Shown here: in pieces, positions 1 through 64,000 of the stretch
Layout of the letters: each line of letters starts with the position of its first letter
How positions within the stretch are numbered: the stretch's first letter is position 1
Sequence record: NC_028894.1
Strand: one strand, 5' to 3'
Length of the DNA: 64,000 nucleotides
Origin: Escherichia phage vB_EcoM_VR20
Position numbers and translations under genes: made by a program
Notes under the pieces: generated by a model
What the model saw: the letters and a program-made list of their open reading frames with translations, nothing else
The model's database searches: none
Told to the model about the DNA's origin: nothing

Positions 1-478
1 CTTCGACAAGTTTTCTTCTTGCAGGAGTGGATAGGCCCATAAAAGGGGTATATCCAGCTGTGCCGAGTACGACAATCTGTTTGAAGCTTGCATAGGACAT
101 TCCGATAAGCTGTTCAAATTCCGCTTGGAAGTCTTTACTGCTGGCAGATTCATCAAGACGTTCACCGCCACAAGAGATTTCAAAAACGTTGGGTTTTTGC
201 CCGCGCTTGATATAGTATTCTTTTCCATCATATTCCATCCACAATTCAACGAGCATATCTTTTTTGTTGCTCGAGTTAATCAGCTGACCTTTCTTTACAT
301 CACGGAAAGGCTTACCGAACATAGCAAAGGTAACCGCTTCAAGGAACGTAGATTTACCTGCGCCATTCTTGCCGGTGACCAGAGTTTTTTGGACTTTATC
401 CAGTTCAACAGTAATCGGTTGAGCACCAACCGACATAATATTTTTATAGATAACTTTCTTAAGCTTAAAAGTCTTCAC
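1..478 (-). CDS. 46: Recombination endonuclease subunit gp46 (SbcC/Rad50-like ATPase), N-terminal part; gene continues past window start
   Basis: Minus-strand translation VKTFKLKKVIYKNIMSVG...GKNGAGKST (Walker A) matches T4 gp46 N-terminus; GTG start at 478 overlaps stop of upstream ORF; not in ORF track. Confidence 0.8.
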   Translation of the reverse strand, partial: MKTFKLKKVIYKNIMSVGAQPITVELDKVQKTLVTGKNGAGKSTFLEAVTFAMFGKPFRDVKKGQLINSSNKKDMLVELWMEYDGKEYYIKRGQKPNVFEISCGGERLDESASSKDFQAEFEQLIGMSYASFKQIVVLGTAGYTPFMGLSTPARRKLVE

Positions 479-693
479 AAAAGATTCCTTTTAATGTATC
501 TTTTAGACCATTCTATCATATCATCATAATCTAAAAAGCATTCATCAAATTCAGCCATGCAAACCACCCCCTGCGCCGTTTTTGATGTGATATAAATTAT
601 TCCGACATATCTAGAATCTTCTTCGGTATAATCAATATTTGCTACAAATTCATCATCAAGATTAAATTCAAAAGTCTTCATCATAATAAGCAT
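475..693 (-). CDS. Hypothetical small protein (46.1-position)
   Basis: 72 aa ORF, stop overlaps gene 46 start (GTGA); same strand as flanking genes. Confidence 0.4.
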   Translation of the reverse strand: MLIMMKTFEFNLDDEFVANIDYTEEDSRYVGIIYITSKTAQGVVCMAEFDECFLDYDDMIEWSKRYIKRNLL

Positions 694-931
694 CCTTGAT
701 GCATGATTCAGCCATATGAATTAATGTCTCTGGAGTATCATCTTCCATTACATTAAAGCTAAATTCCACGGCCCAATCGGTGACTACATAGACTTTGATA
801 AGTTGACCAGTTTCCCGGTCAGTGATAGCTTCAAACCAATACTTAATAGTATTCGGTTGATTATCGTCGTCAACCACATCACATTCGCGGATATGCTCAA
901 GCCCCGCTTCATTAAAATCATAAAGTCTCAT
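668..931 (-). CDS. Hypothetical small acidic protein (46.2-position)
   Basis: 87 aa ORF between 47 and 46, overlapping neighbours by a few codons. Confidence 0.4.
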   Translation of the reverse strand: MRLYDFNEAGLEHIRECDVVDDDNQPNTIKYWFEAITDRETGQLIKVYVVTDWAVEFSFNVMEDDTPETLIHMAESCIKDAYYDEDF

Positions 932-1947
932 GGTTGCACCTCAAGATATAATTTATTGGCCAATGCTTTGAGAGCTTTTGATTCTTTCTCATTGGCGTCA
1001 GGTAATGCATCGATATATTCTGCCATCATATCAGTTAAGCGTTTTATATCTAACTCTTCATCAGAGTCAGTCGTATCAACACTGTTATCAACCTTATTGA
1101 CAACACGCAATTCATGTACACGCTTTTCTAATTCGGATTCGAACTTGGTCAGGTCTTTATCGACTTTTTCTACAATAACACGGACTGATAAGTCTTTGAA
1201 GTCGTCGTAGTTAATAGTTTCGTTTGGATAGAAAATCTTCCGATGCCAGGTGGTTTCATTCGGAATAAATTTCATCTCTTCGGTTTCGGTATCAAATTCC
1301 CAGAACCCACGCGGGTCGTTCTCATCACCCGCTGTTAATGTCCATGGTGTCCCGATGTACTTAACGTTTGCAGCTTCTGAAATGGTATGAAAGTGACCAG
1401 ACCAAACTTGTTTGTACTTCTTAAGGAAATCAGGTTCAAGTCCGTGGGATTTCAATCCTTTATAGAAATAAAACCCAGTTAATTCCCAGTGACCGATGCA
1501 ATATTCAGCCCCAGAAGTTTTGATGTGTTGATGAATGTCAGTTGCGTTCTCGTCGCACATCCATGGAATCATATCAATCTGGCAACCGTCAAAATCAACA
1601 GTCGTTGGCTTATCGTAGATTTTAACATGGTCATACTTATTCAGGAGCTCAGTGATAGCATTAGGATGAATCTTATTCTTCAGATTCATGTCATGGTTCC
1701 CGACTATCGTGTGCATAGTAATTCCTGCTTCACGAAGGAGTTCCATAATCTCACGGCTGAATTCCATCGTCTTATGCGTTACGGCCTTACGGACGTCAAA
1801 AATATCACCATACTGAATCCAGACTTTAATTCCATTCGCTTTGGAATATGCAATCGCCTGTAAAATACCATCACGTTGAATGTTTTGAGCCCATGGGTCG
1901 TCAGCTTTGACACCTAAGTGCCAATCACCTAAATTTAAAATTTTCAT
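928..1947 (-). CDS. 47: Recombination endonuclease subunit gp47 (Mre11/SbcD-like phosphoesterase)
   Basis: MKILNLGDWHLGVKADD...GNHD...GHFH phosphoesterase motifs; start taken at internal Met (1947), ATGA overlap with upstream small ORF. Confidence 0.85.
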   Translation of the reverse strand: MKILNLGDWHLGVKADDPWAQNIQRDGILQAIAYSKANGIKVWIQYGDIFDVRKAVTHKTMEFSREIMELLREAGITMHTIVGNHDMNLKNKIHPNAITELLNKYDHVKIYDKPTTVDFDGCQIDMIPWMCDENATDIHQHIKTSGAEYCIGHWELTGFYFYKGLKSHGLEPDFLKKYKQVWSGHFHTISEAANVKYIGTPWTLTAGDENDPRGFWEFDTETEEMKFIPNETTWHRKIFYPNETINYDDFKDLSVRVIVEKVDKDLTKFESELEKRVHELRVVNKVDNSVDTTDSDEELDIKRLTDMMAEYIDALPDANEKESKALKALANKLYLEVQP

Positions 1948-2087
1948 AAGCCAAGCACCGTTATCGCAATGCAAAATAAAATTACTGAAATGAACCCGTC
2001 AGGAGTAGAAAAGAATCCTATCCAACAAGCTCTTGTGAATGTGTAGAATGCCATGAATAGCACGACATATCCTAAAAATAATTCCAT
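1944..2087 (-). CDS. Small hydrophobic protein (47 aa, 47.1-position)
   Basis: ORF MELFLGYVVLFMAFYTF..., GAGGAG SD upstream, stop overlaps gp47 start; below ORF-track size cutoff. Confidence 0.4.
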   Translation of the reverse strand: MELFLGYVVLFMAFYTFTRACWIGFFSTPDGFISVILFCIAITVLGL

Positions 2088-2107
2088 ATACTCTCCTCAG
2101 TTGGTTC

Positions 2108-2134
2108 ATTTTATCATCCCGAATATAAAGCAAA
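2108..2134 (-). promoter_or_regulatory. Candidate MotA-dependent middle promoter (MotA box TTTGCTTTA, 12 bp, TAAAAT)
   Basis: Minus-strand TTTGCTTTA at 2134-2126 and TAAAAT at 2113-2108, just downstream of a hairpin+T-tract, upstream of 47.1/47. Confidence 0.4.
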
Positions 2135-2152
2135 AAGGAAGCACTAGGCTTC
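2130..2152 (-). terminator. Rho-independent terminator-like hairpin (GGAAGC..GCTTCC) plus T-tract
   Basis: Inverted repeat GGAAGCctagtGCTTCC followed on minus strand by TTTTTG. Confidence 0.4.
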
Positions 2153-2317
2153 CTTTCCAATTAATACACCGTACAGAGGTTCGTGAGAAGACCTGAACTT
2201 GATAGGCTTATAGGTAATAGTACCTTCATTTTCTGCTTTAATACGAGCAGCTTCAAATTGAAGAATCATCTCGTTTTTGTCAGATTTAATCTTATCAAAA
2301 TCCGTCGAATTCGTCAT
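2144..2317 (-). CDS. Hypothetical small protein (57 aa)
   Basis: ORF MTNSTDFDKIKSDK... in the 47-55 interval. Confidence 0.3.
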   Translation of the reverse strand: MTNSTDFDKIKSDKNEMILQFEAARIKAENEGTITYKPIKFRSSHEPLYGVLIGKEA

Positions 2318-2375
2318 TCATATGACCTCTTAAAAATCTGGATGTTCGTCGTTCATTAGCCACCTGTCCATGTTA

Positions 2376-2576
2376 TCATCGTTGCCACCATTTCTTAAGT
2401 TGATGAGAATCGACCCAAACCTTGGCTACAGGCTCAATCTGAAAAATACCATCAGAATATTGGCCCATCATTTTGTATTCGGTTTCGGTTTGCTTGATAC
2501 AGATATTACCATATGAGCGAAGTCTGAAAGCGGCTCCAACAAGAAGCCGTTTAAAAGGTTTATTTACTAATGCCAT
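2376..2576 (-). CDS. Hypothetical protein
   Basis: 66 aa ORF, same strand, in 47-55 interval. Confidence 0.3.
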   Translation of the reverse strand: MALVNKPFKRLLVGAAFRLRSYGNICIKQTETEYKMMGQYSDGIFQIEPVAKVWVDSHQLKKWWQR

Positions 2577-2871
2577 TTACGATTTCCCAAATTTGTTTGC
2601 GAGTAGAATCCCACATCAACTTAATCAGGTCTTCCGTAACGGGTTGGCGGTAAATCCCACGCAGTTTAACAAGAGCATATTTGTATGCTTCAAAATTGTT
2701 TTCCAGCACTGCGCCTTGAGCATGCTTATTCAGTCGTGCAATTTCACGAGCATTCTTTTTCAGAATCTTCGCTGCTTGACTGGTTGCTTCGAGTGCGTTC
2801 GCTTCTTCGAGACGTTCCTGTGCTTCTTCAATCTGCTTATCGGTCAGTTGAGAAATATCTGGAGCTTGCAT
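2560..2871 (-). CDS. Hypothetical helical protein
   Basis: 103 aa ORF, charged/helical composition. Confidence 0.4.
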   Translation of the reverse strand: MQAPDISQLTDKQIEEAQERLEEANALEATSQAAKILKKNAREIARLNKHAQGAVLENNFEAYKYALVKLRGIYRQPVTEDLIKLMWDSTRKQIWEIVNGISK

Positions 2872-2872
2872 A

Positions 2873-3124
2873 TTAATCCTTGGGAGTTAACTCAATTGTA
2901 AAATATAGATTAGCATTATCCACATGATAACGGTAATCAACGTTATTGTCCGGAGAAGTAAATTCCAGATTCCGGACGTTTAAAGGGTCGATATCAATTG
3001 GAAGACCTTTTATGTCTCGCAGATAAAGTTTAATGAAATATGGGAGAGCCGTAAAGTCTTCCTCGATTTTATCTAAAAAATCGGTAATATCAAATTGATG
3101 TTCCATATAAAAAATCCAAATCAC
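2873..3124 (-). CDS. Hypothetical protein
   Basis: 83 aa ORF immediately downstream of gene 55. Confidence 0.4.
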
Positions 3125-3647
3125 CCTCTTTATCTTTGGCGCTCTTATCAGACCCTGGCGCTTTAACTAAAGAGGATTCGTACTGTGTCATTTTGTCATA
3201 GATGTCCTGGATAAATGTTTCATCAGCCAGAGCCACCATATCGTCGTCACGTGAATCATATACGTTATGGACGAAGTAGCTATATTTCTTTGCCATTTCT
3301 TTACGTTCTTTTTTGATACGCTGAACGAAAGCATTGAAGCAAGCCATTGTTATGTAAGCATGTGGATTATCGTATTTTGTTTCGTCGAAGTTGTGAAGAC
3401 CTTTTATTGCGGCCTCAATTCCGTCTGCTATCATTTCTTGCTTCCAGGATTGGGTATATCCGGAGAAGTTGAAACGTTTGCTAAGACCTTCGGCTATAAG
3501 CATAATCGCCAGACCAATAACATCGTTCTGGCGAATAATTTTGTTCGGGTCGGTGTTCGCATTCAGCTTCTGTTTCCACTCCGAAATAGCTTTCAAAAGC
3601 TCTTTATTATTTACATAGTTATTCTTGGTTAATTTAATTTCGTTCAT
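3090..3647 (-). CDS. 55: Late-transcription sigma factor gp55
   Basis: 185 aa; YVNNKELL...[39 protein letters not shown] nearly identical to T4 gp55. Confidence 0.9.
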
Positions 3648-3695
3648 ATCGCCTCACTTAGTATATGAATATTATATCATCCTTTATACAAAGCA

Positions 3696-3962
3696 TTAGC
3701 GAAGTAAACAGTAAGCCTGGAAGACCTTCTCCATAATTGCCTTAAATTCATGGATGTCAATATAAGGGATAACCTCGGCATCACTAATGAATTCCATCAG
3801 ACGGTCATGCTCGTTGCGGTATTGTCCTTCATTCAACATACTGATATGGGACTCCCAAGAGCCATACCCTTCTGCGTGTGGGAAGAATGTTATTTTCATG
3901 AATTCATCCACCCAAAACGTTCCCAGGTCCTGGATGGATATCATTGTATGATTGATGTGCAT
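3696..3962 (-). CDS. Hypothetical protein (55.x)
   Basis: 88 aa ORF in tight same-strand array. Confidence 0.4.
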   Translation of the reverse strand: MHINHTMISIQDLGTFWVDEFMKITFFPHAEGYGSWESHISMLNEGQYRNEHDRLMEFISDAEVIPYIDIHEFKAIMEKVFQAYCLLR

Positions 3963-4228
3963 CAGTACACCAATTGGGCAGCTTCTAAAACATCATCAAG
4001 CTTATCAAACTGGTCAATATAATCAATCCCACCAACTTCATCTTTAGCATACAACCAATATTGGTGAAATTCATATTCAATAATAAAGTGGTCACCTTCA
4101 ATCTGGAGAACGCCAGCATTATTAAATTGAACTGCATAACCCGTAAAGCGAACATCATTCAGGAGTTCTTCTTTCATAGTAATCATTTCCAAGTTTTTAT
4201 CGTAATTAGAGAGTTTTATTTTAATCAT
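3962..4228 (-). CDS. Hypothetical protein (55.x)
   Basis: 88 aa ORF, abutting neighbours. Confidence 0.4.
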   Translation of the reverse strand: MIKIKLSNYDKNLEMITMKEELLNDVRFTGYAVQFNNAGVLQIEGDHFIIEYEFHQYWLYAKDEVGGIDYIDQFDKLDDVLEAAQLVY

Positions 4229-4484
4229 TTAAGTAGTCCAGGAATTCGTCTAATGTCATGCCTTCCGCCCAAGCTTCCCAGGCATCGATTTTAGTGTACT
4301 TGGTTTTAGTACACATAGGATAGATTCTGAATTCATATCCCATTGAAATGAAATAATTTAAAGTCCTTTGTAAATAGTAACCTTGACTAATTTTATGAGC
4401 TCGGCGAATTCCATTAGCATACGTATGTTTGTATGATACTATTACCGCAACACCTTCAGGTAATTCAATAGCAGGACACATCAT
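4221..4484 (-). CDS. Hypothetical protein (55.x)
   Basis: 87 aa ORF, overlapping stop/start with neighbours. Confidence 0.4.
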   Translation of the reverse strand: MMCPAIELPEGVAVIVSYKHTYANGIRRAHKISQGYYLQRTLNYFISMGYEFRIYPMCTKTKYTKIDAWEAWAEGMTLDEFLDYLND

Positions 4485-4831
4485 TTCGCACCCTTAATAA
4501 TTTTCAGGTCAACAAAACCTTTCTTGCGCTGGGACTTCATACGCTTGATAGCTTTATCAGAAACTTCTTTGTTTTCGCGCAGAAGCGGCAGACCAAACGC
4601 TACTACATCGAATTCATTCAGGATATACTGGACAAGGCTTTCACGAATACGTGCTTTACCCATTGTCTGACCTTCTGCAATAATCAGCTTCTGTACATCG
4701 CCTTCCCACTGGTCCAGAATCTCAGGGGTAACGAAACCAGATTTCATCAGAGTGTTAACTTTAGCAAATGCGAAATTAGCGATGGTGTTAGTGATAGATG
4801 CAGTCATGATATATTCCTCAGTCTCATTCAA
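4481..4831 (-). CDS. Hypothetical protein (55.x)
   Basis: 116 aa ORF, coupled to downstream ORF. Confidence 0.45.
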   Translation of the reverse strand: MNETEEYIMTASITNTIANFAFAKVNTLMKSGFVTPEILDQWEGDVQKLIIAEGQTMGKARIRESLVQYILNEFDVVAFGLPLLRENKEVSDKAIKRMKSQRKKGFVDLKIIKGAK

Positions 4832-4879
4832 TTAAAATTTTATTATCCTAGGGTCATTATACCATGACCCCGTTGGTTT

Positions 4880-5077
4880 TTACTGCGCTTTAGCGCCTTT
4901 CCAACCTTCATACATCATTGCGGCGGAAATTAACAAAGCACCCGAGCAACTTGAATATTTGTGATTCCAAAACCAGTTTAGAAAAACTTCGTCATCAATA
5001 CCTTGAGCTATCATATTTTCAAAGAACTGACGGCGCGATTCAGCAATTCGCTGTGATAATTTAGATTCAGGATTCAT
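4880..5077 (-). CDS. Hypothetical protein
   Basis: 65 aa ORF. Confidence 0.3.
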   Translation of the reverse strand: MNPESKLSQRIAESRRQFFENMIAQGIDDEVFLNWFWNHKYSSCSGALLISAAMMYEGWKGAKAQ

Positions 5078-5302
5078 TTAAATTTTCCAGTTACCGTTTT
5101 CATCAATAAATTTAATCCAGTCATTTACTGACCACTTAGTTGTATCGCCTTTTGGAGCAGGATTTAAAGTGTATAATCCTTGTTTAAAAAGCATTCGTTT
5201 GATATTCATGTTTTCCTCAGCTGTAACGATAACACTCGTTTGATTTACGTTTTGCGACACGATGAGAAGTATTATAATCCAAATCATCCTCAACGTATAC
5301 AT
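5078..5302 (-). CDS. Hypothetical protein with N-terminal hydrophobic segment
   Basis: 74 aa; MIWIIILLIVS signal/anchor-like; overlaps alternative-frame ORF 5217..5510. Confidence 0.3.
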   Translation of the reverse strand: MYTLRMIWIIILLIVSQNVNQTSVIVTAEENMNIKRMLFKQGLYTLNPAPKGDTTKWSVNDWIKFIDENGNWKI

Positions 5303-5512
5303 CTTTTTTCAACTGACGAACTTCTTTACGCAGTTGACGATTCATCTCATTCTTGACTTCTGAATCAACGCCACGCATACGCTTCCATTTGTCTGAACGG
5401 AAGATATTTTCTTCAACTTGTTCCTGACTTACACCATCAGGCGCCTGACGACGCCCTGAATAATAAAAATCTTTTACAGACAATTCTTTGCGACGAATAG
5501 TTTTACCCATAG

Positions 5513-5767
5513 TTACCTCAGCAGTTTGTATCCAATAAGATTTTTAATGTACTGGATATCTTTGACATCCAAATCCAACTTAAGGTCTTTCAGACGGTCA
5601 CCCAGGGTCAAAAAGGTTACATGTTTCCAATTCTTCACTGGGCAACAATAAGTCTTAGGACCATTTGCAATTTCAATATTCTTATCAGTGACGGTGATAA
5701 AAATCAAACGTTCATCATCAAGATTAAGGGTGGCGACATTTTTCATTGAATGCAATTTCAGGCTCAT
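5513..5767 (-). CDS. Hypothetical protein
   Basis: 84 aa ORF. Confidence 0.35.
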   Translation of the reverse strand: MSLKLHSMKNVATLNLDDERLIFITVTDKNIEIANGPKTYCCPVKNWKHVTFLTLGDRLKDLKLDLDVKDIQYIKNLIGYKLLR

Positions 5768-5950
5768 AATTTAATTTCCTTAGCTATCGAACAAAATACA
5801 CCACGGTCACAAATCATTTTAATATTAAGGTCAATTATGGTATACCACACATCCAGGCTAGATATTTCAGTTACTAGAACAGCTTTGCCGTTGATTGAAT
5901 AATACTGGTTGACTTTAATTTCTTTATCTTGGATAGTCATAATGTTTTCC

Positions 5951-6000
5951 TCATCAGTAGTTGATGGGATAATGATACACCATTCAAAGGGGCTTGTACA
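5951..6000 (-). promoter_or_regulatory. Class I early-promoter/leader cassette
   Basis: TGTACA, ~17 bp, TGTATCATTATCCCATCAACTA...GAGGAAAA-ATG. Confidence 0.45.
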
Positions 6001-6008
6001 CCCCTTTT

Positions 6009-6326
6009 TTAATCTTCAATTAAGTCCTGGTCATACCCCAGGGATATCAGTTTTGTTTTAAAGGCAGGAATATTGGTCATTTTTTCATCATTGACAAAAA
6101 TCACCGGGTAACGAATGTTAAGGGTAGGATATCCAGCACGCTTAGCCAGAGACACGATTAAAGGCCTGTCATAAGCGATTTCAGAGCCTTGTTTGTTAAG
6201 GACTGAATAGAATGTATAAGGAAGGTTTAAGGAGCCCAGAAGGCTCCTGACGTGCATACAACCAGGGCATCGACCGACTTCTTCGGGGATACCATAGATT
6301 TCAATCTTAGTCGAGTTTTGGCCCAC
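6009..6326 (-). CDS. nrdH: Thioredoxin/glutaredoxin-fold redox protein (NrdH-like)
   Basis: 105 aa with CPGC redox motif near N-terminus; position just upstream of nrdG/nrdD as in T4. Confidence 0.55.
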   Translation of the reverse strand: MGQNSTKIEIYGIPEEVGRCPGCMHVRSLLGSLNLPYTFYSVLNKQGSEIAYDRPLIVSLAKRAGYPTLNIRYPVIFVNDEKMTNIPAFKTKLISLGYDQDLIED

Positions 6327-6618
6327 AGGAAATCACTCCTTGGTAGTCCCAGGTTTTTAGAACTTCTTCACAAACAGCTTCGTCATCAACAGTTTCATAA
6401 GGAACATAAATCTGAATAAGAAATCCGGTATCGTCGAAGCTGAAATAAACCGTCGGTTTGATTCCGTGAATCTCTGATAGAGCATAGATGTCTTTAAGGT
6501 CTTCTTCCTTATCGACAAAGAATTCCGGGTTCAGGTCACAGTCGTGGAAGTACCATTCATCACCGAACTTGTCCCACGCGGTCCAATTAGTAGTTACATA
6601 TTCTTCAAAACGTTTCAT
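6307..6618 (-). CDS. Hypothetical acidic protein
   Basis: 103 aa ORF. Confidence 0.4.
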   Translation of the reverse strand: MKRFEEYVTTNWTAWDKFGDEWYFHDCDLNPEFFVDKEEDLKDIYALSEIHGIKPTVYFSFDDTGFLIQIYVPYETVDDEAVCEEVLKTWDYQGVISCGPKLD

Positions 6619-6854
6619 TCTTTCACCTTCATCATTTTTGCGATGGTACTATGGATAGCCTGGATTCGTTTGTTGAATTCAGAGCTTTCGAGGCCAGGAT
6701 TGGTGCTTAACCAACCGATGATAACAAACAGCAAACCAAACGGGATGGCCAGAATAAGCAGACAAACGATGAACAAAACAAGCGTTATGTTTGCCAGAAT
6801 ATCTGCTGCAGCATTACGAAATTTATCCATATTTACCCTTAATTGATTAACCAA
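6615..6854 (-). CDS. Small membrane protein
   Basis: 79 aa with long hydrophobic stretch LVLFIVCLLILAIPFGLLFVIIGWL. Confidence 0.4.
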   Translation of the reverse strand: MVNQLRVNMDKFRNAAADILANITLVLFIVCLLILAIPFGLLFVIIGWLSTNPGLESSEFNKRIQAIHSTIAKMMKVKE

Positions 6855-6944
6855 GCATTGATAAGCACTAAACTATACTGCGAATAAAATTCTGGACCAA
6901 AATGAAAAATCATATCATTTATAGTACCCATAATGTAATTCAAT

Positions 6945-7415
6945 TTAATCATGTTTCCACACCCCATCGGTATTTGACCAAAGTCGCTGATTATCTGACC
7001 CTCGCCACAGTTTTTTGGTCGGAAGATTTTTCTCATACTTCCCATCAATAATAACATCAACATATTTAAGCATTTCTAGTTGTTTAATATCTTCAAACTT
7101 ATATCCTGTCCACATCCAAATGCTTTTATTGGGATAAAGATTTTTAATAGTTTGAACCACAGAGTGAATAACATCTCGGTTATCAGGATAGAGAGGGTCT
7201 CCTCCAGTTATAGTTAATCCTTCTATATAATCATTATTCAAACATTCAATTAATTGTTCTAGTGTTTCACCAGTGAATGGAACGCCATTTCTAGCATTCC
7301 ATGTTGATTTATTATAACACCCTTCGCATTTATGCAAACAACCTGTAACGAAAAGAACGACCCTACATCCAGGGCCATTCACAAAATCGCAAGGATAAAT
7401 TCTATCATAATTCAT
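6945..7415 (-). CDS. nrdG: Anaerobic ribonucleotide reductase activating protein NrdG (radical SAM)
   Basis: 156 aa; CDFVNGPGCRVVLFVTGCLHKCEGCYN cysteine cluster typical of NrdG. Confidence 0.85.
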   Translation of the reverse strand: MNYDRIYPCDFVNGPGCRVVLFVTGCLHKCEGCYNKSTWNARNGVPFTGETLEQLIECLNNDYIEGLTITGGDPLYPDNRDVIHSVVQTIKNLYPNKSIWMWTGYKFEDIKQLEMLKYVDVIIDGKYEKNLPTKKLWRGSDNQRLWSNTDGVWKHD

Positions 7416-9229
7416 TGATGTTTAACCCTATGCATGATTTCTTTATTTTTGCCGAGATTAAATCCACGTTCGTTCGGATTCCCTAAATAGCCGCATGTTC
7501 TTCTTATTGTGTTCATCTTTTTAGGGTCAGTTTCTCCACAAATAGAACAAACAAATCCGTTTTCAGTAGGAGTCATTTCATGGGTACTTCCACACGTAAA
7601 ACATTTATCTACTGGCATATTAACACCAAAATAATCTAAATGTTGTGCAGCATAATCCCATACAGCCTCAAGACCTTTTAAGTTATTTTTCATATCAGGA
7701 AGTTCAACATAAGAAATGTGACCGCCTGTCGCAATGAAATGATATGGGGCTTCACGAGAAATCTTTTCAAACGGGGTAATATTTTCTTCTACTGAAACAT
7801 GGAAACTGTTAGTGTACCAGCCTTTATCGGTAACATCTTTTACACTTCCGTATTTTTCGGTATCAAGTTTACAGAAGCGATAGCACAGGTTTTCAGCAGG
7901 AGTAGAATACAAACTAAAAGCAAATCCGGTTCTTTCAGTCCACTGCTTAAGACGAGCATTCATTTTAGTTAAAATTTCTTGTCCAATATCACGACCGACA
8001 AGAATATTCAATTCGTGAATACCAATGTATCCCAAAGACACTGAACTTCTACCGTTTTTAAATAACTCAATTATATCGTCATCAGGTTTAAGACGAACCC
8101 CGAATGCACCTTCTTGGTAAAGAATAGGAGCAACAGTCGCTTTAACTCCTTTTAAGGAACTAATTCTACACATCAAAGCTTCAAAACATAAATCCATTCG
8201 CTCATTGAACAATTCAGTAAATTTCTGTTCATTGAACTGTGTTCCAATATAAGAATCTAACGCAATACGAGGAAGATTTAATGTTACAACACCAAGATTA
8301 TTACGTCCATCAAGAATTTCATTACCAGTCGAATCTTTCCATACGCCCAAGAAACTACGACAACCCATTGGAGAAACAGGAATAGATGAACCAGTGATAG
8401 CTTTGTTATTCTTAGCTGAAATGATATCAGGATACATTCTTTTGCTTGCACACTCTAAAGCAAGCTGCTTAATATCATAGTTTGGGTCGTCTTTATAAAG
8501 ATTAACACCTTCTTCAACGAACATAACAAGTTTAGGGAAAATAGGAGTTATCCCATCACGACCAAGACCTTTAATACGATTTTTCAGAATTGCTTTCTGA
8601 ATCATTCGTTCAGTCCAGTCAGTTCCAGTACCAAATGTAATTGTCACAAAAGGAGTCTGACCATTTGAACTAAAGAGAGTATTTACTTCATATTCATAAG
8701 CTTGGAATGCATCATATACGTCTTTTTCTGTTTTAGATTGAGCATAATTCAACGCATCAGTGATTTGCCATTTTTCCGCGTCCTCAATATGTTTCGCATA
8801 GGTACGTTTAACATAAGGAGAAAGTACTTTATCTACATTCGCAAAAGTCGTTCCGCCATATTGATGGGAAGCAACCTGTGCAGTAATTTGTGCCATAATT
8901 GCAGTAGCAACACTGATTGATTTAGGAGTTTCAATCTGTGCATTACCGAGCTTAAACCCGTTCTCAAGCATTCCTTTTAAATCTACTAAACAGCAATTAG
9001 TAAATGGAAGAGCAGGGGAATAATCAATATCATGGAAATGAATAATTCCGCTTTCATGTGCTTTCATAATAAAAGACGCGACCATATTTTTGGCAATGTG
9101 TTTAGATACAATACCAGCCATAAGGTCACGTTGGGTTGGAAAAACACGAGAATCTTTATTAGCATTCTCGTTTAAAAGGTCTTTATTAGTTTTATGAATC
9201 AATCCTTCAATTTCGTTTTCAATTGTCAT
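7412..9229 (-). CDS. nrdD: Anaerobic ribonucleoside-triphosphate reductase NrdD (uninterrupted)
   Basis: 605 aa; C-terminal glycyl-radical/zinc ribbon region CFTCGS...CSICGE; no intron or inserted ORF. Confidence 0.9.
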   Translation of the reverse strand: MTIENEIEGLIHKTNKDLLNENANKDSRVFPTQRDLMAGIVSKHIAKNMVASFIMKAHESGIIHFHDIDYSPALPFTNCCLVDLKGMLENGFKLGNAQIETPKSISVATAIMAQITAQVASHQYGGTTFANVDKVLSPYVKRTYAKHIEDAEKWQITDALNYAQSKTEKDVYDAFQAYEYEVNTLFSSNGQTPFVTITFGTGTDWTERMIQKAILKNRIKGLGRDGITPIFPKLVMFVEEGVNLYKDDPNYDIKQLALECASKRMYPDIISAKNNKAITGSSIPVSPMGCRSFLGVWKDSTGNEILDGRNNLGVVTLNLPRIALDSYIGTQFNEQKFTELFNERMDLCFEALMCRISSLKGVKATVAPILYQEGAFGVRLKPDDDIIELFKNGRSSVSLGYIGIHELNILVGRDIGQEILTKMNARLKQWTERTGFAFSLYSTPAENLCYRFCKLDTEKYGSVKDVTDKGWYTNSFHVSVEENITPFEKISREAPYHFIATGGHISYVELPDMKNNLKGLEAVWDYAAQHLDYFGVNMPVDKCFTCGSTHEMTPTENGFVCSICGETDPKKMNTIRRTCGYLGNPNERGFNLGKNKEIMHRVKHQ

Positions 9230-9699
9230 TTTAAACTCTTTCTAAGCTGCTTCTTAAATGAAGCCATTAATTGTGTTTTTGTGTCAGATTCATTATAAGT
9301 CATACCGTTCAAAAGCATTTCCCGAATCATTTCTTCTTTCCCCAGACGGCCAAACTCTTTGGCTTTGTCTGTTACAAAATTGGGGTGAATATTGTTTTCG
9401 GTATAATCAGATTTCAGATAGACAAGCAAACTCTCCAACCATTCCAGGTAGTCAACATTGCGACCTTTCAGACCCGAACGGCTGAACTTATGCTTCATTT
9501 GCCCTTCTGTTCCATTGCACAGATTGCATAGTAACCCGCGAACCTTACCAGCTTTTGGCCCGTTCAATTCGTGGTCATGGTCAAGATGGTTGGCCTGAAC
9601 ATCAGAGTCCAAATCACGGTGGCAAATTGGACACTTACCAGCTTGTGCATCATAAAGTTTTTGTTTTTCTTCTTTGTATAATTTGCCAGTCAACAACAT
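9226..9699 (-). CDS. 49: Endonuclease VII (Holliday junction resolvase) gp49
   Basis: 157 aa; MLLTGKLYKEEKQK...HLDHDHELNGPKAGKVRGLLCNLCN matches T4 EndoVII. Confidence 0.85.
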   Translation of the reverse strand: MLLTGKLYKEEKQKLYDAQAGKCPICHRDLDSDVQANHLDHDHELNGPKAGKVRGLLCNLCNGTEGQMKHKFSRSGLKGRNVDYLEWLESLLVYLKSDYTENNIHPNFVTDKAKEFGRLGKEEMIREMLLNGMTYNESDTKTQLMASFKKQLRKSLK

Positions 9700-9734
9700 A
9701 ATAAACCCTTACCATTATTAGATAAGGGTATTTA

Positions 9735-9920
9735 TTATTTTTCAAATGTGCTATAGAACGAACGATGCAACCGTTTAAATTGACGAATCATCTTTTTGGT
9801 AGGACGAGTATACAATCCCACACAGGTGGCCATAAACTGGTCAGTAGGACTTCCTTTGATAAGAAGTTTCCAGACCTTGTCACCGTTTAACTTTTCAGTA
9901 TAGACTAATTTAGTTTTCAT
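9735..9920 (-). CDS. Hypothetical basic protein
   Basis: 61 aa ORF. Confidence 0.3.
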   Translation of the reverse strand: MKTKLVYTEKLNGDKVWKLLIKGSPTDQFMATCVGLYTRPTKKMIRQFKRLHRSFYSTFEK

Positions 9921-10189
9921 TAAACAATCCTAAAACAAGGATAATGGCAGTCAACGTTACCATTATCAATTATCATATACTCAGTGATACAGGTCCATGA
10001 CCCTTCAATTTCTATGGTATCAAAAAGGTATTCATCTGTTTCAACAACGTCCCAAACATTACATTTAACATCAGGGTCAAAACGTTGTCTTAACGCCTGG
10101 ATAACATCGCCATTTTTAAATCCTGCGTCTTTAAGCTCTTTCATAAAACCTGATTGAGCAGCATGAATATTAACAATTTCTAAAAACAT
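9920..10189 (-). CDS. Hypothetical protein
   Basis: 89 aa ORF. Confidence 0.35.
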   Translation of the reverse strand: MFLEIVNIHAAQSGFMKELKDAGFKNGDVIQALRQRFDPDVKCNVWDVVETDEYLFDTIEIEGSWTCITEYMIIDNGNVDCHYPCFRIV

Positions 10190-10479
10190 TAAAAGACCTC
10201 ATCAGAAAAGCGGAGTTGAGCTTCAAGCCAATGAATATAGTCAGCTGCAGCAAAAATTAAAGCAGATTCTTCATCGGGTAACTTACGAGAATCCGACAAT
10301 TCGTAAAGCGAATGTTCAATCAGACGGCCTTTATGACGGCCAACTTCAATTTTGGTACTCATATCCAAACTCCATATCGATTAAATCATTGTTTGAAGGT
10401 TCATTATAATCTATTTCGGAATCGTTGTAAACAGGTTCCTCTGGCTCGACAGTTTCCCATCGAGCGGTATACCATGGTT

Positions 10480-10812
10480 TTATAGCGTAATCCATTCTCT
10501 GATAGTTTGGGTTACGACACGTTCTTGGAGCTTAACCAGCTCAACAGTCGGGACCATATGGTCCCAGTCAGTATGATAAGAGCCGGTACGAGTTTCGTTT
10601 ACAGCCACATGCACATTATGTTTTTTACTGAAATAAATTGCCTGGCGATATTGGTATTTGCCGGTTTGTGTCCATTCGCCTAATTCAACCGGAACCAGGT
10701 AGTCCGAAAATTCAAACTCGTATGATTCAGTAAACGCATCATGGTCTTCAATGATTTCGCTTAAAACAGCATCAACATCTAATTCATTTTCAATAGTCAT
10801 TGGTCGCTCCAA
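10480..10812 (-). CDS. Hypothetical acidic protein
   Basis: 110 aa ORF. Confidence 0.4.
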   Translation of the reverse strand: MERPMTIENELDVDAVLSEIIEDHDAFTESYEFEFSDYLVPVELGEWTQTGKYQYRQAIYFSKKHNVHVAVNETRTGSYHTDWDHMVPTVELVKLQERVVTQTIREWITL

Positions 10813-11105
10813 TAGCTTGATACTTCAAAATCAGGCTCGCCGTTGTCCCAGTACCAAGGACCAACCGGATGCCAATCGCCATGCTTATCTTCTTCGTATA
10901 TTTCAGATTCAAGTCCAACATATTGCCATTGGACTTCATAAGCAGTGCCACCAATTACAACAGTGTTCTCACCGTACGGGTTAGCCACAGCAAAGTCAAT
11001 ACCTTCTTCTTTCGCCAGAGCTACCATGTATTCATAGAGTTTATATTCCAGGTCGTCTTCTTTACCGTCACCCAGATAAATTGTTTGTCCACTTAATTCA
11101 CTCAT
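10797..11105 (-). CDS. Hypothetical acidic, Trp/Tyr-rich protein
   Basis: 102 aa ORF. Confidence 0.4.
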   Translation of the reverse strand: MSELSGQTIYLGDGKEDDLEYKLYEYMVALAKEEGIDFAVANPYGENTVVIGGTAYEVQWQYVGLESEIYEEDKHGDWHPVGPWYWDNGEPDFEVSSYWSDQ

Positions 11106-11123
11106 AATTCCACCATAAATTCG

Positions 11124-11291
11124 TCAATCATTTAAAGTTCCAGAATGAAGCACCAACCAGAAATAAAGGCCAACAAATCATTGACGTCAGCCACCAACAA
11201 AAATCACCTGCACCGAAATCATCTAATTTAGCTAGGGTCTTAGCATACCCAATACCAATGATAATATACAAAACACCCAACATTAATTCAA
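11124..11291 (-). CDS. Small membrane protein (55 aa)
   Basis: ORF MIELMLGVLYIIIGIGYAK... read from reverse complement; below ORF-track cutoff. Confidence 0.3.
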
Positions 11292-11555
11292 TCATTTGAA
11301 ATATTCTCGCAGTTCATTGAACCCACCAATATGACTTCCGTCCGGAGCAAACACTTGGGGCATAGTCAAGCCAATTTGAGATTCGCGACCAAGTGCAGCC
11401 AGGAGTTGAGCAATCTTCTCATCAGCAAACACACCTTTTTCTGGCATAACGTTGATGAATTCGTAAGGTTGTTTTTTAACATCCAAAAAACGTTTTGCAT
11501 TATCGCAGAATACACAGCGATGAATAGATGAATCATAACCATATACTTTAAACAT
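11292..11555 (-). CDS. nrdC: Thioredoxin (glutaredoxin-like) NrdC
   Basis: 87 aa; MFKVYGYDSSIHRCVFCDNAKRFL...MPQVFAPDGSHIGGF matches T4 NrdC. Confidence 0.85.
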   Translation of the reverse strand: MFKVYGYDSSIHRCVFCDNAKRFLDVKKQPYEFINVMPEKGVFADEKIAQLLAALGRESQIGLTMPQVFAPDGSHIGGFNELREYFK

Positions 11556-11556
11556 A

Positions 11557-11814
11557 TTATTCCTTAATTCCTAATACTTGTTTGAAGGTCTCAGTATAAT
11601 CGGAGTATTGACCGGTTTGTTCTTTATGTTTGACCATAATACCATAAACATCTGAACGCATATTATTATATGAACGAGTTAAAGCAGATTTCAATACTGA
11701 ATAACTATCCGGAAGTTTACCGTGTTCTTTATAATAGGCCAGAGTTAATTCACGGACCGCCTTATCAGCAGTCTCAAGATATTCTTTACGCTTTGCCATT
11801 TTCTTCTCGCTCAA
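11557..11814 (-). CDS. Hypothetical protein (nrdC.1-position)
   Basis: 85 aa ORF. Confidence 0.4.
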
Positions 11815-12010
11815 ATCGGTGTTTACAATGTCTGCATTTATATTGAAGCGGAGAGCTACGCCAATAAGTCAATTGGACCTGTTCAGTTCCACATTCAGGG
11901 CAGTTCGGAACGTTTTTAGAAGCGCGTTCACGTCGTTCGACAATTTTAATAATCGCATTCCAATCAGGAATCCCGTATTCTGCAATGTCTTCTCTTAAAC
12001 GTTGTTTCAT
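11786..12010 (-). CDS. Small zinc-ribbon protein
   Basis: 74 aa with CPEC...CRHC two CxxC pairs. Confidence 0.4.
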
Positions 12011-12999
12011 TTCAGCAGCTCCAGAGCCTGCTCCAGTTTATCCAGACGATTGGTTGATTCTTCCCAAAGTCGCTTGACTTTTGTATAGTCTTCCGTTGCC
12101 TTTTTATTAACAGCAAGAGCTTCATTATACGCTGTTTCCAGGGCAACAATTTCAGGCGCTTTTTGTTTCACTGGTTCATTATTCAGATTATCAATCAGGT
12201 CTTCAAGGGTGGTAACTTCTTGCGGTGTATTCATAATTTCCTCATTTTTCTTTTTATAGATTTCTGCAATAGTTGGTTGTTTTGCGCATTTAACTTCGCG
12301 TAATGTCACCGCAATTTTCCAACCTTTCCAACCATGAGCACTGGTGATAGGGTCTACTTTAATTTTTTCAACAGTGCGCATATAATTAAGGGCACACTGT
12401 ACCTGATGAGTAAGAACACATGCAATATCAAGATACTTTTTAACATTTTCTGGGGTAGCTTGTGGAGTAAAGAACTCATACTTAACTGTAATAATTACCT
12501 GGTTTTCACCAGACTCTTTAACATTTATCATGTGCTCAGCCAGATGGGAGATAGTGCGAAAATCACCACCCATCAATTTTGTCGCTGATTTGATGATAGA
12601 CATTTTGTTATCTCTGAATTCACGTGCCCAGCAATTTGCGAATTCAGAAGCAGTATAGCCTTGTTTATCGAGATAGTATTTTTCAACATCACCAAACCAA
12701 TGATATCCAATTGTACCTTTACCGCGTCTGGATTCAACACCAAACTTATTAAGAAGGTCTTTATTAACCAGGTATGCCAGGACTCGGGAACCTTTAAAAG
12801 TTTTCTTGATATCATCGTTACCAGCACGACTCGCAATAGTTGCAATGTCTTTCTTGAAGCGGCCAGATGCAACAATCGTCGAGTCAATCTGATTTAACCA
12901 GAAATTGATAATTGAAAGGATAGCCGATTCACCTATTAATGGTTTTACTTTTGAATCGATAGTGGTGTTAAAGGCCTGGATATATTCATTACGTGTCAT
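12007..12999 (-). CDS. Hypothetical protein with C-terminal coiled coil
   Basis: 330 aa; C-terminal ~60 aa heptad-like KxxE-rich helix ending [12 protein letters not shown]. Confidence 0.5.
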   Translation of the reverse strand: MTRNEYIQAFNTTIDSKVKPLIGESAILSIINFWLNQIDSTIVASGRFKKDIATIASRAGNDDIKKTFKGSRVLAYLVNKDLLNKFGVESRRGKGTIGYHWFGDVEKYYLDKQGYTASEFANCWAREFRDNKMSIIKSATKLMGGDFRTISHLAEHMINVKESGENQVIITVKYEFFTPQATPENVKKYLDIACVLTHQVQCALNYMRTVEKIKVDPITSAHGWKGWKIAVTLREVKCAKQPTIAEIYKKKNEEIMNTPQEVTTLEDLIDNLNNEPVKQKAPEIVALETAYNEALAVNKKATEDYTKVKRLWEESTNRLDKLEQALELLK

Positions 13000-13057
13000 A
13001 GTGTTCTCCTCATAAAGTAGGAATTCATTATACTCCCTCCATCCTTGGAAGTAAACA

Positions 13058-13990
13058 TTATTTTAATGCTTTGATTGCAGCTTGCAATTTATTGCGTTGT
13101 TTTTCCATGTTCTTGATGCGATTCAGAACATCCTGGATACCCTTTTTCTCATCTTCAATCAGACCATTTAAACGGTTGACTGATTCCTGGATAGTATCAG
13201 CATGATAGCTCTCAATAGGCTTCATCGTAGGGTTAGTAACCACTATAGAATTATAAGGTTTAATTTTCCACTGATACTGTTTGGAATCGAATGGACCAGG
13301 CACCGCGGTGGTTTTGAATTTGTCATAGGCTGCATACTGGCCTACGCTGTCACATGATACTGTAGAGGTAGCGATAGAGATACGTTCCATTTCTGGTTCC
13401 TTTTTCTCTTGATAAGGAGCATAAGACAAAAGATATTCTTTAGTTAATTTAATATCAATGGCTATAGTTTTAAGGAATTTTTCCGTTTGGTGGATATAAT
13501 TTGTATCTTCATCAAACGTGTACGATTCAACAGCATGGCGCATATAAAACAGCGCAATACCCATAACCTCTTTAAAGTTATGACAAAGAGCAACATCGCC
13601 CTTGGTGGTTGGTTTGAACTTAATCTGTACACCATCATTCTTGATATTGATAATCAAGTTGTCAGAGTTAAAATTATAGTTCTTGATGTTAACCGGAGCT
13701 TTGCGAATACGAAATCCGCCGGCCAGAATTTCCTTGATACTCTTACGAACCGTGGCACCAAACAAAAACGCTGGGCGGCGGCAGTAATCATTCAGAGAGT
13801 TAATTCTTACAATACGTTGGCCATACCCCTGGGTAGCAGAACCTGATTTGATTTTGCCAAAGTTAACCAAAGAATTCATTGCGATAAGACGAGTCACACG
13901 ACCGTCATGTGGTTCATAACTACTAGCATATTCAGCGCGAGTTTTAATTTTCATATCATAGTCCAAATAATTTTTCATAAAATTTAGCAA
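13058..13990 (-). CDS. Hypothetical protein with C-terminal coiled coil
   Basis: 310 aa; C-terminus ...LIEDEKKGIQDVLNRIKNMEKQRNKLQAAIKALK. Confidence 0.5.
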   Translation of the reverse strand: MLNFMKNYLDYDMKIKTRAEYASSYEPHDGRVTRLIAMNSLVNFGKIKSGSATQGYGQRIVRINSLNDYCRRPAFLFGATVRKSIKEILAGGFRIRKAPVNIKNYNFNSDNLIINIKNDGVQIKFKPTTKGDVALCHNFKEVMGIALFYMRHAVESYTFDEDTNYIHQTEKFLKTIAIDIKLTKEYLLSYAPYQEKKEPEMERISIATSTVSCDSVGQYAAYDKFKTTAVPGPFDSKQYQWKIKPYNSIVVTNPTMKPIESYHADTIQESVNRLNGLIEDEKKGIQDVLNRIKNMEKQRNKLQAAIKALK

Positions 13991-14171
13991 TAGGCCAAAA
14001 CACCATCATAATTGCCCAAACAAACCAAAGCAGAGGCCATACTAGTGTAATGAATACTGCGTCATAGCTTGATTCAATTTCGATTGGATTCCAATCACCC
14101 GATTTATGAATGATAATGGTCGTTATGAATCCTAGCACAAAGTAAAGGAGAATAAAACCTACTATTTCCAT
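13956..14171 (-). CDS. Small membrane protein
   Basis: 71 aa, two hydrophobic segments. Confidence 0.4.
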   Translation of the reverse strand: MEIVGFILLYFVLGFITTIIIHKSGDWNPIEIESSYDAVFITLVWPLLWFVWAIMMVFWPIAKFYEKLFGL

Positions 14172-14257
14172 ATTAACCTACACGATATTTGAGAATATAA
14201 GCCACAGAATACCTGTGGCGACAATTACATAACCAAGAACAGCAAGCCATTCCATCA

Positions 14258-15106
14258 TTAATCCTTAAGCAATTCAATAACGTTCATCAGTTTTTGACGT
14301 TCAGCTTTTGCTGCACTGTTCAGTCCTGACAGGCGGAAAATTTCATCATCTTGTTGCTGGATGGTGATGTTAAGTTCTTCAATCTGTTTAGTGAAAAGCT
14401 CAATTTGCTCTGAATATTTTTCATTGCTTCGCACTGGAACAGGTTCCATTTTAGGAGCTTGCTCTGAAGGACTATCAACTACAACTCGGTCTTTAATTTG
14501 ACATAATTTAATACGCTGGACGCCTCCAGTTTTAACATCATAAAATACAAGAATTCCATGGGTCTCTAGTTCAGACAAAGCCAAACGGAGGTGGAATTTC
14601 CAGTTTTCGTATTGACATCCGCTAAAAGAAGAAATACTGTATTCGCCTTCATTTTGACCTTTAATAACATTAAATAGTTTGTAATCTAAAGAATTATTGG
14701 TTTTAAAGGTCATTTGTTTATCTTGACCGCTTGCCAGACGAGCACCAAGAGCTAATAAACGTCGTTGGTTAGTATGAAGGTCTTTGACCACTTCATCAAA
14801 TGTCATGGTGCTAATCGCACGACCATAAAGGTCATAACCTTTATTATAATTTTTAAGTAAAATTTTGGCATTAGCACGAGACAACATACCCGAACGTTGA
14901 AGAGATTTCATGACTCGGTCTTCTAATGTAAGCAAGCCCGTTGTTTTATTAAAGATTTTAGTGAATTCAGCAGAATTAGTACAAACATTGAACTTATTCC
15001 ACATCATATATAAAACATTTAAAACCACATCTTTAGTGCTCGGAATACTGTTAAATTTAACAACTTTTTTAACTTCAGAACGAATTTCATTAATTGCTTG
15101 TGACAT
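14258..15106 (-). CDS. Hypothetical protein with C-terminal coiled coil
   Basis: 282 aa; C-terminus ...EQIELFTKQIEELNITIQQQDDEIFRL...RQKLMNVIELLKD. Confidence 0.5.
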   Translation of the reverse strand: MSQAINEIRSEVKKVVKFNSIPSTKDVVLNVLYMMWNKFNVCTNSAEFTKIFNKTTGLLTLEDRVMKSLQRSGMLSRANAKILLKNYNKGYDLYGRAISTMTFDEVVKDLHTNQRRLLALGARLASGQDKQMTFKTNNSLDYKLFNVIKGQNEGEYSISSFSGCQYENWKFHLRLALSELETHGILVFYDVKTGGVQRIKLCQIKDRVVVDSPSEQAPKMEPVPVRSNEKYSEQIELFTKQIEELNITIQQQDDEIFRLSGLNSAAKAERQKLMNVIELLKD

Positions 15107-15169
15107 ATTATTTTCCTCAATAGATTAATCAAAGGTCAGAACCATTATACCATCCTTGGTATAAAGCGT

Positions 15170-15694
15170 TTATGCGAGAACCGTCTTTAAACGCTCTTCA
15201 AACTTCTGAAGGAGTACATGGCGCTCTGCTCTTTGTTTGATATAGGTTTCAATACGCTCTGAAGTGAGATTGTATTGTTCATTAACTGATTCCCTCATGA
15301 ATTCAGGAATCTCTTTACATGCTTTGATTTCATTGAACTTATCAAGCACCGCTTGTTGTTCAGCAATCAGACCATCATAATATTGGATATCTGATTTGAT
15401 GTTTTGTACATCAGATTCAGTAGGCATATTTTTCTTTGCTCTTGCCGCTTGATATTCTGCATTAGTCTCTCTTGACCAGAACAAAGAGCGGTTTTTGTTG
15501 GTGTTTTTATATACATCAACAATACCAACTGAATCAACAGTCACAATCCAGTTCCAGGCGTTTTTATAAGTTTGACCACCTGATACTGTAATCTCACCCG
15601 CACAAGCAACATCATTAAAGAACTTGCTTTGCGCTTCTGATTTAAAATTACCATTATTGTAATTAATCAGATTAAAGATTGATTTAGCTTCCAT
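15170..15694 (-). CDS. Hypothetical protein
   Basis: 174 aa ORF preceded by class II leader cassette. Confidence 0.45.
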   Translation of the reverse strand: MEAKSIFNLINYNNGNFKSEAQSKFFNDVACAGEITVSGGQTYKNAWNWIVTVDSVGIVDVYKNTNKNRSLFWSRETNAEYQAARAKKNMPTESDVQNIKSDIQYYDGLIAEQQAVLDKFNEIKACKEIPEFMRESVNEQYNLTSERIETYIKQRAERHVLLQKFEERLKTVLA

Positions 15695-15699
15695 TTTAT

Positions 15700-15760
15700 T
15701 CTCCAGTATTTGGTAACTCAGTATGGGAACATTATACGTCTATCCCCATACTATGTACAC
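15700..15760 (-). promoter_or_regulatory. Class II promoter/leader cassette
   Basis: GTGTACA...CGTATAATGTTCCCATACTGAGTTACCAAATACTGGAGAATAAA-ATG. Confidence 0.45.
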
Positions 15761-15762
15761 CT

Positions 15763-16065
15763 TTAATTAAAAGTTCTTTCAGTATTTTCACCACTGAACC
15801 AGACGCTCTTAACAGCTTGCTGGGCACGATGAAGCTGCTCTGCCATATAAACACCAAGGGCCTCAGCTTTACGTGTCCTGTGGGCTTCTGCGGCGACCAT
15901 TTGCAGCTTATCCATCATGATAAGAGCTTTACATTTCTCCTTCAGAGCATATCGCTTTTTCTCTTCTGGAGTTTTGACCATTCCTCTTAACTTGTGCATT
16001 TTCAACTTAAAATGGTCAGCAGATTTCAGACATGCCTCAATCATGTCAAGTTCATACTTTTTCAT
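15763..16065 (-). CDS. Hypothetical basic helical protein
   Basis: 100 aa ORF. Confidence 0.4.
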   Translation of the reverse strand: MKKYELDMIEACLKSADHFKLKMHKLRGMVKTPEEKKRYALKEKCKALIMMDKLQMVAAEAHRTRKAEALGVYMAEQLHRAQQAVKSVWFSGENTERTFN

Positions 16066-16071
16066 AATTCC

Positions 16072-16290
16072 TCACTTGCGACGACGTTTTGGTAATGGTT
16101 TAGGGAAGAACATTGCTTTACCTGCAGGGGTCAAAGTCACACGCAAAGCATTACCAATACCAAGGGATGCTTTAACCAGACCTTTGGCTTTTAACTCGCC
16201 AAATGCTTGACGTTGTTCAGGGTCACGAGTGTTAACCATCAGACCTTTTTCACCAGCAGCTTTGATTAATTCTAACATTTTATTCTCCAT
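16072..16290 (-). CDS. Hypothetical small basic protein
   Basis: 72 aa; preceded by class II leader cassette and terminator. Confidence 0.4.
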   Translation of the reverse strand: MENKMLELIKAAGEKGLMVNTRDPEQRQAFGELKAKGLVKASLGIGNALRVTLTPAGKAMFFPKPLPKRRRK

Positions 16291-16291
16291 T

Positions 16292-16350
16292 TGTTTATTT
16301 GGTAACTCAGTATGGAATCATTATGCATCATGACCATCTGGTTGTACACT
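16292..16350 (-). promoter_or_regulatory. Class II promoter/leader cassette
   Basis: GTGTACA-17bp-GCATAATGATTCCATACTGAGTTACCAAATAAACAAATGGAGAATAAA-ATG. Confidence 0.5.
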
Positions 16351-16356
16351 ACTTTT

Positions 16357-16386
16357 TAAAATAAAAAAGGACCCCGAAGGGTCCTT
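16357..16386 (-). terminator. Rho-independent terminator
   Basis: GGACCCcgaaGGGTCC hairpin followed on minus strand by TTTTTTATTTT; immediately downstream of 16392..17402. Confidence 0.6.
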
Positions 16387-16391
16387 AGAAT

Positions 16392-17402
16392 TTAACGATA
16401 ATAGGAATTGTGGTTGTCAAGATATACCTCTTCAACAAACTTGTCCCAGAACTTCATGTCTACCTTATCAGGCATACCATTCTTAGCGGCCCAGATGGCA
16501 TTAGTTTCGACTTCATCAATGATAGCTTCAAGTTCGGCCTGTACATCTTTAAAAGCATGAAGCCCTTGTTTGATTTCAAGGATAAATGGTGCTGTACGTA
16601 AAGGATATTGGAGGTCACCAGTTTGATAGATTTCCTTCAACTGGTATCCAGCACGATAAGCATGGCTCAGAGCTTTCCAGTCAATACCTTCATTGGCTTC
16701 TGCCTTACGAGCACGTTCACCATATTCGGCATCGAGTTTATTCAGAGATTGCTTGAGCTCGATTAAAGACAAGGTGGTTTGGTACTTACGTCCAAGAACA
16801 GTATAGAACGTTTGAGGGCCTGTTTTCTCGTGGTTATGGAATACCCATTCACAGAACTCATTTTCAGGGAGTCGATGTTTGATATCTTCTACCTTAGTGC
16901 GACGTTGCTTAGTCGAACCATCTTCTTGATAGTCGACCCACTGTTCAGGAATCTGGTTAACGATTGCCAGTACACCACGTAGAGCGGCCAATCGAGAACC
17001 TTTAACACCATACTTAGAAGCTTGCTTGCGGACATAACCCAAATAGGCTTTCATGTTAGTTGTATAGAACCGTGAACGGTTATCCTGGATAAACTTCCAT
17101 ACATCTGGTAAATCGGATTTGACAACCAGGTCAGCCGGGGTGTGAATCATATCCAGGGCAACGGTTTCGCCTTCGGCCGCCAGTTTAAAGAAATATTTCA
17201 GACTATAAAGTTCATGGTCAACATCATCTTTTGTATTTTTGGTAGCCGTGTTATTCGTGTTCAGGTTGGTATGGTTCATCGCCGTCCCAAGTAGAATATC
17301 ACGAGGATGTGGAACAAAGATTTCTTTAAAATCGACATCAGATTCTGGGGTACTTGTTCCATAAAGGTGGCTACCGAAGTAGCCTTTCATAACTGTTCTC
17401 AT
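16392..17402 (-). CDS. Predicted nucleotidyltransferase-fold protein (Pol-beta superfamily-like)
   Basis: 336 aa; N-terminal GSHLYGTSTPESDVDFK fits G[SG]x9-13[DE]h[DE]h signature; start at internal Met with GAGGA SD; ATGA overlap with upstream membrane ORF. Confidence 0.5.
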   Translation of the reverse strand: MRTVMKGYFGSHLYGTSTPESDVDFKEIFVPHPRDILLGTAMNHTNLNTNNTATKNTKDDVDHELYSLKYFFKLAAEGETVALDMIHTPADLVVKSDLPDVWKFIQDNRSRFYTTNMKAYLGYVRKQASKYGVKGSRLAALRGVLAIVNQIPEQWVDYQEDGSTKQRRTKVEDIKHRLPENEFCEWVFHNHEKTGPQTFYTVLGRKYQTTLSLIELKQSLNKLDAEYGERARKAEANEGIDWKALSHAYRAGYQLKEIYQTGDLQYPLRTAPFILEIKQGLHAFKDVQAELEAIIDEVETNAIWAAKNGMPDKVDMKFWDKFVEEVYLDNHNSYYR

Positions 17403-17851
17403 TTTTTGTCCTCGAAGTGGATTACAGGACACATCTTAGATTTACGAGCTTTAATGTATTGAATAACGATGTTTTCTTTAGTTTCCTTTCCTTCACGTTT
17501 GGCTAGAATACGTTGCCATTCCTTTTCTTCTTTATGTAAATCATACCAGGACCATAAATTCATTAGACCATACATTAAACCAAATGCTACCGCCAGAATA
17601 AGAGCCAGTGTAGCTAGTCCTAAAATAAACCCTAAGCCTAAACCGACCGGGGTACTTAATACAAAGAAATGCTCTAATACACCGGCCCCCGCGACAGTTA
17701 ATCCAAAAACCATACTACCGATAAAAATGGCACAAACAAAACAAGCCCAAACCATTTTCCAAAAGTAAGCACACAATGAGTGTGGACGAGAATGGCGGTC
17801 ATAAAAACGGTCATGGAAGCGAGCGTGCCAAGAGTTTGCATTGATAATCAT
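17399..17851 (-). CDS. Integral membrane protein
   Basis: 150 aa; hydrophobic segments FVCAIFIGSMVFGLTVAGAGVL and LGLGFILGLATLALILAVAFGLMYGL. Confidence 0.5.
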   Translation of the reverse strand: MIINANSWHARFHDRFYDRHSRPHSLCAYFWKMVWACFVCAIFIGSMVFGLTVAGAGVLEHFFVLSTPVGLGLGFILGLATLALILAVAFGLMYGLMNLWSWYDLHKEEKEWQRILAKREGKETKENIVIQYIKARKSKMCPVIHFEDKK

Positions 17852-17861
17852 AATATTTTCC

Positions 17862-18419
17862 TTAAGAGTTCATAGTTGGGATAACAGAGTTCAGATAAGA
17901 GACTAAAACTTTTAGCTCGTCCTTAGTAAATACCACTTCACTTTCACCGTCGTGGGTCTGAACGATGGATAATAAGTCACGACCCTCGTGTTGATGAACC
18001 GTAAGCTCTGTATTATAATCGCCTTCTTCGTCACCTTCAAACGTTTCACTAGAACGAATCAGTGCATCTTGACCAGGGACTTTCCATTCAACTTCTGGCT
18101 TGCATTCTTCCTGGAAGAGTTTGAAAATACAATCAAAGAATTTATCAGAATCGCTGATGCTCAGACATTCAATACCATTTTCCAGATTAAACCCGTTTTC
18201 GTTTTTATAGATATAGGCATACATATCATCATTGATATCAATAGGAGCACTAGCACGACCATTAAGATAATCGTGTCTATCCAAAACCATTAAATCATAA
18301 AGCGGTTTAATATCAGCGATAGTCAGCACGATTTTATCGTCTTCTTGTGAAAGCTCAATTGCGTTATTAACTACTTCAGCGGTCAGTTCGCCAAACAATT
18401 CAGTTGTTTCAATAATCAT
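17862..18419 (-). CDS. Hypothetical acidic protein
   Basis: 185 aa ORF. Confidence 0.45.
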   Translation of the reverse strand: MIIETTELFGELTAEVVNNAIELSQEDDKIVLTIADIKPLYDLMVLDRHDYLNGRASAPIDINDDMYAYIYKNENGFNLENGIECLSISDSDKFFDCIFKLFQEECKPEVEWKVPGQDALIRSSETFEGDEEGDYNTELTVHQHEGRDLLSIVQTHDGESEVVFTKDELKVLVSYLNSVIPTMNS

Positions 18420-18429
18420 TTTCTGTTCC

Positions 18430-18720
18430 TCAACGGTTATGTTTTAAAATACTATAAAGAGCTTCTACTTGGCTTGCATCCAGGTAAATAACATCATCAT
18501 CTTGCTCAATGGAAATCCCACCAGTATTGCCTTCAACGAAATTACATTCGCACACTTCAACGGGGCGGTATACGTCACCAACTGGATGTTCAGGCTCCAG
18601 AACAATCACACCATTTTCAGAATTACCACTTGGGTCGTATAACATTACAGTTTCCTCGCTAACCATGAAAAGAATAAACCAATTAAAACAGGCCCTACAG
18701 CCATTATTAACCAAGCCCAA
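18430..18720 (-). CDS. Hypothetical protein
   Basis: 96 aa ORF. Confidence 0.35.
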   Translation of the reverse strand: MGLVNNGCRACFNWFILFMVSEETVMLYDPSGNSENGVIVLEPEHPVGDVYRPVEVCECNFVEGNTGGISIEQDDDVIYLDASQVEALYSILKHNR

Positions 18721-18736
18721 GGTTCAAGATAGTAAA

Positions 18737-18994
18737 TCATCTCATGCTCCTATGCCAACAGTTACGTGGCTCACGTTTAAAAATTTCATCATGCATTGAT
18801 TGACAACCAACACAATATATCACACCTTTAATCGCTTGTCTCCGCGCTTCAGGAATTTTTTCGTCGCAGTCAAAACAGAATTCAGCAGACTCCCTTTCAA
18901 CTGCAACCTGTGCTCTCGCATAGGTGATAGCGGCTTGTACAACCGCTTCCATCTCTAACTGTTCAGCGCCATCTTTTGCAAATCCAACAGCCAT
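18737..18994 (-). CDS. TraR/DksA-type C4 zinc-finger protein
   Basis: 85 aa; CFDCDEKIPEARRQAIKGVIYCVGCQ (CxxC-x17-CxxC) after an N-terminal helix. Confidence 0.5.
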   Translation of the reverse strand: MAVGFAKDGAEQLEMEAVVQAAITYARAQVAVERESAEFCFDCDEKIPEARRQAIKGVIYCVGCQSMHDEIFKREPRNCWHRSMR

Positions 18995-19176
18995 TATTCT
19001 TTCAACCCATTCAGATATTCAACCAAATTAGCTTTAGAGTTATTCAAATCACGCTTACACTGTTCTATTCCAGAATATGAATATCCTTCACATAATTCCA
19101 CTGCCAGGTCATTAGATGCGTTTTCAATATGCCAGGCAAGTTTAATAATTTTTTCAATTTGTTCAGTAGTTAACAT
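18994..19176 (-). CDS. Hypothetical protein
   Basis: 60 aa ORF. Confidence 0.3.
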   Translation of the reverse strand: MLTTEQIEKIIKLAWHIENASNDLAVELCEGYSYSGIEQCKRDLNNSKANLVEYLNGLKE

Positions 19177-19180
19177 AATA

Positions 19181-19417
19181 TCACCAGTATTTGTTGATGG
19201 TAGAAATTAATTCTTGGACTTGAGTATTTTTCAGTTTACACCCGCAACTTTTTAATGTTTCTTTAAAAAGCTCAACCTCTTTAAGCTGTTCCTTTTCCAG
19301 GCGGATTCTGTACCCCCTGTAATCAGCAAATATGCTTCTGTCATCAAATATCTTAATTTCAAGAATATGATTGTTGGTTTCATATTCCAATGAAACCATA
19401 GTATTTGTAAGTTTCAT
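19181..19417 (-). CDS. Hypothetical protein
   Basis: 78 aa ORF. Confidence 0.35.
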   Translation of the reverse strand: MKLTNTMVSLEYETNNHILEIKIFDDRSIFADYRGYRIRLEKEQLKEVELFKETLKSCGCKLKNTQVQELISTINKYW

Positions 19418-19701
19418 TATTCCACCACATATGATAATGAGAAAATTGCTGATGAAAGATGAGTAGCATCTTCTTCACACAGTTCAAATGGAGCTTTCTG
19501 CAAGAGTTCAACCACTTCTTCATCAGTGGCACTGTCCATAAAGATTGCATAATCGTTAAGATAGATAACAACCTCATCACCAGTATTAACTGCATCAATC
19601 TTGATGTTCTTAATTCTCATTGTATTCTCCTCAGTAGTTGATGGGATAATAGTACACCCTTTTGATGAGGATGTAAACCCCCTAAATGAAAAAAGGTCCA
19701 C
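19417..19701 (-). CDS. Hypothetical protein
   Basis: 94 aa ORF preceded by class I promoter cassette. Confidence 0.4.
   Translation of the reverse strand: MDLFSFRGFTSSSKGCTIIPSTTEENTMRIKNIKIDAVNTGDEVVIYLNDYAIFMDSATDEEVVELLQKAPFELCEEDATHLSSAIFSLSYVVE
19630..19680 (-). promoter_or_regulatory. Class I early-promoter/leader cassette
   Basis: GTTTAC...GTGTACTATTATCCCATCAACTACTGAGGAGAA. Confidence 0.4.
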
Positions 19702-19721
19702 CCGAAGGCAGACCTTTTGAA

Positions 19722-20105
19722 TTACTCTAATGTTAACAGGTACTTGGTTTGAAAGAAAACGCCAACGATATCGTCCAGAGTCGATTGAATAGCCTTGGGT
19801 ACAACTTTATAGACTCTTTCAGAGCTTTTAATCATTTCATCTAAAAACAAAATTGTATCTTTCGGCAAGTCCGAGGCGGACGGTAATGCAGCTTTGTATT
19901 GTTTCCCGCTGTAACCTAACCATTGCTCACTGAACTGGTCGAGTGGACCTTGGATTTCTGTGAAGTAGAAATCATAAGCTTTATGGCGGGCGTAACTTTT
20001 GGTTTCAAGATGGGCGGATTTAAAATAAGCCAAAGAGACTAACAACCACCCAATATATGAATCCACCTCAGACCCACGACCTGTTACGAAATCATCGAAT
20101 TTCAT
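19722..20105 (-). CDS. Hypothetical protein (rI.-1 position)
   Basis: 127 aa ORF directly downstream of rI. Confidence 0.45.
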   Translation of the reverse strand: MKFDDFVTGRGSEVDSYIGWLLVSLAYFKSAHLETKSYARHKAYDFYFTEIQGPLDQFSEQWLGYSGKQYKAALPSASDLPKDTILFLDEMIKSSERVYKVVPKAIQSTLDDIVGVFFQTKYLLTLE

Positions 20106-20388
20106 CTTCCAATTTTACCTTCATTAATTTAGCGTATTCGACTGCAGCAGCCCGGCCATCAATTTGACATGTGATTTCATTTACACATTGACTCTTATTG
20201 TTCCATTCAGTTTTAATAAAAGCCCAAAATTGTTCGGACTGCTCGACGCTGGGTTCTTTGAATTGCGAATAGATTTGCATCGCACTATCTGCATATTGTG
20301 TAAATTTACCATCTGTAGCAGAGGACAGATTTGGGCCTAAACAGCCCATTAGTAATAGACTTAGAGAAAGTCCTCGAATAAGGTCCAT
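20092..20388 (-). CDS. rI: Lysis inhibition regulator rI (membrane-anchored periplasmic)
   Basis: 98 aa from internal Met: N-terminal anchor LSLSLLLMGCLG; SVEQSEQFWAFIKTEWNN...AVEYAKLMKVKLEDE resembles T4 RI; AAGGAG SD; late promoter upstream. Confidence 0.65.
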   Translation of the reverse strand: MDLIRGLSLSLLLMGCLGPNLSSATDGKFTQYADSAMQIYSQFKEPSVEQSEQFWAFIKTEWNNKSQCVNEITCQIDGRAAAVEYAKLMKVKLEDEIR

Positions 20389-20459
20389 AAAGGACTCCTT
20401 ATTGTTGGTCATGATTACGCTTTGCAGCCTTAACATAGCGGAATACTAGTTAGTAACTG

Positions 20460-20467
20460 TATTTATA
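20460..20467 (-). promoter_or_regulatory. T4-type late promoter TATAAATA
   Basis: Exact TATAAATA on minus strand ~70 nt upstream of rI start. Confidence 0.5.
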
Positions 20468-20738
20468 ATCTTTTAAACTTGAAACAATATATTGCAAATA
20501 AATCAGAAAAATGTCTATCAACCCATATTCTTTGCACTGGACTAGTAACAGTCAGCATATAATGTGCTTTTTGTAAATTTATTCCATTTTTATTCGGGCA
20601 TTCTTTATTAACAGAATGGTACGTGCTTGCTACTATTTCAATTTCCCTTTCATATCTCTCGCTATCTGTTTGTGTGGGGATAAATGCAATTCCAGCAATA
20701 ACAAAAATAGAGATATACGTCCAAATCTTATATATCAT
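20463..20738 (-). CDS. Small secreted/membrane protein
   Basis: 91 aa; N-terminal hydrophobic IWTYISIFVIAGIAFIP. Confidence 0.4.
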   Translation of the reverse strand: MIYKIWTYISIFVIAGIAFIPTQTDSERYEREIEIVASTYHSVNKECPNKNGINLQKAHYMLTVTSPVQRIWVDRHFSDLFAIYCFKFKRL

Positions 20739-20745
20739 AAGGACC

Positions 20746-21318
20746 TCAGCTTGTCAATTCGAGCCAATGTTTCCTGCATAAAGATACGTACGATTCATTC
20801 CCACCGACTAACACTTGCTCGCCGTCCTTTACAGCAGCACCGTCGATTACTCGAGCGGTCATGGTTGCTTTCCGGCCGCAATGGCAGACGCCCTTTAATT
20901 CAACCAGTTTATCCGAAATAGCCAGAAGTCTGGCTGAACCGGGAAATAACTGACCCCGAAAATCTGTTCTTAGCCCGTAACACATAACGGGGATATTATA
21001 ATTATCAACCACTCGTGCTAACTGGTCAATTTGCTCTGGTAACAAAAATTGAGCTTCATCAACCAGGACACAATGGATATCCTTTTGAGACTCGGCCCAT
21101 TTATAGAATTCAAACAGGTTCATGTCGGCCGTTACCAGGTTTGCTTCCTGGCTAATACCAATACGTGATTTAATTTCAGATTCCGAGTCCCGATTATCAA
21201 TAACAGGTTTTAGCAAAAGCACACTCATTCCACGCTCTTTATAGGAATAAGCTGCAGTCAGCAATGAAGCTGTTTTGCCTGCATTCATTGCTGCGTAATG
21301 ATAAATTAAACTCGCCAT
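20746..21318 (-). CDS. tk: Thymidine kinase
   Basis: 190 aa; P-loop AMNAGKTASLL, VDEAQF, C-terminal zinc cysteines CHCG...C typical of TK. Confidence 0.9.
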   Translation of the reverse strand: MASLIYHYAAMNAGKTASLLTAAYSYKERGMSVLLLKPVIDNRDSESEIKSRIGISQEANLVTADMNLFEFYKWAESQKDIHCVLVDEAQFLLPEQIDQLARVVDNYNIPVMCYGLRTDFRGQLFPGSARLLAISDKLVELKGVCHCGRKATMTARVIDGAAVKDGEQVLVGGNESYVSLCRKHWLELTS

Positions 21319-21327
21319 ATCACCTTC

Positions 21328-21513
21328 TTAAAGAGTATTCACATAAGCAATTAATTCGTTTTCTTTCTCATCAAACCGATTAGCAAATTCTTCCTGATGT
21401 TCGGCATCTATCGGGCCGTGTTCATCATAAAAAGCGTTCGCTTCCGTATGCTCGTCCAAAAGCTCATGGATAAGCTCAAACAATCTACTTTTCTGACTAA
21501 TACTTAAACTCAT
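21328..21513 (-). CDS. Hypothetical acidic protein
   Basis: 61 aa ORF. Confidence 0.3.
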   Translation of the reverse strand: MSLSISQKSRLFELIHELLDEHTEANAFYDEHGPIDAEHQEEFANRFDEKENELIAYVNTL

Positions 21514-21716
21514 TTCGGTTCACCTTGTTTTACAAAGTCTGGATACGGTTGAAACCCGGAATAGAAACCAGCGCCTGCATGATTCACACACCCTTTATTA
21601 GAACAATAGCACCAATAATCAAAATCACATATCATTTCATCGTTGCATAAAGCAAAAACAACTGGCCATTTACACTTTTCACAGTGAGCATTTTTAAGAA
21701 TACTAGTTTGACTCAT
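21510..21716 (-). CDS. Small Cys-rich protein
   Basis: 68 aa with 7 Cys (CEKC...CNDEMICDFDYWCYCSNKGC). Confidence 0.4.
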   Translation of the reverse strand: MSQTSILKNAHCEKCKWPVVFALCNDEMICDFDYWCYCSNKGCVNHAGAGFYSGFQPYPDFVKQGEPK

Positions 21717-22167
21717 AATCCACCACTATCAAATCAATGTCAGGAGTAAACATATCAATTAACCGGGAAACCTTATCCCAATCACCACCTGCAATACCAC
21801 AGCCAATCCTGGGAATATAAATCACGGGCTTGAACAAAAGTGATTCTGCTTGTCGATTTAATTCTATCATGCAATTTAATAAAGCACCATAATCCAGATT
21901 TGGACCCGGTTCATACTGGGTATAAAGGTTATAGCACATACCAAATCCAGTTGGCTTATGTTTAAAAACGATAGACATATCACCGAGTTTTTCTCGGGAA
22001 CCGTATTCAGTTGATGTTTTATCCATTTCTAAAATTTTTGGGTAAGCCTTTGCCAGTTGGCCAGCAACGCCTGACCCCATTGTATGGAAGCAGTTACAGC
22101 CATGAGCTATGATGTTTCCTTCGAGAAAGAGGGCGACGATATCGCCCTTAATATAGTTAACAATCAT
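21703..22167 (-). CDS. Macro-domain protein (ADP-ribose binding/processing)
   Basis: 154 aa; GDIVALFLEGNIIAHGCNCFHTMGSGVAGQLAKAYP and later GCGIAGGDW match macro-domain glycine-rich motifs. Confidence 0.6.
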   Translation of the reverse strand: MIVNYIKGDIVALFLEGNIIAHGCNCFHTMGSGVAGQLAKAYPKILEMDKTSTEYGSREKLGDMSIVFKHKPTGFGMCYNLYTQYEPGPNLDYGALLNCMIELNRQAESLLFKPVIYIPRIGCGIAGGDWDKVSRLIDMFTPDIDLIVVDYESN

Positions 22168-22523
22168 TTAGAGTTCAATCCTCTGTTATAGGAATCGACT
22201 AACCTGTCAACCATACTGGTACAGGCCGCTTTATATTTGGCACTCGACAGAATACAATCCATTTCAAATAGTTTCTTTTCATATTTGTTAGATAAAGTAC
22301 TCTTTTTCATAAGAGTGTGTTCAACATCATTTTGACCGTCTTTATAGGCAGCAGTGAGTTTGGCACTGAACTGGATTATACAATCCACATTGCTTGATGC
22401 GCAATAATCTTTGGCCGTCCTCGTTGCATATTCTACGATGCTGTTGTTGTCGACGCTCTGTACTGAAGCTATTCCTCCCGTGCTGAATACTAACCCCATG
22501 GCTAAAGTTATGACTCTTACCAT
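22164..22523 (-). CDS. Small secreted protein (vs-position)
   Basis: 119 aa; signal-peptide-like MVRVITLAMGLVFSTGGIASVQS; identity with T4 vs not verified. Confidence 0.4.
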   Translation of the reverse strand: MVRVITLAMGLVFSTGGIASVQSVDNNSIVEYATRTAKDYCASSNVDCIIQFSAKLTAAYKDGQNDVEHTLMKKSTLSNKYEKKLFEMDCILSSAKYKAACTSMVDRLVDSYNRGLNSK

Positions 22524-23066
22524 TTAATCCACCATTTTTAATAGGCCTCGTGATTTTAAGTAGTTAGCTTTTTCTAGGACCTGCGAAGCATATGTATTTC
22601 CAGCTTTCACATTCCACCCTGCATTATATGATGATAGTGTTTTTCTTATGTCCCCCTTGTGAATGTTCAACCAATATGAAAGCTCAATATAGGCCCAGCG
22701 CGCGCTGTTTTCTCTCTTGCTTATCATCTTGATTATTTCTTTATCTGTCATTGTCCACCCAACCTGTTTTACACGCTCGCGTACGGTTGGAAGATAATTT
22801 TGGAATATACCATATGCATGATGCTTATCTTTATTTAATCCTGTATTAACACCAGCAGATGATTCCTGCCAGGTTAAACCAGCCATGATATATCCCAAAC
22901 CATTATGTTGGTGCGGATTTTCTTTGTACTTACCATTTTTCTGGAACTGTTCTCCAAACGCATAAGCATATTGAAGATTTTCCATCTGTTCATTACTGAA
23001 AGTAGGCTCTACGCTATGGGCAGACATACTAACTGTCAATAGTAAGGTGGCGATTACTTTTTTCAT
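22524..23066 (-). CDS. Secreted protein, possible lytic transglycosylase-like (vs.1-position)
   Basis: 180 aa; signal peptide MKKVIATLLLTVSMSAHS; E-S containing TWQESS segment; functional call weak. Confidence 0.4.
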   Translation of the reverse strand: MKKVIATLLLTVSMSAHSVEPTFSNEQMENLQYAYAFGEQFQKNGKYKENPHQHNGLGYIMAGLTWQESSAGVNTGLNKDKHHAYGIFQNYLPTVRERVKQVGWTMTDKEIIKMISKRENSARWAYIELSYWLNIHKGDIRKTLSSYNAGWNVKAGNTYASQVLEKANYLKSRGLLKMVD

Positions 23067-23076
23067 GAATTCCTCA

Positions 23077-23535
23077 CTAGATATAAATCACTTTTGTGCT
23101 AATTTTTCCTTCCAGACGATTAGAGTTAACAAACGCCATACGACAACACATGGTTGGAGACTTCCCAGGTAATGCCGGGTTAACTGTCATTCCTAACCAT
23201 AGGTTCTTGTCTGTGATTTCCAGACGAAGTGGACGGTAGTTCACATTCGGGTCAATTTGTGCTTCAACTTCTGGAAGCGGTTCCATTTTTAAGAATTCAA
23301 CAATTTCTTTTACATGTGGTGTGATTTTTCCAAACAAGTCAAAAACATATTGTTCGTCAATTTCACGTTGGATTGCACGGTCCAACAGGTGTGGACTGTA
23401 CTTAATGAAGAATGCTTCAAGGCCTGCTTCTTTACAAGCCTTGTTGATAGCATTATTAATTTTGAGGAACTCCGTTTCAAAAATACGACGAAGTTTATTG
23501 CGGCGAATGTAAACACTTGAATCAATAGTAGTCAT
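23077..23535 (-). CDS. regB: Endoribonuclease RegB
   Basis: 152 aa from internal Met; VYIRRNKLRR...YSPHLLDRAIQREIDEQYVFDLF...LEITDKNLWLG...CRMAFVNSNRL matches T4 RegB. Confidence 0.8.
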   Translation of the reverse strand: MTTIDSSVYIRRNKLRRIFETEFLKINNAINKACKEAGLEAFFIKYSPHLLDRAIQREIDEQYVFDLFGKITPHVKEIVEFLKMEPLPEVEAQIDPNVNYRPLRLEITDKNLWLGMTVNPALPGKSPTMCCRMAFVNSNRLEGKISTKVIYI

Positions 23536-23554
23536 GATTATCTCCTTTTGTTTG

Positions 23555-24171
<617 letters not shown>

Positions 24172-24175
<4 letters not shown>

Positions 24176-24405
24176 TTCACTTCCTCGCCAGTTGCGATAT
24201 CATATTCTACCAAACGAAGGCCATCAGTCCAACCTTGCACGGAGATATAGGTAGTCGGGTAAACAATTTCTTTACCATTCCATTGGCCACCGTCCCAGCA
24301 TTCCATAAAGCCTTGTTCGCCCTGTTCGTGGAACCAGTCAACAAACATCTTCAGAGCTTCATCAGAGCCTTCAATTGTCAATTTAGACATATTTTTTCCA
24401 GTCAC
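24172..24405 (-). CDS. Hypothetical protein
   Basis: 77 aa ORF. Confidence 0.35.
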
Positions 24406-24682
24406 TAATTAATCGCACATCCTGGTCATAGGTCAGGAGGCTACGAGTGATAATACCCTTACAAGGTCCAGAAATAAATTCCAGAGTAAAGTAAGGAACC
24501 AACTTCATCAAGCGAATACTCGGAGCAGTGCAACGAAATCTGGACCCAACAAAAGGTCCAGACAAAAACACATACTCAAAGAAATTTGCTTTATTAAAGA
24601 TTTCAAAATTCTTTACGAAATCTTCAGACCTAACTTTTGGAATAAAATAGATTTGGTCAAAAAGCTCTTCATGGGTCATCAT
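24383..24682 (-). CDS. Hypothetical protein
   Basis: 99 aa ORF. Confidence 0.35.
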   Translation of the reverse strand: MMTHEELFDQIYFIPKVRSEDFVKNFEIFNKANFFEYVFLSGPFVGSRFRCTAPSIRLMKLVPYFTLEFISGPCKGIITRSLLTYDQDVRLISDWKKYV

Positions 24683-25206
24683 TGCATTCCTATCACAAAG
24701 AATAACGGCAAAGGCTTATCACCTTGACACATAAATTTATTCATCATTACCTGATAAGCTTCATAGAACTTATCCATTGCAGGGAGGCGAATAGGTTCTT
24801 CAATAATGATTAAAAGACGCGTAAAACGCAATCCACGGTACTTATGGAAATTATCTTCATCAAGGAAACTGCGTACAGTATCATAGACAACGAATCCAGG
24901 TCGCTCAACATTAAGATGTGGTTGTGCCTTAGAAACCCGCTTTATTATATTACAGATTTCTCGTGAGCGATGCGAAGAACTCGACATAACAATCACATCA
25001 TTACCTTTGGAAACCCAATCCGCAGCAAACTGCGCAATGGCACTTGTTTTACCTGTTTGTCGTCCACCGTCAAGTCTAAGGGTACCAAACTCTTGCATTC
25101 TTGAAGCTGGTTCATACCAGGTGTATTGGTCTGAATCTAAACGTTCAATGGCGCGTTCAGCGAAGGCGTGCATTAAGGTTAGATAAATGGGAGTTAAAAA
25201 TTTCAT
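24679..25206 (-). CDS. Small P-loop NTPase
   Basis: 175 aa; Walker A GGRQTGKTSA and Walker-B-like LLIIIEEP. Confidence 0.5.
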   Translation of the reverse strand: MKFLTPIYLTLMHAFAERAIERLDSDQYTWYEPASRMQEFGTLRLDGGRQTGKTSAIAQFAADWVSKGNDVIVMSSSSHRSREICNIIKRVSKAQPHLNVERPGFVVYDTVRSFLDEDNFHKYRGLRFTRLLIIIEEPIRLPAMDKFYEAYQVMMNKFMCQGDKPLPLFFVIGMQ

Positions 25207-25366
25207 AGTTGTCTCTTAGTTGTGGGGCCATTCCTTGGCACATAATTCGTCCATGTATCCGTATGTAAACCCTTTACCGCACTTGGGCTCGACCTTATTA
25301 CAGGTAGGGAAAGGCCCATCACTCAGAGGACGCGACGTTCATGAGGAGAGGGTCGGCTTGCCTTTA

Positions 25367-25666
25367 TTAGAAAGAACCAGAGCCTTTAATTGTGTTCTGG
25401 CGACCTTTATTTTCTAATTCAGAATGGTCAATTTCATATGCTTGTGCTACGCCAAAGGCCTTTTTAACTTTAGCTAAAGAACCTTTAGATGTAACAATAT
25501 TAAAAGTATTACCTTTAGTAAAATCAACCAAATCCACTTGTACACCTTGTTTACCGAGGCTTGCGACAATAGCATCAACATATTGTTGGTCTAAATTGCC
25601 CTGGACTCCGATTTGAAATGCTTTAGGAGCTTTAGCTTCTGTGATAAATTCTTGATAAGTTTTCAT
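25367..25666 (-). CDS. Internal-protein-like ORF with capsid targeting sequence
   Basis: 99 aa; N-terminus MKTYQEFITE (CTS-like) with I-x-E site. Confidence 0.55.
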   Translation of the reverse strand: MKTYQEFITEAKAPKAFQIGVQGNLDQQYVDAIVASLGKQGVQVDLVDFTKGNTFNIVTSKGSLAKVKKAFGVAQAYEIDHSELENKGRQNTIKGSGSF

Positions 25667-25674
25667 TTATTCTC

Positions 25675-25725
25675 TCCAAGTTGATGGGATAATTATGCAC
25701 TATCCCATCAAAAAGTAAACAGTTA
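25675..25725 (-). promoter_or_regulatory. Class I early-promoter/leader cassette
   Basis: GTTTAC-17bp-TGCATAATTATCCCATCAACTTGGAGAGAA; inverted repeat GATGGGATA..TATCCCATC around -10. Confidence 0.5.
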
Positions 25726-25986
25726 TGCTTTACCGCCAGAAACAATACCAAAGGTCTCAAAGTCCCATTCAATATCGTCAACATCAACTTTCTTACCAGC
25801 AACCACGAATGCGATTTCGCGACGTTTTGCATAGGTGACAATTTCTTTACCATCACCGCCAAAGAAAGAATAACCATTGCGCTTCATGGTGCCAAAGTCT
25901 TCAGCATCACCAGCAAACGCGCGGACTTTAAAGGAACCAGCAGGAGCTTTAGCAGATTCAGTAATAAATTCTTGATAAGTTTTCAT
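25723..25986 (-). CDS. Internal-protein-like ORF with capsid targeting sequence
   Basis: 87 aa; N-terminus MKTYQEFITES. Confidence 0.55.
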   Translation of the reverse strand: MKTYQEFITESAKAPAGSFKVRAFAGDAEDFGTMKRNGYSFFGGDGKEIVTYAKRREIAFVVAGKKVDVDDIEWDFETFGIVSGGKA

Positions 25987-25999
25987 AATGTCTCTTTAA

Positions 26000-26314
26000 T
26001 TAAGCTTTAGGGAAATCGCGCAAAAACGCATCATAAAGTTTATTACCAATACGACGGAATGCTTTTGCTGCATGAACGTTATCCGGGTTTGCAATTTTAA
26101 TCTGCATTACATGACTACCCGCCCATGATTTAGCTTCGTCATAATAACCTTTAATTTCTTTAATAGTCTTGCGTTTGCCGCCAGGACCATCAACAGTAAT
26201 TTTCCACGAACCCGTGCTTGTTTCACTTGGTGGGGTTAATTGTTCAATCCAGACATAACCGCCTTCAACACGTTTTTGGGTGGATTCAGTAATAAATTCT
26301 TGATAAGTTTTCAT
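26000..26314 (-). CDS. Internal-protein-like ORF with capsid targeting sequence
   Basis: Start taken at internal Met giving MKTYQEFITEST...; 104 aa. Confidence 0.5.
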   Translation of the reverse strand: MKTYQEFITESTQKRVEGGYVWIEQLTPPSETSTGSWKITVDGPGGKRKTIKEIKGYYDEAKSWAGSHVMQIKIANPDNVHAAKAFRRIGNKLYDAFLRDFPKA

Positions 26315-26362
26315 TTTATATTCCATTGTTTGGTTGATAAAATCATTATACAACCTTTTTAG

Positions 26363-26779
26363 TTAAGCGTACACAGCTTTCCCATAGTATTTGTACCAGG
26401 TAGGCTTTTGAGAAATTTTCTCATTCAATCTGGCTTGACTGATTTCAATTGACCAGATTGATGGTTGATAATCATTCTTCCATTCATCAGGAATATCATT
26501 TAAATCTTGGGTAGAAATATCTTTTATGTTAAACCCTCGCTTTAAACATTCCGCAATAAGTTCTTGATGACGGTTTTTAAGGAACAAAAGTTTATCATAA
26601 AAGAAGGTGACATGACCAGTCCCTAAAAGAAAAGATGATGGGATTTTAAAGTCAGAAACCTTTTTACCATTTTGTACATGTTTGCGAACCGCACCAAACA
26701 CGCGAGGAAGCTCACGATATTCAGCCATAAGATGTTGGTCAGCAAGTTCAGATACCAGGGTTAAATTAATGCGAGTCAT
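26363..26779 (-). CDS. denV: Endonuclease V (pyrimidine-dimer DNA glycosylase) DenV
   Basis: 138 aa; [35 protein letters not shown]... nearly identical to T4 DenV. Confidence 0.9.
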
Positions 26780-26789
26780 GTTTGTTCCT

Positions 26790-26830
26790 CCAAGTAGTTG
26801 ATGGGATAATAATACATCAATACGAGGAGG
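26790..26830 (-). promoter_or_regulatory. Class I early-promoter/leader cassette
   Basis: TATTATTATCCCATCAACTACTTGGAGGAA upstream of denV. Confidence 0.45.
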
Positions 26831-26838
26831 TTGTAAAC

Positions 26839-27120
26839 TTATTTTGTGGAAGCAGCCGAGATATATTTTTCAAGACGCTGTTTCATCAGCGAGCCGTTCT
26901 TAGCGATTTCTTCCGGTTTATCGCACATACGCAATAGAGCTTCAAGCTTAGTGATATCAGATGTCCGCTCAAATTTGCGAGTATCTACCTTACTAGCAAG
27001 TTCGGAAATACGCGCTAACAGACTTTCGGCTTCTACCAAAGCTGTGCCCAGCTTAGTTGCAAATGTGTCAGTAGCTTCATTAAGAGTGGTCACGGTCAAA
27101 AATTCATTATAGGTTTTCAT
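26839..27120 (-). CDS. Internal-protein-like ORF with capsid targeting sequence
   Basis: 93 aa; N-terminus [15 protein letters not shown]. Confidence 0.5.
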
Positions 27121-27601
27121 ATGCTTTCCAAGTTCCTGTTTTAAATGTTGAGATTACACGTTTCGCTCGATTAGGTGTTTGTTTGTACCATTTGGATTGA
27201 GCCAGGTTAACAGCAGCTTCGTCCCAACGTTTCTGTTGAAGCAACCGAAGGGAGTTAGTAAACCCAGCAACGCCGGCTTCACCCATTTGGAAGACCATAT
27301 TAATCAGGGCACAGCGACGAACTTCGTCAAGACTATCATACACTGGTTTTAATTTAGCATTACGCATAACACTCGCACGTGCTTTTTCCACTGAACGGTT
27401 AAACAAGGTTTCAGCTTCAACCTGGGTTATGCGACCATTGCAGACGCGACCCATGAGCTTGTCGAGCTCGGCACGAGCAACATCTTTAGACGGGTTCTTA
27501 GTTATCAGTTGCCCGATACCGATGGTCCAAAAGCCTTCGGTATCTTTATACAAATCCAACTTACAACCTTCATCTATGCGTAACATTTCGAATATATTCA
27601 T
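27107..27601 (-). CDS. e: Endolysin (T4 lysozyme, gene e)
   Basis: 164 aa; [12 protein letters not shown]...[11 protein letters not shown]...[33 protein letters not shown] matches T4 lysozyme incl. E11/D20/T26. Confidence 0.9.
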
Positions 27602-27640
27602 AATACCCCCTTATATAGGGGTATTTATTATCCGAAAATT
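27602..27640 (-). promoter_or_regulatory. SD-sequestering hairpin with late-promoter-like AATAAATA upstream of e
   Basis: Minus-strand AATAAATACCCCTATATAAGGGGGTATT-ATG; inverted repeat pairs the GGGGG SD with CCCC. Confidence 0.45.
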
Positions 27641-28080
27641 TGGGTCAGTACCTTGTACATCGATTTGCCCATCACGTATTGCCATTGGCTCGGTTTAATC
27701 AGAGCAAAAGCATCGAACTCTGGGACTGTACTACCATCCGGGAAGGTATGATAGGCAGAGCATTTACTATGTCTGAATTGTTCATGCTCAACCGGAACCG
27801 TATACAAAAACAGGTGAAGGTTTTTGTTATCTGAATAACGGAACTCACCGAGGTCTTTTAAGAATGCTGGGTCGTATTGGGTAAATCCGGTTTCTTCTTC
27901 GGTTTCACGAATAGCGGCTTCAATCGGGGATTCACCAGCTTCAACATGACCCTTAGGGATGTCCCATTTGTGCGCAGACATACCTGGTTTACGAGAACCG
28001 GTCACACGACCCATGAATAACTCTTTATCTTCAGTCATGAAAATAATGCCAGCAGATAATTCCTTCACTTTCTTACTCAT
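27628..28080 (-). CDS. nudE: Nudix hydrolase NudE (e.1)
   Basis: 150 aa from MSKKVKELSAGIIFMTED; Nudix box GHVEAGESPIEAAIRETEEETG. Confidence 0.8.
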   Translation of the reverse strand: MSKKVKELSAGIIFMTEDKELFMGRVTGSRKPGMSAHKWDIPKGHVEAGESPIEAAIRETEEETGFTQYDPAFLKDLGEFRYSDNKNLHLFLYTVPVEHEQFRHSKCSAYHTFPDGSTVPEFDAFALIKPSQWQYVMGKSMYKVLTQIFG

Positions 28081-28309
28081 CATCACGTTCCCAAGATTTT
28101 TTAAAGATTTCGGCCACAATAATTTCAACGCATGTTTCTGTTGACGGGCTTTCACTATCAGATATTTGGACCATATAATCGGAAATTGGGCGGAACATAT
28201 CTAAGTCAGTTTCTAAATCATCTTTGATTTTCTCTTCTGATGTACCTGTATCATAGGAATACAGATAAGAATCACATGACTCGGATTTAATATAAATTGC
28301 AATACTCAT
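28073..28309 (-). CDS. Hypothetical acidic protein
   Basis: 78 aa ORF. Confidence 0.35.
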   Translation of the reverse strand: MSIAIYIKSESCDSYLYSYDTGTSEEKIKDDLETDLDMFRPISDYMVQISDSESPSTETCVEIIVAEIFKKSWERDDE

Positions 28310-28896
28310 TTACGGCATTCCTCAATAAAAGAGTTCAATGTATTTTTCTTATTGATATCGTCATATAGCTTTTTAACTTTAGAAATACGAAAAGGTACTT
28401 CAATAGCCATAGTCCATAAAAATGATGCAATAAGTCCAATAGCAGCAGAAGAAACACACGCGCCCATTACAGCTACAGGTGCTTCATTTTTACCTGTCAA
28501 GAAAAACAACAGGATTGGTAAAAATAAGATTCCAGCCCACGCATAAAACCTGGAACAAATTAACTTATCAAATTCATCTTTCCAGGTACGAAATCCATAT
28601 TTCTTGCTATAAGAAATTAATGGGTCAGGTGTCTGTTCTTTGAGTGGTTCTGGTTGATGTCCATTAATGATGTATCCCATTTTATATTCCTTAATTAAAA
28701 GCTCTTTCACATGACGATTGCATCGCGACCAATCAACATTTTCCACCTTGATTCCTTCATCACCATCATCAAGGTTCGCCCAATATTTTTTGGTAATCAT
28801 AAATTCGTCTCTTGATACAATTATACCTGCATTTTCTGCCCGGCGGATGAAGTTTACATCAACACCCATGCACCCAGGTTCATACAGCATTACCAT
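28306..28896 (-). CDS. Membrane protein with C-terminal FIEECRK tail
   Basis: 196 aa; soluble N-domain, two hydrophobic segments, C-terminus ...LNSFIEECRK. Confidence 0.5.
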   Translation of the reverse strand: MVMLYEPGCMGVDVNFIRRAENAGIIVSRDEFMITKKYWANLDDGDEGIKVENVDWSRCNRHVKELLIKEYKMGYIINGHQPEPLKEQTPDPLISYSKKYGFRTWKDEFDKLICSRFYAWAGILFLPILLFFLTGKNEAPVAVMGACVSSAAIGLIASFLWTMAIEVPFRISKVKKLYDDINKKNTLNSFIEECRK

Positions 28897-29576
28897 CCCT
28901 CCATAGGGAATTCCAGATATACTTGAGCATTAACGCGGATTTCATTTGTAATCTTTTTAACACGGTCGGTATTACGAGACACACGACCAAACCAGCGCCA
29001 CCCGTTACTTACTGCACGAGAACCTGTATGCCATGTCTGCCAATCAAACTGGAGCAACGTGCGGTCAGGAGCATCCCACTTGGTTAATTCATTGGACTCA
29101 ATTTTTTCCAGAACTTCTTTATGCCACTGGCGATAGATAAGTTCACCTTCAGGAATCTGACTAAATTGGGCAGTTCCGGTTGCAAAATAAGTAGGACACA
29201 CATCAGCGTTAACAAGACCAAGAATATGTTCAGAATGGTAACGAGGATTATCATAATCAGGTTGCCCTGCAGTAATAAAGTGTTGACCAACCGGAATATC
29301 CGGACGCGGTACATCATCATGGTGATAACCTGGGATAGCAGGATACCAACCAGGCATTAACATATGTACACGAGAATCGAATACGACATTTTCATTAGTC
29401 CAATCAATCGGAAGATTGGTAATAAAACTACGAGTGATTGGGCCGCCTTTATCCCAAGCAAAACTCAAATCACAGTTAAAGAACATCGGTTCATTTTTGA
29501 TTTGATCGTTTTGAACATCGTGAGCAAAACCACTTACGGCACGAGCTCGGCTATTAAACACTTTAGAACTATTCAT
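28890..29576 (-). CDS. Hypothetical protein (possible enzyme, His/Asp-rich)
   Basis: 228 aa ORF; GYHHDD and YHSEH segments; no confident family. Confidence 0.45.
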   Translation of the reverse strand: MNSSKVFNSRARAVSGFAHDVQNDQIKNEPMFFNCDLSFAWDKGGPITRSFITNLPIDWTNENVVFDSRVHMLMPGWYPAIPGYHHDDVPRPDIPVGQHFITAGQPDYDNPRYHSEHILGLVNADVCPTYFATGTAQFSQIPEGELIYRQWHKEVLEKIESNELTKWDAPDRTLLQFDWQTWHTGSRAVSNGWRWFGRVSRNTDRVKKITNEIRVNAQVYLEFPMEGW

Positions 29577-29584
29577 AATATTTT

Positions 29585-29635
29585 CCTCATTGATTGTGGG
29601 ACCATTGTGTCATGGTCCCACTTGGATGTACACAC
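29585..29635 (-). promoter_or_regulatory. Promoter-like element with inverted repeat around -10
   Basis: GTGTACA...GTGGGACCAtgacacaaTGGTCCCAC...GAGGAAAATATT-ATG. Confidence 0.4.
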
Positions 29636-30595
29636 TTATTTTGTGAAAGGGCGAATTAAATGTTGGTTAGCCTTGAAGCGTTTAACATAGTCTTCGCGAC
29701 CCAGGGTGTTGTACATATTAACCACTTCCTGGTAATGTTCCCAGGCATACTCACGGAACCATCCAGAAGTAATGGAGGTACAGACTTTTTCCAGTGCAAT
29801 ATGGAAGCTCACGGATGGAGAAATATTGAACTCATTAGGAACCTGCGAACGCTCCAGAGCGAGCACACATGCTTCTTCATAAACCCCTGCCAGTTTAATA
29901 ACATCAGGGAGTGCTTCAAATTTTTCACGTGAGGTCATGACTTCTGAATCATCCTTCATATAGAACTTATATGCAGGCTTATCAGCAAGCGCCACGGCCT
30001 CGTGGATGGAGTCATGGTCAAGGGTATAGATTGTATCATTAAAGAAAGTTTTCTTGCCCACGTCTAGTTTAGGGTGACTGTATGACAGTGTTTCTGCCTG
30101 ACGCTGCAGCATGATTTTCTGCAGCTCATCATTAAGAACAATACCCTTATTGCGAAGGTAATTAATATGACTCATGGTCTTCAGGAAGAATGGATTGTTC
30201 TTCAGGTAACGATGAGATAATTTAATTGCCAGACAAATATCAGGAGTCGCCCAGTAAAAACCTGTAAGACGGTCCTTTTTAATATGATTTTCAGCATATT
30301 TCAGGAGACGATAACTTGAGGTGAAATCTTCGTCTTGAAGCTCGCCAGTAATTTCTCGTACGTTGGTCAGGGCACGGACAATATAAGCTTCAAAATAGGT
30401 TTCTTTGCCATTGTACATACATTTAAAAGCTTGGACATCAGGGTTATCCACAGGAATATGAGCACCGAACATACGTGCTTTAAAGTGGTTCCATGAGCCT
30501 TGGTCGGCAATGAAATCCCAATCAGAGTTTTCAATTTTCTGACTTTCAATCAGACCAGCGTTATGTAATGCACGAGAACCAATAACTAACATCAT
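29636..30595 (-). CDS. Hypothetical protein
   Basis: 319 aa ORF preceded by promoter-like inverted repeat. Confidence 0.5.
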   Translation of the reverse strand: MMLVIGSRALHNAGLIESQKIENSDWDFIADQGSWNHFKARMFGAHIPVDNPDVQAFKCMYNGKETYFEAYIVRALTNVREITGELQDEDFTSSYRLLKYAENHIKKDRLTGFYWATPDICLAIKLSHRYLKNNPFFLKTMSHINYLRNKGIVLNDELQKIMLQRQAETLSYSHPKLDVGKKTFFNDTIYTLDHDSIHEAVALADKPAYKFYMKDDSEVMTSREKFEALPDVIKLAGVYEEACVLALERSQVPNEFNISPSVSFHIALEKVCTSITSGWFREYAWEHYQEVVNMYNTLGREDYVKRFKANQHLIRPFTK

Positions 30596-30609
30596 AATAT
30601 TTTCCTCAT

Positions 30610-30777
30610 TAGTAAAGACGAGTTACTTCATATTTTCCAAGTGCCGATTTTTTCGCTTCAATTCGTGAGGCAGCAAGATTGGCGGCCTCTAGTGAAGAAA
30701 ATTGAACCACTTGAGAAGTATTCTGTCTTACTCCACCTTGCGGGTGAGTGACAAAAACAATAAGAACATTATACATA
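30610..30777 (-). CDS. Hypothetical small protein (55 aa)
   Basis: ORF MYNVLIVFVTHPQGGVRQ... with conserved GAGGAAAATATT-ATG initiation region; below track cutoff. Confidence 0.3.
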
Positions 30778-30784
30778 ATATTTT

Positions 30785-30830
30785 CCTCATTAGTTGACGA
30801 GATAATGATACTACGTTTCTTTAGGCTTGT
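30785..30830 (-). promoter_or_regulatory. Class I early-promoter/leader cassette (variant)
   Basis: GTGTACA...TATCATTATCTCGTCAACTAATGAGGAAAATATT. Confidence 0.4.
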
Positions 30831-30879
30831 ACACTAAATTTCTGCACATAAGTCCTCCTATCACATCCTTGTGATAATT

Positions 30880-31113
30880 TTAGCAGCTACTCGGATACCA
30901 GATTTTACCATCGGCACGAGCAACGAAGGTACGACCAGCTTCTTCACCATAACAAGAGCTGTTCAACCAGTCTTCAAGACGGACTTCGCCGTCATAATCA
31001 TCAAGCTCAACACCAAAATCTTGAGCAGAAGCCATATCTTTTACTTTCTTATACAGTGCAGCCAGTTCAAGGGCGGCTTTTTCTAATTCAGCATGTTCAA
31101 CAGCAGTAGTCAT
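30880..31113 (-). CDS. Small protein, member 1 of C-terminal WxSSxxC paralog array
   Basis: 77 aa; N-terminal helix, internal WLNSSC and C-terminal ...GKIWYPSSC. Confidence 0.5.
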   Translation of the reverse strand: MTTAVEHAELEKAALELAALYKKVKDMASAQDFGVELDDYDGEVRLEDWLNSSCYGEEAGRTFVARADGKIWYPSSC

Positions 31114-31122
31114 TTTATCACC

Positions 31123-31350
31123 TTAGCAAGACATAGAGGAGTTGTACCAGAAACCTTTACCTTCTGGGATACCATAATCACCGTGAATCCAGTCATATTT
31201 TTTATATTCTGGGCAACCCGCGGGAATATATCGCTGAAGACTGTCAGCATATACATGAAAGTATTCACCAGTTTTATCGGCCAGCTGTTCACCTTCACAG
31301 ATTAGTGCACGGATTTGGTCTTCAATTTCTTTAACAGTTTTAGTAGTCAT
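31123..31350 (-). CDS. Small protein, member 2 of C-terminal WxSSxxC paralog array
   Basis: 75 aa; ends ...GKGFWYNSSMSC. Confidence 0.5.
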   Translation of the reverse strand: MTTKTVKEIEDQIRALICEGEQLADKTGEYFHVYADSLQRYIPAGCPEYKKYDWIHGDYGIPEGKGFWYNSSMSC

Positions 31351-31358
31351 TTATTTCC

Positions 31359-31571
31359 TTAGCATTCGTAAGAGGAGGACACCCAGGAGTTACCGCTAAT
31401 AGTAATACAACCATTATAAAGCGTGATATGTTGTTCCAGATTACGCTGACCATCGATATAGATATCAGCTTCTTCACGTTCTTCTTTACAAATCTGGATA
31501 ACATTTTCAATAGCTGCCGCGGCAGTACGGATTGCACAATCTAATTCACGAGACATAACATTCCTTAACAT
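31359..31571 (-). CDS. Small protein, member 3 of C-terminal WxSSxxC paralog array
   Basis: 70 aa; ends ...SGNSWVSSSYEC. Confidence 0.45.
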   Translation of the reverse strand: MLRNVMSRELDCAIRTAAAAIENVIQICKEEREEADIYIDGQRNLEQHITLYNGCITISGNSWVSSSYEC

Positions 31572-31846
31572 TCAGCAGAAGAGGACACCCAACCACCATT
31601 TTCCAGGTCAGTTGTATAGTCATGAGTATTAACAATAGCCCATTCAGGATGACCATGTTCTTCCCAATGAGCAAGGTCAGCTTTCAGGGCGCCAGGAGAA
31701 TAATAGTCACCGCCCATACCGCGAGCAGGGTATATATTAAAATGAGTCTCATATTTGTCTGCAATTTCCTCGGCACGACGAATAGCTTTATGGATGTCAT
31801 TTACTGCGTTAGCCAGTTCTTTATTTTTACGGTAATCATTCATCAT
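31565..31846 (-). CDS. Small protein, member 4 of C-terminal WxSSxxC paralog array
   Basis: 93 aa; EEIADKYETHFNIYP...GGWVSSSAEC. Confidence 0.5.
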   Translation of the reverse strand: MMNDYRKNKELANAVNDIHKAIRRAEEIADKYETHFNIYPARGMGGDYYSPGALKADLAHWEEHGHPEWAIVNTHDYTTDLENGGWVSSSAEC

Positions 31847-31855
31847 AGCGTTTCC

Positions 31856-32146
31856 TTAGCACATTGCCGAAGAGGAGACCCAAGCACCAACTGTAACGAC
31901 ACCGTTTTCAACTTCACCGCCGTTGTTTTCAATTTCATCTTTAAACCACTGGGAGCATTCATAACCGACAGGATAATATGTACGGCCCGAACCATAATCA
32001 CCGGTACCAAATTGGATACCATATTCATCTGCGATTTCTTCACAGTGTTTTTCAATTTCAGAGGTCTTATTTAGAAGAGAATAGATAGCTTTTTCTGCAG
32101 ATTTCTCATCATAATACTTGGGGATAGCAATTTCAATTTTATTCAT
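31856..32146 (-). CDS. Small protein, member 5 of C-terminal WxSSxxC paralog array
   Basis: 96 aa; EEIADEYGIQFGTGDYGSGRTYYP...GAWVSSSAMC. Confidence 0.5.
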   Translation of the reverse strand: MNKIEIAIPKYYDEKSAEKAIYSLLNKTSEIEKHCEEIADEYGIQFGTGDYGSGRTYYPVGYECSQWFKDEIENNGGEVENGVVTVGAWVSSSAMC

Positions 32147-32496
32147 GATTTACATTCCTTAATAAAGGTTTCAAGGTCATTACGTTTTGTTTTGTCTAGG
32201 AACTTATTATACTCAGCCATTGCTGAAGCATATCTCTTCCGACTAGGAGCATTCACGGCGTTTGTGTGACAGATATCATACACAACAGGTATAAAATAAG
32301 ACACAACAGCCGGAGCGATTATCATAAAGAAGCCCATCTCAATAGGCATCACTCCCTCGATTGCAGCCATAACCGTGGTCATTACCAGACCAACCAAACC
32401 ACCAAGCATGGCGGTGACAATCCCTAATAATAAATTGGCACCAATATCATATTCAGCCAATTGATAAACATGTGATGCAAGATTAGGCCGTTCCAT
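32143..32496 (-). CDS. Two-TM membrane protein with C-terminal FIKECKS tail
   Basis: Start at internal Met (MERPNLASHV); hydrophobic segments; C-terminus ...LETFIKECKS. Confidence 0.45.
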   Translation of the reverse strand: MERPNLASHVYQLAEYDIGANLLLGIVTAMLGGLVGLVMTTVMAAIEGVMPIEMGFFMIIAPAVVSYFIPVVYDICHTNAVNAPSRKRYASAMAEYNKFLDKTKRNDLETFIKECKS

Positions 32497-32842
32497 TACG
32501 AACCTCCTTAATAAATTCTTCGGCACATTTAATTTTGTGCTCTTCTTGCAGGGAAACACATTTTTGTTCCCACTCTTTAACTCGTCCCCGATAACCTTTA
32601 TTCATATGATTTTGATGCCACACATTTATCAATACCATACACAGGACTGTAATAAAAGGAGCTGCAATTACTAGCGTCCAGGCGACTCCAACACTAATGA
32701 TATTCATATCCCCACAAAGCACCATCATTATAACCCCAACGATGCACATGGACAGAGCTCCAAATGGAGGCATAAGGTCTTTATCAATCTTGTCTGCGTA
32801 CACAAATTTTTCTGGTTTACTTGGCAGATATAACGTTCGCAT
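32483..32842 (-). CDS. Two-TM membrane protein, paralog of 32143..32496
   Basis: Start at internal Met MRTLYLPSK with AAAGGGG SD; C-terminus ...EEFIKEVRNGTA. Confidence 0.45.
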   Translation of the reverse strand: MRTLYLPSKPEKFVYADKIDKDLMPPFGALSMCIVGVIMMVLCGDMNIISVGVAWTLVIAAPFITVLCMVLINVWHQNHMNKGYRGRVKEWEQKCVSLQEEHKIKCAEEFIKEVRNGTA

Positions 32843-33371
32843 TTTGAACCCCTTTAGCATATTCACGACATTCAGCAATAAAACGATTAAGCTTTCGTTT
32901 TTGTTTATGACTTTCTAATGTGTACTCAGACGTCAAATCAAGAAGCTCAGCTTTATCATAATTTTTAATATCAGTATAAGCTGGCCGGCGGTCAACCATT
33001 CCAAATACATCACCATTTTCTAGCGCCACATAACATACTAAATGGTAATCATCATCTGCCATATTAAGAAGTATACAATCATCGCTCTCGTTTAAAGCAT
33101 ATACTGAATAACGTAGTCCAGCGAATTCCACTCGTTGAATACCCAGATTTACATCAATAATTTCCAAGGCATCTGCGAAAGAAAGGTCTTCAGCTAAAGC
33201 AAAAATAAAAGGCAATTTTGTAGTATCGCCACGGCTAGTTGTTCTTCTTAAGAAATCATTGGAATAACCCAAGTCACCGCGGATTCTATAAAGAACTGTA
33301 TTAGTTTCAGTAGCAAGGCCACTACCGCCAAACCAGTCTACATTTGATATAAGGTCAGTATATAAGCTCAT
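32817..33371 (-). CDS. Hypothetical acidic protein with C-terminal FIAECRE motif
   Basis: 184 aa from MSLYTDLIS (GGAGAGGAG SD); C-terminal ...KLNRFIAECREYAKG. Confidence 0.45.
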   Translation of the reverse strand: MSLYTDLISNVDWFGGSGLATETNTVLYRIRGDLGYSNDFLRRTTSRGDTTKLPFIFALAEDLSFADALEIIDVNLGIQRVEFAGLRYSVYALNESDDCILLNMADDDYHLVCYVALENGDVFGMVDRRPAYTDIKNYDKAELLDLTSEYTLESHKQKRKLNRFIAECREYAKGVQNANVISAK

Positions 33372-33414
33372 AATTTTCTCCTCTCCCAATTAGGGGGCTT
33401 TGCCCCCCTTTATC

Positions 33415-34008
33415 TTACTTAAGTGAATTGATGTATTCTTCAATGTCAGCGGATGTGGTATCCACACCAACCTGTGGACCTTTGAAGGTTTCAACACGCA
33501 TCAGAGTGTCTTCAATATCAATCTTAGTCAATGCAGCGATTTCAACAACATCATCTGCGGTTGCAATACCTAGGGCAGACACCTTACGGGTTTCGCGGAT
33601 GTATTCCAGTTTAACAGCTAGTTCCTGACGAGAGTCATCCAGCTCTTTAACTTTCAATTTAATTTCATTACGCATTTCAACATAATCATCTGCCTTCTTA
33701 CGAAGTTGTTTAGCAGTGCGACGATACAGGAGACCCAGTTTAGCATGGACCTGGACATCAGCACCATCAGCAATCAGTTTACGAATTTCACGCTCTTTTG
33801 AAGCGGCGAGCTGGTCTTTTTCATTCGCTAGCTCGCGGATGCGTTTTTCTTCATTAACAGACTTAACGTGGGCAGTCTGGAGCTCAGTAATCTTATCAAT
33901 CAGGGTAGAAGCAGCTTTAGTATACTGGTCTTCAATAGACAGGTTTTGCGCCATTGCAGTACCCAGTTTGGAGCGGATAAATTCAACAAGTTTCTTTAAA
34001 GTATTCAT
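33415..34008 (-). CDS. Coiled-coil protein (possibly PspA/IM30-like)
   Basis: 197 aa, largely predicted helical with heptad-like charged repeats; family assignment unverified. Confidence 0.4.
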
Positions 34009-34083
34009 GGTATTTCCTTCAGATGGTTAAAGTTTTATTATCCAGGGAACATACTATCATGTTCCCAGAGGTATGTAAACATT

Positions 34084-34482
34084 TTATTTCATTTTTGCGA
34101 GGCAGATTTCATTGGCTTCCCATTGAGCTTGCTTAATAATAGCTTTGGATACAGGAACCTTTTGACCATAAGTTTTTGACGTTGAGAGAACAATATATTT
34201 GTTTGCCTCATTATGCCAGCCCCATGATTTTTCACCATGAGTACCTTTAACTACAGCTGACACCTCAACAGAACAACCATCAGCGCCAATCTTGGTATCA
34301 ACAATCCATTCATTTCGCTTAATTGCTTCTTCCAATGCTGCTGCTTCCGCCATCCAGTGTGTTTCAGGGTCTATTTGTTCAATCTCACGAGTTAACGCAG
34401 CTCCCAGGTCTTTTGCATATTTTTGTTGCTCTGGGGTTAATGAGTCATATAACTTTTTCATTTCTTTATCTTCAATATTCAT
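34084..34482 (-). CDS. Hypothetical protein
   Basis: 132 aa from MNIEDKEMKK with GAGGAAAATATT SD. Confidence 0.45.
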   Translation of the reverse strand: MNIEDKEMKKLYDSLTPEQQKYAKDLGAALTREIEQIDPETHWMAEAAALEEAIKRNEWIVDTKIGADGCSVEVSAVVKGTHGEKSWGWHNEANKYIVLSTSKTYGQKVPVSKAIIKQAQWEANEICLAKMK

Positions 34483-34516
34483 AATATTTTCCTCAAGGGG
34501 CTTTCGCCCCAATCAT

Positions 34517-34822
34517 TTAAATTTTGTTTTCCTGCACACCATAATAAAGTTCATCAGACACAATATCCAGGATGCGGCGAACATATTCATCATGGTATTG
34601 GCAGTCAAAATCAAATGCAACAGTAGTTTCCGCTTCACGAGTGAATTTAACTTGCACATTCAGGTGATTAACAACGTTAGTTAATTTATCAGTAAAGAAC
34701 TCTTTTGCTACCGCCTGTTGGACTTGCACTTTGAACTTGGTGTTACGAATCATATTTTCAGCAGATGTGAAATTACCAGTTTTATCAAAGTCAACAAGCG
34801 CCAGGTTGATGATGAATTTCAT
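34517..34822 (-). CDS. Hypothetical protein
   Basis: 101 aa ORF preceded by class II leader cassette. Confidence 0.45.
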   Translation of the reverse strand: MKFIINLALVDFDKTGNFTSAENMIRNTKFKVQVQQAVAKEFFTDKLTNVVNHLNVQVKFTREAETTVAFDFDCQYHDEYVRRILDIVSDELYYGVQENKI

Positions 34823-34824
34823 TT

Positions 34825-34900
34825 TATTCTCCAGTGTTTTATTTGGTAACTCAGTATGGAATCATTATGCCTTAAAGCAGGGGGCTTGTATACCCCCTTT
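34825..34900 (-). promoter_or_regulatory. Class II promoter/leader cassette with upstream GC hairpin
   Basis: GGGGGtatacaagCCCCC hairpin, then GCATAATGATTCCATACTGAGTTACCAAATAAAACACTGGAGAATAAA-ATG. Confidence 0.5.
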
Positions 34901-34904
34901 TTAA

Positions 34905-35348
34905 TTAAATTTCAAATTCTTTGCGGAAGTTGGAAGCATAAGACTGAACTGATGCTTTGTTGAATCCAAACTCACGCACAATCATATCAATAACAGCTCT
35001 GCGAGCAGCACCGTTAGACATATTAACAGTTCTGAACATATCATAGCATAAATCTTTGTTGCTCATACCGGAGCGTTTAGGTGCCTTACGTTCAGCTTTT
35101 GGTTCAGCTTTAGGAGTAGGTTTAACTTCTGGTTTAACCTGTCCATCATTCAGACCTTTAAAAATTTTACCTGCCAGAGTTGCCAGTTTAGCAGCTTCGC
35201 CACGAGTGATACCAAATACTGCCGGGTTAAATGAAATACCTTCAGCTGTCAGACGTTTGAAGAACATACGTGCTGCGGATTGTGCTTCAGCTTCAGAAGA
35301 GTTGTTTAATGCCAGTTTAACATACTTAACCAGTTTTGAAGTTTTCAT
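34905..35348 (-). CDS. Hypothetical protein, paralog family with conserved C-terminal domain
   Basis: 147 aa; C-terminus ...NGAARRAVIDMIVREFGFNKASVQSYASNFRK shared with 35801..36226; class II leader upstream. Confidence 0.5.
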   Translation of the reverse strand: MKTSKLVKYVKLALNNSSEAEAQSAARMFFKRLTAEGISFNPAVFGITRGEAAKLATLAGKIFKGLNDGQVKPEVKPTPKAEPKAERKAPKRSGMSNKDLCYDMFRTVNMSNGAARRAVIDMIVREFGFNKASVQSYASNFRKEFEI

Positions 35349-35349
35349 T

Positions 35350-35420
35350 TTATTATCCCGTTTGTTTATTTGGTAACTCAGTATGGAATCATTATGCCTT
35401 AGTTAAATTCCAAAGTACAT
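35350..35420 (-). promoter_or_regulatory. Class II promoter/leader cassette
   Basis: GCATAATGATTCCATACTGAGTTACCAAATAAACAAACGGGATAATAAA-ATG. Confidence 0.5.
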
Positions 35421-35421
35421 A

Positions 35422-35718
35422 TTAATTTTCAGAAGTTGGGAAATAAACTTCAAAGTCATACATGTTTACTACTGCAGTCGCGATTGCTTGGTACTGCATA
35501 CCCAAGAAAGTTTTCTTGTTCTTACGCCACAAGTTAACCATTTCTGTTTTGATGCATGCCAGGGAGTAGTTGGATGCAGGATACTGTTTGATGATTGCAA
35601 CAACTTCTTCAGAAGCAGTTTCGCACAATTCATTCAGTTGAGCTTCAATTTTAGCAGAAATGATTGCTTTGTTTTCTTCTTGAGCTTGGGTAGCGTGCCA
35701 TGCAGGTGCGTTGAACAT
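35422..35718 (-). CDS. Hypothetical protein
   Basis: 98 aa ORF, class II leader upstream. Confidence 0.45.
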   Translation of the reverse strand: MFNAPAWHATQAQEENKAIISAKIEAQLNELCETASEEVVAIIKQYPASNYSLACIKTEMVNLWRKNKKTFLGMQYQAIATAVVNMYDFEVYFPTSEN

Positions 35719-35719
35719 T

Positions 35720-35790
35720 TTATTCTCCAGTGTTTTATTTGTTAACTCAGTATGGGATAATTATACACTATCCCACCTGGAAGTAAAACA
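35720..35790 (-). promoter_or_regulatory. Hybrid class I/II promoter/leader cassette
   Basis: GTGTATAATTATCCCATACTGAGTTAACAAATAAAACACTGGAGAATAAA-ATG. Confidence 0.5.
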
Positions 35791-35800
35791 CTTTTCTCAA

Positions 35801-36226
35801 TTATTTTTGAGCTTTGCGGAAGTTGGATGCATATGACTGAACAACAGTCTTTTTGATATCATGGGTGGTAACCAGAACATCAATCAGAGCGCGACGAGCT
35901 GCATTATCATTCATATCAATTTCTGCAAATGCCTGGAAGCAAATGTCACGAGCATTACCAGATTTGGACTGGATTTTTTCTTCTTTAACTTCTTCAATTG
36001 GGAATTCAATCATTTCAGCTTGGATTAATTCAATGATAGATTCTTTTGACTGTTTGGTGTTTACCTTCAGTTCAGAATTAAGGGACTTGGCGATGGCAAC
36101 AATCTGGGTTGAAGTCAGATGAATAAGTGCATCTTCACGAATGCAGATTTCACATACTTCGTCAGCAACCATTTTGTTGGTGATGCGGGTAACAGAAAAT
36201 GCAGAGGTCAGGGTCAGAAAGTTCAT
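35801..36226 (-). CDS. Hypothetical protein, paralog of 34905..35348
   Basis: 141 aa from internal Met MNFLTL; C-terminus ...DNAARRALIDVLVTTHDIKKTVVQSYASNFRK. Confidence 0.5.
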   Translation of the reverse strand: MNFLTLTSAFSVTRITNKMVADEVCEICIREDALIHLTSTQIVAIAKSLNSELKVNTKQSKESIIELIQAEMIEFPIEEVKEEKIQSKSGNARDICFQAFAEIDMNDNAARRALIDVLVTTHDIKKTVVQSYASNFRKAQK

Positions 36227-36227
36227 T

Positions 36228-36320
36228 TTATTTCTCCAAAGTTTTGTTTGATTCAGTGTGTAACTCAGTATGGAATCATTATGCGCCGGGTCAATTCGGA
36301 TGTACACTACTTTTTGAAGA
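36228..36320 (-). promoter_or_regulatory. Class II promoter/leader cassette
   Basis: GTGTACA...GCATAATGATTCCATACTGAGTTACACACTGAATCAAACAAAACTTTGGAGAAATAAA-ATG. Confidence 0.5.
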
Positions 36321-36344
36321 AAATTTCAAATTTATTCGGGGTAT

Positions 36345-36365
36345 AAAAAAGCCCGCAATGCGGGC
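36345..36365 (-). terminator. Rho-independent terminator
   Basis: GCCCGCaatGCGGGC hairpin followed on minus strand by TTTTTT, 3 nt after stop of 36368..36922. Confidence 0.6.
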
Positions 36366-36367
36366 TG

Positions 36368-36922
36368 TTAGTTCTTATAAAAGCGGAACGGATTTATATG
36401 AAAGGCGAGCATAGCCTTAGGGATGGGTCGGGACAGAAGGCTCTTGAGCTTCCAGCCACAATAAACACGCAGATAAAAGGTGATTCCACCGACCTTAAGA
36501 TAAGGAACAGAAGCAAAAACACCCCAGGCGTTGTCCGTCCACATCCAGAGCCATCCATGATGAGCTTTATCCGGGGAACCAGATTCGACATCAGGATTAC
36601 CTTTATAATGGAATTCTGAATTGCAATCACGACCGAGCTTGTGGTAAGCAAAATTGTATGCTTTGTTTCGCCAGAGCCAGGCTACTCGTTGGAAGTAAAC
36701 ACCTAACGGCCATTTTCTGATTTTTTCCCAGCGTTTAACATGACCACGGTCACCATCAATTGGATTATCGTATGTCATCATCCAGTCAAATCCGAACGGA
36801 AGCTTACCAGTCTTTTTGTTATGGAACGGCACTACAAATGGTGCAAGGATAACAGCCAGAATCATTGAAATGAAATCCAGTGGCACTAACAGAATCCAGC
36901 TTAGATATTTTAAAAGTTTCAT
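36368..36922 (-). CDS. Membrane-anchored protein, apparently late-expressed
   Basis: 184 aa; N-terminal TM LSWILLVPLDFISMILAVILAPFVV then Trp-rich soluble domain; TATAAATA ~27 nt upstream. Confidence 0.5.
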   Translation of the reverse strand: MKLLKYLSWILLVPLDFISMILAVILAPFVVPFHNKKTGKLPFGFDWMMTYDNPIDGDRGHVKRWEKIRKWPLGVYFQRVAWLWRNKAYNFAYHKLGRDCNSEFHYKGNPDVESGSPDKAHHGWLWMWTDNAWGVFASVPYLKVGGITFYLRVYCGWKLKSLLSRPIPKAMLAFHINPFRFYKN

Positions 36923-36948
36923 AAATTTCCTTAGTTATGGGTACGTTA

Positions 36949-36956
36949 TATTTATA
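36949..36956 (-). promoter_or_regulatory. T4-type late promoter TATAAATA
   Basis: Exact TATAAATA on minus strand upstream of 36368..36922. Confidence 0.5.
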
Positions 36957-36984
36957 AAAAAGCCCCAACCTTTCGGAAGGGGCT
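36954..36984 (-). terminator. Terminator-like hairpin
   Basis: AGCCCC..GGGGCT imperfect hairpin followed on minus strand by TTTTTAT; downstream of 37033..37416. Confidence 0.4.
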
Positions 36985-37032
36985 AAGCCTTGCGGCAACC
37001 TTGTCGGGGTTCCACCTGCTAGGCAAGTGTTC

Positions 37033-37416
37033 TTATCCGCGTGCGAATGCCATTGCAGCGCGTTCGTTGGCACGGTCAGTGATGTTCAAGAATTTATCAC
37101 GAGCGATTTCGATTGGAGCACCAACCCAGTCAGCAGCACCATTACCTGGGGACTGTTTAGGACGAACCATATAAGTTGAAACTTTGGAACCAGCTAGTTT
37201 AGCACCAGGTGCAGCGGCATTCTTAACGTCTTTAGCTTTGATACCAAAACCAGTTACGATGCCCCAAGAAACACCATTAACTGGTTTCTTGAACATAACA
37301 CGGTCGCCAATTGAAACACCCGCTTTTTCTGGAGCTACTAAAGAAAATTTACCGGCTTCAGTCAGCACGGATTCGGTGATGGTATTGCGATTTAAAAATT
37401 CTGCATATGTAAGCAT
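37033..37416 (-). CDS. Hypothetical protein with CTS-like N-terminus
   Basis: 127 aa; MLTYAEFLNRNTITE resembles capsid targeting sequences. Confidence 0.45.
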   Translation of the reverse strand: MLTYAEFLNRNTITESVLTEAGKFSLVAPEKAGVSIGDRVMFKKPVNGVSWGIVTGFGIKAKDVKNAAAPGAKLAGSKVSTYMVRPKQSPGNGAADWVGAPIEIARDKFLNITDRANERAAMAFARG

Positions 37417-37653
37417 TTTGTTTTTCCATTATTAGGGTTGTTGTTAATATTTATATTCCATAGTACCGGATGCACCATCCGCTCGGATTTCTCATACTAC
37501 CGGGCGCACCGCCCGCTCTGGAAAAACTCCATAAAAAGGTGCGCCGTTTCTGCTGTGATATAAGGGGACATCAACAAATCGTAAAGATTTATTAATGTCA
37601 GTCCTTAAACAGGGAACATCAGTCCGACGACTTACCGGTAGCGACCCGGTTTC
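37417..37653 (-). other. GC-rich structured intergenic segment (candidate small stable RNA)
   Basis: Hairpins CGGGCGgtgCGCCCG, CGGATGgtgCATCCG, ACCGGgtcgctaCCGGT within 240 bp lacking an ORF, adjacent to the tRNA genes. Confidence 0.3.
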
Positions 37654-37893
37654 TCATTCAATTGTAATAGCTAATTTGACTTTAACAACCTTATAATTGG
37701 AATCAAGGTCATTGAATTCCATAAAATTTGTTGCTAATCTGCGAGTCGGGAAACTTAGATATTTATTATGAGCCGGAGGAGCGGTTAATGCAAACCATGG
37801 GACTTGTTTATCATTTGCATCGAACTCGTCAAAACTATAAACCAGCTCGTTGTTGGTTATATCCATAACCGCATAGGATTCGTTAATAACCAT
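37654..37893 (-). CDS. Hypothetical protein
   Basis: 79 aa ORF downstream of tRNA-Arg. Confidence 0.4.
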   Translation of the reverse strand: MVINESYAVMDITNNELVYSFDEFDANDKQVPWFALTAPPAHNKYLSFPTRRLATNFMEFNDLDSNYKVVKVKLAITIE

Positions 37894-37910
37894 ATAATAT
37901 CCTCAGTAAT

Positions 37911-37987
37911 TGGTCGGGGTGGTGGGATTCTAACCCACAACCTACGGTTTAGAAGACCGTTGCTCTATACAATTGAGCTACACCCCG
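37911..37987 (-). tRNA. tRNA-Arg (anticodon UCU), CCA encoded
   Basis: Manual cloverleaf: acceptor CGGGGTG/CACCCCG, D-stem GCTC/GAGC, anticodon stem ACGGT/ACCGT, loop CTTCTAA, T-arm GTGGG-TTAGAAT-CCCAC. Confidence 0.8.
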
Positions 37988-37989
37988 AG

Positions 37990-38062
37990 TGGCCCCATCC
38001 GGACTTGAACCGGAAACCTGCCAGTTATGAGCCGGATGCTCTAACCAATTGAGCTACAGGGC
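37990..38062 (-). tRNA. tRNA with CAU anticodon (Met or Ile)
   Basis: Manual cloverleaf: acceptor GGCCCTG/TGGGGCC, D-arm GCTC-AATTGGTTA-GAGC, loop CTCATAA, T-arm TCCGG-TTCAAGT-CCGGA; one mismatch in anticodon stem. Confidence 0.7.
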
Positions 38063-38068
38063 CTAAAA

Positions 38069-38341
38069 TTAAATTACAAATCCAGCGGGAGCATTATCAT
38101 CTTTTGCCATGTGCTGAATTGTATGATAAGTCATTTCTTCAGGAGCAACCAGATAAGCCGCAACGTTAACTAGTGGAATTATTTTTGGTTTAGCGAATGT
38201 GCTATCGGCAATTGCCATAAAGGACTCGCCGTCGGTCTCAACTTCGCCAAATTGACATTCATATGAAATAGAACAACGTTTGGTAGTTGTTGTCTTGGTT
38301 TCCGGGTCATAAAAAGCTAATTTTAATACTAACATAAACAC
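38069..38341 (-). CDS. Hypothetical protein
   Basis: 90 aa ORF immediately upstream of tRNAs. Confidence 0.4.
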   Translation of the reverse strand: MFMLVLKLAFYDPETKTTTTKRCSISYECQFGEVETDGESFMAIADSTFAKPKIIPLVNVAAYLVAPEEMTYHTIQHMAKDDNAPAGFVI

Positions 38342-38456
38342 CTCAAATAAAATTAAGTAAAGTAAGTTTGATTAATAGCACATGCTATTATGAAAGATTC
38401 TTTGAGGGAAGAACCTTTGGTAATAGAGGGTACTTATTAATAATAACGCGTTTTTG

Positions 38457-38939
38457 TTAAAGCATATCAAGCGCTTTAACAGATGGGATTCGGATTTCTT
38501 CTTCGATTATATATAGCTTAACATAAGAAATTACACGCATGAAATCGCCATCATATTCGCAAGCCATACCTAAAAGTTCAGTCAGAGCTTCATTCAGGTA
38601 GTATTCTTCATCATCGTCATTCAACAAGGCTTCCAAATCTGCAATACCAAGAACTTTATTCAAAAATTCATAAGTCAACTGCCCAGATTTTACACCAGAT
38701 GCAATGTGGGCGATAACCAAGTGTTTAACCACATCCCATTCTGAATTACCACATTTATTGCGGTTGTTACAATGCGAACCATGGAAAAGTTCCAGGATAT
38801 ATTTGTACTGTTGGATTTCTTGTTCTTCTACGCCAAATACCATTTGGGTTTTATAGTTGTCACCATCATTTTCCCAGGTTTCAATTTCAATCGCATAACC
38901 TTTAGGGATGGTCTGACCAAATTTGATATTCATTCGCAT
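38457..38939 (-). CDS. Hypothetical acidic protein
   Basis: 160 aa ORF. Confidence 0.45.
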   Translation of the reverse strand: MRMNIKFGQTIPKGYAIEIETWENDGDNYKTQMVFGVEEQEIQQYKYILELFHGSHCNNRNKCGNSEWDVVKHLVIAHIASGVKSGQLTYEFLNKVLGIADLEALLNDDDEEYYLNEALTELLGMACEYDGDFMRVISYVKLYIIEEEIRIPSVKALDML

Positions 38940-39319
38940 GTTCCTTCATCAACAATAGTATGCGTATTGGCATTAACAATCTGCCACCAGTCAAAACGGT
39001 TGGAACCATAACAAGGCTTTTTCTCGTTTTCTTTAATGATATCGCGCAGTTCATCTTCAGTCGCAGCTTTTGCAATTAAGTCAGCATAACCGCCACGAGG
39101 ATAATAACTATCACCAGCAAAGAGCAAAAAGTTTGTTTTGATATTCTTGAATTCTTCAAGAGTAATAACTGTTCCAGATGGTTGAACAATATCTACGTAA
39201 CTATATCCTAATTTCTGGGCATTATCTACCGCTTCAAGCAGGGTGTCATGTGCCCACCCAATTTGGCACTCTGGCTTTTCAGATGGATTGGCCTGATAAT
39301 CCGCATACACTTTATACAT
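38930..39319 (-). CDS. Hypothetical protein
   Basis: 129 aa from internal Met MYKVYADYQ with AAGGTGAG SD. Confidence 0.45.
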   Translation of the reverse strand: MYKVYADYQANPSEKPECQIGWAHDTLLEAVDNAQKLGYSYVDIVQPSGTVITLEEFKNIKTNFLLFAGDSYYPRGGYADLIAKAATEDELRDIIKENEKKPCYGSNRFDWWQIVNANTHTIVDEGTCE

Positions 39320-39320
39320 T

Positions 39321-39506
39321 TTACTCACCTTTAGACATTTTATCCATAACGAAAGAGATTGAACCAATTAAGAATGCAACTACTAAAGAGATTATATTCT
39401 CAGAAGTTGAAAGCATATTCAACATAAAGCCAGCGAACATGCTAAAACCAAAAGCGGTAACAGCAACAAAGGCAGTAACATTTCTAATTAATTCGCAACG
39501 TTTCAT
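39321..39506 (-). CDS. Small membrane protein
   Basis: 61 aa; two hydrophobic segments; class I promoter cassette upstream. Confidence 0.4.
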   Translation of the reverse strand: MKRCELIRNVTAFVAVTAFGFSMFAGFMLNMLSTSENIISLVVAFLIGSISFVMDKMSKGE

Positions 39507-39514
39507 TTTATTCT

Positions 39515-39570
39515 CCTCATTAGTTGATGGGATAATTATACACTATCCCATATCTAAAAGTACACTTATT
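39515..39570 (-). promoter_or_regulatory. Class I early-promoter/leader cassette
   Basis: GTGTAC-~18bp-TGTATAATTATCCCATCAACTAATGAGGAGAA; IR TGGGATAG..TATCCCA. Confidence 0.5.
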
Positions 39571-39799
39571 TTTTACGGAAAATTGATTTATACTGTTTAG
39601 CCCATTTCTCGATAACTTCTGCTGGACCCTGGATAACAAAATAGTCCCCAAACTCTTCACCGCCGAGCTGACCGTAATTATCTAAGGCGTCGCGGAGAGT
39701 TCCATAAGGCATTTCGCCCATTTTATCTTTCTTGCCGGTGTAAATGAATTGCACTTTAACATCAGCAGTTTCATTAATAAATTCTTGATAAGTTTTCAT
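39566..39799 (-). CDS. Internal-protein-like ORF with capsid targeting sequence
   Basis: 77 aa; MKTYQEFINETADV. Confidence 0.55.
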   Translation of the reverse strand: MKTYQEFINETADVKVQFIYTGKKDKMGEMPYGTLRDALDNYGQLGGEEFGDYFVIQGPAEVIEKWAKQYKSIFRKK

Positions 39800-39804
39800 G
39801 TTGT

Positions 39805-39860
39805 CTCCAGTAGTTGATGGGATAATTATACTGCAGTTATCCCATCACGTACACTAAATT
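39805..39860 (-). promoter_or_regulatory. Class I early-promoter/leader cassette
   Basis: GTGTAC...GATGGGATAACTGCAGTATAATTATCCCATCAACTACTGGAGACAAC-ATG. Confidence 0.5.
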
Positions 39861-40132
39861 TTTGTATATTGTCCAGCTTTAACTTTTTTCAGTTCACGAG
39901 GGCTTACCGCGTAAGTGAATGGAGCATTCCAGGAAGAACTGACTTTGTAACCTTTAGTCAACATCATTGCTGAAACTTTCTTGTTATCAGGACCGTTTTC
40001 GCCTTTAACAAGAAACAACTCAAATGCGCCACCATCAACCGGTTTGGCCTTAACCATCAGATGTCCTTTCAGGTCTTCCAGCATATCCGGGTGACTAATT
40101 GATTCGTTAATAAATTCTTGATAAGTTTTCAT
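39854..40132 (-). CDS. Internal-protein-like ORF with capsid targeting sequence
   Basis: 92 aa; MKTYQEFINESISHPDMLE. Confidence 0.55.
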   Translation of the reverse strand: MKTYQEFINESISHPDMLEDLKGHLMVKAKPVDGGAFELFLVKGENGPDNKKVSAMMLTKGYKVSSSWNAPFTYAVSPRELKKVKAGQYTKI

Positions 40133-40144
40133 TAGTAGCTCCAG

Positions 40145-40195
40145 TAGTTGATGGGATAATTATACTGCATTTATCCCATCGTGTACATTACATTT
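40145..40195 (-). promoter_or_regulatory. Class I early-promoter/leader cassette
   Basis: TGTACA...GATGGGATAAATGCAGTATAATTATCCCATCAACTACTGGAG. Confidence 0.5.
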
Positions 40196-40487
40196 TTGAA
40201 CCGCGAATCACGCCATAAGCTGCGAAGTCGTCAGTGATGTTCTTAGGGGTGTTTTTACCAGTTTCAATATATGCGATGCTGGATTTCTGACCAAATGAGG
40301 TAATTTTATTATAGTTAGAGTCAAGGAAAGTATAACCATTTTTACGCAGCTGGTCAAAGTCTTCAGCGTCGCCTTTACCTTTGAAGTCAACCCATTTGTA
40401 TGTGTTTTTCTTCTGAAGGCCCAGAGGCCAGGTTTTTGCTTCTGCCAGGTAATTATTTTCTACCAAAAATTCGTGGAGCGTTTGCAT
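40188..40487 (-). CDS. Internal-protein-like ORF with CTS-like N-terminus
   Basis: 99 aa; MQTLHEFLVENNYLAE. Confidence 0.45.
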   Translation of the reverse strand: MQTLHEFLVENNYLAEAKTWPLGLQKKNTYKWVDFKGKGDAEDFDQLRKNGYTFLDSNYNKITSFGQKSSIAYIETGKNTPKNITDDFAAYGVIRGSKM

Positions 40488-40495
40488 TTGAAATC

Positions 40496-40768
40496 CTATT
40501 TTAGATAAATTGCATATTTTTTATAACCAGCTGTCTCATGGCGGAGACCCTTGTCATTGGCAAAACGCTCAATGTTGTTGATTTGGTTCTGGTCAAGTTC
40601 AGAGATGTCAAACGCGAAAAAGTTGCGTTTGTTACCAATTGTTATATGGTCAGTTAAGTCAATGCTATACAAGTGATTGATATTGTCAATCATAGCTTTG
40701 ACTGCTTTACTAATTTTTACTTCTTCATTCAGTTGGGACTCGTTGAAAAGTTCATTAAAAGTTTTCAT
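40496..40768 (-). CDS. Internal-protein-like ORF with CTS-like N-terminus
   Basis: 90 aa; MKTFNELFNESQLNE. Confidence 0.45.
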   Translation of the reverse strand: MKTFNELFNESQLNEEVKISKAVKAMIDNINHLYSIDLTDHITIGNKRNFFAFDISELDQNQINNIERFANDKGLRHETAGYKKYAIYLK

Positions 40769-40776
40769 AAGAAACC

Positions 40777-41109
40777 TTATTTATACAGTTTAGCTAGTTC
40801 TTTACGTCCGCGAGCAGACATAATGAATTGTTCATCACCAATTTTGAAATAAGCCATACCGCCGTCAACAGCGATGCCAATTTCTTTAGTACCTTCTTTG
40901 CCTTTCCACTTACCACCAGATTTCAGGACAGCTTCAACTGCAGCTTTGGAATATTTGGACGTTTGAAAACGTTCATTACCAATCTGAAAGAAAACACCAT
41001 CTGCATTTTTGGATAAACCAAATTTCAGAGAGCCTTCACTATCATCAATTGATTTGGTCTCATTGATGGCGGATTCGGCTAAAAACTCGTTGTAAGTTTT
41101 GATGTTCAT
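40777..41109 (-). CDS. Internal-protein-like ORF with CTS-like N-terminus (ipI position)
   Basis: 110 aa; MNIKTYNEFLAESAINE; directly upstream of 57B. Confidence 0.5.
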   Translation of the reverse strand: MNIKTYNEFLAESAINETKSIDDSEGSLKFGLSKNADGVFFQIGNERFQTSKYSKAAVEAVLKSGGKWKGKEGTKEIGIAVDGGMAYFKIGDEQFIMSARGRKELAKLYK

Positions 41110-41165
41110 TTTAACTCCGTTTGTTCATTGGTGTAGGAACATAATACTGCACCTACACTCATTTG
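41110..41165 (-). promoter_or_regulatory. Promoter-like element with inverted repeat around -10
   Basis: TGTACA...GTGTAGGtgcagtattatgttCCTACAC upstream of the ipI-position gene. Confidence 0.4.
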
Positions 41166-41169
41166 TACA

Positions 41170-41854
<685 letters not shown>

Positions 41855-41855
<1 letters not shown>

Positions 41856-42532
41856 TATAGTACCTTATTAATTTTATCAAAAAGTTCATCGAGTGTGCCA
41901 TCGTTTTTAATAACAATGTCACTAGCTAGTGGTGGAAGTCCAGCTTCCGTAATGTGTGTATCAGTAGAATGATTTGCTTCATCGCGTTCTACAAAGATTA
42001 TTGTAGCACCCATCGCCCGAAGCGAATCAAGTTCGTTCTTTTGGCGAACATCCGGGACAACGTAATATTTATATCCAGAATAGAGGTTGTCAAGATAGTC
42101 GCATGCAAAAGTTTTAATCCAAAACATGCTGTCGAACTCTGTACAAACGATGTCAGTTCCAAGGGTCTGCATGAAACGTCTAACTGTCCAGGGCTCAACA
42201 TTATTTAGTGTGTGAAATTCAATAATTTTACGAACCATATCTGGATTCGGAAGGTCAAGATTGTATTGTTGTTTCAACCATTCAAGAGCATCAACCAGAA
42301 GAATATAAGCTTCGGTGTTGTTCATTATCAAGGTTTTTTCACGGTCATAACCTTGTCCATCAAAATTTTCCAGGGTCAAATTGTGTGGTAGGTCTTGACG
42401 AATCCACGCTTTATAAAGCGCTTCTTTAATCGGACCCGCAAGCTGCCACTTTGTTCCGTTTTGACTAATAACATAATCAGCAGTCGTATCTTTACCACTG
42501 CGTTTTTTACCCACAATCGCAATTAATTTCAT
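41855..42532 (-). CDS. 1: Deoxynucleoside monophosphate kinase gp1
   Basis: 225 aa; P-loop IAIVGKKRSGKDTTADYV. Confidence 0.8.
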
Positions 42533-43128
42533 ACGTTTCTCATAGATGGATGCATTGACTTAGACCTGATTTCCTGTTGCATTGCTGCATTACTATCAAT
42601 CTGTGGTCTACCTTCTATTATTATACCATCAATTTCTACAGCAAAAGACTTAAAGTTAAAAGTTGCTGTTGCATTGATAGCCGGGTCAGAATCTTCTTTA
42701 TATGAATACTGAATCTCTGACAGGTCGGACGGCCATGCTCCATAGTAATGGATTGACATGACAATTTTGTCCTTGTTGTTATCTAAGATATGAAGCGTGA
42801 CCGCTTCGGGACGACCCTTTGGATGCCATGCTTTTGATTCGTGTGTGATGTAGTTGTTGAGCGAGAGCATCCATTTATAGATATCAAGCCATGCTCTTAG
42901 GTCTTTGTCACACAGAAAGTTAACAATCAGCGGGTCGAATTCTATTGTACTACCAGGAAGACTGGAGCGATTTATACCTTGTGTCCCCCCGGGGACATCC
43001 GTCACAGGAATGTGAACTCCTGGGAGGGTAACATCTTGAACGTTGAGTTTAAAGGTCTGTGTGAGGTTTGAATCGCTTACCTCTAATATAAAGTTAGTCG
43101 TGTTAGTTTGATTATATAAACCTGACAT
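42529..43128 (-). CDS. 3: Tail completion / sheath stabiliser protein gp3
   Basis: 199 aa from internal Met MSGLYNQ; synteny 1-3-2-4. Confidence 0.65.
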   Translation of the reverse strand: MSGLYNQTNTTNFILEVSDSNLTQTFKLNVQDVTLPGVHIPVTDVPGGTQGINRSSLPGSTIEFDPLIVNFLCDKDLRAWLDIYKWMLSLNNYITHESKAWHPKGRPEAVTLHILDNNKDKIVMSIHYYGAWPSDLSEIQYSYKEDSDPAINATATFNFKSFAVEIDGIIIEGRPQIDSNAAMQQEIRSKSMHPSMRNV

Positions 43129-43213
43129 AGTGCACCTTGTTTGCTTTAAAACAATCAGTGTTATAATGGTTCTAGACCTTTTGTCCTTACCAATAACACT
43201 GACCGATAATAGA

Positions 43214-44047
43214 TTATGAATTTCTCCATACTTTCTGAGAAGAGAATCTTTTGCCTTTCGACATAAATTGTTGCAACGGAAGCATAACAACATTTGCCCA
43301 GTCGCTGGGCTTGATTTCAGTAATAGTACCTTTTATATTGCCAGGTATATATGCTTTAATCATCTGGTCAGCCCCTTTAAATCCCTTCACCTTTGACCAA
43401 TCAATTTTCAGATGAGTCTTGTTCGTAATCGTAGGAGTATTAGCATATTGCTTAAGAAGTTCCTCAAGGAACTCTTGACGCGCCTTCGGTGGAATATAGT
43501 GCAAGTTCAAACCATACATCAAATTGTGCTTACCTAGCCCAAGATAAATGATTAACGGATATTTGTCCCAGTACGGAAGAGTATCCTTATGCTTTGCATC
43601 ATAGATATAAGCATAAATCTTACCTGGTTGAGGTTTAGCCGTTACGTGACCGCGAACTGATTTCTTAATTGTCTCGGCGAACCATCTGGCAGATTTGGTG
43701 TTGCTTGCTGCACCTTCGTTAGCAATCTTATCTCTTATGCTCTTCCTAAAGCTATTCACCATTATCAGCTGGCGTTCAGCCTTCGTAAGTTTACCAGCAG
43801 GTTTCTTTTTGAGCTTGGATACTTTATAAGCAGTCTGAATTCTCGAATGGTATCTTGACATGCTTTTGGTAAAGGTCGAATAGTTGATTCCTTTCTCTTC
43901 AGCAAACTTCTTCGAGGTCATTCCCTTTTCTTTTGCTGTATAAAATTCAACCCCTATCTCAACCCATTGTTGTTCGGATTTACTGGGTTTCGGACCTGGT
44001 TTATCTGCAGATTCATTGATAAATGTAAAAATACTCATCCTTTCCAT
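43214..44047 (-). CDS. 2: DNA end protector protein gp2
   Basis: 277 aa basic protein; synteny and size as T4 gp2. Confidence 0.7.
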
Positions 44048-44484
44048 CCTAATTTTTTCAGTGAGTTTTCAGTGATTATCCTGAACGTTATACCCATCTT
44101 ATCCGCGGTAGCTTGCGCAGCTTTCCATTTGTCAGAGTTAACGCTCCAGGTGTACATCTCATTAATAAATCTCTTTTTACTCGCAGTGGTATTATTAACC
44201 GGTTTGGTTGGGGGTCTTGTTTCTTTTAATGGTTTAACTTCGAAAAAGAACTGTTGCCCCGTATCGAACTTAACCCAGAAATCCATATAATATCTGCGTT
44301 TTTTCCCTTCAGCGTTGCAGAAGTATGGAATAATCACAGTCTCAGAGCCCCATTGAACAACGTTCGGATGGTTGTCGAGCCATCTCATCAACCACGCCTC
44401 CCAGCTTGACCGGTATTGTATTTTCTTCCAGTCGCCCTTATATTTTTCTATATTGGTGGGCTTAAATTTCCCGGAGTATGCCAT
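44035..44484 (-). CDS. 4: Head completion protein gp4
   Basis: 149 aa; synteny and size as T4 gp4; late promoter upstream. Confidence 0.7.
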
Positions 44485-44512
44485 ATAGCCTCCTAATAAA
44501 TATTGATATACT

Positions 44513-44520
44513 TATTTATA
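44513..44520 (-). promoter_or_regulatory. T4-type late promoter TATAAATA for gene 4
   Basis: Palindromic TATTTATAAATG in the divergent 4/53 intergenic region; minus-strand TATAAATA ~28 nt upstream of gene 4 ATG. Confidence 0.5.
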
Positions 44521-44532
44521 AATGGAGGCTTT

Positions 44533-45135
44533 ATGCTTTTTTCATTTTTTAACCCAATTGATTATGATGCGAAAACAATCAGAAAAAACTCGGCATCATT
44601 GACGAAAGAAGACGTCTTAAGCATTCCAATGACTGACATCTTCAGAAACTACCGCGCTTATTTCGATAAGGTCGCTGCTAATTATACACCCAAAACCTAT
44701 TACATTGCAGGAGCTCCGAGACCCGAAGAATTGTCATATCAGCTCTATGGGAACACGCAGCTCTATTGGGTTCTCCTGATGATTAATGACATCTATGACC
44801 CTTATTATGGTTGGCTTGGTTCTCAGGAATCATCCTATCAGGCATCTATTCAGAAATATTCGAATGTCGGTGGTAACCAGGTCCTTTATCATGTGAATGA
44901 AGATGGTGAAAAGTTCTGGAACCTTGTATCTTACCCTGATAATCCATACACCTGGTACGATAAAGGTGACCGCAACAGATTATATCCGCAATACGAAGGC
45001 CCATTGGCTGCAGTGGATATCTATGAAGATGCTATCCGTAAAAATGAATACAAACGCGAAATAAAAATAATTGACCCAGAAGATATTGAGTCATTTATTT
45101 CTGCGCTTATCCGTGAAATGGAGAAGGCTCTATGA
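44533..45135 (+). CDS. 53: Baseplate wedge protein gp53
   Basis: 200 aa from MLFSFFNPIDYD with GGAGG SD; synteny upstream of gene 5. Confidence 0.75.
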   Translation: MLFSFFNPIDYDAKTIRKNSASLTKEDVLSIPMTDIFRNYRAYFDKVAANYTPKTYYIAGAPRPEELSYQLYGNTQLYWVLLMINDIYDPYYGWLGSQESSYQASIQKYSNVGGNQVLYHVNEDGEKFWNLVSYPDNPYTWYDKGDRNRLYPQYEGPLAAVDIYEDAIRKNEYKREIKIIDPEDIESFISALIREMEKAL

Positions 45136-46874
45136 TTAATATGTCAGATAATGTAAGTTGGTTCGTCGGGGTTGTCGAAGACCGAATGGACCCACTTCAG
45201 CAAGGTCGTGTTCGTGTTCGTGTATGGGGTATGCATCCATATGAGAAAGCACAAGGGCCTGTTAAAGGTATCAGAACCGAAGACCTTCCTTGGATGTCTG
45301 TATTGATGCCGACATCATCTGCATCAGTTTCTGGGATTCAAACTGCCATGACTGGTATGGTCCCAGGTACTCAAGTATATGGTCACTTTTTAGACAAGTG
45401 GAAGCTCAACGGTCTTGTTATTGGTACGTATGGTTCAGCCTCAAGACAAAAAGCAAATCCTAACGAAGGTTTCTCTGACCCCACAGGGCAATACCCACTT
45501 TATGTTGGTAATGATGCGGCGGCGCTTAACCGTGGCGGTGAAGTCGGTTATGATGCAACTTCGAACGTAATTCAGGATGCAAACCTTGACCTTGGTATTA
45601 ACCCCGATGGCCTTGATCTGAGTCAGGTTAAACCGGATGATAATCCTAATTTCACAATTGAAAATATGCTCCACCGTGATGAAGGTCTTCGACTGAAGGT
45701 ATATTGGGACACCGAAGGTTATCCTACTATAGGTATAGGGCACTTAATTGCACCACAACCTATTAGAGATATGAATCAGATAAACAAAATATTATCTAAT
45801 CAAATAGGCCGTGAAGTTAAAGGTAACCCTGGTGCAATATCAATGGACGAGGCTTCTAAGTTATTTCAAGAAGACCTTAAAAAAGTTCAAAACGATATAG
45901 GTAGGCATAGCGTTGTGGGCCCGGTTTATAATAAAGAAAACCGTTCGAGACAAATGGCTCTTGAAAACATGGCTTTCCAAATGGGATTAGGCGGATTGGC
46001 TAAATTCCGTGGAATGCTTAGCGCAATGTTAGTAGGTGATTATAAAAAGGCATTTGAGGAAGCTCGTAATTCAGTATGGTTTAACCAAACTAAAGGGCGT
46101 GCATCAAGGGTATCAATGATTATCCTTACGGGTAATATGGAATCATACGGTATTATGGCCCCAAAAGAAAGAGAATTTAAAGGGCGTTCGTATAGGATGA
46201 TTCAAACCTTTGCGGCTCCTACAAATTCTGACCCAGCCGACCCGTGGACTCCAGAAGATACAAGGATTCTATTTAAAGAGCCAGAATCAAGTTACAAGGG
46301 CGAATATCCTTATGTGCAGACAATGCAAACCGAAGGCGGGCATGTACAGGAATTCGATAACACCCCAGGGCAAGAACGTTATCGACTGATTCATCCGACC
46401 GGTTCCTATGAGGAAGTTGCACCAGATGGTCGTAAGACTTCGAAGACAGTGGCTGATGGTTATTATATGACCCAGGGCGATTCGAGTACTTACGTTGGTG
46501 GTAATAATAAAGTCAACGTTGGTGGTGATGAAACCTATTATAATATGGCTAATGTTCGTCGTCAGACCGATGGAAACGAAACCATCCATATTCGTGGTAA
46601 CGAAGAGAAAACTGTAGAAGGTAATGGGACTCTTCGTGTTAAAGGCAACGTTACTGTTATTGTTGAAGGAAATGCTGACGTTACTGTTAAGGGGGATGCG
46701 ACTACAATGGTAGAAGGCAACGAAACTCGCACAACTAATGGTAATTTAAATTGGACTGTAAATGGTACCGTATCGTGGACTTGTGCAGGTGCTTGGTCCG
46801 AGACTATGGCTTCAATGAGTTCTATTGCATCAGGTCAATATACTATTGATGGTTCGAGGATTGACATTGGCTAA
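45132..46874 (+). CDS. 5: Baseplate hub subunit and tail lysozyme gp5
   Basis: 580 aa; lysozyme motif DTEGYPTIGIGHL; C-terminal VxGxxxxx beta-helix repeats. Confidence 0.9.
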   Translation: MINMSDNVSWFVGVVEDRMDPLQQGRVRVRVWGMHPYEKAQGPVKGIRTEDLPWMSVLMPTSSASVSGIQTAMTGMVPGTQVYGHFLDKWKLNGLVIGTYGSASRQKANPNEGFSDPTGQYPLYVGNDAAALNRGGEVGYDATSNVIQDANLDLGINPDGLDLSQVKPDDNPNFTIENMLHRDEGLRLKVYWDTEGYPTIGIGHLIAPQPIRDMNQINKILSNQIGREVKGNPGAISMDEASKLFQEDLKKVQNDIGRHSVVGPVYNKENRSRQMALENMAFQMGLGGLAKFRGMLSAMLVGDYKKAFEEARNSVWFNQTKGRASRVSMIILTGNMESYGIMAPKEREFKGRSYRMIQTFAAPTNSDPADPWTPEDTRILFKEPESSYKGEYPYVQTMQTEGGHVQEFDNTPGQERYRLIHPTGSYEEVAPDGRKTSKTVADGYYMTQGDSSTYVGGNNKVNVGGDETYYNMANVRRQTDGNETIHIRGNEEKTVEGNGTLRVKGNVTVIVEGNADVTVKGDATTMVEGNETRTTNGNLNWTVNGTVSWTCAGAWSETMASMSSIASGQYTIDGSRIDIG

Positions 46875-46908
46875 TATACTTCCAATGAGCACTGACTTAG
46901 GAGACTCC

Positions 46909-47406
46909 ATGGAAGGAGCTTCAATCGATGTTACGTTTACAGCTCAATTAGAAACAAACGAAACATTAGTCGAAATAAATATAACTGAATATGAGGCCAC
47001 CCCTGGCGTTAATGTTGAGGGTAATCATCTTTATGGTGTTTATGAATCCGTGTTCGGATTTGCAGATGATGCGCTTAAATACCGACTTAACGATGAATTC
47101 AAAACTGCCGGTTCATGGGAAGACCTTCCTGCAGATAAGAGTACTCAATTGTATCTCTGGAGGGCCCCAGCGAGCCTCCAGAAGGTCTTTTCATACACGG
47201 TAACCCTAACCTATGACTTTCAAGAAGAGAGCTCTGGTGGAGACACAGGGAGCTCTGGCGGCAGTAATAGCCGTGCAGGTAATGAGACCGACCCACCTCC
47301 TGCTCCAGTAAGAAAGACAATGACAAAAGTTTACACAAAAACTATTGTCGGTAACTGGTCAAGATGGGCAGATAAATTGCGTTCATACGTATACGCGAGG
47401 GATTAA
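46909..47406 (+). CDS. 5.1: Baseplate-associated protein gp5.1
   Basis: 165 aa from MEGASIDV with AGGAGA SD; position between 5 and 5.4. Confidence 0.5.
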
Positions 47407-47699
47407 TGGCTGGATTAAGTTTTAATCAATGTGTTACAGCAGGTCACGAAGCATGGCCGCCGACTGTAATCAATGCAACTCAAGGTAAAGTATTCACCGG
47501 GGGAATTCCGGTATTAGTTGCCGGAGACCCTATTACCGAGCATACCGAAATTAAAAAACCATATGAAACCCATGGTGGAGTAACACAACCGAGAACTCCG
47601 AAGGTATTCGTTACCGGTAAGAAAGCTGTTCAAATGGCAGACCCGATTTCATGTGGTGATACTGTGGCTCAAGCCTCATCAAAAGTCTTTATAAAATAG
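47406..47699 (+). CDS. 5.4: PAAR-repeat spike tip protein gp5.4
   Basis: 97 aa, same length as T4 gp5.4, PAAR-like. Confidence 0.75.
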
Positions 47700-47707
47700 G
47701 AAATAAA

Positions 47708-49666
47708 ATGGCTACTCCTACGAATTACCAATTAACAAGAACCGTTAACGCTATCCCAAAAGTATTTGTGGGAGCTACGTTTGAAGAAATTAAAAAGAAT
47801 ATCATTGACTGGCTATCAAGCCAGGATGAATTTAAGGATTATGATTTCGTAGGTTCGCGAATGAATATCCTGATTGATATGCTTGCATACAATACATTGT
47901 ATATGCAACAGTTTGCTAACACGGCAGTTTATGAATCATTTATCGGAACTGCAAACCTAAGGTCTTCGGTTGTTCAGGCTGCACAGGATAATGGTTATCT
48001 TCCATCTTCACGTTCGGCCGCAAAGACTTCGGTTATGTTAACATGTTCTCACGCTCTCCAACCATCGAATATTGAAATCCCGCGCGGGACTAAGTTCCTG
48101 GCTTATGCTCGTGATACATCAGCTGACCCTTATATGTTTGTCACAACGGATAATGTAATCGCGGTAAAAGACATTAACAACCAATATCTGCCGATTGTAT
48201 CCCTTGCACAAGGTCGTATTATTCGTACTGAACTTTTGTATGACCCGAAACAACCTATTCTTATTCGTGACCCGGATATTGACCGAAAAGAAGTTAAGCT
48301 TTTTGTGAACGGTATCGAGTGGACCGACTGGACAAACAAATCAATGGTTCATGCTGGCTCAACGTCCACCATTTTCTATATGCGCGAAACTGTTGATGGT
48401 AATACTGAATTCTTCTTCGGTGAAGGCGAATCGACCAAATCTGTTGCCGGTGGCGTATTGGAAGCCAACTATATTGGTGGATTGAAACCCGTACAGGATT
48501 CGACAATTGTTATCGAATATCTTCGCACATCAGGGGCTGATGCAAATGGTGCAGTTGATTTCAGCTATGCAGACTCCTTGACTTATATCACTGTTGACAA
48601 GATTACCGAAAACTACAATAACGATAAAGATTACGTTGGAGCTGATGGCGGTGGTGACCCGGAAGATATTGAACGAATCCGTGAACTGGCTGTAGTTAAA
48701 CGTGAAGCGCAGATGCGTGCTGTCACCGGGACCGATTATGATACCTTCGTATCAGAAAGATTCGGCTCAATCGTACAAGCCGTACAGACGTTTACAGACG
48801 CAAATAAACCTGGGTATGCGTTTATATCAGTTAAGCCTAAATCGGGCTTGTATCTTACCGCAGTGCAGCGTGAGGACATCAAAAACTACCTTAGTGAGTT
48901 CAACGTATCGACAATTACACCATCAGTTATTTCTCCTGATTATTTGTTCCTTAAACACAATATCAAAGTGTCTTATGCGCTGAATAAATTACAGGAATCT
49001 GAACAGTGGTTGCAAGCACAAATCATTAACCAGATTGACCGCTATTATATTGATGAAGTTGAATTGTTTAACCACAGTTTTGCTAAATCGAAAATGCTCA
49101 CTTATGTGGATAATACTGACCATAGTATTTTGGGTTCGTCTGCAACGGTGACAATGGTTCGCGAGGTCTTGAACTTCTTTAAGACTCCAGAATCCGGCAT
49201 TAAATATTATAATCAATATACTAATAGGTCGGTGGAATCAAGCGAATTCGAATTCGTTCCAACAAACCAAAGCGATACCGTTACCTCCTATAACGTCCGT
49301 ATTGTAGCGACTGACCGCAACTCTTCTGGCGATGGTAAAATGGTCATTGGTCCGTTCCGTCCAGGTGATGTTCAGCTTAATGCGAATATTCAACCTTATA
49401 CAGGTAATGACTTTAATAAGATGGTTGCACCTGCTGACCAGACTCAATACTTTGTAATCGGTGAAATCGATTATTGGTCTGATTATATCTTCTGGGATAT
49501 CGCCGCGATTGGTTTGACTTCAGACCGTTTTGAAGTGCAAACAATCGAACTATATGCGGGTCCAGACCAGGACAACATCTATACAAAAGACGGTTCGCTT
49601 ATCGTATTCGAAAATGACCTTCGTCCACATTATACGACTATTAATTTAGAACCAATTACATTATAA
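47708..49666 (+). CDS. 6: Baseplate wedge protein gp6
   Basis: 652 aa; synteny and size. Confidence 0.85.
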   Translation: MATPTNYQLTRTVNAIPKVFVGATFEEIKKNIIDWLSSQDEFKDYDFVGSRMNILIDMLAYNTLYMQQFANTAVYESFIGTANLRSSVVQAAQDNGYLPSSRSAAKTSVMLTCSHALQPSNIEIPRGTKFLAYARDTSADPYMFVTTDNVIAVKDINNQYLPIVSLAQGRIIRTELLYDPKQPILIRDPDIDRKEVKLFVNGIEWTDWTNKSMVHAGSTSTIFYMRETVDGNTEFFFGEGESTKSVAGGVLEANYIGGLKPVQDSTIVIEYLRTSGADANGAVDFSYADSLTYITVDKITENYNNDKDYVGADGGGDPEDIERIRELAVVKREAQMRAVTGTDYDTFVSERFGSIVQAVQTFTDANKPGYAFISVKPKSGLYLTAVQREDIKNYLSEFNVSTITPSVISPDYLFLKHNIKVSYALNKLQESEQWLQAQIINQIDRYYIDEVELFNHSFAKSKMLTYVDNTDHSILGSSATVTMVREVLNFFKTPESGIKYYNQYTNRSVESSEFEFVPTNQSDTVTSYNVRIVATDRNSSGDGKMVIGPFRPGDVQLNANIQPYTGNDFNKMVAPADQTQYFVIGEIDYWSDYIFWDIAAIGLTSDRFEVQTIELYAGPDQDNIYTKDGSLIVFENDLRPHYTTINLEPITL

Positions 49667-49694
49667 GCCTCTTCGGAGGCTTTAAGGAATCTTA

Positions 49695-52600
49695 ATGACT
49701 GTTAAAGCCCCTTCTGTTACTAGCTTGCGGATTGATAAACTATCTGCCAACCAGGTTAGTATTAAATGGGATGATGTAGGCTCCAACTTTTACTATTTTG
49801 TGGAGATTGCACAAATCACAGAAAATGGAGTACGCATCCCAACTAGAGATTTAATTTGGCGCGACCTTGGTTATACCGCAGACAATGAATGGTTCGAGCA
49901 GGAATATATTCGTCCGTTGACAAGTTATCAGATGCGTGTGTCTGTTGCGGCAATGGGCTTCGAACGGTCTGATTGGGAATACACCGAAGAATTTGAAACC
50001 TTTGCAACGAACGCATATACTTTTGAACATATGCGCGAATTTAGTTTGGCCAATAAATTCATTGAAGAAAAATTCACCAATAACAATCAGAGCTATATCA
50101 ACTTTAACAATGATGCTATTATGGCTTCATTGATGTCCGAAGACTTTACATGGACTTCTGCTTATTCTCATTTGTCTTCAATTTCGAACTATGTTTTGCA
50201 AGAAGACCAATATCATGAAATCCAGGGACCGATTCAAGCAGTTTGTGTTGACCAAAACCGTACGATGCTTGCTGAACTTGGTGGTGTGCTTTATCTGTTC
50301 GAACGCTTTCAGCCGATGGTTAAAGTCTCCAATGACAAAGGTCAAAACTGGTATTACATAAGACTCTTTAATGAGCGTATCGGTAACCCTGTGTCAAGGA
50401 CTGTATATTATCAGACTGATACCACAACTTACGTTCTGGGCTATGACCGCATATTCTATGGCCGACAATCAAGCGATATAAGATGGTCTGCGGATGATGT
50501 TCGATTCAGTTCTGAAGACATTACATTTGCTAAAGTCGGTTCGGATATTAACCTTGGATTTGATATTGAAATCTTCGGGAACTATGCAAGACTTCCGGCC
50601 TATATTTCACAAATAGCTGAAGCTATCACGGTTTCGGATGAATTCATTTATGTTGCGGCTCGTGGTCGTGTGTATAAAGCAAAAACCTCTGATGCACCGA
50701 TTGATACAACTCCAGGGTCTCCAACCTTCGGTGAAAAACTATTTGAAACTGGTTACAGTACAATTACGGCGAACCCTAAAGCAGTTTGCTATAAAATGGA
50801 TTCGGTCCAAGGTCATACGTTTGCATTAATTACGGGTGAAGTTAAAGAAGAAAGACAAGACCCAACTAAACCTGAAAACGTTGTTGACTCTCTGGATAAA
50901 GGTGTTTATAAATTAGACCCTGATACTGATACATGGACGAGAGTTTTTGGTAATACAGAAGAAGAACGTCGTCGAATCGAACACGGTTATGCAAGCATGT
51001 CAACTGATGGCATCGAAGTGTTCTTTAGCTCCAGTAACTTCAAATATTCGGTTGAGCCTGATACTGAACTACCTCTTAAATATCCTGATGAAGTTAACGA
51101 AGCAGTCAAATACGTTTACGATGAGCAATGGATACATAATAAGCATTACCTGATGATGAGCTTCAGAGCTGGCGAAGATTCTGGCTTCGAAGAGTTCAAA
51201 CCAGGTCGTATGACTTACTATGCAGAGCCGTTCTTTAACTGGTCAAGACGTGACGATACTCGTTGTTGGATTACGACTTCAGACCGAGCAATGGTCGTCT
51301 ATAACGATATTCTTTATCAGTACATCATCGATACATTTGGTGGAACTTCCCCGGAACGTATCGTGCATGAATATTGGAACAAAGGTCGAGTAACGATTAC
51401 TGCACCTAACATCGAATTCAATGGCTTTAAAAAATATGCGTCCGGGATTATGCTTCATAAAAATACCGGGGAATTAATTGGCTATTTTGAATTTGACTAT
51501 CGCGTGCGTGATGAAGTGCGTATCATCTGGAAGCCAAAAGAAATTATGCTTATGGCTGAACTACAAAATCAGGAACATGATATTCCGTGGACTCCGGAAA
51601 ATGAGAATAAGGAAAAAGACCCTGACTTGCAACCACTGTTAACGAAGATGGTTCCGGATAGTTATCTTTTACAGGATAGTAAATTTGAAAAATTCTGTGA
51701 ATACTATTTGCAGTTCATCAGTGATGGCTCCGGTACATACTATAACAACCTTTTGAATCTTATTCGCAACCAATATCCGCGCGAGGAAGATGCATGGGAA
51801 TACCTCTGGAGCGAAATGTACAAACGTAACATTTACCTCTCCAAGGAAAAACGTGACGAAGCTGTTCGATTCTTCCAGGCCCGACAGTCTGATTTTTGGG
51901 CAACAAAAGGCACAGAAGCGTCTTATAAATTCTTGTTCAAATTGCTGTATAATGAAGATGTTGAAATTGACATCGAATCCAAGAACGGAACCGAGTATGA
52001 TATTGTAGTTGAATCTGATAATATCAGTGAAGACATTGTAGGCCAAACCATTTATACCGCAACTGGTCGCAGTAATGTGACTTATATGGAGCGCGATTAT
52101 AAAGATGGTAAATTAAGATGGCGCATTACTATTCATAACCTCCTGGGACGTTTTATTGTTGGGCAAGAAATTAAATCAGAAAGAACCTCATTCGAGGGGA
52201 TGATTGTACAAGGTGTTCGTGGTAAAGAGTTGTTGAGTAACAACATAGATTATATTAACCGTAATCGCTCTTATTACGTAATGACAATTAAGTCAAACCT
52301 TCCAACCTCCCGTTATCGTAATGACGTTTTGAGATTCGTTCACCCGGTTGGATTTGGATTCATCGGTATCACGTTGCTGACAATGTTTGTTAACGTTGGT
52401 TTGACTCTTAAACACACCGAGACAATCATTAATAAATTAAGTAACTATAGATGGTCTTCTGGTATTCCGTCAGAATGGAATGACCGAGTTGCAGTGATTG
52501 GTGTTGATGGTACTATTGAGAAAAACCCTACCACAGGTGAAGCAATATATAACATCGCTCCTAATGCTGGCCAACCATTCCCGTTACCAGCTGATTATGA

Positions 52601-52790
52601 TGCCGAGAACGATTTCTCTATGTTCTATGGATTGTTACCGTCACAACGTCGTGGAAAATATAGTCCACTGTTTGACCAGTCAGCTGTTACATTCTCGAAC
52701 TGGAGAGCATTAGTTGACCAACGTCTTAAAGATGATATTGGTAATCCAAGAGACCCGGTTAATCCTACACAGGTAAATGTAAATGAATAA
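49695..52790 (+). CDS. 7: Baseplate wedge protein gp7
   Basis: 1031 aa; synteny and size. Confidence 0.85.
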   Translation: MTVKAPSVTSLRIDKLSANQVSIKWDDVGSNFYYFVEIAQITENGVRIPTRDLIWRDLGYTADNEWFEQEYIRPLTSYQMRVSVAAMGFERSDWEYTEEFETFATNAYTFEHMREFSLANKFIEEKFTNNNQSYINFNNDAIMASLMSEDFTWTSAYSHLSSISNYVLQEDQYHEIQGPIQAVCVDQNRTMLAELGGVLYLFERFQPMVKVSNDKGQNWYYIRLFNERIGNPVSRTVYYQTDTTTYVLGYDRIFYGRQSSDIRWSADDVRFSSEDITFAKVGSDINLGFDIEIFGNYARLPAYISQIAEAITVSDEFIYVAARGRVYKAKTSDAPIDTTPGSPTFGEKLFETGYSTITANPKAVCYKMDSVQGHTFALITGEVKEERQDPTKPENVVDSLDKGVYKLDPDTDTWTRVFGNTEEERRRIEHGYASMSTDGIEVFFSSSNFKYSVEPDTELPLKYPDEVNEAVKYVYDEQWIHNKHYLMMSFRAGEDSGFEEFKPGRMTYYAEPFFNWSRRDDTRCWITTSDRAMVVYNDILYQYIIDTFGGTSPERIVHEYWNKGRVTITAPNIEFNGFKKYASGIMLHKNTGELIGYFEFDYRVRDEVRIIWKPKEIMLMAELQNQEHDIPWTPENENKEKDPDLQPLLTKMVPDSYLLQDSKFEKFCEYYLQFISDGSGTYYNNLLNLIRNQYPREEDAWEYLWSEMYKRNIYLSKEKRDEAVRFFQARQSDFWATKGTEASYKFLFKLLYNEDVEIDIESKNGTEYDIVVESDNISEDIVGQTIYTATGRSNVTYMERDYKDGKLRWRITIHNLLGRFIVGQEIKSERTSFEGMIVQGVRGKELLSNNIDYINRNRSYYVMTIKSNLPTSRYRNDVLRFVHPVGFGFIGITLLTMFVNVGLTLKHTETIINKLSNYRWSSGIPSEWNDRVAVIGVDGTIEKNPTTGEAIYNIAPNAGQPFPLPADYDAENDFSMFYGLLPSQRRGKYSPLFDQSAVTFSNWRALVDQRLKDDIGNPRDPVNPTQVNVNE

Positions 52791-53787
52791 CTCTACAGTA
52801 GTTTACCGTTCGATTGTTACATCAAAATTCAGAACGGAAAAAATGTATAACTTCTACAGCGTCATCGGGGATGGCGCCACTGAAAATACAATGTATGTCA
52901 CGTTCGGTCGTGCAGAACCATGGGCTGCAAACGAGAACGACCCGGGCTTTGCTCCACCTTATCCGGTTGATGATGCCCAAGGTGTTGAAGATGTTTGGAC
53001 TAATATGATGGGCGCGGTCAAGGTATATAAATCCATGCTTGACTGCGTGGTTCCTCGTAAGGATTGGGGTGATGTTCGTTATCCTAACCCGTTGAACTTC
53101 CAGATTGGCGAAATTGTCGTAAGTAATACCGCACCATATAACCGAACTGATGTTGGTAAAGGTTGGATGGTTTATCGTTGTGTGGATGTTCCTGAATCTG
53201 GGACTTGTTCGATTTATTCCATCACTAATAAGCAAGAATGTCTTAAGCTTGGTGGTAAATGGACTTCGGACTATGCTTCCAGCCGTGCACCATCAGGGAC
53301 TGGTGATACTGAAGGACGTGTTGATATGGGTGATGGTTATCTCTGGGAATATCTCTATGAGATTCCACCTGACGTATCCATTAACCGTTGTACAAACGAA
53401 TATATCGTTGTCCCATGGCCAGAAGAAATTGCAGAAGACCCTGAACGTTGGGGATACAAAGATAACCTGACATGGCAGCAAGATGATTATGGTTTAATCT
53501 ATCGTATCAAAGGAAATACAATTCGATTCAAGGCTTTCATGGATTCGATTTATTTCCCTCAGTTCAGTCTTCCAGGTAACAAAGGTTTTAGACAGATTTC
53601 AATTGTCGCTAACCCTCTGGAAATCAAAGCTGCACCTAATGACCCGAATATCAAAGCAACAAAAGAATATTACGATGCTATTGATTTGAGTCGACATTCT
53701 GGTGAAATGATTTACATGGAAAACAGACCACCTGTTTATCGTGCAATGGACCAAACCGAAGAAGTAAATATTATTTTTGAATTCTAA
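52783..53787 (+). CDS. 8: Baseplate wedge protein gp8
   Basis: 334 aa (identical length to T4 gp8); overlaps gp7 stop. Confidence 0.85.
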   Translation: MNNSTVVYRSIVTSKFRTEKMYNFYSVIGDGATENTMYVTFGRAEPWAANENDPGFAPPYPVDDAQGVEDVWTNMMGAVKVYKSMLDCVVPRKDWGDVRYPNPLNFQIGEIVVSNTAPYNRTDVGKGWMVYRCVDVPESGTCSIYSITNKQECLKLGGKWTSDYASSRAPSGTGDTEGRVDMGDGYLWEYLYEIPPDVSINRCTNEYIVVPWPEEIAEDPERWGYKDNLTWQQDDYGLIYRIKGNTIRFKAFMDSIYFPQFSLPGNKGFRQISIVANPLEIKAAPNDPNIKATKEYYDAIDLSRHSGEMIYMENRPPVYRAMDQTEEVNIIFEF

Positions 53788-53790
53788 CTA

Positions 53791-53812
53791 GGGACCTTCG
53801 GGTCCCTTTTTT
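53791..53812 (+). terminator. Rho-independent terminator
   Basis: GGGACCttcgGGTCCC hairpin followed by TTTTTT, 4 nt after gp8 stop. Confidence 0.7.
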
Positions 53813-53816
53813 ATTT

Positions 53817-53824
53817 TATAAATA
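53817..53824 (+). promoter_or_regulatory. T4-type late promoter TATAAATA for gene 9
   Basis: Exact TATAAATA 27 nt upstream of gp9 ATG. Confidence 0.6.
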
Positions 53825-53851
53825 TAGCTATATCAATAATGAGGCTTACCT

Positions 53852-54721
53852 ATGATTAATCAAACCCCAAAACTTTTAATAGATGTCGGCGAAATTGGTA
53901 ACGCCAGCACCGGCGATATCTTATATGATGGTGGTCGTAAAATTAACGAAGATTTTAATAACGTCTATAATACCTTTGGTGACCAACGTCTTTATTCAAT
54001 CGATAGTGGCCAGAACTCTCAGGTCTTACATGCTACAGGTTATTATCAAAAAGCAACAAACATAATCGAATGGAACACTCCTGTTGCGCTTGGTTCTCTC
54101 CGTGATGTCGATACCTCCAAGGGTGTTGTTACTGCCAGGATTGCCCGCGGTAAAATGGGTGAAGGTATTATCTTCATTAACTCTAACGGGACTTTATCAC
54201 CAACTCAATCTCTGGAAATCGAACTTCAAGGCACAGATACTTTCGTTTCGGCTCCGACCAACAAAATTCGCTTCACAAGCCCTTATACAAAGATTACTCT
54301 TTGGTGTATCGATGATGCAAACGGCGTTGGCACCTGGGATTATTCAATCGAAAATATGTTTGGTGTAAAACATATTCCTTTAGACCGAACTTATAATATC
54401 GGTCTGAACGCAAGAGATATTCCGATTGCATTGCGCGGTGATTTCAAAACAATGAAACTTTTGTTAACCGCTATATCTACTGATGAAACTAAATACAAAG
54501 CATCAGAGGTCATGCTCTTTGTAGACACTCAAGCTAACCAAGTGTATAGCACAGAATACGGTGTATTGCGTCGTGGTCACGTGGATGACGATGATGAGTT
54601 ATATACCATTAACTTTAAAATAGGCGCTGACAACTTCGTTACGGCGACCGTAAGCGCACCAGTCTCCATGAAGCTCGCCATTAAGGTAGCCGAGACACAA
54701 ACCATTGGGGTAGCAATCTAA
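53852..54721 (+). CDS. 9: Baseplate wedge / long-tail-fiber socket protein gp9
   Basis: 289 aa; synteny and size. Confidence 0.85.
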   Translation: MINQTPKLLIDVGEIGNASTGDILYDGGRKINEDFNNVYNTFGDQRLYSIDSGQNSQVLHATGYYQKATNIIEWNTPVALGSLRDVDTSKGVVTARIARGKMGEGIIFINSNGTLSPTQSLEIELQGTDTFVSAPTNKIRFTSPYTKITLWCIDDANGVGTWDYSIENMFGVKHIPLDRTYNIGLNARDIPIALRGDFKTMKLLLTAISTDETKYKASEVMLFVDTQANQVYSTEYGVLRRGHVDDDDELYTINFKIGADNFVTATVSAPVSMKLAIKVAETQTIGVAI

Positions 54722-56532
54722 TGAAACAAAATTTAAAAATAGGCGTGATGGTCGATGATGGTACCGGCGATTATCTTCGTCTCGGCGGCCAAAAAATTAA
54801 TAACAACTTTGATGACCTTTACTACCAGCTTGGCGATGGAGAAAATCCTCATGCTGCGGGTGCATGGAAAACATGGACCGTGGCCGACGGCACAACTCTG
54901 GAAGCCGTTATGGGTCGTAGTTATGCAGTGAATACCTCAAATGGTATGATTACTGTTAAGCTTCCTAAAGGAACTCCGTCCGAATATAATTACGTTATTC
55001 GTTTGCGTGATGTGTTTGCAACCTGGCAAGTCTCCCCGGTGACGATTGTTCCGGCTGTTGGCGACACAATGAAAGGCTCTCCTGACCCTGTTGTTATCCG
55101 TCGTAACCTGGCAGATATCGAACTGGTTTATTGCTCTCCTGGTCGTTGGGAATACATTGACAACAAACAGATTGACAAGATTTCGAATAATGACGTGGCA
55201 ACTGTTGAGACCCAGCAATTCATCGCGACAGAAGGTCAAACGGACTTCCTGGATGTGTTTAATGGTCGTCCTTATAACATCGCAAGCCTCGAAGTTAAAC
55301 ATCGTGGTAACGACCTGTTTTATGGCAAAGATGATATTTTCGACCCGGTGAATGCTGAATTCGGTTCGCCTGGTGCAGCGCCTGGTGAAATTGTAACCCT
55401 TGACGGTCGCAATATTCGTTTACGTATGCCTTGTGCAGCTGGTGACACGGTTATTGTCAGAACATTCAACGATGGTATTGCTCAGTATCGTAGTTCTTAT
55501 AACCGTCGAGATGTTCAAATCCGTGATTCGAAATTTACTCTTGAAACCCCGGTCGAAGGCTCTTTGGTTGTAGCTGATTTATCCACTAAACACACATTTA
55601 TGGTTACTGAACTTGCGGTATCGCCTAGCAGTCCAATTAACCCGAATGCCTGTGAAGTTTATATTAACAGCATATTACAACACGAAGCAGGAACTGCAAA
55701 CTATCCAGCTTATACCTGCGAAGGTGCTGATGGTGAAACTGCAGAAGAGTGTACAGATAATGGTGGTCAATGGTCTAAATCAAAAGAAGACTATATAACA
55801 GCCTTTGATGAAGACAACCGTATTGAATCTTTTGAGTTTGCTCGCACATTTGAAGATGGTGATATTCTGTCTATCGTTTGGTATAATAACGATATCGGCA
55901 CCACAATGACTCTTGACGAAATTACAGATGAAACAAATAACATCTATGTTTCCCAGGGTCCAGAAGTTTCAATCACCGGCGATATAAGAATTACGGATTA
56001 CGATAATCCGTTTGCTCCTAACCTGGAACCGGTGGACCCGAGCGAAATTAAACCATCTGCTGTTTCTATTCTCTTTAATATGTTCCATCCAATTGGCACA
56101 ATTTACGAGAACACGACTAACCCAAATAACCCTGCAACATATATGGGTATGGGAACATGGAAGCGCCTTGAAGAGCGTGTTTTGATTGGTTGGTCTTCTG
56201 ACCCGGCCTCAAACTTCCATACAAACAATAACGACCTGGATTCTTCTGGTGTTCCACAGGCGACTGCAGGTGGTACCGGGGGTAATGTACAGATTCATAT
56301 TAAATCAAACAATATTCCTAAAATTCGGACCGATGAAAAAGTATTGGTAGCTGATGCAACTGGTCCAATTATTGTTGGTGGTTGTCAGGTTGACCCAGAT
56401 GCTCAAGGTCCTGCTTATACAAACTATCGCGAAGATTATGCGACTATTAACGAAGCTCTTGACCCACTGGCACAGCCAATAGATACGCTTCCTCCATATT
56501 TGATTGTTTACCGTTGGGTAAGGATTGCATAA
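54721..56532 (+). CDS. 10: Baseplate wedge subunit and tail pin gp10
   Basis: 603 aa; synteny and size. Confidence 0.85.
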   Translation: MKQNLKIGVMVDDGTGDYLRLGGQKINNNFDDLYYQLGDGENPHAAGAWKTWTVADGTTLEAVMGRSYAVNTSNGMITVKLPKGTPSEYNYVIRLRDVFATWQVSPVTIVPAVGDTMKGSPDPVVIRRNLADIELVYCSPGRWEYIDNKQIDKISNNDVATVETQQFIATEGQTDFLDVFNGRPYNIASLEVKHRGNDLFYGKDDIFDPVNAEFGSPGAAPGEIVTLDGRNIRLRMPCAAGDTVIVRTFNDGIAQYRSSYNRRDVQIRDSKFTLETPVEGSLVVADLSTKHTFMVTELAVSPSSPINPNACEVYINSILQHEAGTANYPAYTCEGADGETAEECTDNGGQWSKSKEDYITAFDEDNRIESFEFARTFEDGDILSIVWYNNDIGTTMTLDEITDETNNIYVSQGPEVSITGDIRITDYDNPFAPNLEPVDPSEIKPSAVSILFNMFHPIGTIYENTTNPNNPATYMGMGTWKRLEERVLIGWSSDPASNFHTNNNDLDSSGVPQATAGGTGGNVQIHIKSNNIPKIRTDEKVLVADATGPIIVGGCQVDPDAQGPAYTNYREDYATINEALDPLAQPIDTLPPYLIVYRWVRIA

Positions 56533-57197
56533 TGACTACTTTGACAAATAAAAAGGCGGGTGTAATATCCCGCCATGCTGGTTACCTCCAGTTTGATTAT
56601 ACCACTACCGATTCCACTGCTGTAGCGGGTAACCGCTATATCGGTGGTCCATCTGCTAACCAGACAAATGACGGTGTATTCTATCCGACAGTCCAGAGCG
56701 CAATTGATGATATTGCATTTCGTGCAGAACTTCCTGTCGGGTCGATAATTACTCGTCATGAGAATACCGCTCCTGGGTTTATTAGCCAGTCAGATAAGAT
56801 TAAGTTCACTGGGTCTATTTCTGGCGAAAACCTTGGCGAAACGGTTCTTATTAAAGTATTCGGTTTCCCGGTAGAAGTTATTGTCGGTGACTCGAGCGTG
56901 CTGGTTGCATCGAAAGTCAATGACGTTCTTTTGACTGCAATTTCCCAGGGAATGATTATTTCTGCGACTGCTATCGATGCACTGGACCAGTCTATATTAA
57001 ATATTACATATAACGACTATCAGAATCACATCTTTGCCCCCACGACTCAATATGGTTGTGTTATGGAACAGACTATTGTTCAGCAACCTCGCTCTGGCTA
57101 TGGTCAATGGGAATATCTTGGCGCACAAGATGTAGTATTGCAAGGTGGTTCGGTTAATGGTCCAACATCTCTTTATCACTATAAGCGAGTCTACTAA
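56532..57197 (+). CDS. 11: Baseplate wedge subunit and tail pin gp11
   Basis: 221 aa from MTTLTNKKAGVISR, ATG overlapping gp10 stop. Confidence 0.8.
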   Translation: MTTLTNKKAGVISRHAGYLQFDYTTTDSTAVAGNRYIGGPSANQTNDGVFYPTVQSAIDDIAFRAELPVGSIITRHENTAPGFISQSDKIKFTGSISGENLGETVLIKVFGFPVEVIVGDSSVLVASKVNDVLLTAISQGMIISATAIDALDQSILNITYNDYQNHIFAPTTQYGCVMEQTIVQQPRSGYGQWEYLGAQDVVLQGGSVNGPTSLYHYKRVY

Positions 57198-58732
57198 TGA
57201 CAACGACTAACACGCTAAAACATATTAGCGATAAATCCGAATATAAAACATTTGACCCGGCGGGGACTTCATTCCCGCCAGAAGTAACAAACGTTCAAGA
57301 AGCATTAGGGGCTTTGGCTCCTATTGCTATCGATGGATTTATCCCAGAATCAACTGTTACGGTCCCAGGTATTATTCGTCTGGCAACTGAACAAGAAGTT
57401 ATTGATGGTCTCGGTAATAATACCGCAGTAACTCCAGAAACTCTTAAAGCTCGTTTGGCTATTCCAACTCAGGCCACCGAAACATATATTGGTATTACCC
57501 GTTATGCAACCGATGCAGAAGCTATTGCCGGAACTGTTTCGACTGCTGCAATTGTTCCATCAAGCCTCAAGGCTTCTATCGATGATACATTTAATACTCG
57601 TACGTCTACAGAAGACCGCAACGGTGTAATTAAAATTTCAACACAACCGGCTGCACTAGCAGGAACAGACGATACAACAGCTATGACTCCTCTGAAGGTT
57701 TCATTAGCAATCGGTGCAGCAACTGCAGCTCTTCCAACTTATAGCACCGCAACAACCACCGTTCAGGGGATTGTTAAAATTGCAACTCCAGCTGAAGTCC
57801 AACAGGGAACAATGAATGATGGCGTTGCTGTTTCTCCATTGGGCTTGAAACAACTCGTTTCTACTCAGGGTCAAAATGGTCTTATTCGTCTGGCCACTCC
57901 GACCGAAGCCGCTGCAGGCAGTAACTCGAATATTGCATTATCTCCGTCCACTCTTTTATCGAGAACAGGTACAACTGGGCGCCTCGGGGTTGTTAAATTA
58001 ACAACTACTGTTGGTTCTGGTGATGGTAATACAGCTCTTGCGTATAATGCAAATGTCATTTCAACTGGTGGTGGTACGATTAACGGAACTCTTAACGTTA
58101 ACGGAACTTTACGCAGAAATGGTCAGGATGTCGTAACCCGCAACGAACTAAAAGATAGTGTACCAATCGGAACTATTATCATGTGGGGCGGTCAAACTGG
58201 TAATATTCCTTCTGGCTGGGAAATCTGTGATGGTGGCAACGTTGGTGATGCTGGTTTCCGAAATGTCGTTGGTGGTAAATGGGGTGCAACTGGTAACAAA
58301 CCAGATTTTCGTGGCTTATTCCCGCGTGGTTCCAACAGCTCTAACGATGGTGCTATGAAGGAATGGGAAACAAACATTAATATAAGAAACGCCAAGGGAA
58401 ATGATTCCAAACAAAAACCTAAATTGGGTCAAGGTGTTGGTTCATATGGTCACGGTACAGTACAGGCACAACAACTCCGTTTCCACAAGCACGCTGGTGG
58501 TTTTGGTGAACATGATAACGCTGGTGCATTTGGTAACACAGTTCGTTCAAACTATGCAGGCACTCGTAAAGGTTTGGACTGGGATAACCGTTCTTATTTT
58601 ACGAACGAAGGCTATGAAATTGATGGTGCAGGTAACCGTGATTCCCGGACTACATTGAACAGCGAAGGTCTGATAGGTAATGAAAGCCGTCCGTGGTCCA
58701 TGTCCATTCTTTTTATTATTAAGGTCAGATAA
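57197..58732 (+). CDS. 12: Short tail fiber gp12
   Basis: 511 aa; Thr/Ala/Gly-rich repeats, C-terminal His-rich head (HKHAGGFGEHD). Confidence 0.85.
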   Translation: MTTTNTLKHISDKSEYKTFDPAGTSFPPEVTNVQEALGALAPIAIDGFIPESTVTVPGIIRLATEQEVIDGLGNNTAVTPETLKARLAIPTQATETYIGITRYATDAEAIAGTVSTAAIVPSSLKASIDDTFNTRTSTEDRNGVIKISTQPAALAGTDDTTAMTPLKVSLAIGAATAALPTYSTATTTVQGIVKIATPAEVQQGTMNDGVAVSPLGLKQLVSTQGQNGLIRLATPTEAAAGSNSNIALSPSTLLSRTGTTGRLGVVKLTTTVGSGDGNTALAYNANVISTGGGTINGTLNVNGTLRRNGQDVVTRNELKDSVPIGTIIMWGGQTGNIPSGWEICDGGNVGDAGFRNVVGGKWGATGNKPDFRGLFPRGSNSSNDGAMKEWETNINIRNAKGNDSKQKPKLGQGVGSYGHGTVQAQQLRFHKHAGGFGEHDNAGAFGNTVRSNYAGTRKGLDWDNRSYFTNEGYEIDGAGNRDSRTTLNSEGLIGNESRPWSMSILFIIKVR

Positions 58733-58741
58733 GGAATAAAA

Positions 58742-60319
58742 ATGATTAACAAATTAGAATTAGCAAATCTTCCGTTTGTCGATGGTGTGCCAGAAGCTGA
58801 CCAAAAACGAATTGAATGGATTCGCAATGGTGATTGCTTAACTGCAGCCACTACCAAATATGGGCACGATGGTGCCCTTAACGCCGCAGCTTTTGGTGTA
58901 CAGACCAACGTTGAAACTCTGGAAAAGAATGACACGACCACTAAGGACAAAGTAAACGAAATTGTCGATAGTGTTAACCAGATTAAAGAAGCCCTGGATA
59001 TTTCCACTGATGCAAGCGTTATCCAACAGATTGAAACCAACCGTCTTAATATTGTAAGTCTCCAGACGGATTTAGCCGAAACTGATATTGCTTTACTTGA
59101 TACCAGCACAAATCTCGGTGAATTACAGGAAGATGTTGGTTATTATAACCCACTGGAAGATGGACCATATTTGACCGTTCGTGCTAATATTAACCGTATT
59201 AAGCGTGAAATGGGCCATTATGCAAACCAAGATATCAATGGTGACCCATTGCCTGAAGGCGAAACCAATGATGCCACCGGGATGAAACGTATTATCATCG
59301 ATAATAGTACAGCAATTGCAACCACGCAACGTCGTCTTACTATTCTCGAAGAAAATTACAATGATTCTGATGTAGGTGGTCTCACGATTAAATTAAATGA
59401 GATGCGTGAAGAATTAGGTCCGCGTACAGAAGGTATTGGTAAATCTCCCGTTTATACTCGTTTAACTGTGGTTGAAGCTAAAGCTGAAACTAATGAAACT
59501 GATATAGAGAATATCAAAACTGCAATTGGTTACGGTCAAGGTCAAAGTATCGCAAACCGCGTCGGGACTCTGGAAACCAAGGCAACAAATTTAGAAAATA
59601 CCACTTCTGGTATGAATACAAGATTGTCGAAAGTTGAAACAGATATTGGTACTGATGCTGAACCGACTTCCATTAATGGCCGTCTAAAAACGTTGCGTGA
59701 TGACATGACAGGTGTTCGTGTTGTTATCGGGGAAAATACAAGCAGTGGCTTACAGGGACAAGTTGTTGCCCTTAACGTTGCAGTAGGTATTAGTGATAGC
59801 CCGGCACCGACTTCCTTAATTCCTCGTATGCGTGAAGTCGAAACTTCTAGTCGTGCGAACGCTGCAGCTATTCAGGATATTCAAGCCGAAATCGGTAACA
59901 ATCAGTCAGGCATCAAAGGTTCTATCCTGACGATTAAATCACAAATCGATGGGACCAACCCAAACGGTTCGACTGTTGCTGAAAAAGGTATTCTCCCGAC
60001 TGTTGAAGGTCTGGTCAATGAAATGCCGACTAAGCTCAGTGATGCACCATCTGATACGAAGATTTACGGTCGCCAAGACGGTGCTTGGGCCGAAATCGTT
60101 GGCGGTGATATTCCTGCTTTAGTATCACGTGTGGATGGTATCGAATCGCGCACCAGTGGAGCCGAGATACTGATAACCGAACTTGAAGGTAAAGTATCAG
60201 CCTTAGAAACAGAGCTCGCCAAAAGGCCTCCTGTTGCTCCTACGGCTGACGGACTCCCTTATGTGCTCGTTGATAATGCATGGGTTCTTTTGTCAACATT
60301 CGTGACTGTTGGACCATAA
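58742..60319 (+). CDS. wac: Fibritin (whisker) Wac
   Basis: 525 aa coiled coil; C-terminal foldon-like ...YVLVDNAWVLLSTFV. Confidence 0.85.
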   Translation: MINKLELANLPFVDGVPEADQKRIEWIRNGDCLTAATTKYGHDGALNAAAFGVQTNVETLEKNDTTTKDKVNEIVDSVNQIKEALDISTDASVIQQIETNRLNIVSLQTDLAETDIALLDTSTNLGELQEDVGYYNPLEDGPYLTVRANINRIKREMGHYANQDINGDPLPEGETNDATGMKRIIIDNSTAIATTQRRLTILEENYNDSDVGGLTIKLNEMREELGPRTEGIGKSPVYTRLTVVEAKAETNETDIENIKTAIGYGQGQSIANRVGTLETKATNLENTTSGMNTRLSKVETDIGTDAEPTSINGRLKTLRDDMTGVRVVIGENTSSGLQGQVVALNVAVGISDSPAPTSLIPRMREVETSSRANAAAIQDIQAEIGNNQSGIKGSILTIKSQIDGTNPNGSTVAEKGILPTVEGLVNEMPTKLSDAPSDTKIYGRQDGAWAEIVGGDIPALVSRVDGIESRTSGAEILITELEGKVSALETELAKRPPVAPTADGLPYVLVDNAWVLLSTFVTVGP

Positions 60320-60323
60320 CAAA

Positions 60324-60342
60324 AGGGCTTCGGCCCTTTTTT
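60324..60342 (+). terminator. Rho-independent terminator
   Basis: GGGCttcgGCCC hairpin followed by TTTTTT just after wac stop. Confidence 0.65.
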
Positions 60343-60344
60343 CG

Positions 60345-60352
60345 TATAAATA
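60345..60352 (+). promoter_or_regulatory. T4-type late promoter TATAAATA for gene 13
   Basis: Exact TATAAATA 18 nt upstream of gp13 ATG. Confidence 0.6.
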
Positions 60353-60370
60353 CAGTAAAGAGGAAAACAT

Positions 60371-61309
60371 ATGGCAACTGAATCATACAACCCAAAACAA
60401 TTAAAAGATGCAATCCTTCGTCGTCTTGGTGCTCCAATCACGAATATCGAAGTCACAACCGAACAGGTTTATGATTGTATCCAGCGCGCATTAGAATTAT
60501 ATGGTGAATATCATTATAATGGATATAACAAAGGTTATCAGGCTTTTTATATTGGTCATGACGAAGTTTCACAACAGAAATTCCGTGACGGTGTTTTCGA
60601 TTTAAAAGGACGTAATATTTTTGCAGTAACGCAGATTATTCGTACTAACGTCGGTTCATTAACTTCGATGGATGGCCAAGCAACATATCCATGGTTCACA
60701 GATTTCGTTCTGGGACTGGCTGGTATTAATGGCGGAATGGGTAGTTCGTGTAATAGTTTTGGTCCAAATGCTTTTGGTGCAGACCTTGGTTATTTTACAC
60801 AGCTTATGCAATATCGTTCGATGATGCAAGACCTGATGGTTCCACTTCCAGATTACTGGTATAATGACGATACTGAACAACTTAAAATTATGGGCAACTT
60901 CCGTCAGGGAGATGTTATTGTAATTGAAGTTTACACCAAATCCTTTAATGGTGTTGATGCAATGGCCAGCAATACGGCAGGTTATGGTTATGCTTCTGGT
61001 GATTGTTCAAATCCATGGAATGCTGGTGCACAGTGGGATAACCCGGCTCGCAGAATAAGCGGTATGAGAGCCGGTGAGGACCTTGGACTTCAAGATGGTG
61101 CATACAACAACCGTTGGGTGAAAGACTATGCCACGGCGCTCGTTAAGGAAGTTAACGGCAACGTATTGGCTAAACACCAGGGAATGATGATGCCAGGTGG
61201 CGTCACAGTTGATGGTGTTCGTTTAATCGAAGAAGCTCGTATGGAAAAAGAACGTCTCCGCGAAGAACTTGACTTGCTGGATGCACCGACTCCTATATTG
61301 GTGGGCTAA
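60371..61309 (+). CDS. 13: Neck protein gp13
   Basis: 312 aa; synteny and size. Confidence 0.85.
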
Positions 61310-62094
61310 TGGCTACTTATGACTCAAGATTATTCGCCCGGCTCGAAGACGGGACCGGGTATGACAATACCAATGCTACAGAGATATTGAACCCTTATGT
61401 AAACTTTATGCATCATGAAAATACACAGACTTTAGCTGATGCTATCGTTGCTGAAAGTATTCAGATGCGTGGGATGTCTCTCTATTATATCCCAAGACAA
61501 TTCGTTAAACCTGATTTGTTATTCGGTGAAGACCTCCAGAGTAAATTTGATAAAGCATGGAAATTTGCTGGCTATCTGGATACGTTCGATGCTTATCAGG
61601 GTGATGGTTCTATCTTTAGTAAATTCGGTATGTCTGTGAACGATGAAATCACAATATCGATTAACCCTAATCTGTTTAAACACCAATGCAATGGCACTGA
61701 ACCTATCGCCGGGGATTTGATTTATTTCCCTCTTGACAACAGCCTGTTCGAAATAACCTGGGTGCAACCTTATGACCCGTTCTATCAGGTAGGTCAAAAC
61801 GCCATTCGTAAAATTACCGCGAGCAAATACATTTACTCCGGGGAAGAGCTTAAACCTGAATTGCAACGGAATGAAGGTATTAATATTCCAGAATTCAGTG
61901 AGCTCGATTTACAACCAATCCACAATATTGATGGTCTTACAGATATCAGCGATATCCCTTATGCAGAATCCGATGAGATTAACGCAGAAGCGGCTGAATA
62001 TGTTAAACCATATTTTGTGCAGAATGGTCGTGGACTTGAGTCTCCTCCTAAGGCAAAACAGGATAGCTTTGACGATAGTTTCTTTGACGAATAA
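61309..62094 (+). CDS. 14: Neck protein gp14
   Basis: 261 aa; ATG overlaps gp13 stop. Confidence 0.85.
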
Positions 62095-62137
62095 ATACAT
62101 TTATTAATGCGCCCGGACTGGGCGCCTGGAGGTTACT

Positions 62138-63009
62138 TTGTTTGGGCATTTTTATAATTCGTCTCTGCGTCGCTATATCGTTTTAATGGGCGATTTATTT
62201 TCCCATGTACAAGTGGCCAGAACCAGAGAAGATACTGGACTTAAATATATTAAGGTCCCTATTTCTTATGCATCAAAAGAAAAATTCATGATGCAGCTTG
62301 GAAAATGGACCGCTATTCAGAATACACCAACTCCTGACATGTCACCACAAGAACGTGCTGCCCAGAAGGCTAAAATCGAGACCGTATTGCCCCGTATGAA
62401 CCTACATATGGTTGACTTGATGTATAACGGGCAATATAAAACGGCTCTCCAGAATCACACACAGGCGCGATTTGCCAATAACGACCCACGTAAGCAGATA
62501 TCTCAATATTCTCCAGTGCCGGTCAAAATGATTTTCGAGCTTGGAATATATACAAGACATCAAGATGATATGTTCCAGATTATCGAACAAATCATGCCTT
62601 ACTTCCAGCCACATTTTAATACAACTATCACCGAACTTTATACGAATGAAATTACATTCGAACGTGATATAAGAATTGTACTCCAGTCCATAGCTATGGA
62701 TGAGCAAATTGAAGGTGATGCAATGACTCGCCGTAGACTCGAATGGTCAATTATGTTCGAAGTTAACGGTTGGTTATATCCACCGGTTAAGGAAGTGGCC
62801 GGGGAAATCCGTACTATCTATCTTGACTTCTTTGCAAATTCTAGAGAGCTTGCACCGGAAGGTAATTTCGAATCTGTTGACTCAGAAGCCGTTCCACGAG
62901 ACGTCGACCAAGAAGACTGGCAAGGTGAATCCGTTCAAACTTACTCGCAAGATATTCCTGTACCGGTTGACCCAGCACCTCCAGCACCAAGAAAAAATAG
63001 GGTACCATT

Positions 63010-63013
<4 letters not shown>
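62138..63013 (+). CDS. 15: Tail sheath stabiliser / tail terminator gp15
   Basis: 291 aa; [13 protein letters not shown]...[14 protein letters not shown] matches T4 gp15; apparent TTG start after GGAGG SD. Confidence 0.8.

Positions 63014-64000
<987 letters not shown>

Follow-up and report, generated by a model that had tools for sequence, protein, structure and literature searches.

Absence of an alpha-glucosyltransferase gene between genes 47 and 55 of Escherichia phage vB_EcoM_VR20, and probable 5-methylcytosine DNA in its close relatives

The 64,000-nucleotide stretch of the Escherichia phage vB_EcoM_VR20 genome that was analyzed (NC_028894.1; hereafter, the window) lacks T4-type a-gt and mobB in the interval between genes 47 and 55, and no remnant of either gene is present there. 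This absence is not special to VR20: outside Tequatrovirus and Jiaodavirus, an interval lacking a-gt is the rule, and it has been visible for years in the genome records of SP18 and VR7. The layout is therefore known; what is new is a testable prediction concerning thymidylate synthase (Td), namely, that close relatives of this phage probably protect their DNA with 5-methylcytosine generated by an altered form of this enzyme, as judged from its sequence. We regard as reasonably likely the explanation as a whole, in which the Gaprivervirus Td with Asp at residue 187 is a dCMP methylase that gives rise to 5-methylcytosine DNA, in phages with the genus-typical a-gt-less layout.

Gene content of the interval between genes 47 and 55

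The interval is 1,142 bp in the window vs. 3,152 bp in T4 (~2.0 kb shorter). Its left border is gene 47 (928–1947, minus strand; phrog_100), encoding an SbcD-like recombination endonuclease subunit with 72% identity to T4 gp47 over 338 aa (tblastn, E = 6e-170); its right border is gene 55 (3090–3647, minus strand; phrog_234), encoding the late sigma factor (80% identity to T4 gp55; tblastn, E = 9e-97). Gene 47 has a T4-like ATG start (MKILNLGDWHLG) at 1947, with the open reading frame (ORF) list reaching 1974 via an upstream TTG, and this ATG overlaps the 47.1 stop codon (ATGA), as it does in T4.

As the sequence-only reading had stated, the interval holds small ORFs of 47–103 aa. There are five, all on the minus strand, and none is a fragment of a-gt, each matching its own T4 counterpart by tblastn. 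These are homologs of 47.1 (1944–2087; phrog_6693), a predicted membrane peptide of 47 aa (80% identity, E = 1e-21); a-gt.2 (2144–2317; phrog_2140, Pfam DUF5486), 57 aa (52% identity, E = 7e-19); a-gt.3 (2376–2576; phrog_1648), 66 aa (42% identity, E = 2e-13); a-gt.4 (2560–2871; phrog_951, Pfam DUF2654), 103 aa (42% identity, E = 9e-22); and a-gt.5 (2873–3106; phrog_1169, DUF5491), 77 aa (39% identity, E = 7e-13). For a-gt.5, the ATG at 3106 gives 77 aa, the length called in SP18 and in six public contigs, and the GTG at 3124 in the ORF list gives 83 aa. The a-gt-less layout thus stands as described by the earlier reading, but its extension of the interval to 3124 does not, this being the upstream GTG. 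The a-gt.5 and gene 55 ends overlap by 17 nt, as in T4. Identical copies of the a-gt.4 protein occur on contigs in 68 blocks of a public index, and all six independent contigs that were inspected for this protein lack a-gt and have the same gene order. Some GenBank records label a-gt.2–a-gt.4 homologs as "anti-restriction nuclease," "hemolysin," or "head maturation protease"; because no family evidence supports these labels, they were treated as annotation noise.

The gene order is 55, a-gt.5, a-gt.4, a-gt.3, a-gt.2, a terminator plus middle promoter, 47.1, and 47. Both the terminator and the middle-promoter-like site noted in the earlier reading are present. The intrinsic-terminator-like hairpin (2131–2159, minus strand; terminator scan) has 12 pairs, reading GGAAAGGAAGC-CTAGT-GCTTCCTTT followed by a T run, and the a-gt.2 stop codon TAG (2144–2146) lies within its loop. 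In T4 middle promoters, a TAnnnT −10 element is preceded, at a distance of ~12 bp, by a MotA box with the consensus (a/t)(a/t)(a/t)TGCTT(t/c)A. The site at 2108–2134 (minus strand) has a MotA box TTTGCTTTA (2126–2134), a 12-nt spacer, and a −10 element TAAAAT (2108–2113), all of which fit this consensus, and it is followed downstream by a Shine–Dalgarno sequence GAGGAG (2093–2098) and then the 47.1 ATG. On this reading, the site is predicted to be a MotA-dependent middle promoter. Together, the terminator and promoter fill the 56-bp spacer between a-gt.2 and 47.1 (2088–2143), which is too short to conceal an a-gt remnant.

In T4, the locus comprises 47, 47.1, a-gt, mobB, a-gt.2–a-gt.5, and 55; the flanking genes and the five small ORFs are homologous and collinear with those of the window, and the 47.1/47 and a-gt.5/55 overlaps are kept in both. 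Unlike the window, T4 has a-gt (400 aa) and the HNH homing endonuclease gene mobB flanked by two terminator plus MotA-promoter modules, whereas the window has one module and neither gene. SP18 and RB69 also have a single copy, situated upstream of gene 47, and analogous hairpins occur at the same place in T4, RB69, SP18, and Mineola. With one module in a-gt-less phages vs. two in T4, the difference is the clean presence or absence of a cassette at this module.

Genus assignment and distribution of the a-gt-less layout

The window belongs to the genus Gaprivervirus: it is collinear with, and 93–98.6% identical to, its best matches, which are classified in this genus. Between positions 900 and 3700, nucleotide identity is 98.6% to TH41 and UPEC01, 97.4% to SP18, and 94.2% to VR7, and over 25 kb it is 93–95.5% (megablast). 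The 47–55 interval of SP18, VR7, and UPEC01 has the same gene order and the same terminator and middle-promoter spacer as the window; the differences are limited to small indels, such as an extra ~70–100 bp between a-gt.2 and a-gt.3 in SP18. In several Gaprivervirus records, 47.1 is unannotated.

The a-gt-less layout is common to RB69, JS98, VR5, SP18, VR7, and UPEC01. By comparison, a-gt is present in 657 phage records, those listed belonging either to Tequatrovirus-type phages or to phages of Klebsiella and Raoultella, among them Jiaodavirus Mineola; in this Klebsiella phage, a-gt occupies the same locus as in T4, between a-gt.2 and 47(.1). RB69, JS98, and VR5 also have gp56, gp1, alc, and denB in common with Gaprivervirus. 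VR5 has the same a-gt-less interval yet has glycosylated DNA; thus, modification state cannot be read from the 47–55 interval by itself. Neither td nor the locus between uvsX and imm falls within the 64-kb window, and statements about them for VR20 are drawn from relatives that are 93–98% identical.

An Asn-to-Asp change in thymidylate synthase and the predicted base

The sequence-only reading had presumed that the base open to glucosylation is hydroxymethylcytosine. This presumption does not hold well, since Gaprivervirus lacks gene 42, although it has dCTPase, denB, alc, denA, and ndd (PMC8056088; PMC12115623), and there is probably no hydroxymethylcytosine to glucosylate. We likewise found no gene 42 homolog, either in the window or when the whole SP18 genome was searched. 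The genus retains dCTPase (gp56), Alc, DenB, dCMP deaminase, dihydrofolate reductase (Frd), and dNMP kinase (gp1), from which we infer that it still replaces cytosine at the nucleotide level. Alc itself gives no further indication of a new base: identity is ~50–55% in all pairs among T4, JS98, and SP18, so that the SP18 protein is not specially divergent, and SP18 alc is not a pseudogene, since alca encodes an intact protein of 167 aa, and alcb is an additional N-terminal piece that VR7 also carries.

The enzyme most likely to carry out this replacement is Td, a full-length thymidylate synthase. SP18 Td has Asp at residue 187 (position 177 in Escherichia coli numbering), where T4 Td has N187; Asn177 is present in every canonical enzyme and is the residue that governs the choice between dUMP and dCMP as substrate; alignment to the T4 Td crystal structure (1TIS) is gapless through residue 243, with D187 opposite N187 (E = 6e-128). 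All full-length Gaprivervirus Td sequences examined, including those of UPEC01, DK-13, VR25, VR26, VR7, P479, MN01, CJ20, and P8, read DVFLGLPFDIGSY, MALPPCH, and a terminal PMAV, and Asp177 (PFDIGSY) is present in every one. Among the other closest Td homologs, 115 of 116 have PFN, and the best 150 representatives of 50% identity clusters of Td homologs include 133 with Asn and five with Asp. The Td clusters fall within PF00303 (precomputed assignment), and in the relatives the catalytic Cys146 is kept in the MALPPCH motif, as are Leu143 in the same motif, Asp169 (RSVDVF), and the thymidylate synthase C-terminus (PMAV). SP18 Td is 65–69% identical to the T4 and JS98 enzymes, vs. ~84% between T4 and JS98, and NrdA identity is 86–90% in all three comparisons among these phages. 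SP18 td adjoins frd. En bloc transfer of a frd–td module from a P0069-type metagenomic phage is not supported, the Frd of that phage sharing just 49% identity with that of SP18. Asp at position 177 also occurs in Td of ZZ1 and 133, two Acinetobacter phages that make up the remaining lineages listed without a base-modifying enzyme. A control, DLP3, whose 5hodCMP synthase is a separate protein, retains Asn in Td. Each Asp form clusters with its own host lineage, which indicates more than one origin of the change.

The same single residue change has been engineered in dCMP methylases, in the E. coli (N177D) and Lactobacillus casei (N229D) thymidylate synthases. The structures 1NJC and 1NJD, which we take to be the L. 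casei N229D mutant, match SP18 Td with 225.3 bits, vs. 223.0 for the commonest L. casei sequence. Whereas each laboratory mutant differs by one substitution, in the natural Gaprivervirus Td the Asp is accompanied by 38 other genus-specific substitutions, among which A179G and A182G lie beside it. N177D enzymes use dCMP as substrate and yield 5mdCMP, and published product rules associate a hydrophobic L143 with methyl transfer, L143D/E with hydroxymethyl, and D169N with 5-hydroxy products (PMC8670742; PMC13326640). By these rules, Asp177 together with the kept Leu143, Cys146, Asp169, and C-terminus predicts a dCMP substrate and methyl transfer. The N177 rule, though strong, has exceptions: when paired with T4 gp1, which was used to phosphorylate 5mdCMP in vivo, the Xp12 enzyme and five of seven Asp177 homologs made 5mdC, and the remaining two did not (bioRxiv 10.1101/2024.12.05.627091).

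In the proposed pathway, gp56 would convert dCTP to dCMP, which Td-Asp187 would methylate to 5-methyl-dCMP, with Frd recycling the folate; gp1 and host NDP kinase would then generate the di- and triphosphate, and incorporation of 5-methyl-dCTP would yield 5-methylcytosine DNA. Only one step of this predicted pathway, gene 1 (41855–42532, minus strand), lies inside the window; it encodes the dNMP kinase (Pfam DNMK PF21448, E = 1e-76) and corresponds to SP18 gp1. If Td is a dCMP methylase, the phage would have no dedicated dUMP methylase, so that dTMP would have to come from host ThyA or from deamination of 5-methyl-dC nucleotides. Such DNA would be expected to escape many cytosine-sensitive restriction enzymes, but would not carry the sugar that is required for protection from BREX, and methyl-dependent type IV enzymes could attack it. 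We give somewhat better than even weight to the full evolutionary version of this proposal, in which Td was turned into a dCMP methylase via Asn187Asp in Gaprivervirus, after loss of the gene-42-type enzyme and sugar transferases, and independently in ZZ1 and 133, with 5-methylcytosine fully replacing cytosine and dTMP derived from 5-methyl-dC nucleotide deamination or from the host.

Precedents exist in Xp12, PaMx74, and metagenomic phages, in which, as in Gaprivervirus, the Asp177 homolog is the only pyrimidine C5 enzyme and is accompanied by a dCMP-family deaminase (PMC8670742; bioRxiv 10.1101/2024.12.05.627091). An enzyme of this type is predicted to bring about complete replacement of cytosine by 5-methylcytosine, with dT derived from 5mdC nucleotides. 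The phages that carry Xp12-type enzymes are unrelated siphovirus-type or metagenomic phages, whereas the Gaprivervirus enzyme is the resident T4-type td at the frd–td–nrdA locus (~68% identical to T4 Td), and Alc, DenB, and gp56 are retained alongside it.

A different non-glycosylated base is possible, though we consider it distinctly less probable than 5-methylcytosine: Td-Asp187 might make another product, such as 5-hydroxymethyl-dCMP, or the Td change might be incidental and an unrecognized enzyme act instead. The L143/D169 product rules are correlations, and the two Asp177 enzymes that gave no 5mdC leave room for this reading, as does the wording of the VR7 data, which specify "modified cytosines" only (PMC6326788); papers from 2021 and 2025 leave the Gaprivervirus base open (PMC8056088; PMC12115623). 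A conserved protein of the SP18 gp045/JS98 orf43 family also remains at the old modification locus; it shows no sequence match to the RB69 p045 nucleotide kinase and no Pfam match. Hydroxymethylation is opposed by a T4 beta-glucosyltransferase test that scored T4 147, but not VR7, as hydroxymethylated (PMC6326788). The kept Td residues and the adjacent frd fit methyl transfer, and neither another thymidylate synthase homolog (tblastn with T4 and RB69 queries) nor an annotated DNA methyltransferase was found in SP18.

Sugar transferases, plain cytosine, and consequences for the genus

The absence of a-gt between 47 and 55 was borne out by the T4 a-gt (400 aa) and mobB queries, which gave chance-level matches only across the 64-kb window (tblastn); the best a-gt match (55147–55458, E = 0.54) lies inside baseplate gene 10 and is neither a remnant nor a relocated copy. 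The whole-genome search for agt/bgt proposed in the sequence-only reading was run on the relative SP18: T4 a-gt gave nothing below E = 1 (tblastn), and T4 b-gt, which normally neighbors gene 42, found no homolog in SP18 (best E = 0.97) or in the window (best E = 2.3). There is also no b-gt at the uvsX–imm locus of SP18, VR7, and UPEC01, and a-gt and gene 42 are missing from the uvsX–43 region of VR7 and UPEC01.

Another sugar-based system is known from RB69, JS98, VR5, and DLP3, which modify DNA with arabinosyl-5-hydroxycytosine using a D169N thymidylate synthase homolog (5hodCMP synthase), arabinosyltransferases, and UDP-arabinose genes (PMC13326640), none of which are present in Gaprivervirus. 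In RB69, JS98, and VR5, the genes lie between uvsX and gene 43. The gene order there is uvsX, orf38–42, orf43, imm in the Dhakavirus phages JS98 and VR5, vs. uvsX, an orf43 homolog, imm, 43 in SP18, VR7, and UPEC01, from which the five-gene block between uvsX and imm is missing. None of the RB69 arabinosylation proteins p003, p045–p048, p050–p053, and p055 has a counterpart in SP18 or the window (tblastn), the sole thymidylate synthase match being td. A Pfam screen of 26 window or SP18 ORFs of unassigned function revealed no glycosyltransferase, methyltransferase, or sugar-nucleotide domains; apart from DUFs and T4 y05I-like domains, its sole result was nrdC.11, an RlaP-type nucleotidyltransferase that T4 has as well.

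It is accordingly very unlikely that the DNA is glycosylated by a transferase encoded elsewhere, whether a-gt or b-gt at a new position, an arabinosyltransferase like that of RB69, or some unrecognized enzyme. The window covers 64 kb of a ~170-kb genome, VR5 sets the example of glycosylation with the same a-gt-less interval, and several window ORFs of 280–330 aa are without assigned function (nrdC.4, nrdC.6, DUF7235, DUF7275/7277); but these large ORFs have counterparts in T4 or JS98, phages in which the transferases have already been identified or assigned, the uvsX–imm cluster is missing from UPEC01, the closest annotated relative, as well as from SP18 and VR7, and the searches above were negative for the window and the complete SP18 genome. 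Restriction tests, moreover, indicate that VR7 cytosines are modified but unglycosylated, and VR7 is fully restricted by BREX (sensitive at >1e11), which glycosylated T4 and VR5 escape (PMC6326788). The suggestions that VR20 may lack alpha-glucosylation or use another modification, and that this bears on host defenses, thus find support in both sequence and literature.

Equally improbable is that cytosine replacement was abandoned and ordinary cytosine DNA is packaged, with a-gt, b-gt, and gene 42 absent through plain loss. In favor of this reading, neither a gene-42-type enzyme nor a transferase was found, and Krischvirus and Pseudotevenvirus retain denA and a gp56-like dCTPase/dUTPase although their cytosine is ordinary (table in PMC12115623). 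Against it, Gaprivervirus has alc and denB, both directed against cytosine DNA; its gp56 is 84% identical to that of RB69; VR7 DNA withstands methylation-sensitive enzymes and was judged to be modified (PMC6326788); and simple loss would not be expected to yield an Asn-to-Asp change in Td that is invariant throughout Gaprivervirus and reappears in two Acinetobacter lineages.

Lack of a-gt is routine, being the normal layout of several T4-related genera, and it is the Td change that offers a concrete, checkable explanation for the Gaprivervirus base. The base matters because Gaprivervirus phages are used in phage-therapy isolations and the base decides which defenses stop a phage; therapy recommendations have been withheld for the genus because its base was left open (PMC12115623). 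If 5-methylcytosine is indeed the base, the question raised in the 2021 and 2025 papers would be answered, methyl-dependent type IV enzymes should target the DNA, and its sequencing and cloning behavior would become predictable. Residue 177 provides a simple sequence marker to inspect before any phage protein is named "thymidylate synthase." If the prediction is true, 5-methylcytosine would be a third cytosine-replacement chemistry in T4-like phages, beside glucosyl-hydroxymethylcytosine and arabinosyl-5-hydroxycytosine.

The interval between genes 47 and 55

The minus strand is the coding strand for all genes in about the first 45 kb of the window, including gene 47 (SbcD-like nuclease subunit; 928-1947) and gene 55 (late sigma factor; 3090-3647). 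For gene 47, the T4-like start MKILNLGDWHLG at ATG 1947 was used instead of the upstream TTG that gives an end of 1974 in the ORF tool. The 1,142-bp gap between the two genes contains five ORFs, all on the minus strand, which were named by T4 homology (tblastn, PHROGs, and Pfam): 47.1 (1944-2087; 47 aa; 80% identical to T4), which shares an ATGA overlap with the start of gene 47, as in T4; a-gt.2 (2144-2317; 57 aa; DUF5486); a-gt.3 (2376-2576; 66 aa; phrog_1648); a-gt.4 (2560-2871; 103 aa; DUF2654); and a-gt.5 (2873-3106; 77 aa; DUF5491), whose 17-nt overlap with gene 55 is also seen in T4. The terminator and middle-promoter-like site noticed in the sequence-only reading are both present, the former as a terminator-like hairpin (2131-2159) and the latter as a MotA box (TTTGCTTTA, 2126-2134), a 12-nt spacer, and TAAAAT (2108-2113). 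The principal observation of that reading, that the alpha-glucosyltransferase gene a-gt is missing between 47 and 55, is correct in every detail, because the T4 a-gt and mobB proteins have no match above chance in the 64-kb window (tblastn). In T4 the corresponding interval is 3,152 bp (order: 47, 47.1, a-gt, mobB, a-gt.2, a-gt.3, a-gt.4, a-gt.5, 55), and its ~2.0 kb excess over the window is accounted for by a-gt (1,203 bp) and mobB (795 bp) together with the spacers of these two genes.

Homologs of a-gt.2, a-gt.3, and a-gt.4 (window 2144-2871) are called "head maturation protease," "anti-restriction nuclease," or "hemolysin" in PP693301, MW233709, and PQ341120. These labels look like annotation carry-over, because PHROGs and Pfam place a-gt.2-a-gt.4 in families of unknown function, bar one weak secondary match of a-gt.2 to a PHROG labelled "head maturation protease."

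Distribution of the layout and the a-gt/mobB junction

The window is assigned from its sequence to Gaprivervirus. Window 900-3700 is 98.6% identical to TH41 and UPEC01 and 97.4% identical to SP18; the first 25 kb show 93-95.5% identity to about a dozen isolates, and SP18 is collinear with the window over 31.7-96.2 kb. The SP18 annotation already gives the a-gt.2-a-gt.5 homologs by name, without a-gt. The same a-gt-less order is found in UPEC01, RB69 (Mosigvirus), and VR5 (Dhakavirus), and in six independent contigs, each with an a-gt.4 identical to that of the window; the absence of a-gt is a lineage trait, long visible in public annotation. T4-type a-gt occurs in 657 phage records, those listed being Tequatrovirus-type and Klebsiella/Raoultella phages, and in Jiaodavirus Mineola a-gt occupies this same position, with a-gt.2 on one side and 47 on the other. 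The a-gt-less layout of the window is already known and ordinary for the genus, and we consider it very probable that the genus as a whole has this layout and that VR20 does not glycosylate its DNA.

To compare the junction, the minus-strand sequence that follows a-gt.2 was inspected in several phages. The window (2088-2143), SP18, and RB69 have a single terminator hairpin followed by a putative MotA-box promoter, which in RB69 would drive gene 47 itself. In contrast, T4 has two near-identical terminator and MotA-promoter modules (NC_000866 36584-36624 and 38679-38731) flanking a-gt and mobB: the first comes after a-gt.2 and precedes mobB and a-gt, and the second comes after a-gt and precedes 47.1 and 47. 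With two modules in T4 versus one in the a-gt-less phages, a-gt and mobB act as a cassette with a copy of the regulatory module on either side, a cassette that some lineages have and others do not; it looks as if it had been exchanged at these repeated elements.

Other differences between the window and its relatives were observed. A 72-aa ORF (475-693, minus strand) occupies the 46.1 position between genes 46 and 46.2; megablast of window 478-669 against SP18 gave no match, and SP18 has no annotated ORF there. UPEC01 has an annotated 71-aa ORF at this position, and two metagenomic contigs (loci L021 and L024) match straight through, so that the ORF is judged from these alignments to be a small presence/absence polymorphism. 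An intact 310-aa DUF7235 protein (13058-13990, minus strand) matches the 307-position Pfam model over its full length; its SP18 counterpart is annotated as a pair of partial genes, gp092 and gp093, which suggests that the SP18 sequence has a frameshift or an error. Megablast against SP18 also gave no match for window 34066-34515, 35395-35716, 36358-37538, 37966-38943, and 46653-47697. These stretches are located close to the tRNA region and within the large gene that separates genes 5 and 6; a DUF7338 protein (36368-36922) is encoded there, as are several ORFs without a family.

Modification genes and the state of the DNA

T4 beta-glucosyltransferase (b-gt), gp42, and the RB69 arabinosylation proteins were not detectable within the window, and no glycosyltransferase or methyltransferase domain was found among its unknown-function ORFs screened. 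Parts of the genome beyond the window were judged from relatives. In the complete SP18 genome, tblastn detected no a-gt, b-gt, or gp42, and none of RB69 p003, p045-048, p050-053, or p055; the only thymidylate-synthase-like locus was td. JS98 and VR5 (both Dhakavirus) carry the arabinosyl-5-hydroxycytosine genes, orf38-42, between uvsX and orf43-imm, whereas in SP18, VR7, and UPEC01 an orf43 homolog and imm directly follow uvsX; thus, the five-gene block orf38-42 is missing in these three phages.

The orf43-family protein (166-176 aa; SP18 23130-23660, gp045; UPEC01 37643-38146; VR7 24373-24876; JS98 orf43) has kept its place between uvsX and imm in Gaprivervirus, even though the neighbouring arabinosylation genes are gone. 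It has no Pfam match, is only ~50% identical between Gaprivervirus and Dhakavirus, and has homologs in about 113 phage records, including Dhakavirus and phages of Enterobacter, Kosakonia, Serratia, Edwardsiella, and Pectobacterium.

In two published comparisons, Gaprivervirus is without gene 42 and every known base-modifying enzyme yet retains dCTPase, DenB, Alc, DenA, and Ndd, and the puzzle of its modification was already raised there (PMC8056088; PMC12115623). A 2026 study established arabinosyl-5-hydroxycytosine in RB69 and DLP3, and the genera it lists with this pathway include Dhakavirus but not Gaprivervirus (PMC13326640). Beside full-length alc, at least two Gaprivervirus members keep an extra ORF, alcb (SP18 138588-138821; VR7 137010-137243, ORF243c), of ~77 aa and resembling the N-terminal part of Alc.

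Gordeeva et al. described the DNA of VR5 and T4 as glycosylated and that of T4 147 as hydroxymethylated, and reported that VR7 "has modified cytosines" and "unglycosylated DNA"; BREX gave no protection against T4 or VR5 versus >1e11-fold against VR7 (PMC6326788 and supplement). The VR7 versus T4/VR5 data support the earlier proposal that modification state differs and matters for evasion of host defence (PMC6326788), and the cautious form of that proposal (no alpha-glucosylation, or a different modification encoded elsewhere) is also supported. The modification state cannot be read from the 47-55 interval by itself, because VR5 has the same interval yet has sugar-modified DNA.

Td as a candidate dCMP methylase

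For td, which lies outside the window, the evidence for VR20 comes from relatives (SP18, NC_014595 144065-144925, locus L007 19065-19925; VR7, HM563683 142489-143349); frd adjoins it. SP18 Td is a full-length thymidylate synthase, and its alignment to the crystal structure of T4 Td (1TIS) is gap-free up to residue 243. At residue 187, which corresponds to Asn177 of the E. coli enzyme, SP18 has Asp (...RSVDVFLGLPFDIGSYGTLLH...), in contrast to Asn in T4, JS98, and E. coli (...LPFNIASYA...), giving the Gaprivervirus motif PFDIGSY versus PFNIASY. Asp187 is present in every full-length Gaprivervirus Td retrieved (SP18, UPEC01, DK-13/pEC-M719-6WT.2, VR25, VR26, VR7, P479, MN01, CJ20, P8/TH40, and several metagenomic copies). 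The residue is Asn in 115 of the 116 next-closest homologs; the best 150 representatives of 50% clusters include 133 with Asn and five with Asp. Among the 12 residues within 6 Å of C5 (list in PMC13326640), residue 187 alone differs from JS98 Td; Leu143, Cys146, His147, Asp169, and the ...PMAV C-terminus are all retained.

Where the enzyme is otherwise canonical, Asn177Asp changes the substrate from dUMP to dCMP, giving 5mdCMP; a hydrophobic residue 143 accompanies a methyl product and Asp or Glu there a hydroxymethyl one, and Asp169Asn marks 5-hydroxy-dCMP synthases (PMC8670742; PMC13326640). These rules correlate strongly with enzyme activity but fail in some cases: in vivo with T4 gp1, 5mdC was obtained from five of seven natural Asp177 homologs and from the Xp12 enzyme, and phages with 5mC obtain thymidylate by deamination of 5-methyl-dC nucleotides (bioRxiv 10.1101/2024.12.05.627091).

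Gaprivervirus Td is an outlier (65-69% identity to T4 and JS98 Td, versus ~84% between those two), and the neighbouring NrdA shows 86-90% identity in all three comparisons. Two other T4-like lineages, Acinetobacter phages 133 and ZZ1, have Alc, DenB, and dCTPase without a known modifying enzyme (PMC8056088), and both have a "td" with Asp at position 177 and Leu143 kept; the related phage DLP3, in contrast, has a separate, experimentally proven 5hodCMP synthase and a Td with Asn. In the 100 kb of ZZ1 examined, td was the only thymidylate-synthase homolog, and no transferase homolog was present. A further Asp-type Td (P0069), encoded at frd-td on a T4-like contig from an uncultured source, has Gaprivervirus Tds as its nearest cultured relatives. 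Asp-type Tds are each nearest to the Asn forms of their own host group; thus, the switch from Asn to Asp arose more than once. The "thymidylate synthase" records of Gaprivervirus, 133, and ZZ1 are probably mis-annotated dCMP methylases.

In some genus members td is split (P0136, 183 aa, ending ...VDVFLG; P0131/P0132, 104 aa) exactly at the T4 td group I intron site, four codons upstream of the Asp187 codon. Part of Gaprivervirus apparently has an intron beside the specificity-switch residue.

From Asp187, the retained residues, the published rules, and the in vivo assay, we predict that Gaprivervirus Td is a dCMP methylase (dCMP to 5mdCMP) and that the modified base of the genus is 5-methylcytosine. 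The window itself would contribute the next step of the pathway, gene 1 (dNMP kinase; 41855-42532, minus strand). The prediction fits the VR7 pattern, in which methylation-sensitive enzymes are blocked, the DNA is unglycosylated, and the T4 b-gt test did not class it as hydroxymethylated. Relying on sequence comparison with relatives, we give somewhat better than even chances to the base being 5-methylcytosine made by the Asp187 form of Td. Within the literature searched, we found no paper linking the Td Asp to the Gaprivervirus base. The a-gt absence is of value because it points to a recognized question about the base of this genus, to which the comparative analysis gives a specific, cheaply testable answer.

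Follow-up and report, generated by a model that had tools for sequence, protein, structure and literature searches.

Early promoter cassettes of a T4-like coliphage and the inverted repeat around their -10 element

Why should minus-strand genes scattered over the 64-kb stretch of DNA analysed here (the window) be preceded by promoters whose -10 element lies inside an inverted repeat, and does that repeat work as DNA or as RNA? The first-pass annotation had described at least nine copies of one element upstream of these genes, and had suggested a shared operator or an RNA element. The DNA comes from a T4-like coliphage, a Gaprivervirus whose IP region is 98% identical to VR7, with 94% identity to VR25 over 24 kb and the gene order gp55...nrdC...tk...regB...ip...e...tRNA...ip...57. 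Our reading, which we hold to be probable, is that each full cassette joins an early promoter, a RegB/S1 leader, a covarying RNA hairpin whose role we infer, and a substrate for recombination.

Anatomy of the cassettes

A pattern scan of the window predicted 24 promoters on the minus strand versus four weak matches on the plus strand, and about 20 minus-strand early genes are preceded by promoters of the T4 early type, in which an A-tract is followed by GT[G/T]TAC and, after a spacer of 18 nt, by TATAAT. The same sites are marked as early promoters in the annotations of fPS-90 and Lutter. The cassettes (Table 1) are compact intergenic regulatory units with strong T4-type, sigma-70-dependent early promoters, which supports the proposal that promoter/leader cassettes serve the minus-strand early genes.

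The sequence TATCCCAT stands immediately 3' of the -10 hexamer at nine minus-strand sites (-35 positions 6001, 19678, 23592, 25720, 26838, 35788, 39565, 39854 and 40188), with GT[G/T]TAC (or ATGTAC/TTTTAC) 17-19 nt upstream and a Shine-Dalgarno sequence (SD) and ATG 16-41 nt downstream. The earlier count of copies therefore stands for this element, but not for the upstream arm GGGATA, which is found at only five of the nine (25720, 35788, 39565, 39854 and 40188) and is absent at 6001, 19678, 23592 and 26838. At least five further promoters have equal geometry with unrelated arms (41170, 34080, 29633, 15760 and 16349); the first two are the additional sites with other arms that had been noticed before.

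Table 1. Predicted early promoter cassettes of the window, referred to in the text by their higher coordinate
Coordinates	Strand	Downstream gene	Leader and neighbouring features	Inverted repeat at the -10 element
41107..41170	-	110-aa ORF (VR7 gp156-like)		GTGTAGG 41158-41152, CCTACAC 41137-41131, enclosing the -10 at 41146-41141; dG -14.8, p=0.000
40130..40188	-	IP-like ORF92 (MKTYQEFI...)		GATGGGATAA 40180-40171, TTATCCCATC 40159-40150; p=0.000
39797..39854	-	ip6-like ORF77		TGATGGGATAA 39847-39837, TTATCCCATCA 39825-39815
39504..39565	-	trna.4 homologue	orthologue of T4 promoter PE1; leader AUCAACUAAUGAGGAGAAUAAAAUG, exact RegB/S1 site	ATGGGATA and TATCCCAT, within 39551-39527
36224..36307	-		type II leader; canonical terminator upstream, 36350-36366	none
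35716..35788	-	ORF98	type II leader; exact RegB/S1 site	TGGGATA and TATCCCA, within 35775-35753; p=0.000
35346..35420	-		type II leader	weak, TGGAAT/ATTCCA; p=0.24
34820..34893	-		type II leader; exact RegB/S1 site; -35 within loop of GGGGG/CCCCC stem, PeSL-like	
34006..34080	-	e.6 homologue		GGGAACAT 34066-34059, ATGTTCCC 34052-34045; p=0.000
30774..30834	-		TATCTCGTCAACTAATGAGG	none
29574..29633	-	ORF228 (VR7 gp134-like)		GTGGGACCAT 29621-29612, ATGGTCCCAC 29605-29596; dG -19.6, p=0.000
26777..26838	-	denV	spacer CCTCC complementary to SD GGAGG	weak, TTGATG/CATCAA; p=0.010
26312..26374	-	IP-like ORF104 (ip10-like)		weak hairpin, GGTTG...CAACC; p=0.013
25664..25720	-	IP-like ORF99 (ip7-like)		TTGATGGGATA 25711-25701, TATCCCATCAA 25691-25681; dG -18.0, p=0.000
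23533..23592	-	regB	TATGAT TATCCCATCAAACAAAAGGAGAUAAUC AUG	none
19618..19678	-	mobD.5 homologue	exact type I leader; canonical terminator upstream; spacer CCTCA complementary to SD	none at -10
16276..16349	-		type II leader, exact RegB/S1 site; canonical terminator upstream	bulged hairpin CAGATGGTCAT/ATGATTCCATACTG; p=0.013
15692..15760	-	nrdC.8 homologue	type II leader; exact RegB/S1 site	AGTATGGGGA and TTCCCATACT, one G·U pair included; dG -16.2, p=0.003
12997..13056	-	nrdC.4 homologue		no significant inverted repeat
5938..6001	-		type I leader; -35 within loop of GGGG/CCCC stem, then TTT	none at -10

The repeats exceed chance: TGTATAATTATCCCA has 14 matches at up to three mismatches versus 3.5 expected (0/100 shuffles), and the 23-nt leader has five versus 0 expected. 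The leader form first proposed, ATCCCATCAACTA(A/C)TGAGGAGAA, occurs exactly only twice. One part of the conserved leader is the T-even initial-transcribed consensus (ATCAACTAC), the other a RegB/S1 site, GGAGAAUAAAA. The T-even early-promoter consensus occupies the region around the predicted start site (TATCCC-A-TCAACTAC), and T4 has it as well (…CTATCAACTAC…), so that conservation past the -10, read earlier as the sign of a shared element, is real but largely reflects this general consensus (…TATCAACTAC…). A second leader family, type II (CCATACTGAGTTACC...GGAGAATAAAATG), has six copies in the window; neither this family nor the hairpin promoters at 29633, 15760 and 16349 appeared in the first-pass annotation.

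RegB is an endoribonuclease that cleaves GGAG in early leaders, and its gene does lie in the window as had been stated (23077-23535, minus strand; Pfam REGB_T4, PF10715, E=3.7e-72). The leader's SD coincides with the predicted RegB/S1 cleavage site. Five cassette leaders carry exact copies of the experimentally defined consensus (GGAGRAYARAA; Durand et al. 2006, PMC1702504) versus 0.3 expected in the whole window, others come near it, and regB itself has a GGAG SD, so the RegB-type sites suggested for these leaders are present and their cleavage is predicted. Within the conserved leader such sites account only for the 3' part, and they do not explain the inverted repeat.

Covariation of the arms

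In about half of the cassettes a segment of the spacer complements positions -7 to about +4, so that a hairpin could form with the -10 in its loop. Judged against spacer shuffles, 12 of the 24 predicted promoters have such a -10-enclosing hairpin at p<0.05, where 1.2 would be expected. When the arms were swapped between promoters, helices of at least 7 formed in 8% of the swapped pairs versus 9/25 true pairs (0/2000 permutations), the corresponding values for T4 being 1.8% and 4/17; the pairing is thus specific to each promoter.

The arms also change together. Among 15 same-register promoters from three genera, which had been chosen for having a helix in that register, 85% of cells are paired and double changes occur at 11 of 12 pairs, with 43 double-change cells versus 14.8±3 in shuffles (0/500) and a covariation score of 0.66 in the true register versus 0.13-0.22 in slid ones. 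A single pair in the 29633 orthologues appears as C-G, U·G and U-A. Internal mismatches on the sense strand of 37 unique arm pairs comprise 13 G·T or T·G and one A·C, a G·U excess that amounts to about 10 independent events versus about 2. Across the sequences compared, then, complementarity is maintained by covariation and the tolerated mismatches are mostly sense-strand G·U; in related phages, where loss of the arms had been named as grounds for rejecting the element, the inverted repeat is kept or its complementarity maintained. Covarying arms and the 13:1 preference for G·U over A·C favour a single-stranded (RNA) hairpin over a protein operator. The G·U excess fits a hairpin in the non-template DNA strand equally well.

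Recombination between cassettes and related systems

Comparison with six relatives placed 36 of 144 indel breakpoint ends inside cassettes, which make up 7.5% of the region, an enrichment inflated by the fact that gene-sized indels end in intergenic DNA anyway. Breakpoints lie at 34066 (34080 cassette) in all six relatives and at 30789-30833 (30834 cassette). Single-gene indels between relatives have their crossovers inside cassettes and are marked by hybrid cassettes at 35788/35420, the crossover partners in TH41 and TH15, and at 40188/39854; VR25 lacks the IP-like ORF92 and has a hybrid cassette. Being repeated, the cassettes serve as substrates of homologous recombination by which single genes are inserted, deleted or swapped, as has been described for T-even IP-locus repeats and for PeSL (promoter-early stem-loop) cassettes.

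Repeats of ~70 bp reportedly flank the internal-protein genes of T-even phages, where Repoila and co-workers are said to have proposed in 1994 that they mediate shuffling. As in those repeats, an inverted repeat overlaps the early promoter here, the SD comes next and then the conserved N-terminal IP leader (MKTYQEFI...), and copies lie on both sides of the IP ORFs. The cassettes 25720, 39854 and 40188 fit in full, and 26374 precedes an IP-type ORF but its hairpin is weak. Two differences are that most copies here precede genes for other than internal proteins, and that this phage has a second, genus-specific leader family.

The design of promoter plus hairpin has been known in T4 since 1985/1994 and is more widespread in this phage. 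GenBank X03016 (Broida & Abelson 1985) marks a -35, a -10 and an overlapping 'pot. stem-loop' at T4 PE1 and PE2. The promoters PE1, PE2 (ipI), ipII and ipIII have GTTTAC, a 5' arm in the spacer, a loop that contains the -10 and a 3' arm extending into the start site, as here, and PE1 shares with its orthologue at 39565 both the position upstream of trna.4 and the leader ATCAACTACTGAGGAGAATAAAATG. The T4 arms are GATGAGGTA/TACCTCATC and ATAGGGT/ACCCTAT, compared with GATGGGATA/TATCCCATC and others in this phage. The hairpin is found in about 4 of 13-18 early promoters of T4-type loci, mostly IP loci, whereas about 12 of 24 have it here, including those of non-IP genes (nrdC.8, e.6, gp134 and gp146).

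PeSL cassettes are known from RB49/phi1, PST/T4 and nt-1/KVP40 (Arbiol 2010, PMC2839356; Comeau 2014), and the T-even IP-associated elements have been regarded as their analogues, not homologues (Arbiol 2010, PMC2839356). They resemble our cassettes as composites of an A/T-rich region, stem-loop, early promoter, SD and ATG, and in lying in hyperplastic early regions where neighbouring copies recombine to give single-ORF indels. Their stem-loop, however, is a G_n-loop-C_n terminator upstream of a TTGACA-type promoter, whereas here the promoter is of T4-early type and the stem, which has no U-tract, encloses the -10 or, in two cassettes, the -35.

Possible roles of the hairpin

The predicted +1, an A, falls within the 3' arm, 2-4 nt short of its end. 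A transcript of the promoter itself would then have no 5' arm, and folding would be confined to read-through transcripts. Since the promoters' own leaders are also predicted to be unstructured, the idea of an RNA element in the leader itself is not supported. At 11 of the 12 hairpin promoters the upstream stop codon ends 12 nt or less from the -35 hexamer (+12 for 26374), and most promoters that lack the hairpin have instead a terminator or hairpin of their own further upstream, or a GGGG/CCCC stem spanning the -35; the association of hairpins with abutting stop codons is descriptive and not significant. Most likely, the hairpin acts as RNA only in read-through transcripts that began at early, middle or late promoters farther upstream, where it would stand directly after the stop codon of the upstream gene and form a 3' structure or insulator of that cistron. 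It might be a barrier to 3' exonucleases after cleavage in the leader by RegB or an RNase, and/or a pause or weak termination signal, and would distinguish read-through RNA from locally initiated RNA.

The hairpin could instead block downstream ribosome binding in read-through RNA, leaving only transcripts of the embedded promoter to be translated, a logic described by Uzan & Miller 2010 (PMC3014915). A promoter inside the hairpin and a start site in the 3' arm are indeed the geometry of T4 e, soc, 49 and I-TevI, where the 5' arm also lies upstream of the internal promoter's start and only read-through RNA folds; in those hairpins, however, the SD or AUG is part of the structure and the embedded promoter is a late or middle one, whereas here the promoter is early and the SD lies outside the helix, with 16-40 nt between the end of the 3' arm and the AUG. 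Pairing of the spacer with the SD does occur in a related class, in T4 denV (TCTCCTGTAG/CTACAGGAGA), T4 regB and Lutter denV (CCTCCAAG/CTTGGAGG) and in the window at 26838 and 19678, and at the denV promoter of TH41-TH44 an outer anti-SD helix surrounds an inner one at the -10. T4 spacers show an excess of CTCC-type words (5/18 versus 5.5% background, p=0.002), but the spacers of the window are not enriched in anti-SD words (3/24, p=0.18), the helix and anti-SD scans show no outer anti-SD helix for most -10 hairpins, and computed SD accessibility did not differ consistently between read-through and primary transcripts. We therefore consider translational control unlikely.

It is rather improbable, too, that the repeat has no function in expression and merely arises from, or assists, DNA transactions. 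Single-stranded DNA folded into such hairpins may favour template switching or cassette-to-cassette recombination, as in PeSL-like mobility, and quasipalindrome-templated correction may maintain complementarity without selection; mutation templated by quasipalindromes has its classical system in T4. The hybrid cassettes and breakpoint enrichment do identify the cassettes as recombination sites, G·T is the least destabilising mismatch in DNA hairpins as well, and Arbiol 2010 (PMC2839356), who demonstrated mini-circles, speculated that PeSL stem-loops could be recombination targets. Nevertheless, the observed crossovers map to the shared leader, past the 3' end of the hairpin, homology alone suffices for them, one-strand asymmetry is unexpected for cruciforms, and the fixation of many independent arms in one register relative to the -10 in three genera points to selection.

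That the hairpins are intrinsic terminators of the upstream gene is very unlikely. The 1985 annotation in X03016 labels the stem-loop overlapping PE1 a 'pot. IpI terminator', PeSL stem-loops of RB49 terminate in reporter assays (Arbiol 2010, PMC2839356), stop codons directly precede the hairpins and canonical minus-strand terminators are few in 25-42 kb. Yet no -10 hairpin is followed by a U-tract (…TATCCCATCAACTAC…) or called by the terminator scan, so these are not canonical terminators; loops of 6-17 nt would be large for terminators, and the canonical terminator upstream of 16349 makes the hairpin unneeded for termination there.

Least credible is the shared operator first suggested, at which a dimeric phage or host protein bound to both arms would silence early promoters: a dyad centred on the -10 is classical repressor geometry, several arms have a common GGGA/TCCC core, and such an operator would account for the shut-off that T4 early transcription undergoes about 3 min after infection, which neither AsiA nor ModA explains according to Hinton 2010 (PMC2988021), who also notes additional conserved regions in T4 early promoters, but the repeat is absent from half of the early promoters, including that of regB, loop size varies from 6 to 17 nt, the G·U to A·C asymmetry has no meaning for duplex recognition, and complementarity is conserved, not sequence. 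At least 12 unrelated arms occur in one geometry within one genome or genus (for example GATGGGATA, GTGGGACCAT, GGGAACAT, GTGTAGG, CAGTATGGGA, GATGAGGTA and TCCTAGAATTGTGA), and such covarying arms, tolerant of G·U but not of A·C, argue for nucleic-acid pairing on one strand and not for a sequence-specific dimeric protein site.

Early promoters and their leaders

By megablast the DNA belongs to the T4-like genus Gaprivervirus, with 98% identity to vB_EcoM_VR7 over 39-41 kb; over 5-29 kb it is 94% identical to VR25 at 97% coverage. The VR25 annotation identifies a classical T4 early region, all of it minus-strand in the window, in the order gp55, nrdH/G/D, 49, nrdC.x, mobD.x, rI, tk, vs, regB, ip, denV, and then e, e.x, tRNA, trna.x, ip, 57B/A.

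T4-type sigma-70 early promoters have a GTTTAC-like -35 element, a spacer of about 17-18 bp, a TATAAT-like -10 element and an upstream A-tract (UP element), and are transcribed straight after infection from about 7 nt past the -10 element. Since a generic sigma-70 scan of the window did not discriminate (52 matches versus 46 expected), we required the T4-specific pattern (GT[G/T]TAC, 17-19 nt, TAnnnT) followed by a Shine-Dalgarno (SD) sequence and an ATG opening a reading frame of 35 codons or more. This gave 24 minus-strand matches, about 20 of them at intergenic junctions, and four weak ones on the plus strand; the arrangement GT[G/T]TAC-N17-19-TAnnnT after AAAAA..TA was found at about 20 minus-strand sites. 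The four lowest calls (10432, 5845, 5300 and 3970, promoters being named by their -35 position) fall within coding sequence or close to it and probably include false ones; they were omitted from the parts list. Some 20 transcription and translation start regions thereby become annotatable in Gaprivervirus genomes. Scanning IMG/VR with GTGTAC-N17-19-TAYWAT-N8-12-CAACTAC returned 38 loci, mainly on unrelated contigs, with few useful T4-like ones.

The first-pass annotation had described at least nine copies of a repeat in which the -10 element sits inside an inverted repeat and is followed by a conserved leader. The sequence TATCCCAT does directly follow the -10 element at nine minus-strand sites; the core 15-mer TGTATAATTATCCCA occurs 14 times if up to 3 mismatches are allowed (3.5 expected), and the 23-nt leader five times (0 expected). 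The inverted repeat with spacer GGGATA, however, encloses the -10 element at only five of the nine (25720, 35788, 39565, 39854 and 40188). Two sites noted as having different arms correspond to 41170 and 34080, and we found further such promoters at 29633, 15760 and 16349 and, more weakly, at 26838 and 26374. Together with a second leader family (below), these counts show the original observation to be real yet over-generalised.

T4 early promoters also carry …CTATCAACTAC… downstream of the -10 element, so the 5' part of the conserved leader is the known extended T-even early-promoter consensus; additional conserved regions in T4 early promoters have been described (Hinton 2010, PMC2988021). 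Its 3' part, GGAGAAUAAAA(UG), is the exact 11-nt RegB/S1 target, experimentally defined as single-stranded GGAGRAYARAA (Durand et al. 2006, PMC1702504). Exact sites occur in five cassette leaders, versus 0.3 expected per window, and regB itself lies in the window (Pfam REGB_T4, E=3.7e-72), which upholds the proposal of RegB-type GGAG sites; going by consensus and predicted single-strandedness, the leaders would be cleaved there by RegB with S1. The second family, CCATACTGAGTTACC...GGAGAATAAAATG, is 35-50 nt long, has the form (GA/TA)TYCCATACTGAGTTACC-A-rich-GGAGAATAAAATG and is predicted to be unstructured. This type II leader, with six copies in the window, recurs in 5-6 copies in each of six Gaprivervirus relatives and is absent from T4, Lutter, TH09 and the IME08 locus (T4-type/Dhakavirus); by these counts it is genus-specific. 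An Rfam search of the entire window at the gathering threshold returned two tRNAs only, and the cassettes matched no family.

Coordinates of features in and around the early-promoter cassettes
Feature	Position	Promoter (-35 position)	Remark
RegB gene	23077-23535		
Type II leader	15692-15726		
Type II leader	16276-16315		
Type II leader	34820-34859		
Type II leader	35346-35386		
Type II leader	35716-35755		
Type II leader	36224-36273		
Canonical terminator	16385-16410	16349	directly upstream; together with a -10 hairpin
Canonical terminator	19690-19720	19678	separate, directly upstream; no -10 hairpin
Canonical terminator	36350-36366	36307	separate, directly upstream; no -10 hairpin
Upstream hairpin		30834	no -10 hairpin
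GGGG(G)/CCCC(C) stem	5996-6011	6001	-35 in loop; no -10 hairpin
GGGG(G)/CCCC(C) stem	34879-34898	34893	-35 in loop; no -10 hairpin; called as plus-strand terminator by scan
Cassette with anti-SD word in spacer	26777-26838	26838	
Cassette with anti-SD word in spacer	19618-19678	19678	
ORF, MKTYQEFI start	25367-25666		
ORF, MKTYQEFI start	26000-26314		
ORF, MKTYQEFI start	39566-39799		
ORF92, MKTYQEFI start	39854-40132		92 aa, IP-like
ORF	40777-41109		N-terminus MNIKTYNEFL
ORF98	35422-35718		98 aa
Segment of ~450 bp	34066-34515	34080	directly upstream
tRNA genes Arg-TCT, Met-CAT	37911-38063		adjacent, minus strand

A co-varying hairpin around the -10 element

When the spacer, the -10 element and 16 downstream nt were folded and shuffling was confined to the spacer, a hairpin around the -10 element reached p<0.05 at 12 of the 24 promoters, versus 1.2 expected. 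Nine have free energies of -13 to -20 kcal/mol and the weaker three (16349, 26374 and 26838) of -5 to -10 kcal/mol. Each spacer is complementary specifically to its own promoter's downstream segment, as seen by joining it to that of another: helices of at least 7 bp formed in 9/25 true pairs and 8% of swapped ones (0/2000 permutations), in 4/17 versus 1.8% in T4, and in 24/86 versus 3.6% in the pooled set.

A gap-free alignment was obtained for 15 promoters of Gaprivervirus, Tequatrovirus and Dhakavirus, picked for having a helix in the same register; in it 85% of the cells are paired and 11 of the 12 pairs have changed on both sides. Double-change cells number 43, versus 14.8±3.0 after shuffling (0/500), and sliding the partner by 1-3 columns lowers the covariation score from 0.66 to 0.13-0.22. 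Orthologues of 29633 differ at one pair: the window has C-G there, VR25 has U·G and TH57 has U-A. Conservation of the arms in related phages, on which the first-pass annotation had staked its claim, is thus seen as complementarity kept across three genera. Taken together with the mismatch pattern below, these comparisons show that about half of the cassettes have a hairpin around the -10 element that co-varies and pairs on the sense strand.

Internal mismatches in the 37 unique arm pairs comprise 13 G·T or T·G and one A·C, or roughly 10 versus 2 events after allowing for shared descent. Since transitions should yield G·U and A·C equally, the excess points to pairing on the sense strand only. 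The pairing molecule would then be mRNA-sense RNA; the non-template strand of the DNA is less plausible.

Possible roles of the hairpin

The predicted +1, the seventh nt past the -10 element and an A in nearly all cassettes, falls inside the 3' arm, 2-4 nt before its end. A locally initiated transcript therefore has no 5' arm, and the hairpin can form only in transcripts that come from upstream; the primary leaders are predicted to be unstructured. The stop codon of the upstream gene ends no more than 12 nt from the -35 hexamer at 11 of the 12 hairpin promoters (26374: +12), and an association between the hairpin and an abutting stop codon was suggestive, not significant, among about 20 promoters. 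Promoters lacking the hairpin mostly have an alternative arrangement upstream of or over the -35 element (see table). We infer that the hairpin works in read-through RNA, giving the upstream cistron a 3' structure or insulator; the rival readings are less well supported.

One such rival is a translational gate of the type found at T4 e, soc, 49 and I-TevI, whose logic has been reviewed (Uzan & Miller 2010, PMC3014915). It fits the position of the predicted +1, which is downstream of the 5' arm, but in most -10 hairpins the 3' arm stops 16-40 nt before the AUG, leaving SD and AUG outside the helix, and predicted SD/AUG accessibility in read-through versus primary transcripts gave noisy values with no consistent difference, which were set aside. 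The same logic does describe a related class, inapplicable to most -10 hairpins of the window, in which anti-SD words in the spacer (CCTCC, TCTCC, CCTCA) are able to base-pair, in read-through RNA, with the SD of the gene they precede. Its members are the promoters at 26838 and 19678 and, outside the window, T4 denV, T4 regB and Lutter denV; the denV promoter of TH41-TH44 has a -10 helix inside and an anti-SD helix outside. In T4 spacers, CTCC-type words are enriched (5/18, p=0.002); in those of the window they are not significantly so (p=0.18). A permutation test of spacer/SD complementarity was rejected as invalid, all SDs being alike and orthologues non-independent.

The hairpin as a by-product of recombination, which gene indels show to act at the cassettes (next section), is likewise less well supported than the read-through insulator, as is intrinsic termination, since the 3' arms lack a U-tract: no T-run follows them at any -10 hairpin, and the terminator scan calls none. 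Much less likely is a shared operator, one of two options in the first-pass annotation (the other being an RNA element). On this reading the dyads would supply the operators still missing for the shut-off of early promoters; no half-site is common to the promoters, which have at least 12 unrelated pairs of arms and loops of variable length, and the 13:1 ratio of G·U to A·C argues against recognition of a duplex. DNA cruciforms were rejected, loops of 6-17 nt with arms of 7-11 bp disfavouring extrusion and the mismatch asymmetry being one-stranded.

Extending the read-through insulator to T-even phages at large, promoter-embedded hairpins might form a general RNA-level punctuation that tags every read-through transcript, a generalisation we consider doubtful. 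The 5' arm in the spacer would place a structure on read-through RNA that locally initiated RNA lacks, and the extent of the 3' arm would decide between protecting the upstream 3' end and silencing the downstream RBS. Such hairpins would replace U-tract terminators where early genes pack tightly and would set the balance of monocistronic and polycistronic expression. If the hairpin does act as RNA, early promoters would join the T4 late genes in having a promoter within a hairpin; if it does not, the cassettes are still ordinary early promoters with RegB-sensitive leaders.

The terminator-then-promoter layout (for example GGACCC-TTCG-GGGTCC-T6) coexists in the window with overlapped layouts. 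A- and T-runs flank the -35 stems of 6001 and 34893, an overlap of terminator and promoter resembling that of PeSLs (promoter-early stem-loops).

Known T-even relatives and gene indels

Over its full length of 71 nt, the 39565 cassette is 85-87% identical to those of T4-type phages, such as the annotated early promoters of fPS-90; it aligns with the T4 early promoter PE1 (X03016) over its 3' portion (query positions 40-71) and has the same architecture as PE2 of T4. These alignments show the cassettes to be homologous to the T4 elements. The 1985 record X03016 annotates an overlapping 'pot. stem-loop structure' at both PE2 (ipI) and PE1 (trna.4), the latter also labelled 'pot. IpI terminator', and the T4 ipII and ipIII promoters have arms of 13 bp and 8 bp around the -10 element.

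Arbiol et al. 2010 (PMC2839356) regard the T-even elements as PeSL analogues with weaker, AT-richer stem-loops. A PeSL proper has its stem-loop upstream of the promoter, where it acts as a terminator, with a G_n-loop-C_n stem, a near-consensus TTGACA-N17-TATAAT and excised mini-circles (Arbiol et al. 2010). In the window, by contrast, the stem encloses the -10 element, is of mixed sequence and lacks a T-run, GGGG/CCCC stems are found only at 6001 and 34893, over the -35 element, and the -35 element is of the T4-early type, GT[G/T]TAC. Shared with PeSLs are the hyperplastic location and ORF indels through recombination between copies, as seen in breakpoints and hybrid cassettes.

Repoila and co-workers reportedly described, in 1994, ~70-bp repeats flanking internal protein (IP) genes, each an early promoter with an overlapping inverted repeat, so that the repeat around the T4 -10 element is said to have been noted then as well as in the 1985 record. 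The same overlap is found at the 12 hairpin promoters of the window, with covariation; an ORF with the IP leader MKTYQEFI follows 25720, 26374, 39854 and 40188, whereas most others precede unrelated genes. The window cassettes are thus an expanded instance of an already described T4 design. We found no functional test of the -10 inverted repeat; this long-neglected feature is now seen to co-vary strongly and to bear a sense-strand G·U signature in three genera, which makes it testable.

Of the 144 indel breakpoint ends seen against six relatives, 36 (25%) fall in cassettes covering 7.5% of the region; shared descent and the tendency of indels to end in intergenic DNA inflate this enrichment. 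Two cases are unambiguous. ORF98 and ORF92 each lie between two cassettes, and their precise absence leaves hybrids: in TH41 and TH15, which lack ORF98, the 35788 promoter and hairpin are joined to the 35420 leader, and in VR25, which lacks ORF92, cassettes 40188 and 39854 are fused. Both seem to be recent insertions or deletions mediated by cassettes, and at the level of sequence they show that cassettes mediate gene indels. At denV the entire promoter cassette changes from one relative to another, in step with the upstream gene. The cassettes explain where single accessory genes come and go, including those for injected internal proteins, which counter host defences.

None of the six relatives compared has the ~450-bp segment upstream of 34080, and all share one breakpoint there. 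Four ORFs begin with MKTYQEFI, the leader that targets T-even internal proteins to the capsid, and a fifth begins with MNIKTYNEFL; Pfam gave no match for any of the five, which are candidate injected anti-defence proteins by their N-termini. The most rearranged segment of the region among relatives is 36.35-38.38 kb, around the two tRNA genes; T4 has far more tRNA genes, eight in all.

Follow-up and report, generated by a model that had tools for sequence, protein, structure and literature searches.

Homologues of T4 nrdC.4, nrdC.5 and nrdC.6 in an Escherichia phage of the VR7/VR25 type: probable tandem paralogues with coiled-coil-like C-terminal tails

The window, that is, the whole 64,000-nucleotide stretch of Escherichia phage vB_EcoM_VR20 DNA (NC_028894.1) that was analysed, belongs to a T4-like phage of the VR7/VR25 type (Gaprivervirus), and the region described here is 94-96% identical in DNA sequence to VR25, VR7 and TH40. 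Three of its minus-strand ORFs are identified by sequence as homologues of T4 nrdC.4, nrdC.5 and nrdC.6, which are early, non-essential genes. The VR7 counterparts annotated nrdC.4/.5/.6 match the three genes, and PHROG and Pfam family matches concur on their identities. The genes themselves are already known, and the architecture common to their products is a modest new observation. The three genes are adjacent, lie on one strand and encode an identical order of domains. The nrdC.5 homologue sits between nrdC.6 and nrdC.4, as in T4. In contrast with T4, nrdC.3 is missing from this lineage, and nrdC.6 and nrdC.5 are separated by an additional 71-aa membrane ORF, a context gene which lies outside the NrdC.4/5/6 paralogue set. 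The features referred to in the text are the following:

10480..10800, minus strand: gene 49.2 homologue, 75% identical to T4 gp49.2
11557..11799, minus strand: nrdC.1 homologue, 77.5% identical to T4 NrdC.1
12007..12999, minus strand: nrdC.4 homologue, 330 aa (phrog_1435, E 5e-143, positions 1-334 of 334)
12010..12156, minus strand: predicted C-terminal coiled-coil tail of NrdC.4, residues 282-330 (model helix 282-329, unbroken heptad register)
13027..13055, minus strand: promoter-like site between nrdC.5 and nrdC.4, of Sigma-70/T4-early type (TTTACT-17-TATAAT), followed by an AGGAG ribosome-binding site; a candidate by consensus match only (consensus scan and sequence reading)
13058..13954, minus strand: nrdC.5 homologue, 298 aa from ATG 13954 (Pfam DUF7235; homology to T4 NrdC.5)
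13061..13216, minus strand: predicted C-terminal coiled-coil tail of NrdC.5, residues 247-298, ending ...KQRNKLQAAIKALK (AF2 helix 247-297, heptad shuffles)
13956..14171, minus strand: 71-aa predicted membrane protein between nrdC.6 and nrdC.5 (phrog_7899, E 3e-32; 'TMhelix containing protein' in phage EAWsc9)
14258..15106, minus strand: nrdC.6 homologue, 282 aa (phrog_2257, E 1e-123)
14261..14422, minus strand: predicted C-terminal coiled-coil tail of NrdC.6, about residues 229-282, ending ...AERQKLMNVIELLKD (top heptad window from residue 229; register and shuffles)
15170..15694, minus strand: nrdC.8 homologue, 174 aa (phrog_2274), 67% identical to T4 NrdC.8

All three ORFs are found, on the minus strand, at the coordinates given in the initial annotation, which began nrdC.5 at TTG 13990. 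The start is most likely ATG 13954, judging from its position one base past the stop of the upstream 71-aa ORF (TGAtATG) and from the length, 298 aa, of a database protein 100% identical to the product. This protein belongs to DUF7235 (PF23882), with a score of 417.1 bits against a cut-off of 30 and ORF residues 5-310 matching positions 1-307 of the 307 in the profile. It is composed of a body (residues 1-178), a disordered, indel-rich linker (179-246) and a tail helix (247-298). Its alignment with T4 NrdC.5 spans the full length (300 residues, E 5e-27), and the two share the position in the gene order, the head-linker-tail layout, the beginning of the tail (KP[IV]E.[WY]HAD) and its end (KL..A[IL]..L[KN]). 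Nevertheless, the window protein is only 27% identical, 42 residues shorter and has a different linker. A tblastn search with the window protein reached T4-type genomes at E about 1e-18, and a profile search of 1.84 billion representatives delimited a tiny family of 8 clusters, linked to nothing else. The AF2 model of NrdC.5 has a mean pLDDT of 56 and is poor outside a beta-beta-alpha-beta-beta unit and the tail, the latter being predicted as a single helix (247-297, pLDDT 82-91); a BFVD search with this model retrieved its own orthologues only.

NrdC.4 is placed in its family (PF26897/phrog_1435) by a profile match over the full length and by its orthology to T4 nrdC.4, and PF26897 is carried by all 46 NrdC.4 homologues. 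The T4 reference is frameshifted in T4 strain 147, and the comparison used its C-terminal 272-aa ORF, to which the window protein is 47% identical over 270 aligned residues. The layout comprises a helical N-subdomain and an alpha/beta subdomain (residues 1-243), a linker (244-281) and a tail helix (282-330), and the AF2 model (pLDDT 81.6) predicts a single helix, 282-329, for the tail. Similarly, NrdC.6 is assigned to PF26899/phrog_2257 by a full-length profile match and by orthology to T4 nrdC.6 (52% identical); PF26899 is also found in its homologues, VR7 and JS10 NrdC.6 among them. Its body takes up about residues 1-205, the linker about 206-226 and the tail about 227-282. Both proteins share their architecture and terminal motif with T4 NrdC.3, NrdC.4 and NrdC.6, uncharacterised early proteins which have no published function.

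Many homologues of these proteins are named 'thioredoxin' or 'thioredoxin, phage-associated' in GenBank records. The probability that they are thioredoxins is practically nil, since no thioredoxin or glutaredoxin Pfam match was obtained at E up to 1, no CxxC active site is visible, and the predicted fold and the size of NrdC.4 are unlike those of the 87-aa NrdC. The label has evidently spread from the locus names nrdC.N, meaning 'ORF downstream of nrdC', and this widespread misannotation of NrdC.4/5/6 homologues is hereby corrected.

Similar, heptad-like helical tails had been described for the three proteins in the initial annotation, and this description holds. Each tail is read as a single helix of about 47-50 residues, with about 6.5-7 heptads in uninterrupted succession, and a single unbroken register runs across the last 49 residues of NrdC.4, NrdC.5 and NrdC.6. 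The strongest 28-residue heptad contrast of each protein lies in its tail, with 88% hydrophobic residues at a/d against 10% elsewhere; over the tails, strongly hydrophobic residues amount to 71-79% at a/d and to 9-20% elsewhere. The tails thus present at least four uninterrupted heptads, hydrophobic a/d positions, no helix breakers and a predicted helix, which measures 48-51 residues in the AF2 models of NrdC.4 and NrdC.5. A mere bias in composition, lacking heptad periodicity, does not account for them, since composition-preserving shuffles rarely reached the observed contrast (4 of 5000 for NrdC.4, 0 of 5000 for NrdC.5 and 46 of 5000 for NrdC.6).

The likeness among the tails also goes beyond composition. 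Counted from the C-terminal L-K, the three are in the same heptad phase, and each closes with L-x-x-[AV]-[IL]-x-x-L-K; for every one of 10 pairs, the C-terminally anchored, ungapped alignment was the best of 29 offsets, in-register ones included. Among 546 ORFs from the window and the T4 locus together, the end motif L..[AV][ILV].[ALVI][LI][KN], a pattern derived from the very NrdC.3/4/5/6 sequences that it matches, was found in six, and all six are NrdC.3/4/5/6 proteins. Searches of the same set of ORFs with tail-only HMMs yielded no significant match between families (E about 0.3-3), nor was tail-only hhalign between families significant (E 0.005-0.12). The absence of such cross-matches means that the similarity resides in a short motif and in equal length and phase, not in strong sequence identity. 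NrdC.8, which also ends in a helix, was considered as a fourth member and rejected, its anchored tail scores being at background (z -0.9 to 0.4).

The N-terminal domains had initially been regarded as unrelated, so that one type of tail would be borne by unrelated bodies. This premise has failed: profile-profile comparison and fold search indicate that the bodies of NrdC.4/5/6, together with T4 NrdC.3, are very diverged paralogues. T4 NrdC.3 and the window NrdC.4 are clear homologues (BLASTP E 3e-6; hhalign 97.9%, E 3.8e-13), and the combined NrdC.3 and NrdC.4 alignment matched the NrdC.5 family by hhalign at 94% (E 1.4e-7, 236 columns). Even after removal of the tails, an alignment between NrdC.3/4 and NrdC.5 bodies was obtained at 91% probability (E 1.1e-6, 158 columns), so that the heads appear homologous in their own right. 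For NrdC.6 the case is weaker, consisting of a single Foldseek match between the NrdC.4 model and the predicted structure of JS10 NrdC.6 (E 9.6e-6, full length, 334 columns, TM 0.36-0.42) and of weak profile scores (NrdC.4 against NrdC.6, bodies only: hhalign E 0.002, 197 columns).

It could be argued that the tails resemble each other through generic coiled-coil composition, by chance or convergence, with no common origin or type of function. Pairwise BLASTP among the three window proteins indeed gave nothing significant, the tail HMMs behaved likewise, and the first hhalign runs, on shallow alignments, yielded probabilities of 1-9%; however, hhalign was informative only once T4-type NrdC.5 representatives and NrdC.3 were added, and it is with these broader alignments that the bodies of NrdC.3/4 and NrdC.5 match. 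This explanation is very improbable and has already been largely refuted by that match, by the homology of NrdC.3 with NrdC.4 and the fold match of NrdC.4 with NrdC.6, by the common phase, length and anchoring of the tails, by the adjacency of the genes on the same strand with the same domain order, and by the tail of the neighbouring NrdC.8, which lacks the motif and serves as an internal control. Descent from a single ancestral gene is the best explanation of the common tail, which would have been held constant while the heads diverged; a docking module joined to unrelated proteins is not required. Overall, the original interpretation retains the coiled-coil-like tails and their interface-type conservation, and loses its unrelated bodies.

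Such conservation is seen within each family, where the tail is free of indels and better conserved than any other part, and the linker has the most indels. Mean pairwise identities for tail and body are 0.75 and 0.54 in the NrdC.4 family, 0.77 and 0.68 in that of NrdC.5, and 0.72 and 0.64 in that of NrdC.6. Column entropies at a/d, e/g and b/c/f positions were 0.37, 0.47 and 0.79 bits for NrdC.4, 0.65, 0.75 and 1.05 for NrdC.5, and 0.44, 0.57 and 0.88 for NrdC.6, so that in all three families the a/d positions are the most conserved, followed by e/g and then by b/c/f, as expected of a coiled-coil interface. In addition, where residues are identical, their codons differ in 37-62% of cases for the tails and in 31-52% for the bodies. 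These synonymous differences mean that conservation acts on the protein and not on the DNA; constraint at the DNA level or recent recombination was rejected, since the tails show such differences no less often than the bodies.

From coiled-coil-like tails with an interface-type conservation, it is reasonable to infer that the tail oligomerises the protein. Several e/g positions of the tails are, in turn, hydrophobic, and the core includes Trp, Tyr, Asn and Ser, which would admit a partner other than self. PDB sequence searches gave no relatives, only noise (designed helical repeats and an Smc coiled coil). One alternative is that the tail is a helix which docks onto a partner common to all paralogues, whether a host factor or another phage early protein, and so brings the heads to a single site or has them regulated there; in one version of this, the paralogues themselves would form a hetero-oligomeric hub. 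The tails do have equal length, identical phase and a common K-L-x-x-A-[IL]-x-x-L-K on heads which are at most about 25% identical. Moreover, many non-core positions are invariant within a family (e.g. IQDVL.RIKNME in NrdC.5), non-canonical core residues (W, Y, N, S, R, E) suit a heterotypic interface, and the NrdC.6::NrdC.4 fusion of phage Manna retains an intact C-terminal NrdC.4 tail. Nevertheless, the conserved non-core positions are not the same from family to family, which speaks against a single, identical binding surface, and the tail profiles lack a significant cross-match. The number of paralogues also varies, from four in T4 and three in the window to two in Manna (NrdC.3 and the single NrdC.6::NrdC.4 fusion) and a single detected fold relative in Acj9, making an obligate hetero-complex unlikely. 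Taken together, docking to a common partner is regarded as rather unlikely, and oligomerisation of the protein through its tail is preferred.

The surroundings of the genes are also informative. The early, dispensable region from gene 49 to mobD is a counter-defence island. T6 Gp49.2 is a reported OLD inhibitor (PMC13096335) and T4 nrdC.1 a reported Septu inhibitor (bioRxiv 10.1101/2025.11.20.689424). The anti-Druantia III gene Bas37_0203 matches T4 nrdC.8 in position and length (528 nt) and is probably its counterpart, as gene order, taken from the supplement of the source paper, and length suggest. Gp49.2, NrdC.1 and Bas37_0203 resemble NrdC.4/5/6 in belonging to the same early, dispensable and variable region, with one small protein per defence system. 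Unlike NrdC.3-6, to which they have no sequence relationship, they are small proteins of 80-175 aa, and the NrdC.8 tail is devoid of the common motif. A further alternative is that the NrdC.4/5/6 proteins are structural or assembly proteins, with an alpha/beta head like those of tail-terminator or tail-completion proteins and the coiled coil as a fibrous element, having no part in immune evasion. This is hardly credible: the combination of a significant structural match to such proteins (gpU-like, DUF3168), a location in a late structural module and essentiality was not found.

An anti-defence role has been demonstrated for one member of the group, as T4 nrdC.5 overcomes the SIR2-type defence protein Dsr1, restoring plating on Dsr1-carrying cells (Srikant, Guegler & Laub, eLife 2022, PMC9391042). 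By analogy, the window NrdC.5 may keep Dsr1 as its target, although, being only 27% identical to the assayed protein, it may have a different one; NrdC.4 and NrdC.6 may likewise be anti-defence proteins. As far as the published data consulted extend, T4 nrdC.3 to nrdC.8 are non-essential, and the fitness of nrdC.4 and nrdC.6 insertion mutants was not significantly altered (q 0.8-1.0) in one T4 and one Bas37 comparison, under conditions not identified there. Identity to T4 is 47%, 27% and 52% for NrdC.4, NrdC.5 and NrdC.6, against 67-84% for 49.2, 49.3, nrdC, nrdC.1, nrdC.2, nrdC.8 and nrdC.11; nrdC.9 is 37.5% identical over a partial alignment of 56 residues. The low identity to T4 and the variable copy number are the signature of an arms race.

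On balance, we lean towards a model in which tandem, diverged copies of one gene encode modular immune-evasion proteins with target-binding heads and an oligomerising coiled-coil tail. According to this model, nrdC.4, nrdC.5 and nrdC.6 would be strongly diverged tandem copies of one ancestral gene, nrdC.3 being a fourth copy kept by T4. In each protein, a globular head that combines a helical subdomain with a beta-hairpin/helix/beta-hairpin unit would be joined by a flexible linker, rich in indels, to a conserved C-terminal helix with K-L-x-x-A-[IL]-x-x-L-K at its end. Each fast-diverging head would bind and neutralise a different host immune protein, while the tail coiled coil would oligomerise the protein, with itself or among paralogues, providing a higher avidity for oligomeric defence proteins. 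As regards mechanism, DSAD1 of phage SPbeta is a protein inhibitor of DSR2 which neutralises this SIR2-domain NADase by direct binding, as structurally established. The likeness to NrdC.5 would be one of mechanism only, the head of the latter presumably acting by direct-binding inhibition as well. A bolder extension, which we consider improbable, is that NrdC.3-6 form a birth-and-death family across Straboviridae, with a coiled-coil chassis and interchangeable heads, each directed against a different defence, possibly mixed in hetero-oligomers as a programmable, multivalent anti-defence hub; the tail-terminator-like alpha/beta head domain would possibly be a decoy for sensors of phage structural proteins.

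For general phage biology, this is an incremental point and no surprise. nrdC.4, nrdC.6 and T4 nrdC.3 have so far been without a known function, and yet the island they belong to ranks among the most productive of T-even phages in anti-defence genes. Should NrdC.3, NrdC.4 and NrdC.6 be paralogues of NrdC.5, which counteracts Dsr1 in T4, they would be immediate candidate inhibitors of other E. coli defence systems.

Over 11.5-16.5 kb, the window is 94-96% identical at the DNA level to the T4-like coliphages VR25, VR7 and TH40 (Straboviridae, Tevenvirinae, Gaprivervirus). The VR7 counterparts of the three proteins under study are annotated as nrdC.4, nrdC.5 and nrdC.6, within the early leftward cluster, which extends from gene 49 by way of nrdC towards mobD, and our sequence-based family assignments agree with this annotation. 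The three open reading frames of the initial annotation proved to be real, that of nrdC.5 most likely starting at ATG 13954, one base past the stop of an upstream 71-aa ORF (TGAtATG); this start would give 298 aa, in accordance with a 298-aa database protein of 100% identity. The three are already known T-even accessory genes, and one of the families has a published function. The genes of the region are:

10480-10800, minus strand: gp49.2 homologue, 75% identical to T4 (T6 protein reported as anti-OLD)
11557-11799, minus strand: NrdC.1 homologue, 77.5% identical to T4 (T4 protein reported as anti-Septu)
12007-12999, minus strand: nrdC.4 homologue (phrog_1435, E 5e-143; homologues with PF26897)
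13058-13990 as first called, minus strand: nrdC.5 homologue (Pfam DUF7235, PF23882, 417 bits)
13956-14171, minus strand: predicted membrane protein of 71 aa (phrog_7899), an insertion of this lineage between nrdC.6 and nrdC.5
14258-15106, minus strand: nrdC.6 homologue (phrog_2257, E 1e-123; homologues with PF26899)
15170-15694, minus strand: nrdC.8 homologue, 174 aa, 67% identical to T4
16392-17432, minus strand: nrdC.11 homologue, 84% identical to T4 (phrog_388)

The 'thioredoxin' identity attached to many homologues in GenBank was rejected as a locus-name artefact, since no thioredoxin-type Pfam domain was found in the three proteins. It is the product name of most nrdC.N ORFs of T-even phages, while one NrdC.4 homologue is labelled 'replication protein' and another neighbour 'oleosin'; all these labels appear to be propagated misannotations.

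The layout departs from that of T4, where no gene separates nrdC.6 from nrdC.5 and a 133-aa membrane protein, NrdC.7, lies on the other side of nrdC.6; moreover, the window is without nrdC.3 and its NrdC.2 is shorter (74 aa against 104 aa). A terminator-like hairpin (14201-14219) lies upstream of the 71-aa ORF, and the nrdC.4 stop and nrdC.2 start overlap as ATGA (12007-12010), which suggests translational coupling. The 10-mer CCAAGGATGG has only two exact copies in the window (13039-13048 and 15150-15159, both minus), one immediately ahead of nrdC.4 and the other immediately ahead of nrdC.6, in the short spacers between genes. Both have (G/C)TTTA(C/T) before them and, at different distances, TATAAT after them. 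They could be what is left of a duplicated regulatory region or else form a common promoter element; the one upstream of nrdC.6 resembles a MotA-box middle promoter of T4 (GCTTTA, 12 nt, TATAAT).

In T4, nrdC.3 to nrdC.8 are non-essential, and nrdC.5 supplied in trans allows a deletion mutant to plate again on cells with dsr1 of ECOR17, a SIR2-type defence gene (PMC9391042). OLD is inhibited by T6 Gp49.2, encoded in the same island (PMC13096335), Septu by T4 NrdC.1 (bioRxiv 10.1101/2025.11.20.689424), and Druantia III by Bas37_0203. As the latter has the position and exact length (528 nt) of T4 nrdC.8 in the supplementary gene table, we infer from gene order and length that it is the nrdC.8 counterpart, and the ORF at 15170-15694 is probably an anti-Druantia factor. 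Together, the 49.2, nrdC.1, nrdC.5 and nrdC.8 homologues form a dense counter-defence island. Another conserved gene of the island is nrdC.11, whose homologue carries an RlaP/DNA polymerase beta-like nucleotidyltransferase domain (PF10127, E 3e-11).

The three proteins had been described as having unrelated N-domains with similar coiled-coil tails; the tails are real, whereas the premise of unrelated heads was wrong. BLASTP found no match among the three window proteins, and shallow-profile comparisons of the families gave only hints. T4, however, carries one more gene of the type, nrdC.3, whose product is a paralogue of NrdC.4 (BLASTP E 3e-6; hhalign 97.9%, E 3.8e-13). The NrdC.5 family comprises only 8 clusters among 1.84 billion cluster representatives, the search of which provided a few distant members to widen its profile. 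Against this, the NrdC.3+4 profile matched with 94% probability (E 1.4e-7, 236 columns) and, with the tails removed, 91% (E 1.1e-6, 158 columns), pairing helix with helix and hairpin with hairpin. As regards NrdC.6, the NrdC.4 model (pLDDT 81.6) matched over its full length the predicted structure of JS10 NrdC.6, 71% identical to that of the window (Foldseek E 9.6e-6), and the body-only profile comparison reached E 0.002 over 197 columns; this link is the weakest among the three. On this evidence, the three proteins are old tandem paralogues of one architecture.

The fold search with NrdC.4 also reached T4-like phages that infect Acinetobacter, Klebsiella, Pectobacterium, Erwinia and Serratia, where the matching proteins are 280-374 aa long. 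One of these proteins, Acj9p122 of Acinetobacter phage Acj9 (36836-37813 of locus L007), has 325 aa and is encoded directly downstream of gene 49. It is related in structure to NrdC.4 (Foldseek E 2e-6 to E5EPQ6), shows no HMM-detectable sequence similarity and ends in a long heptad helix, so that the layout of head plus coiled-coil tail may be ancestral in Straboviridae. No description of the paralogy or of the common tail was found in the literature searched, nor did sequence searches find a solved structure for any member of the NrdC.3-6 group.

For all three proteins, the 28-residue window with the best heptad pattern falls in the tail (a/d positions 88% hydrophobic, against 10% elsewhere), and the last 49 residues keep one register without a stutter. 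The contrast was matched by 4, 0 and 46 of 5000 composition-preserving shuffles for NrdC.4, NrdC.5 and NrdC.6, respectively, so the tails are not merely compositionally biased. AlphaFold2 predicts lone tail helices after a low-confidence linker in NrdC.4 (282-329) and NrdC.5 (247-297, pLDDT 82-91). With residues numbered back from the terminal Lys, the core falls at 2, 5, 9, 12 ... 47 in NrdC.4, NrdC.5, NrdC.6 and T4 NrdC.3, so that the helices are equal in length and phase; by our own arithmetic, chance alone would give three proteins a common phase with a probability of about (1/7)^2. The C-terminally anchored ungapped alignment was the best of 29 offsets in 10 of 10 pairs tested, outscoring in-register shifts of 7, 14, 21 and 28 residues, with z-scores against shuffles of 2.3-4.0 for every cross-family pair and 6.1 for the window and T4 NrdC.5 orthologues. 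The end motif L-x-x-[AV]-[ILV]-x-[ALVI]-[LI]-[KN] occurs in 6 of 546 ORFs (window plus T4 locus), all NrdC.3/4/5/6, a count that speaks to specificity only, the motif having been built from these same sequences. The terminal helix of neighbouring NrdC.8 has neither the anchored similarity nor the motif. When the tails alone were compared across families, neither HMMs nor hhalign gave a significant match; the resemblance is one of a short terminal motif and common geometry.

Within each of the three families, the tail is the best-conserved, indel-free segment (mean pairwise identity 0.72-0.77, against 0.54-0.68 for the body), while 59-92% of linker columns contain gaps. In the tails of all three families, column entropy is lowest at a/d (0.37-0.65 bits), intermediate at e/g (0.47-0.75) and highest at b/c/f (0.79-1.05), the pattern expected for a coiled-coil interface. 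Identical residues use different codons in 37-62% of cases in tails and 31-52% in bodies, which for the tails indicates conservation on the protein level and not recent DNA exchange. Compared with T4, 49.2, 49.3, nrdC, nrdC.1, nrdC.2, nrdC.8 and nrdC.11 show 67-84% identity, NrdC.4, NrdC.5 and NrdC.6 47%, 27% and 52%, and nrdC.9 a partial alignment only (37.5%).

Copy number also differs, with four genes in T4 and three in the VR20 lineage. Salmonella phage Manna has NrdC.3 and a natural in-frame NrdC.6::NrdC.4 fusion, Manna_094 (4206-5243 of locus L005, PP987310.1), in which residues 1-262 are NrdC.6 (88% identical to T4) to the middle of the tail helix (...QQYDDEI) and residues 263-345 the last 83 residues of a T4-type NrdC.4 (96% identical), 'DEI' at the junction being common to both; the phage has lost nrdC.5 and the head of NrdC.4 by deletion. 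In T4 strain 147 (KJ477685.1; 5362-6415 of locus L003), a frameshift splits nrdC.4 into overlapping ORFs of 95 and 272 aa, and the record leaves nrdC.3, nrdC.4 and nrdC.6-nrdC.8 without annotation. The variation in copy number, like the family-specific tail surfaces, argues against an obligate common complex, while the non-canonical residues of the core and the invariance of some surface positions would suit the main rival explanation, namely that the tail docks all paralogues on one common partner or on each other.

Beyond the gene identity, paralogy, tail anatomy and conservation gradient established here, we propose that each of NrdC.4, NrdC.5 and NrdC.6 could be a modular immune antagonist, whose fast-diverging head would recognise one particular host defence protein, whose flexible linker would supply reach, and whose conserved C-terminal coiled coil would self-associate and oligomerise the protein, so that it would bind oligomeric defence proteins with higher avidity. 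On this proposal, the window NrdC.5, 27% identical to that of T4, would retain Dsr1 as its target, and NrdC.4 and NrdC.6 would antagonise other systems. The common origin of these proteins and their conserved coiled-coil chassis are a useful, incremental insight.
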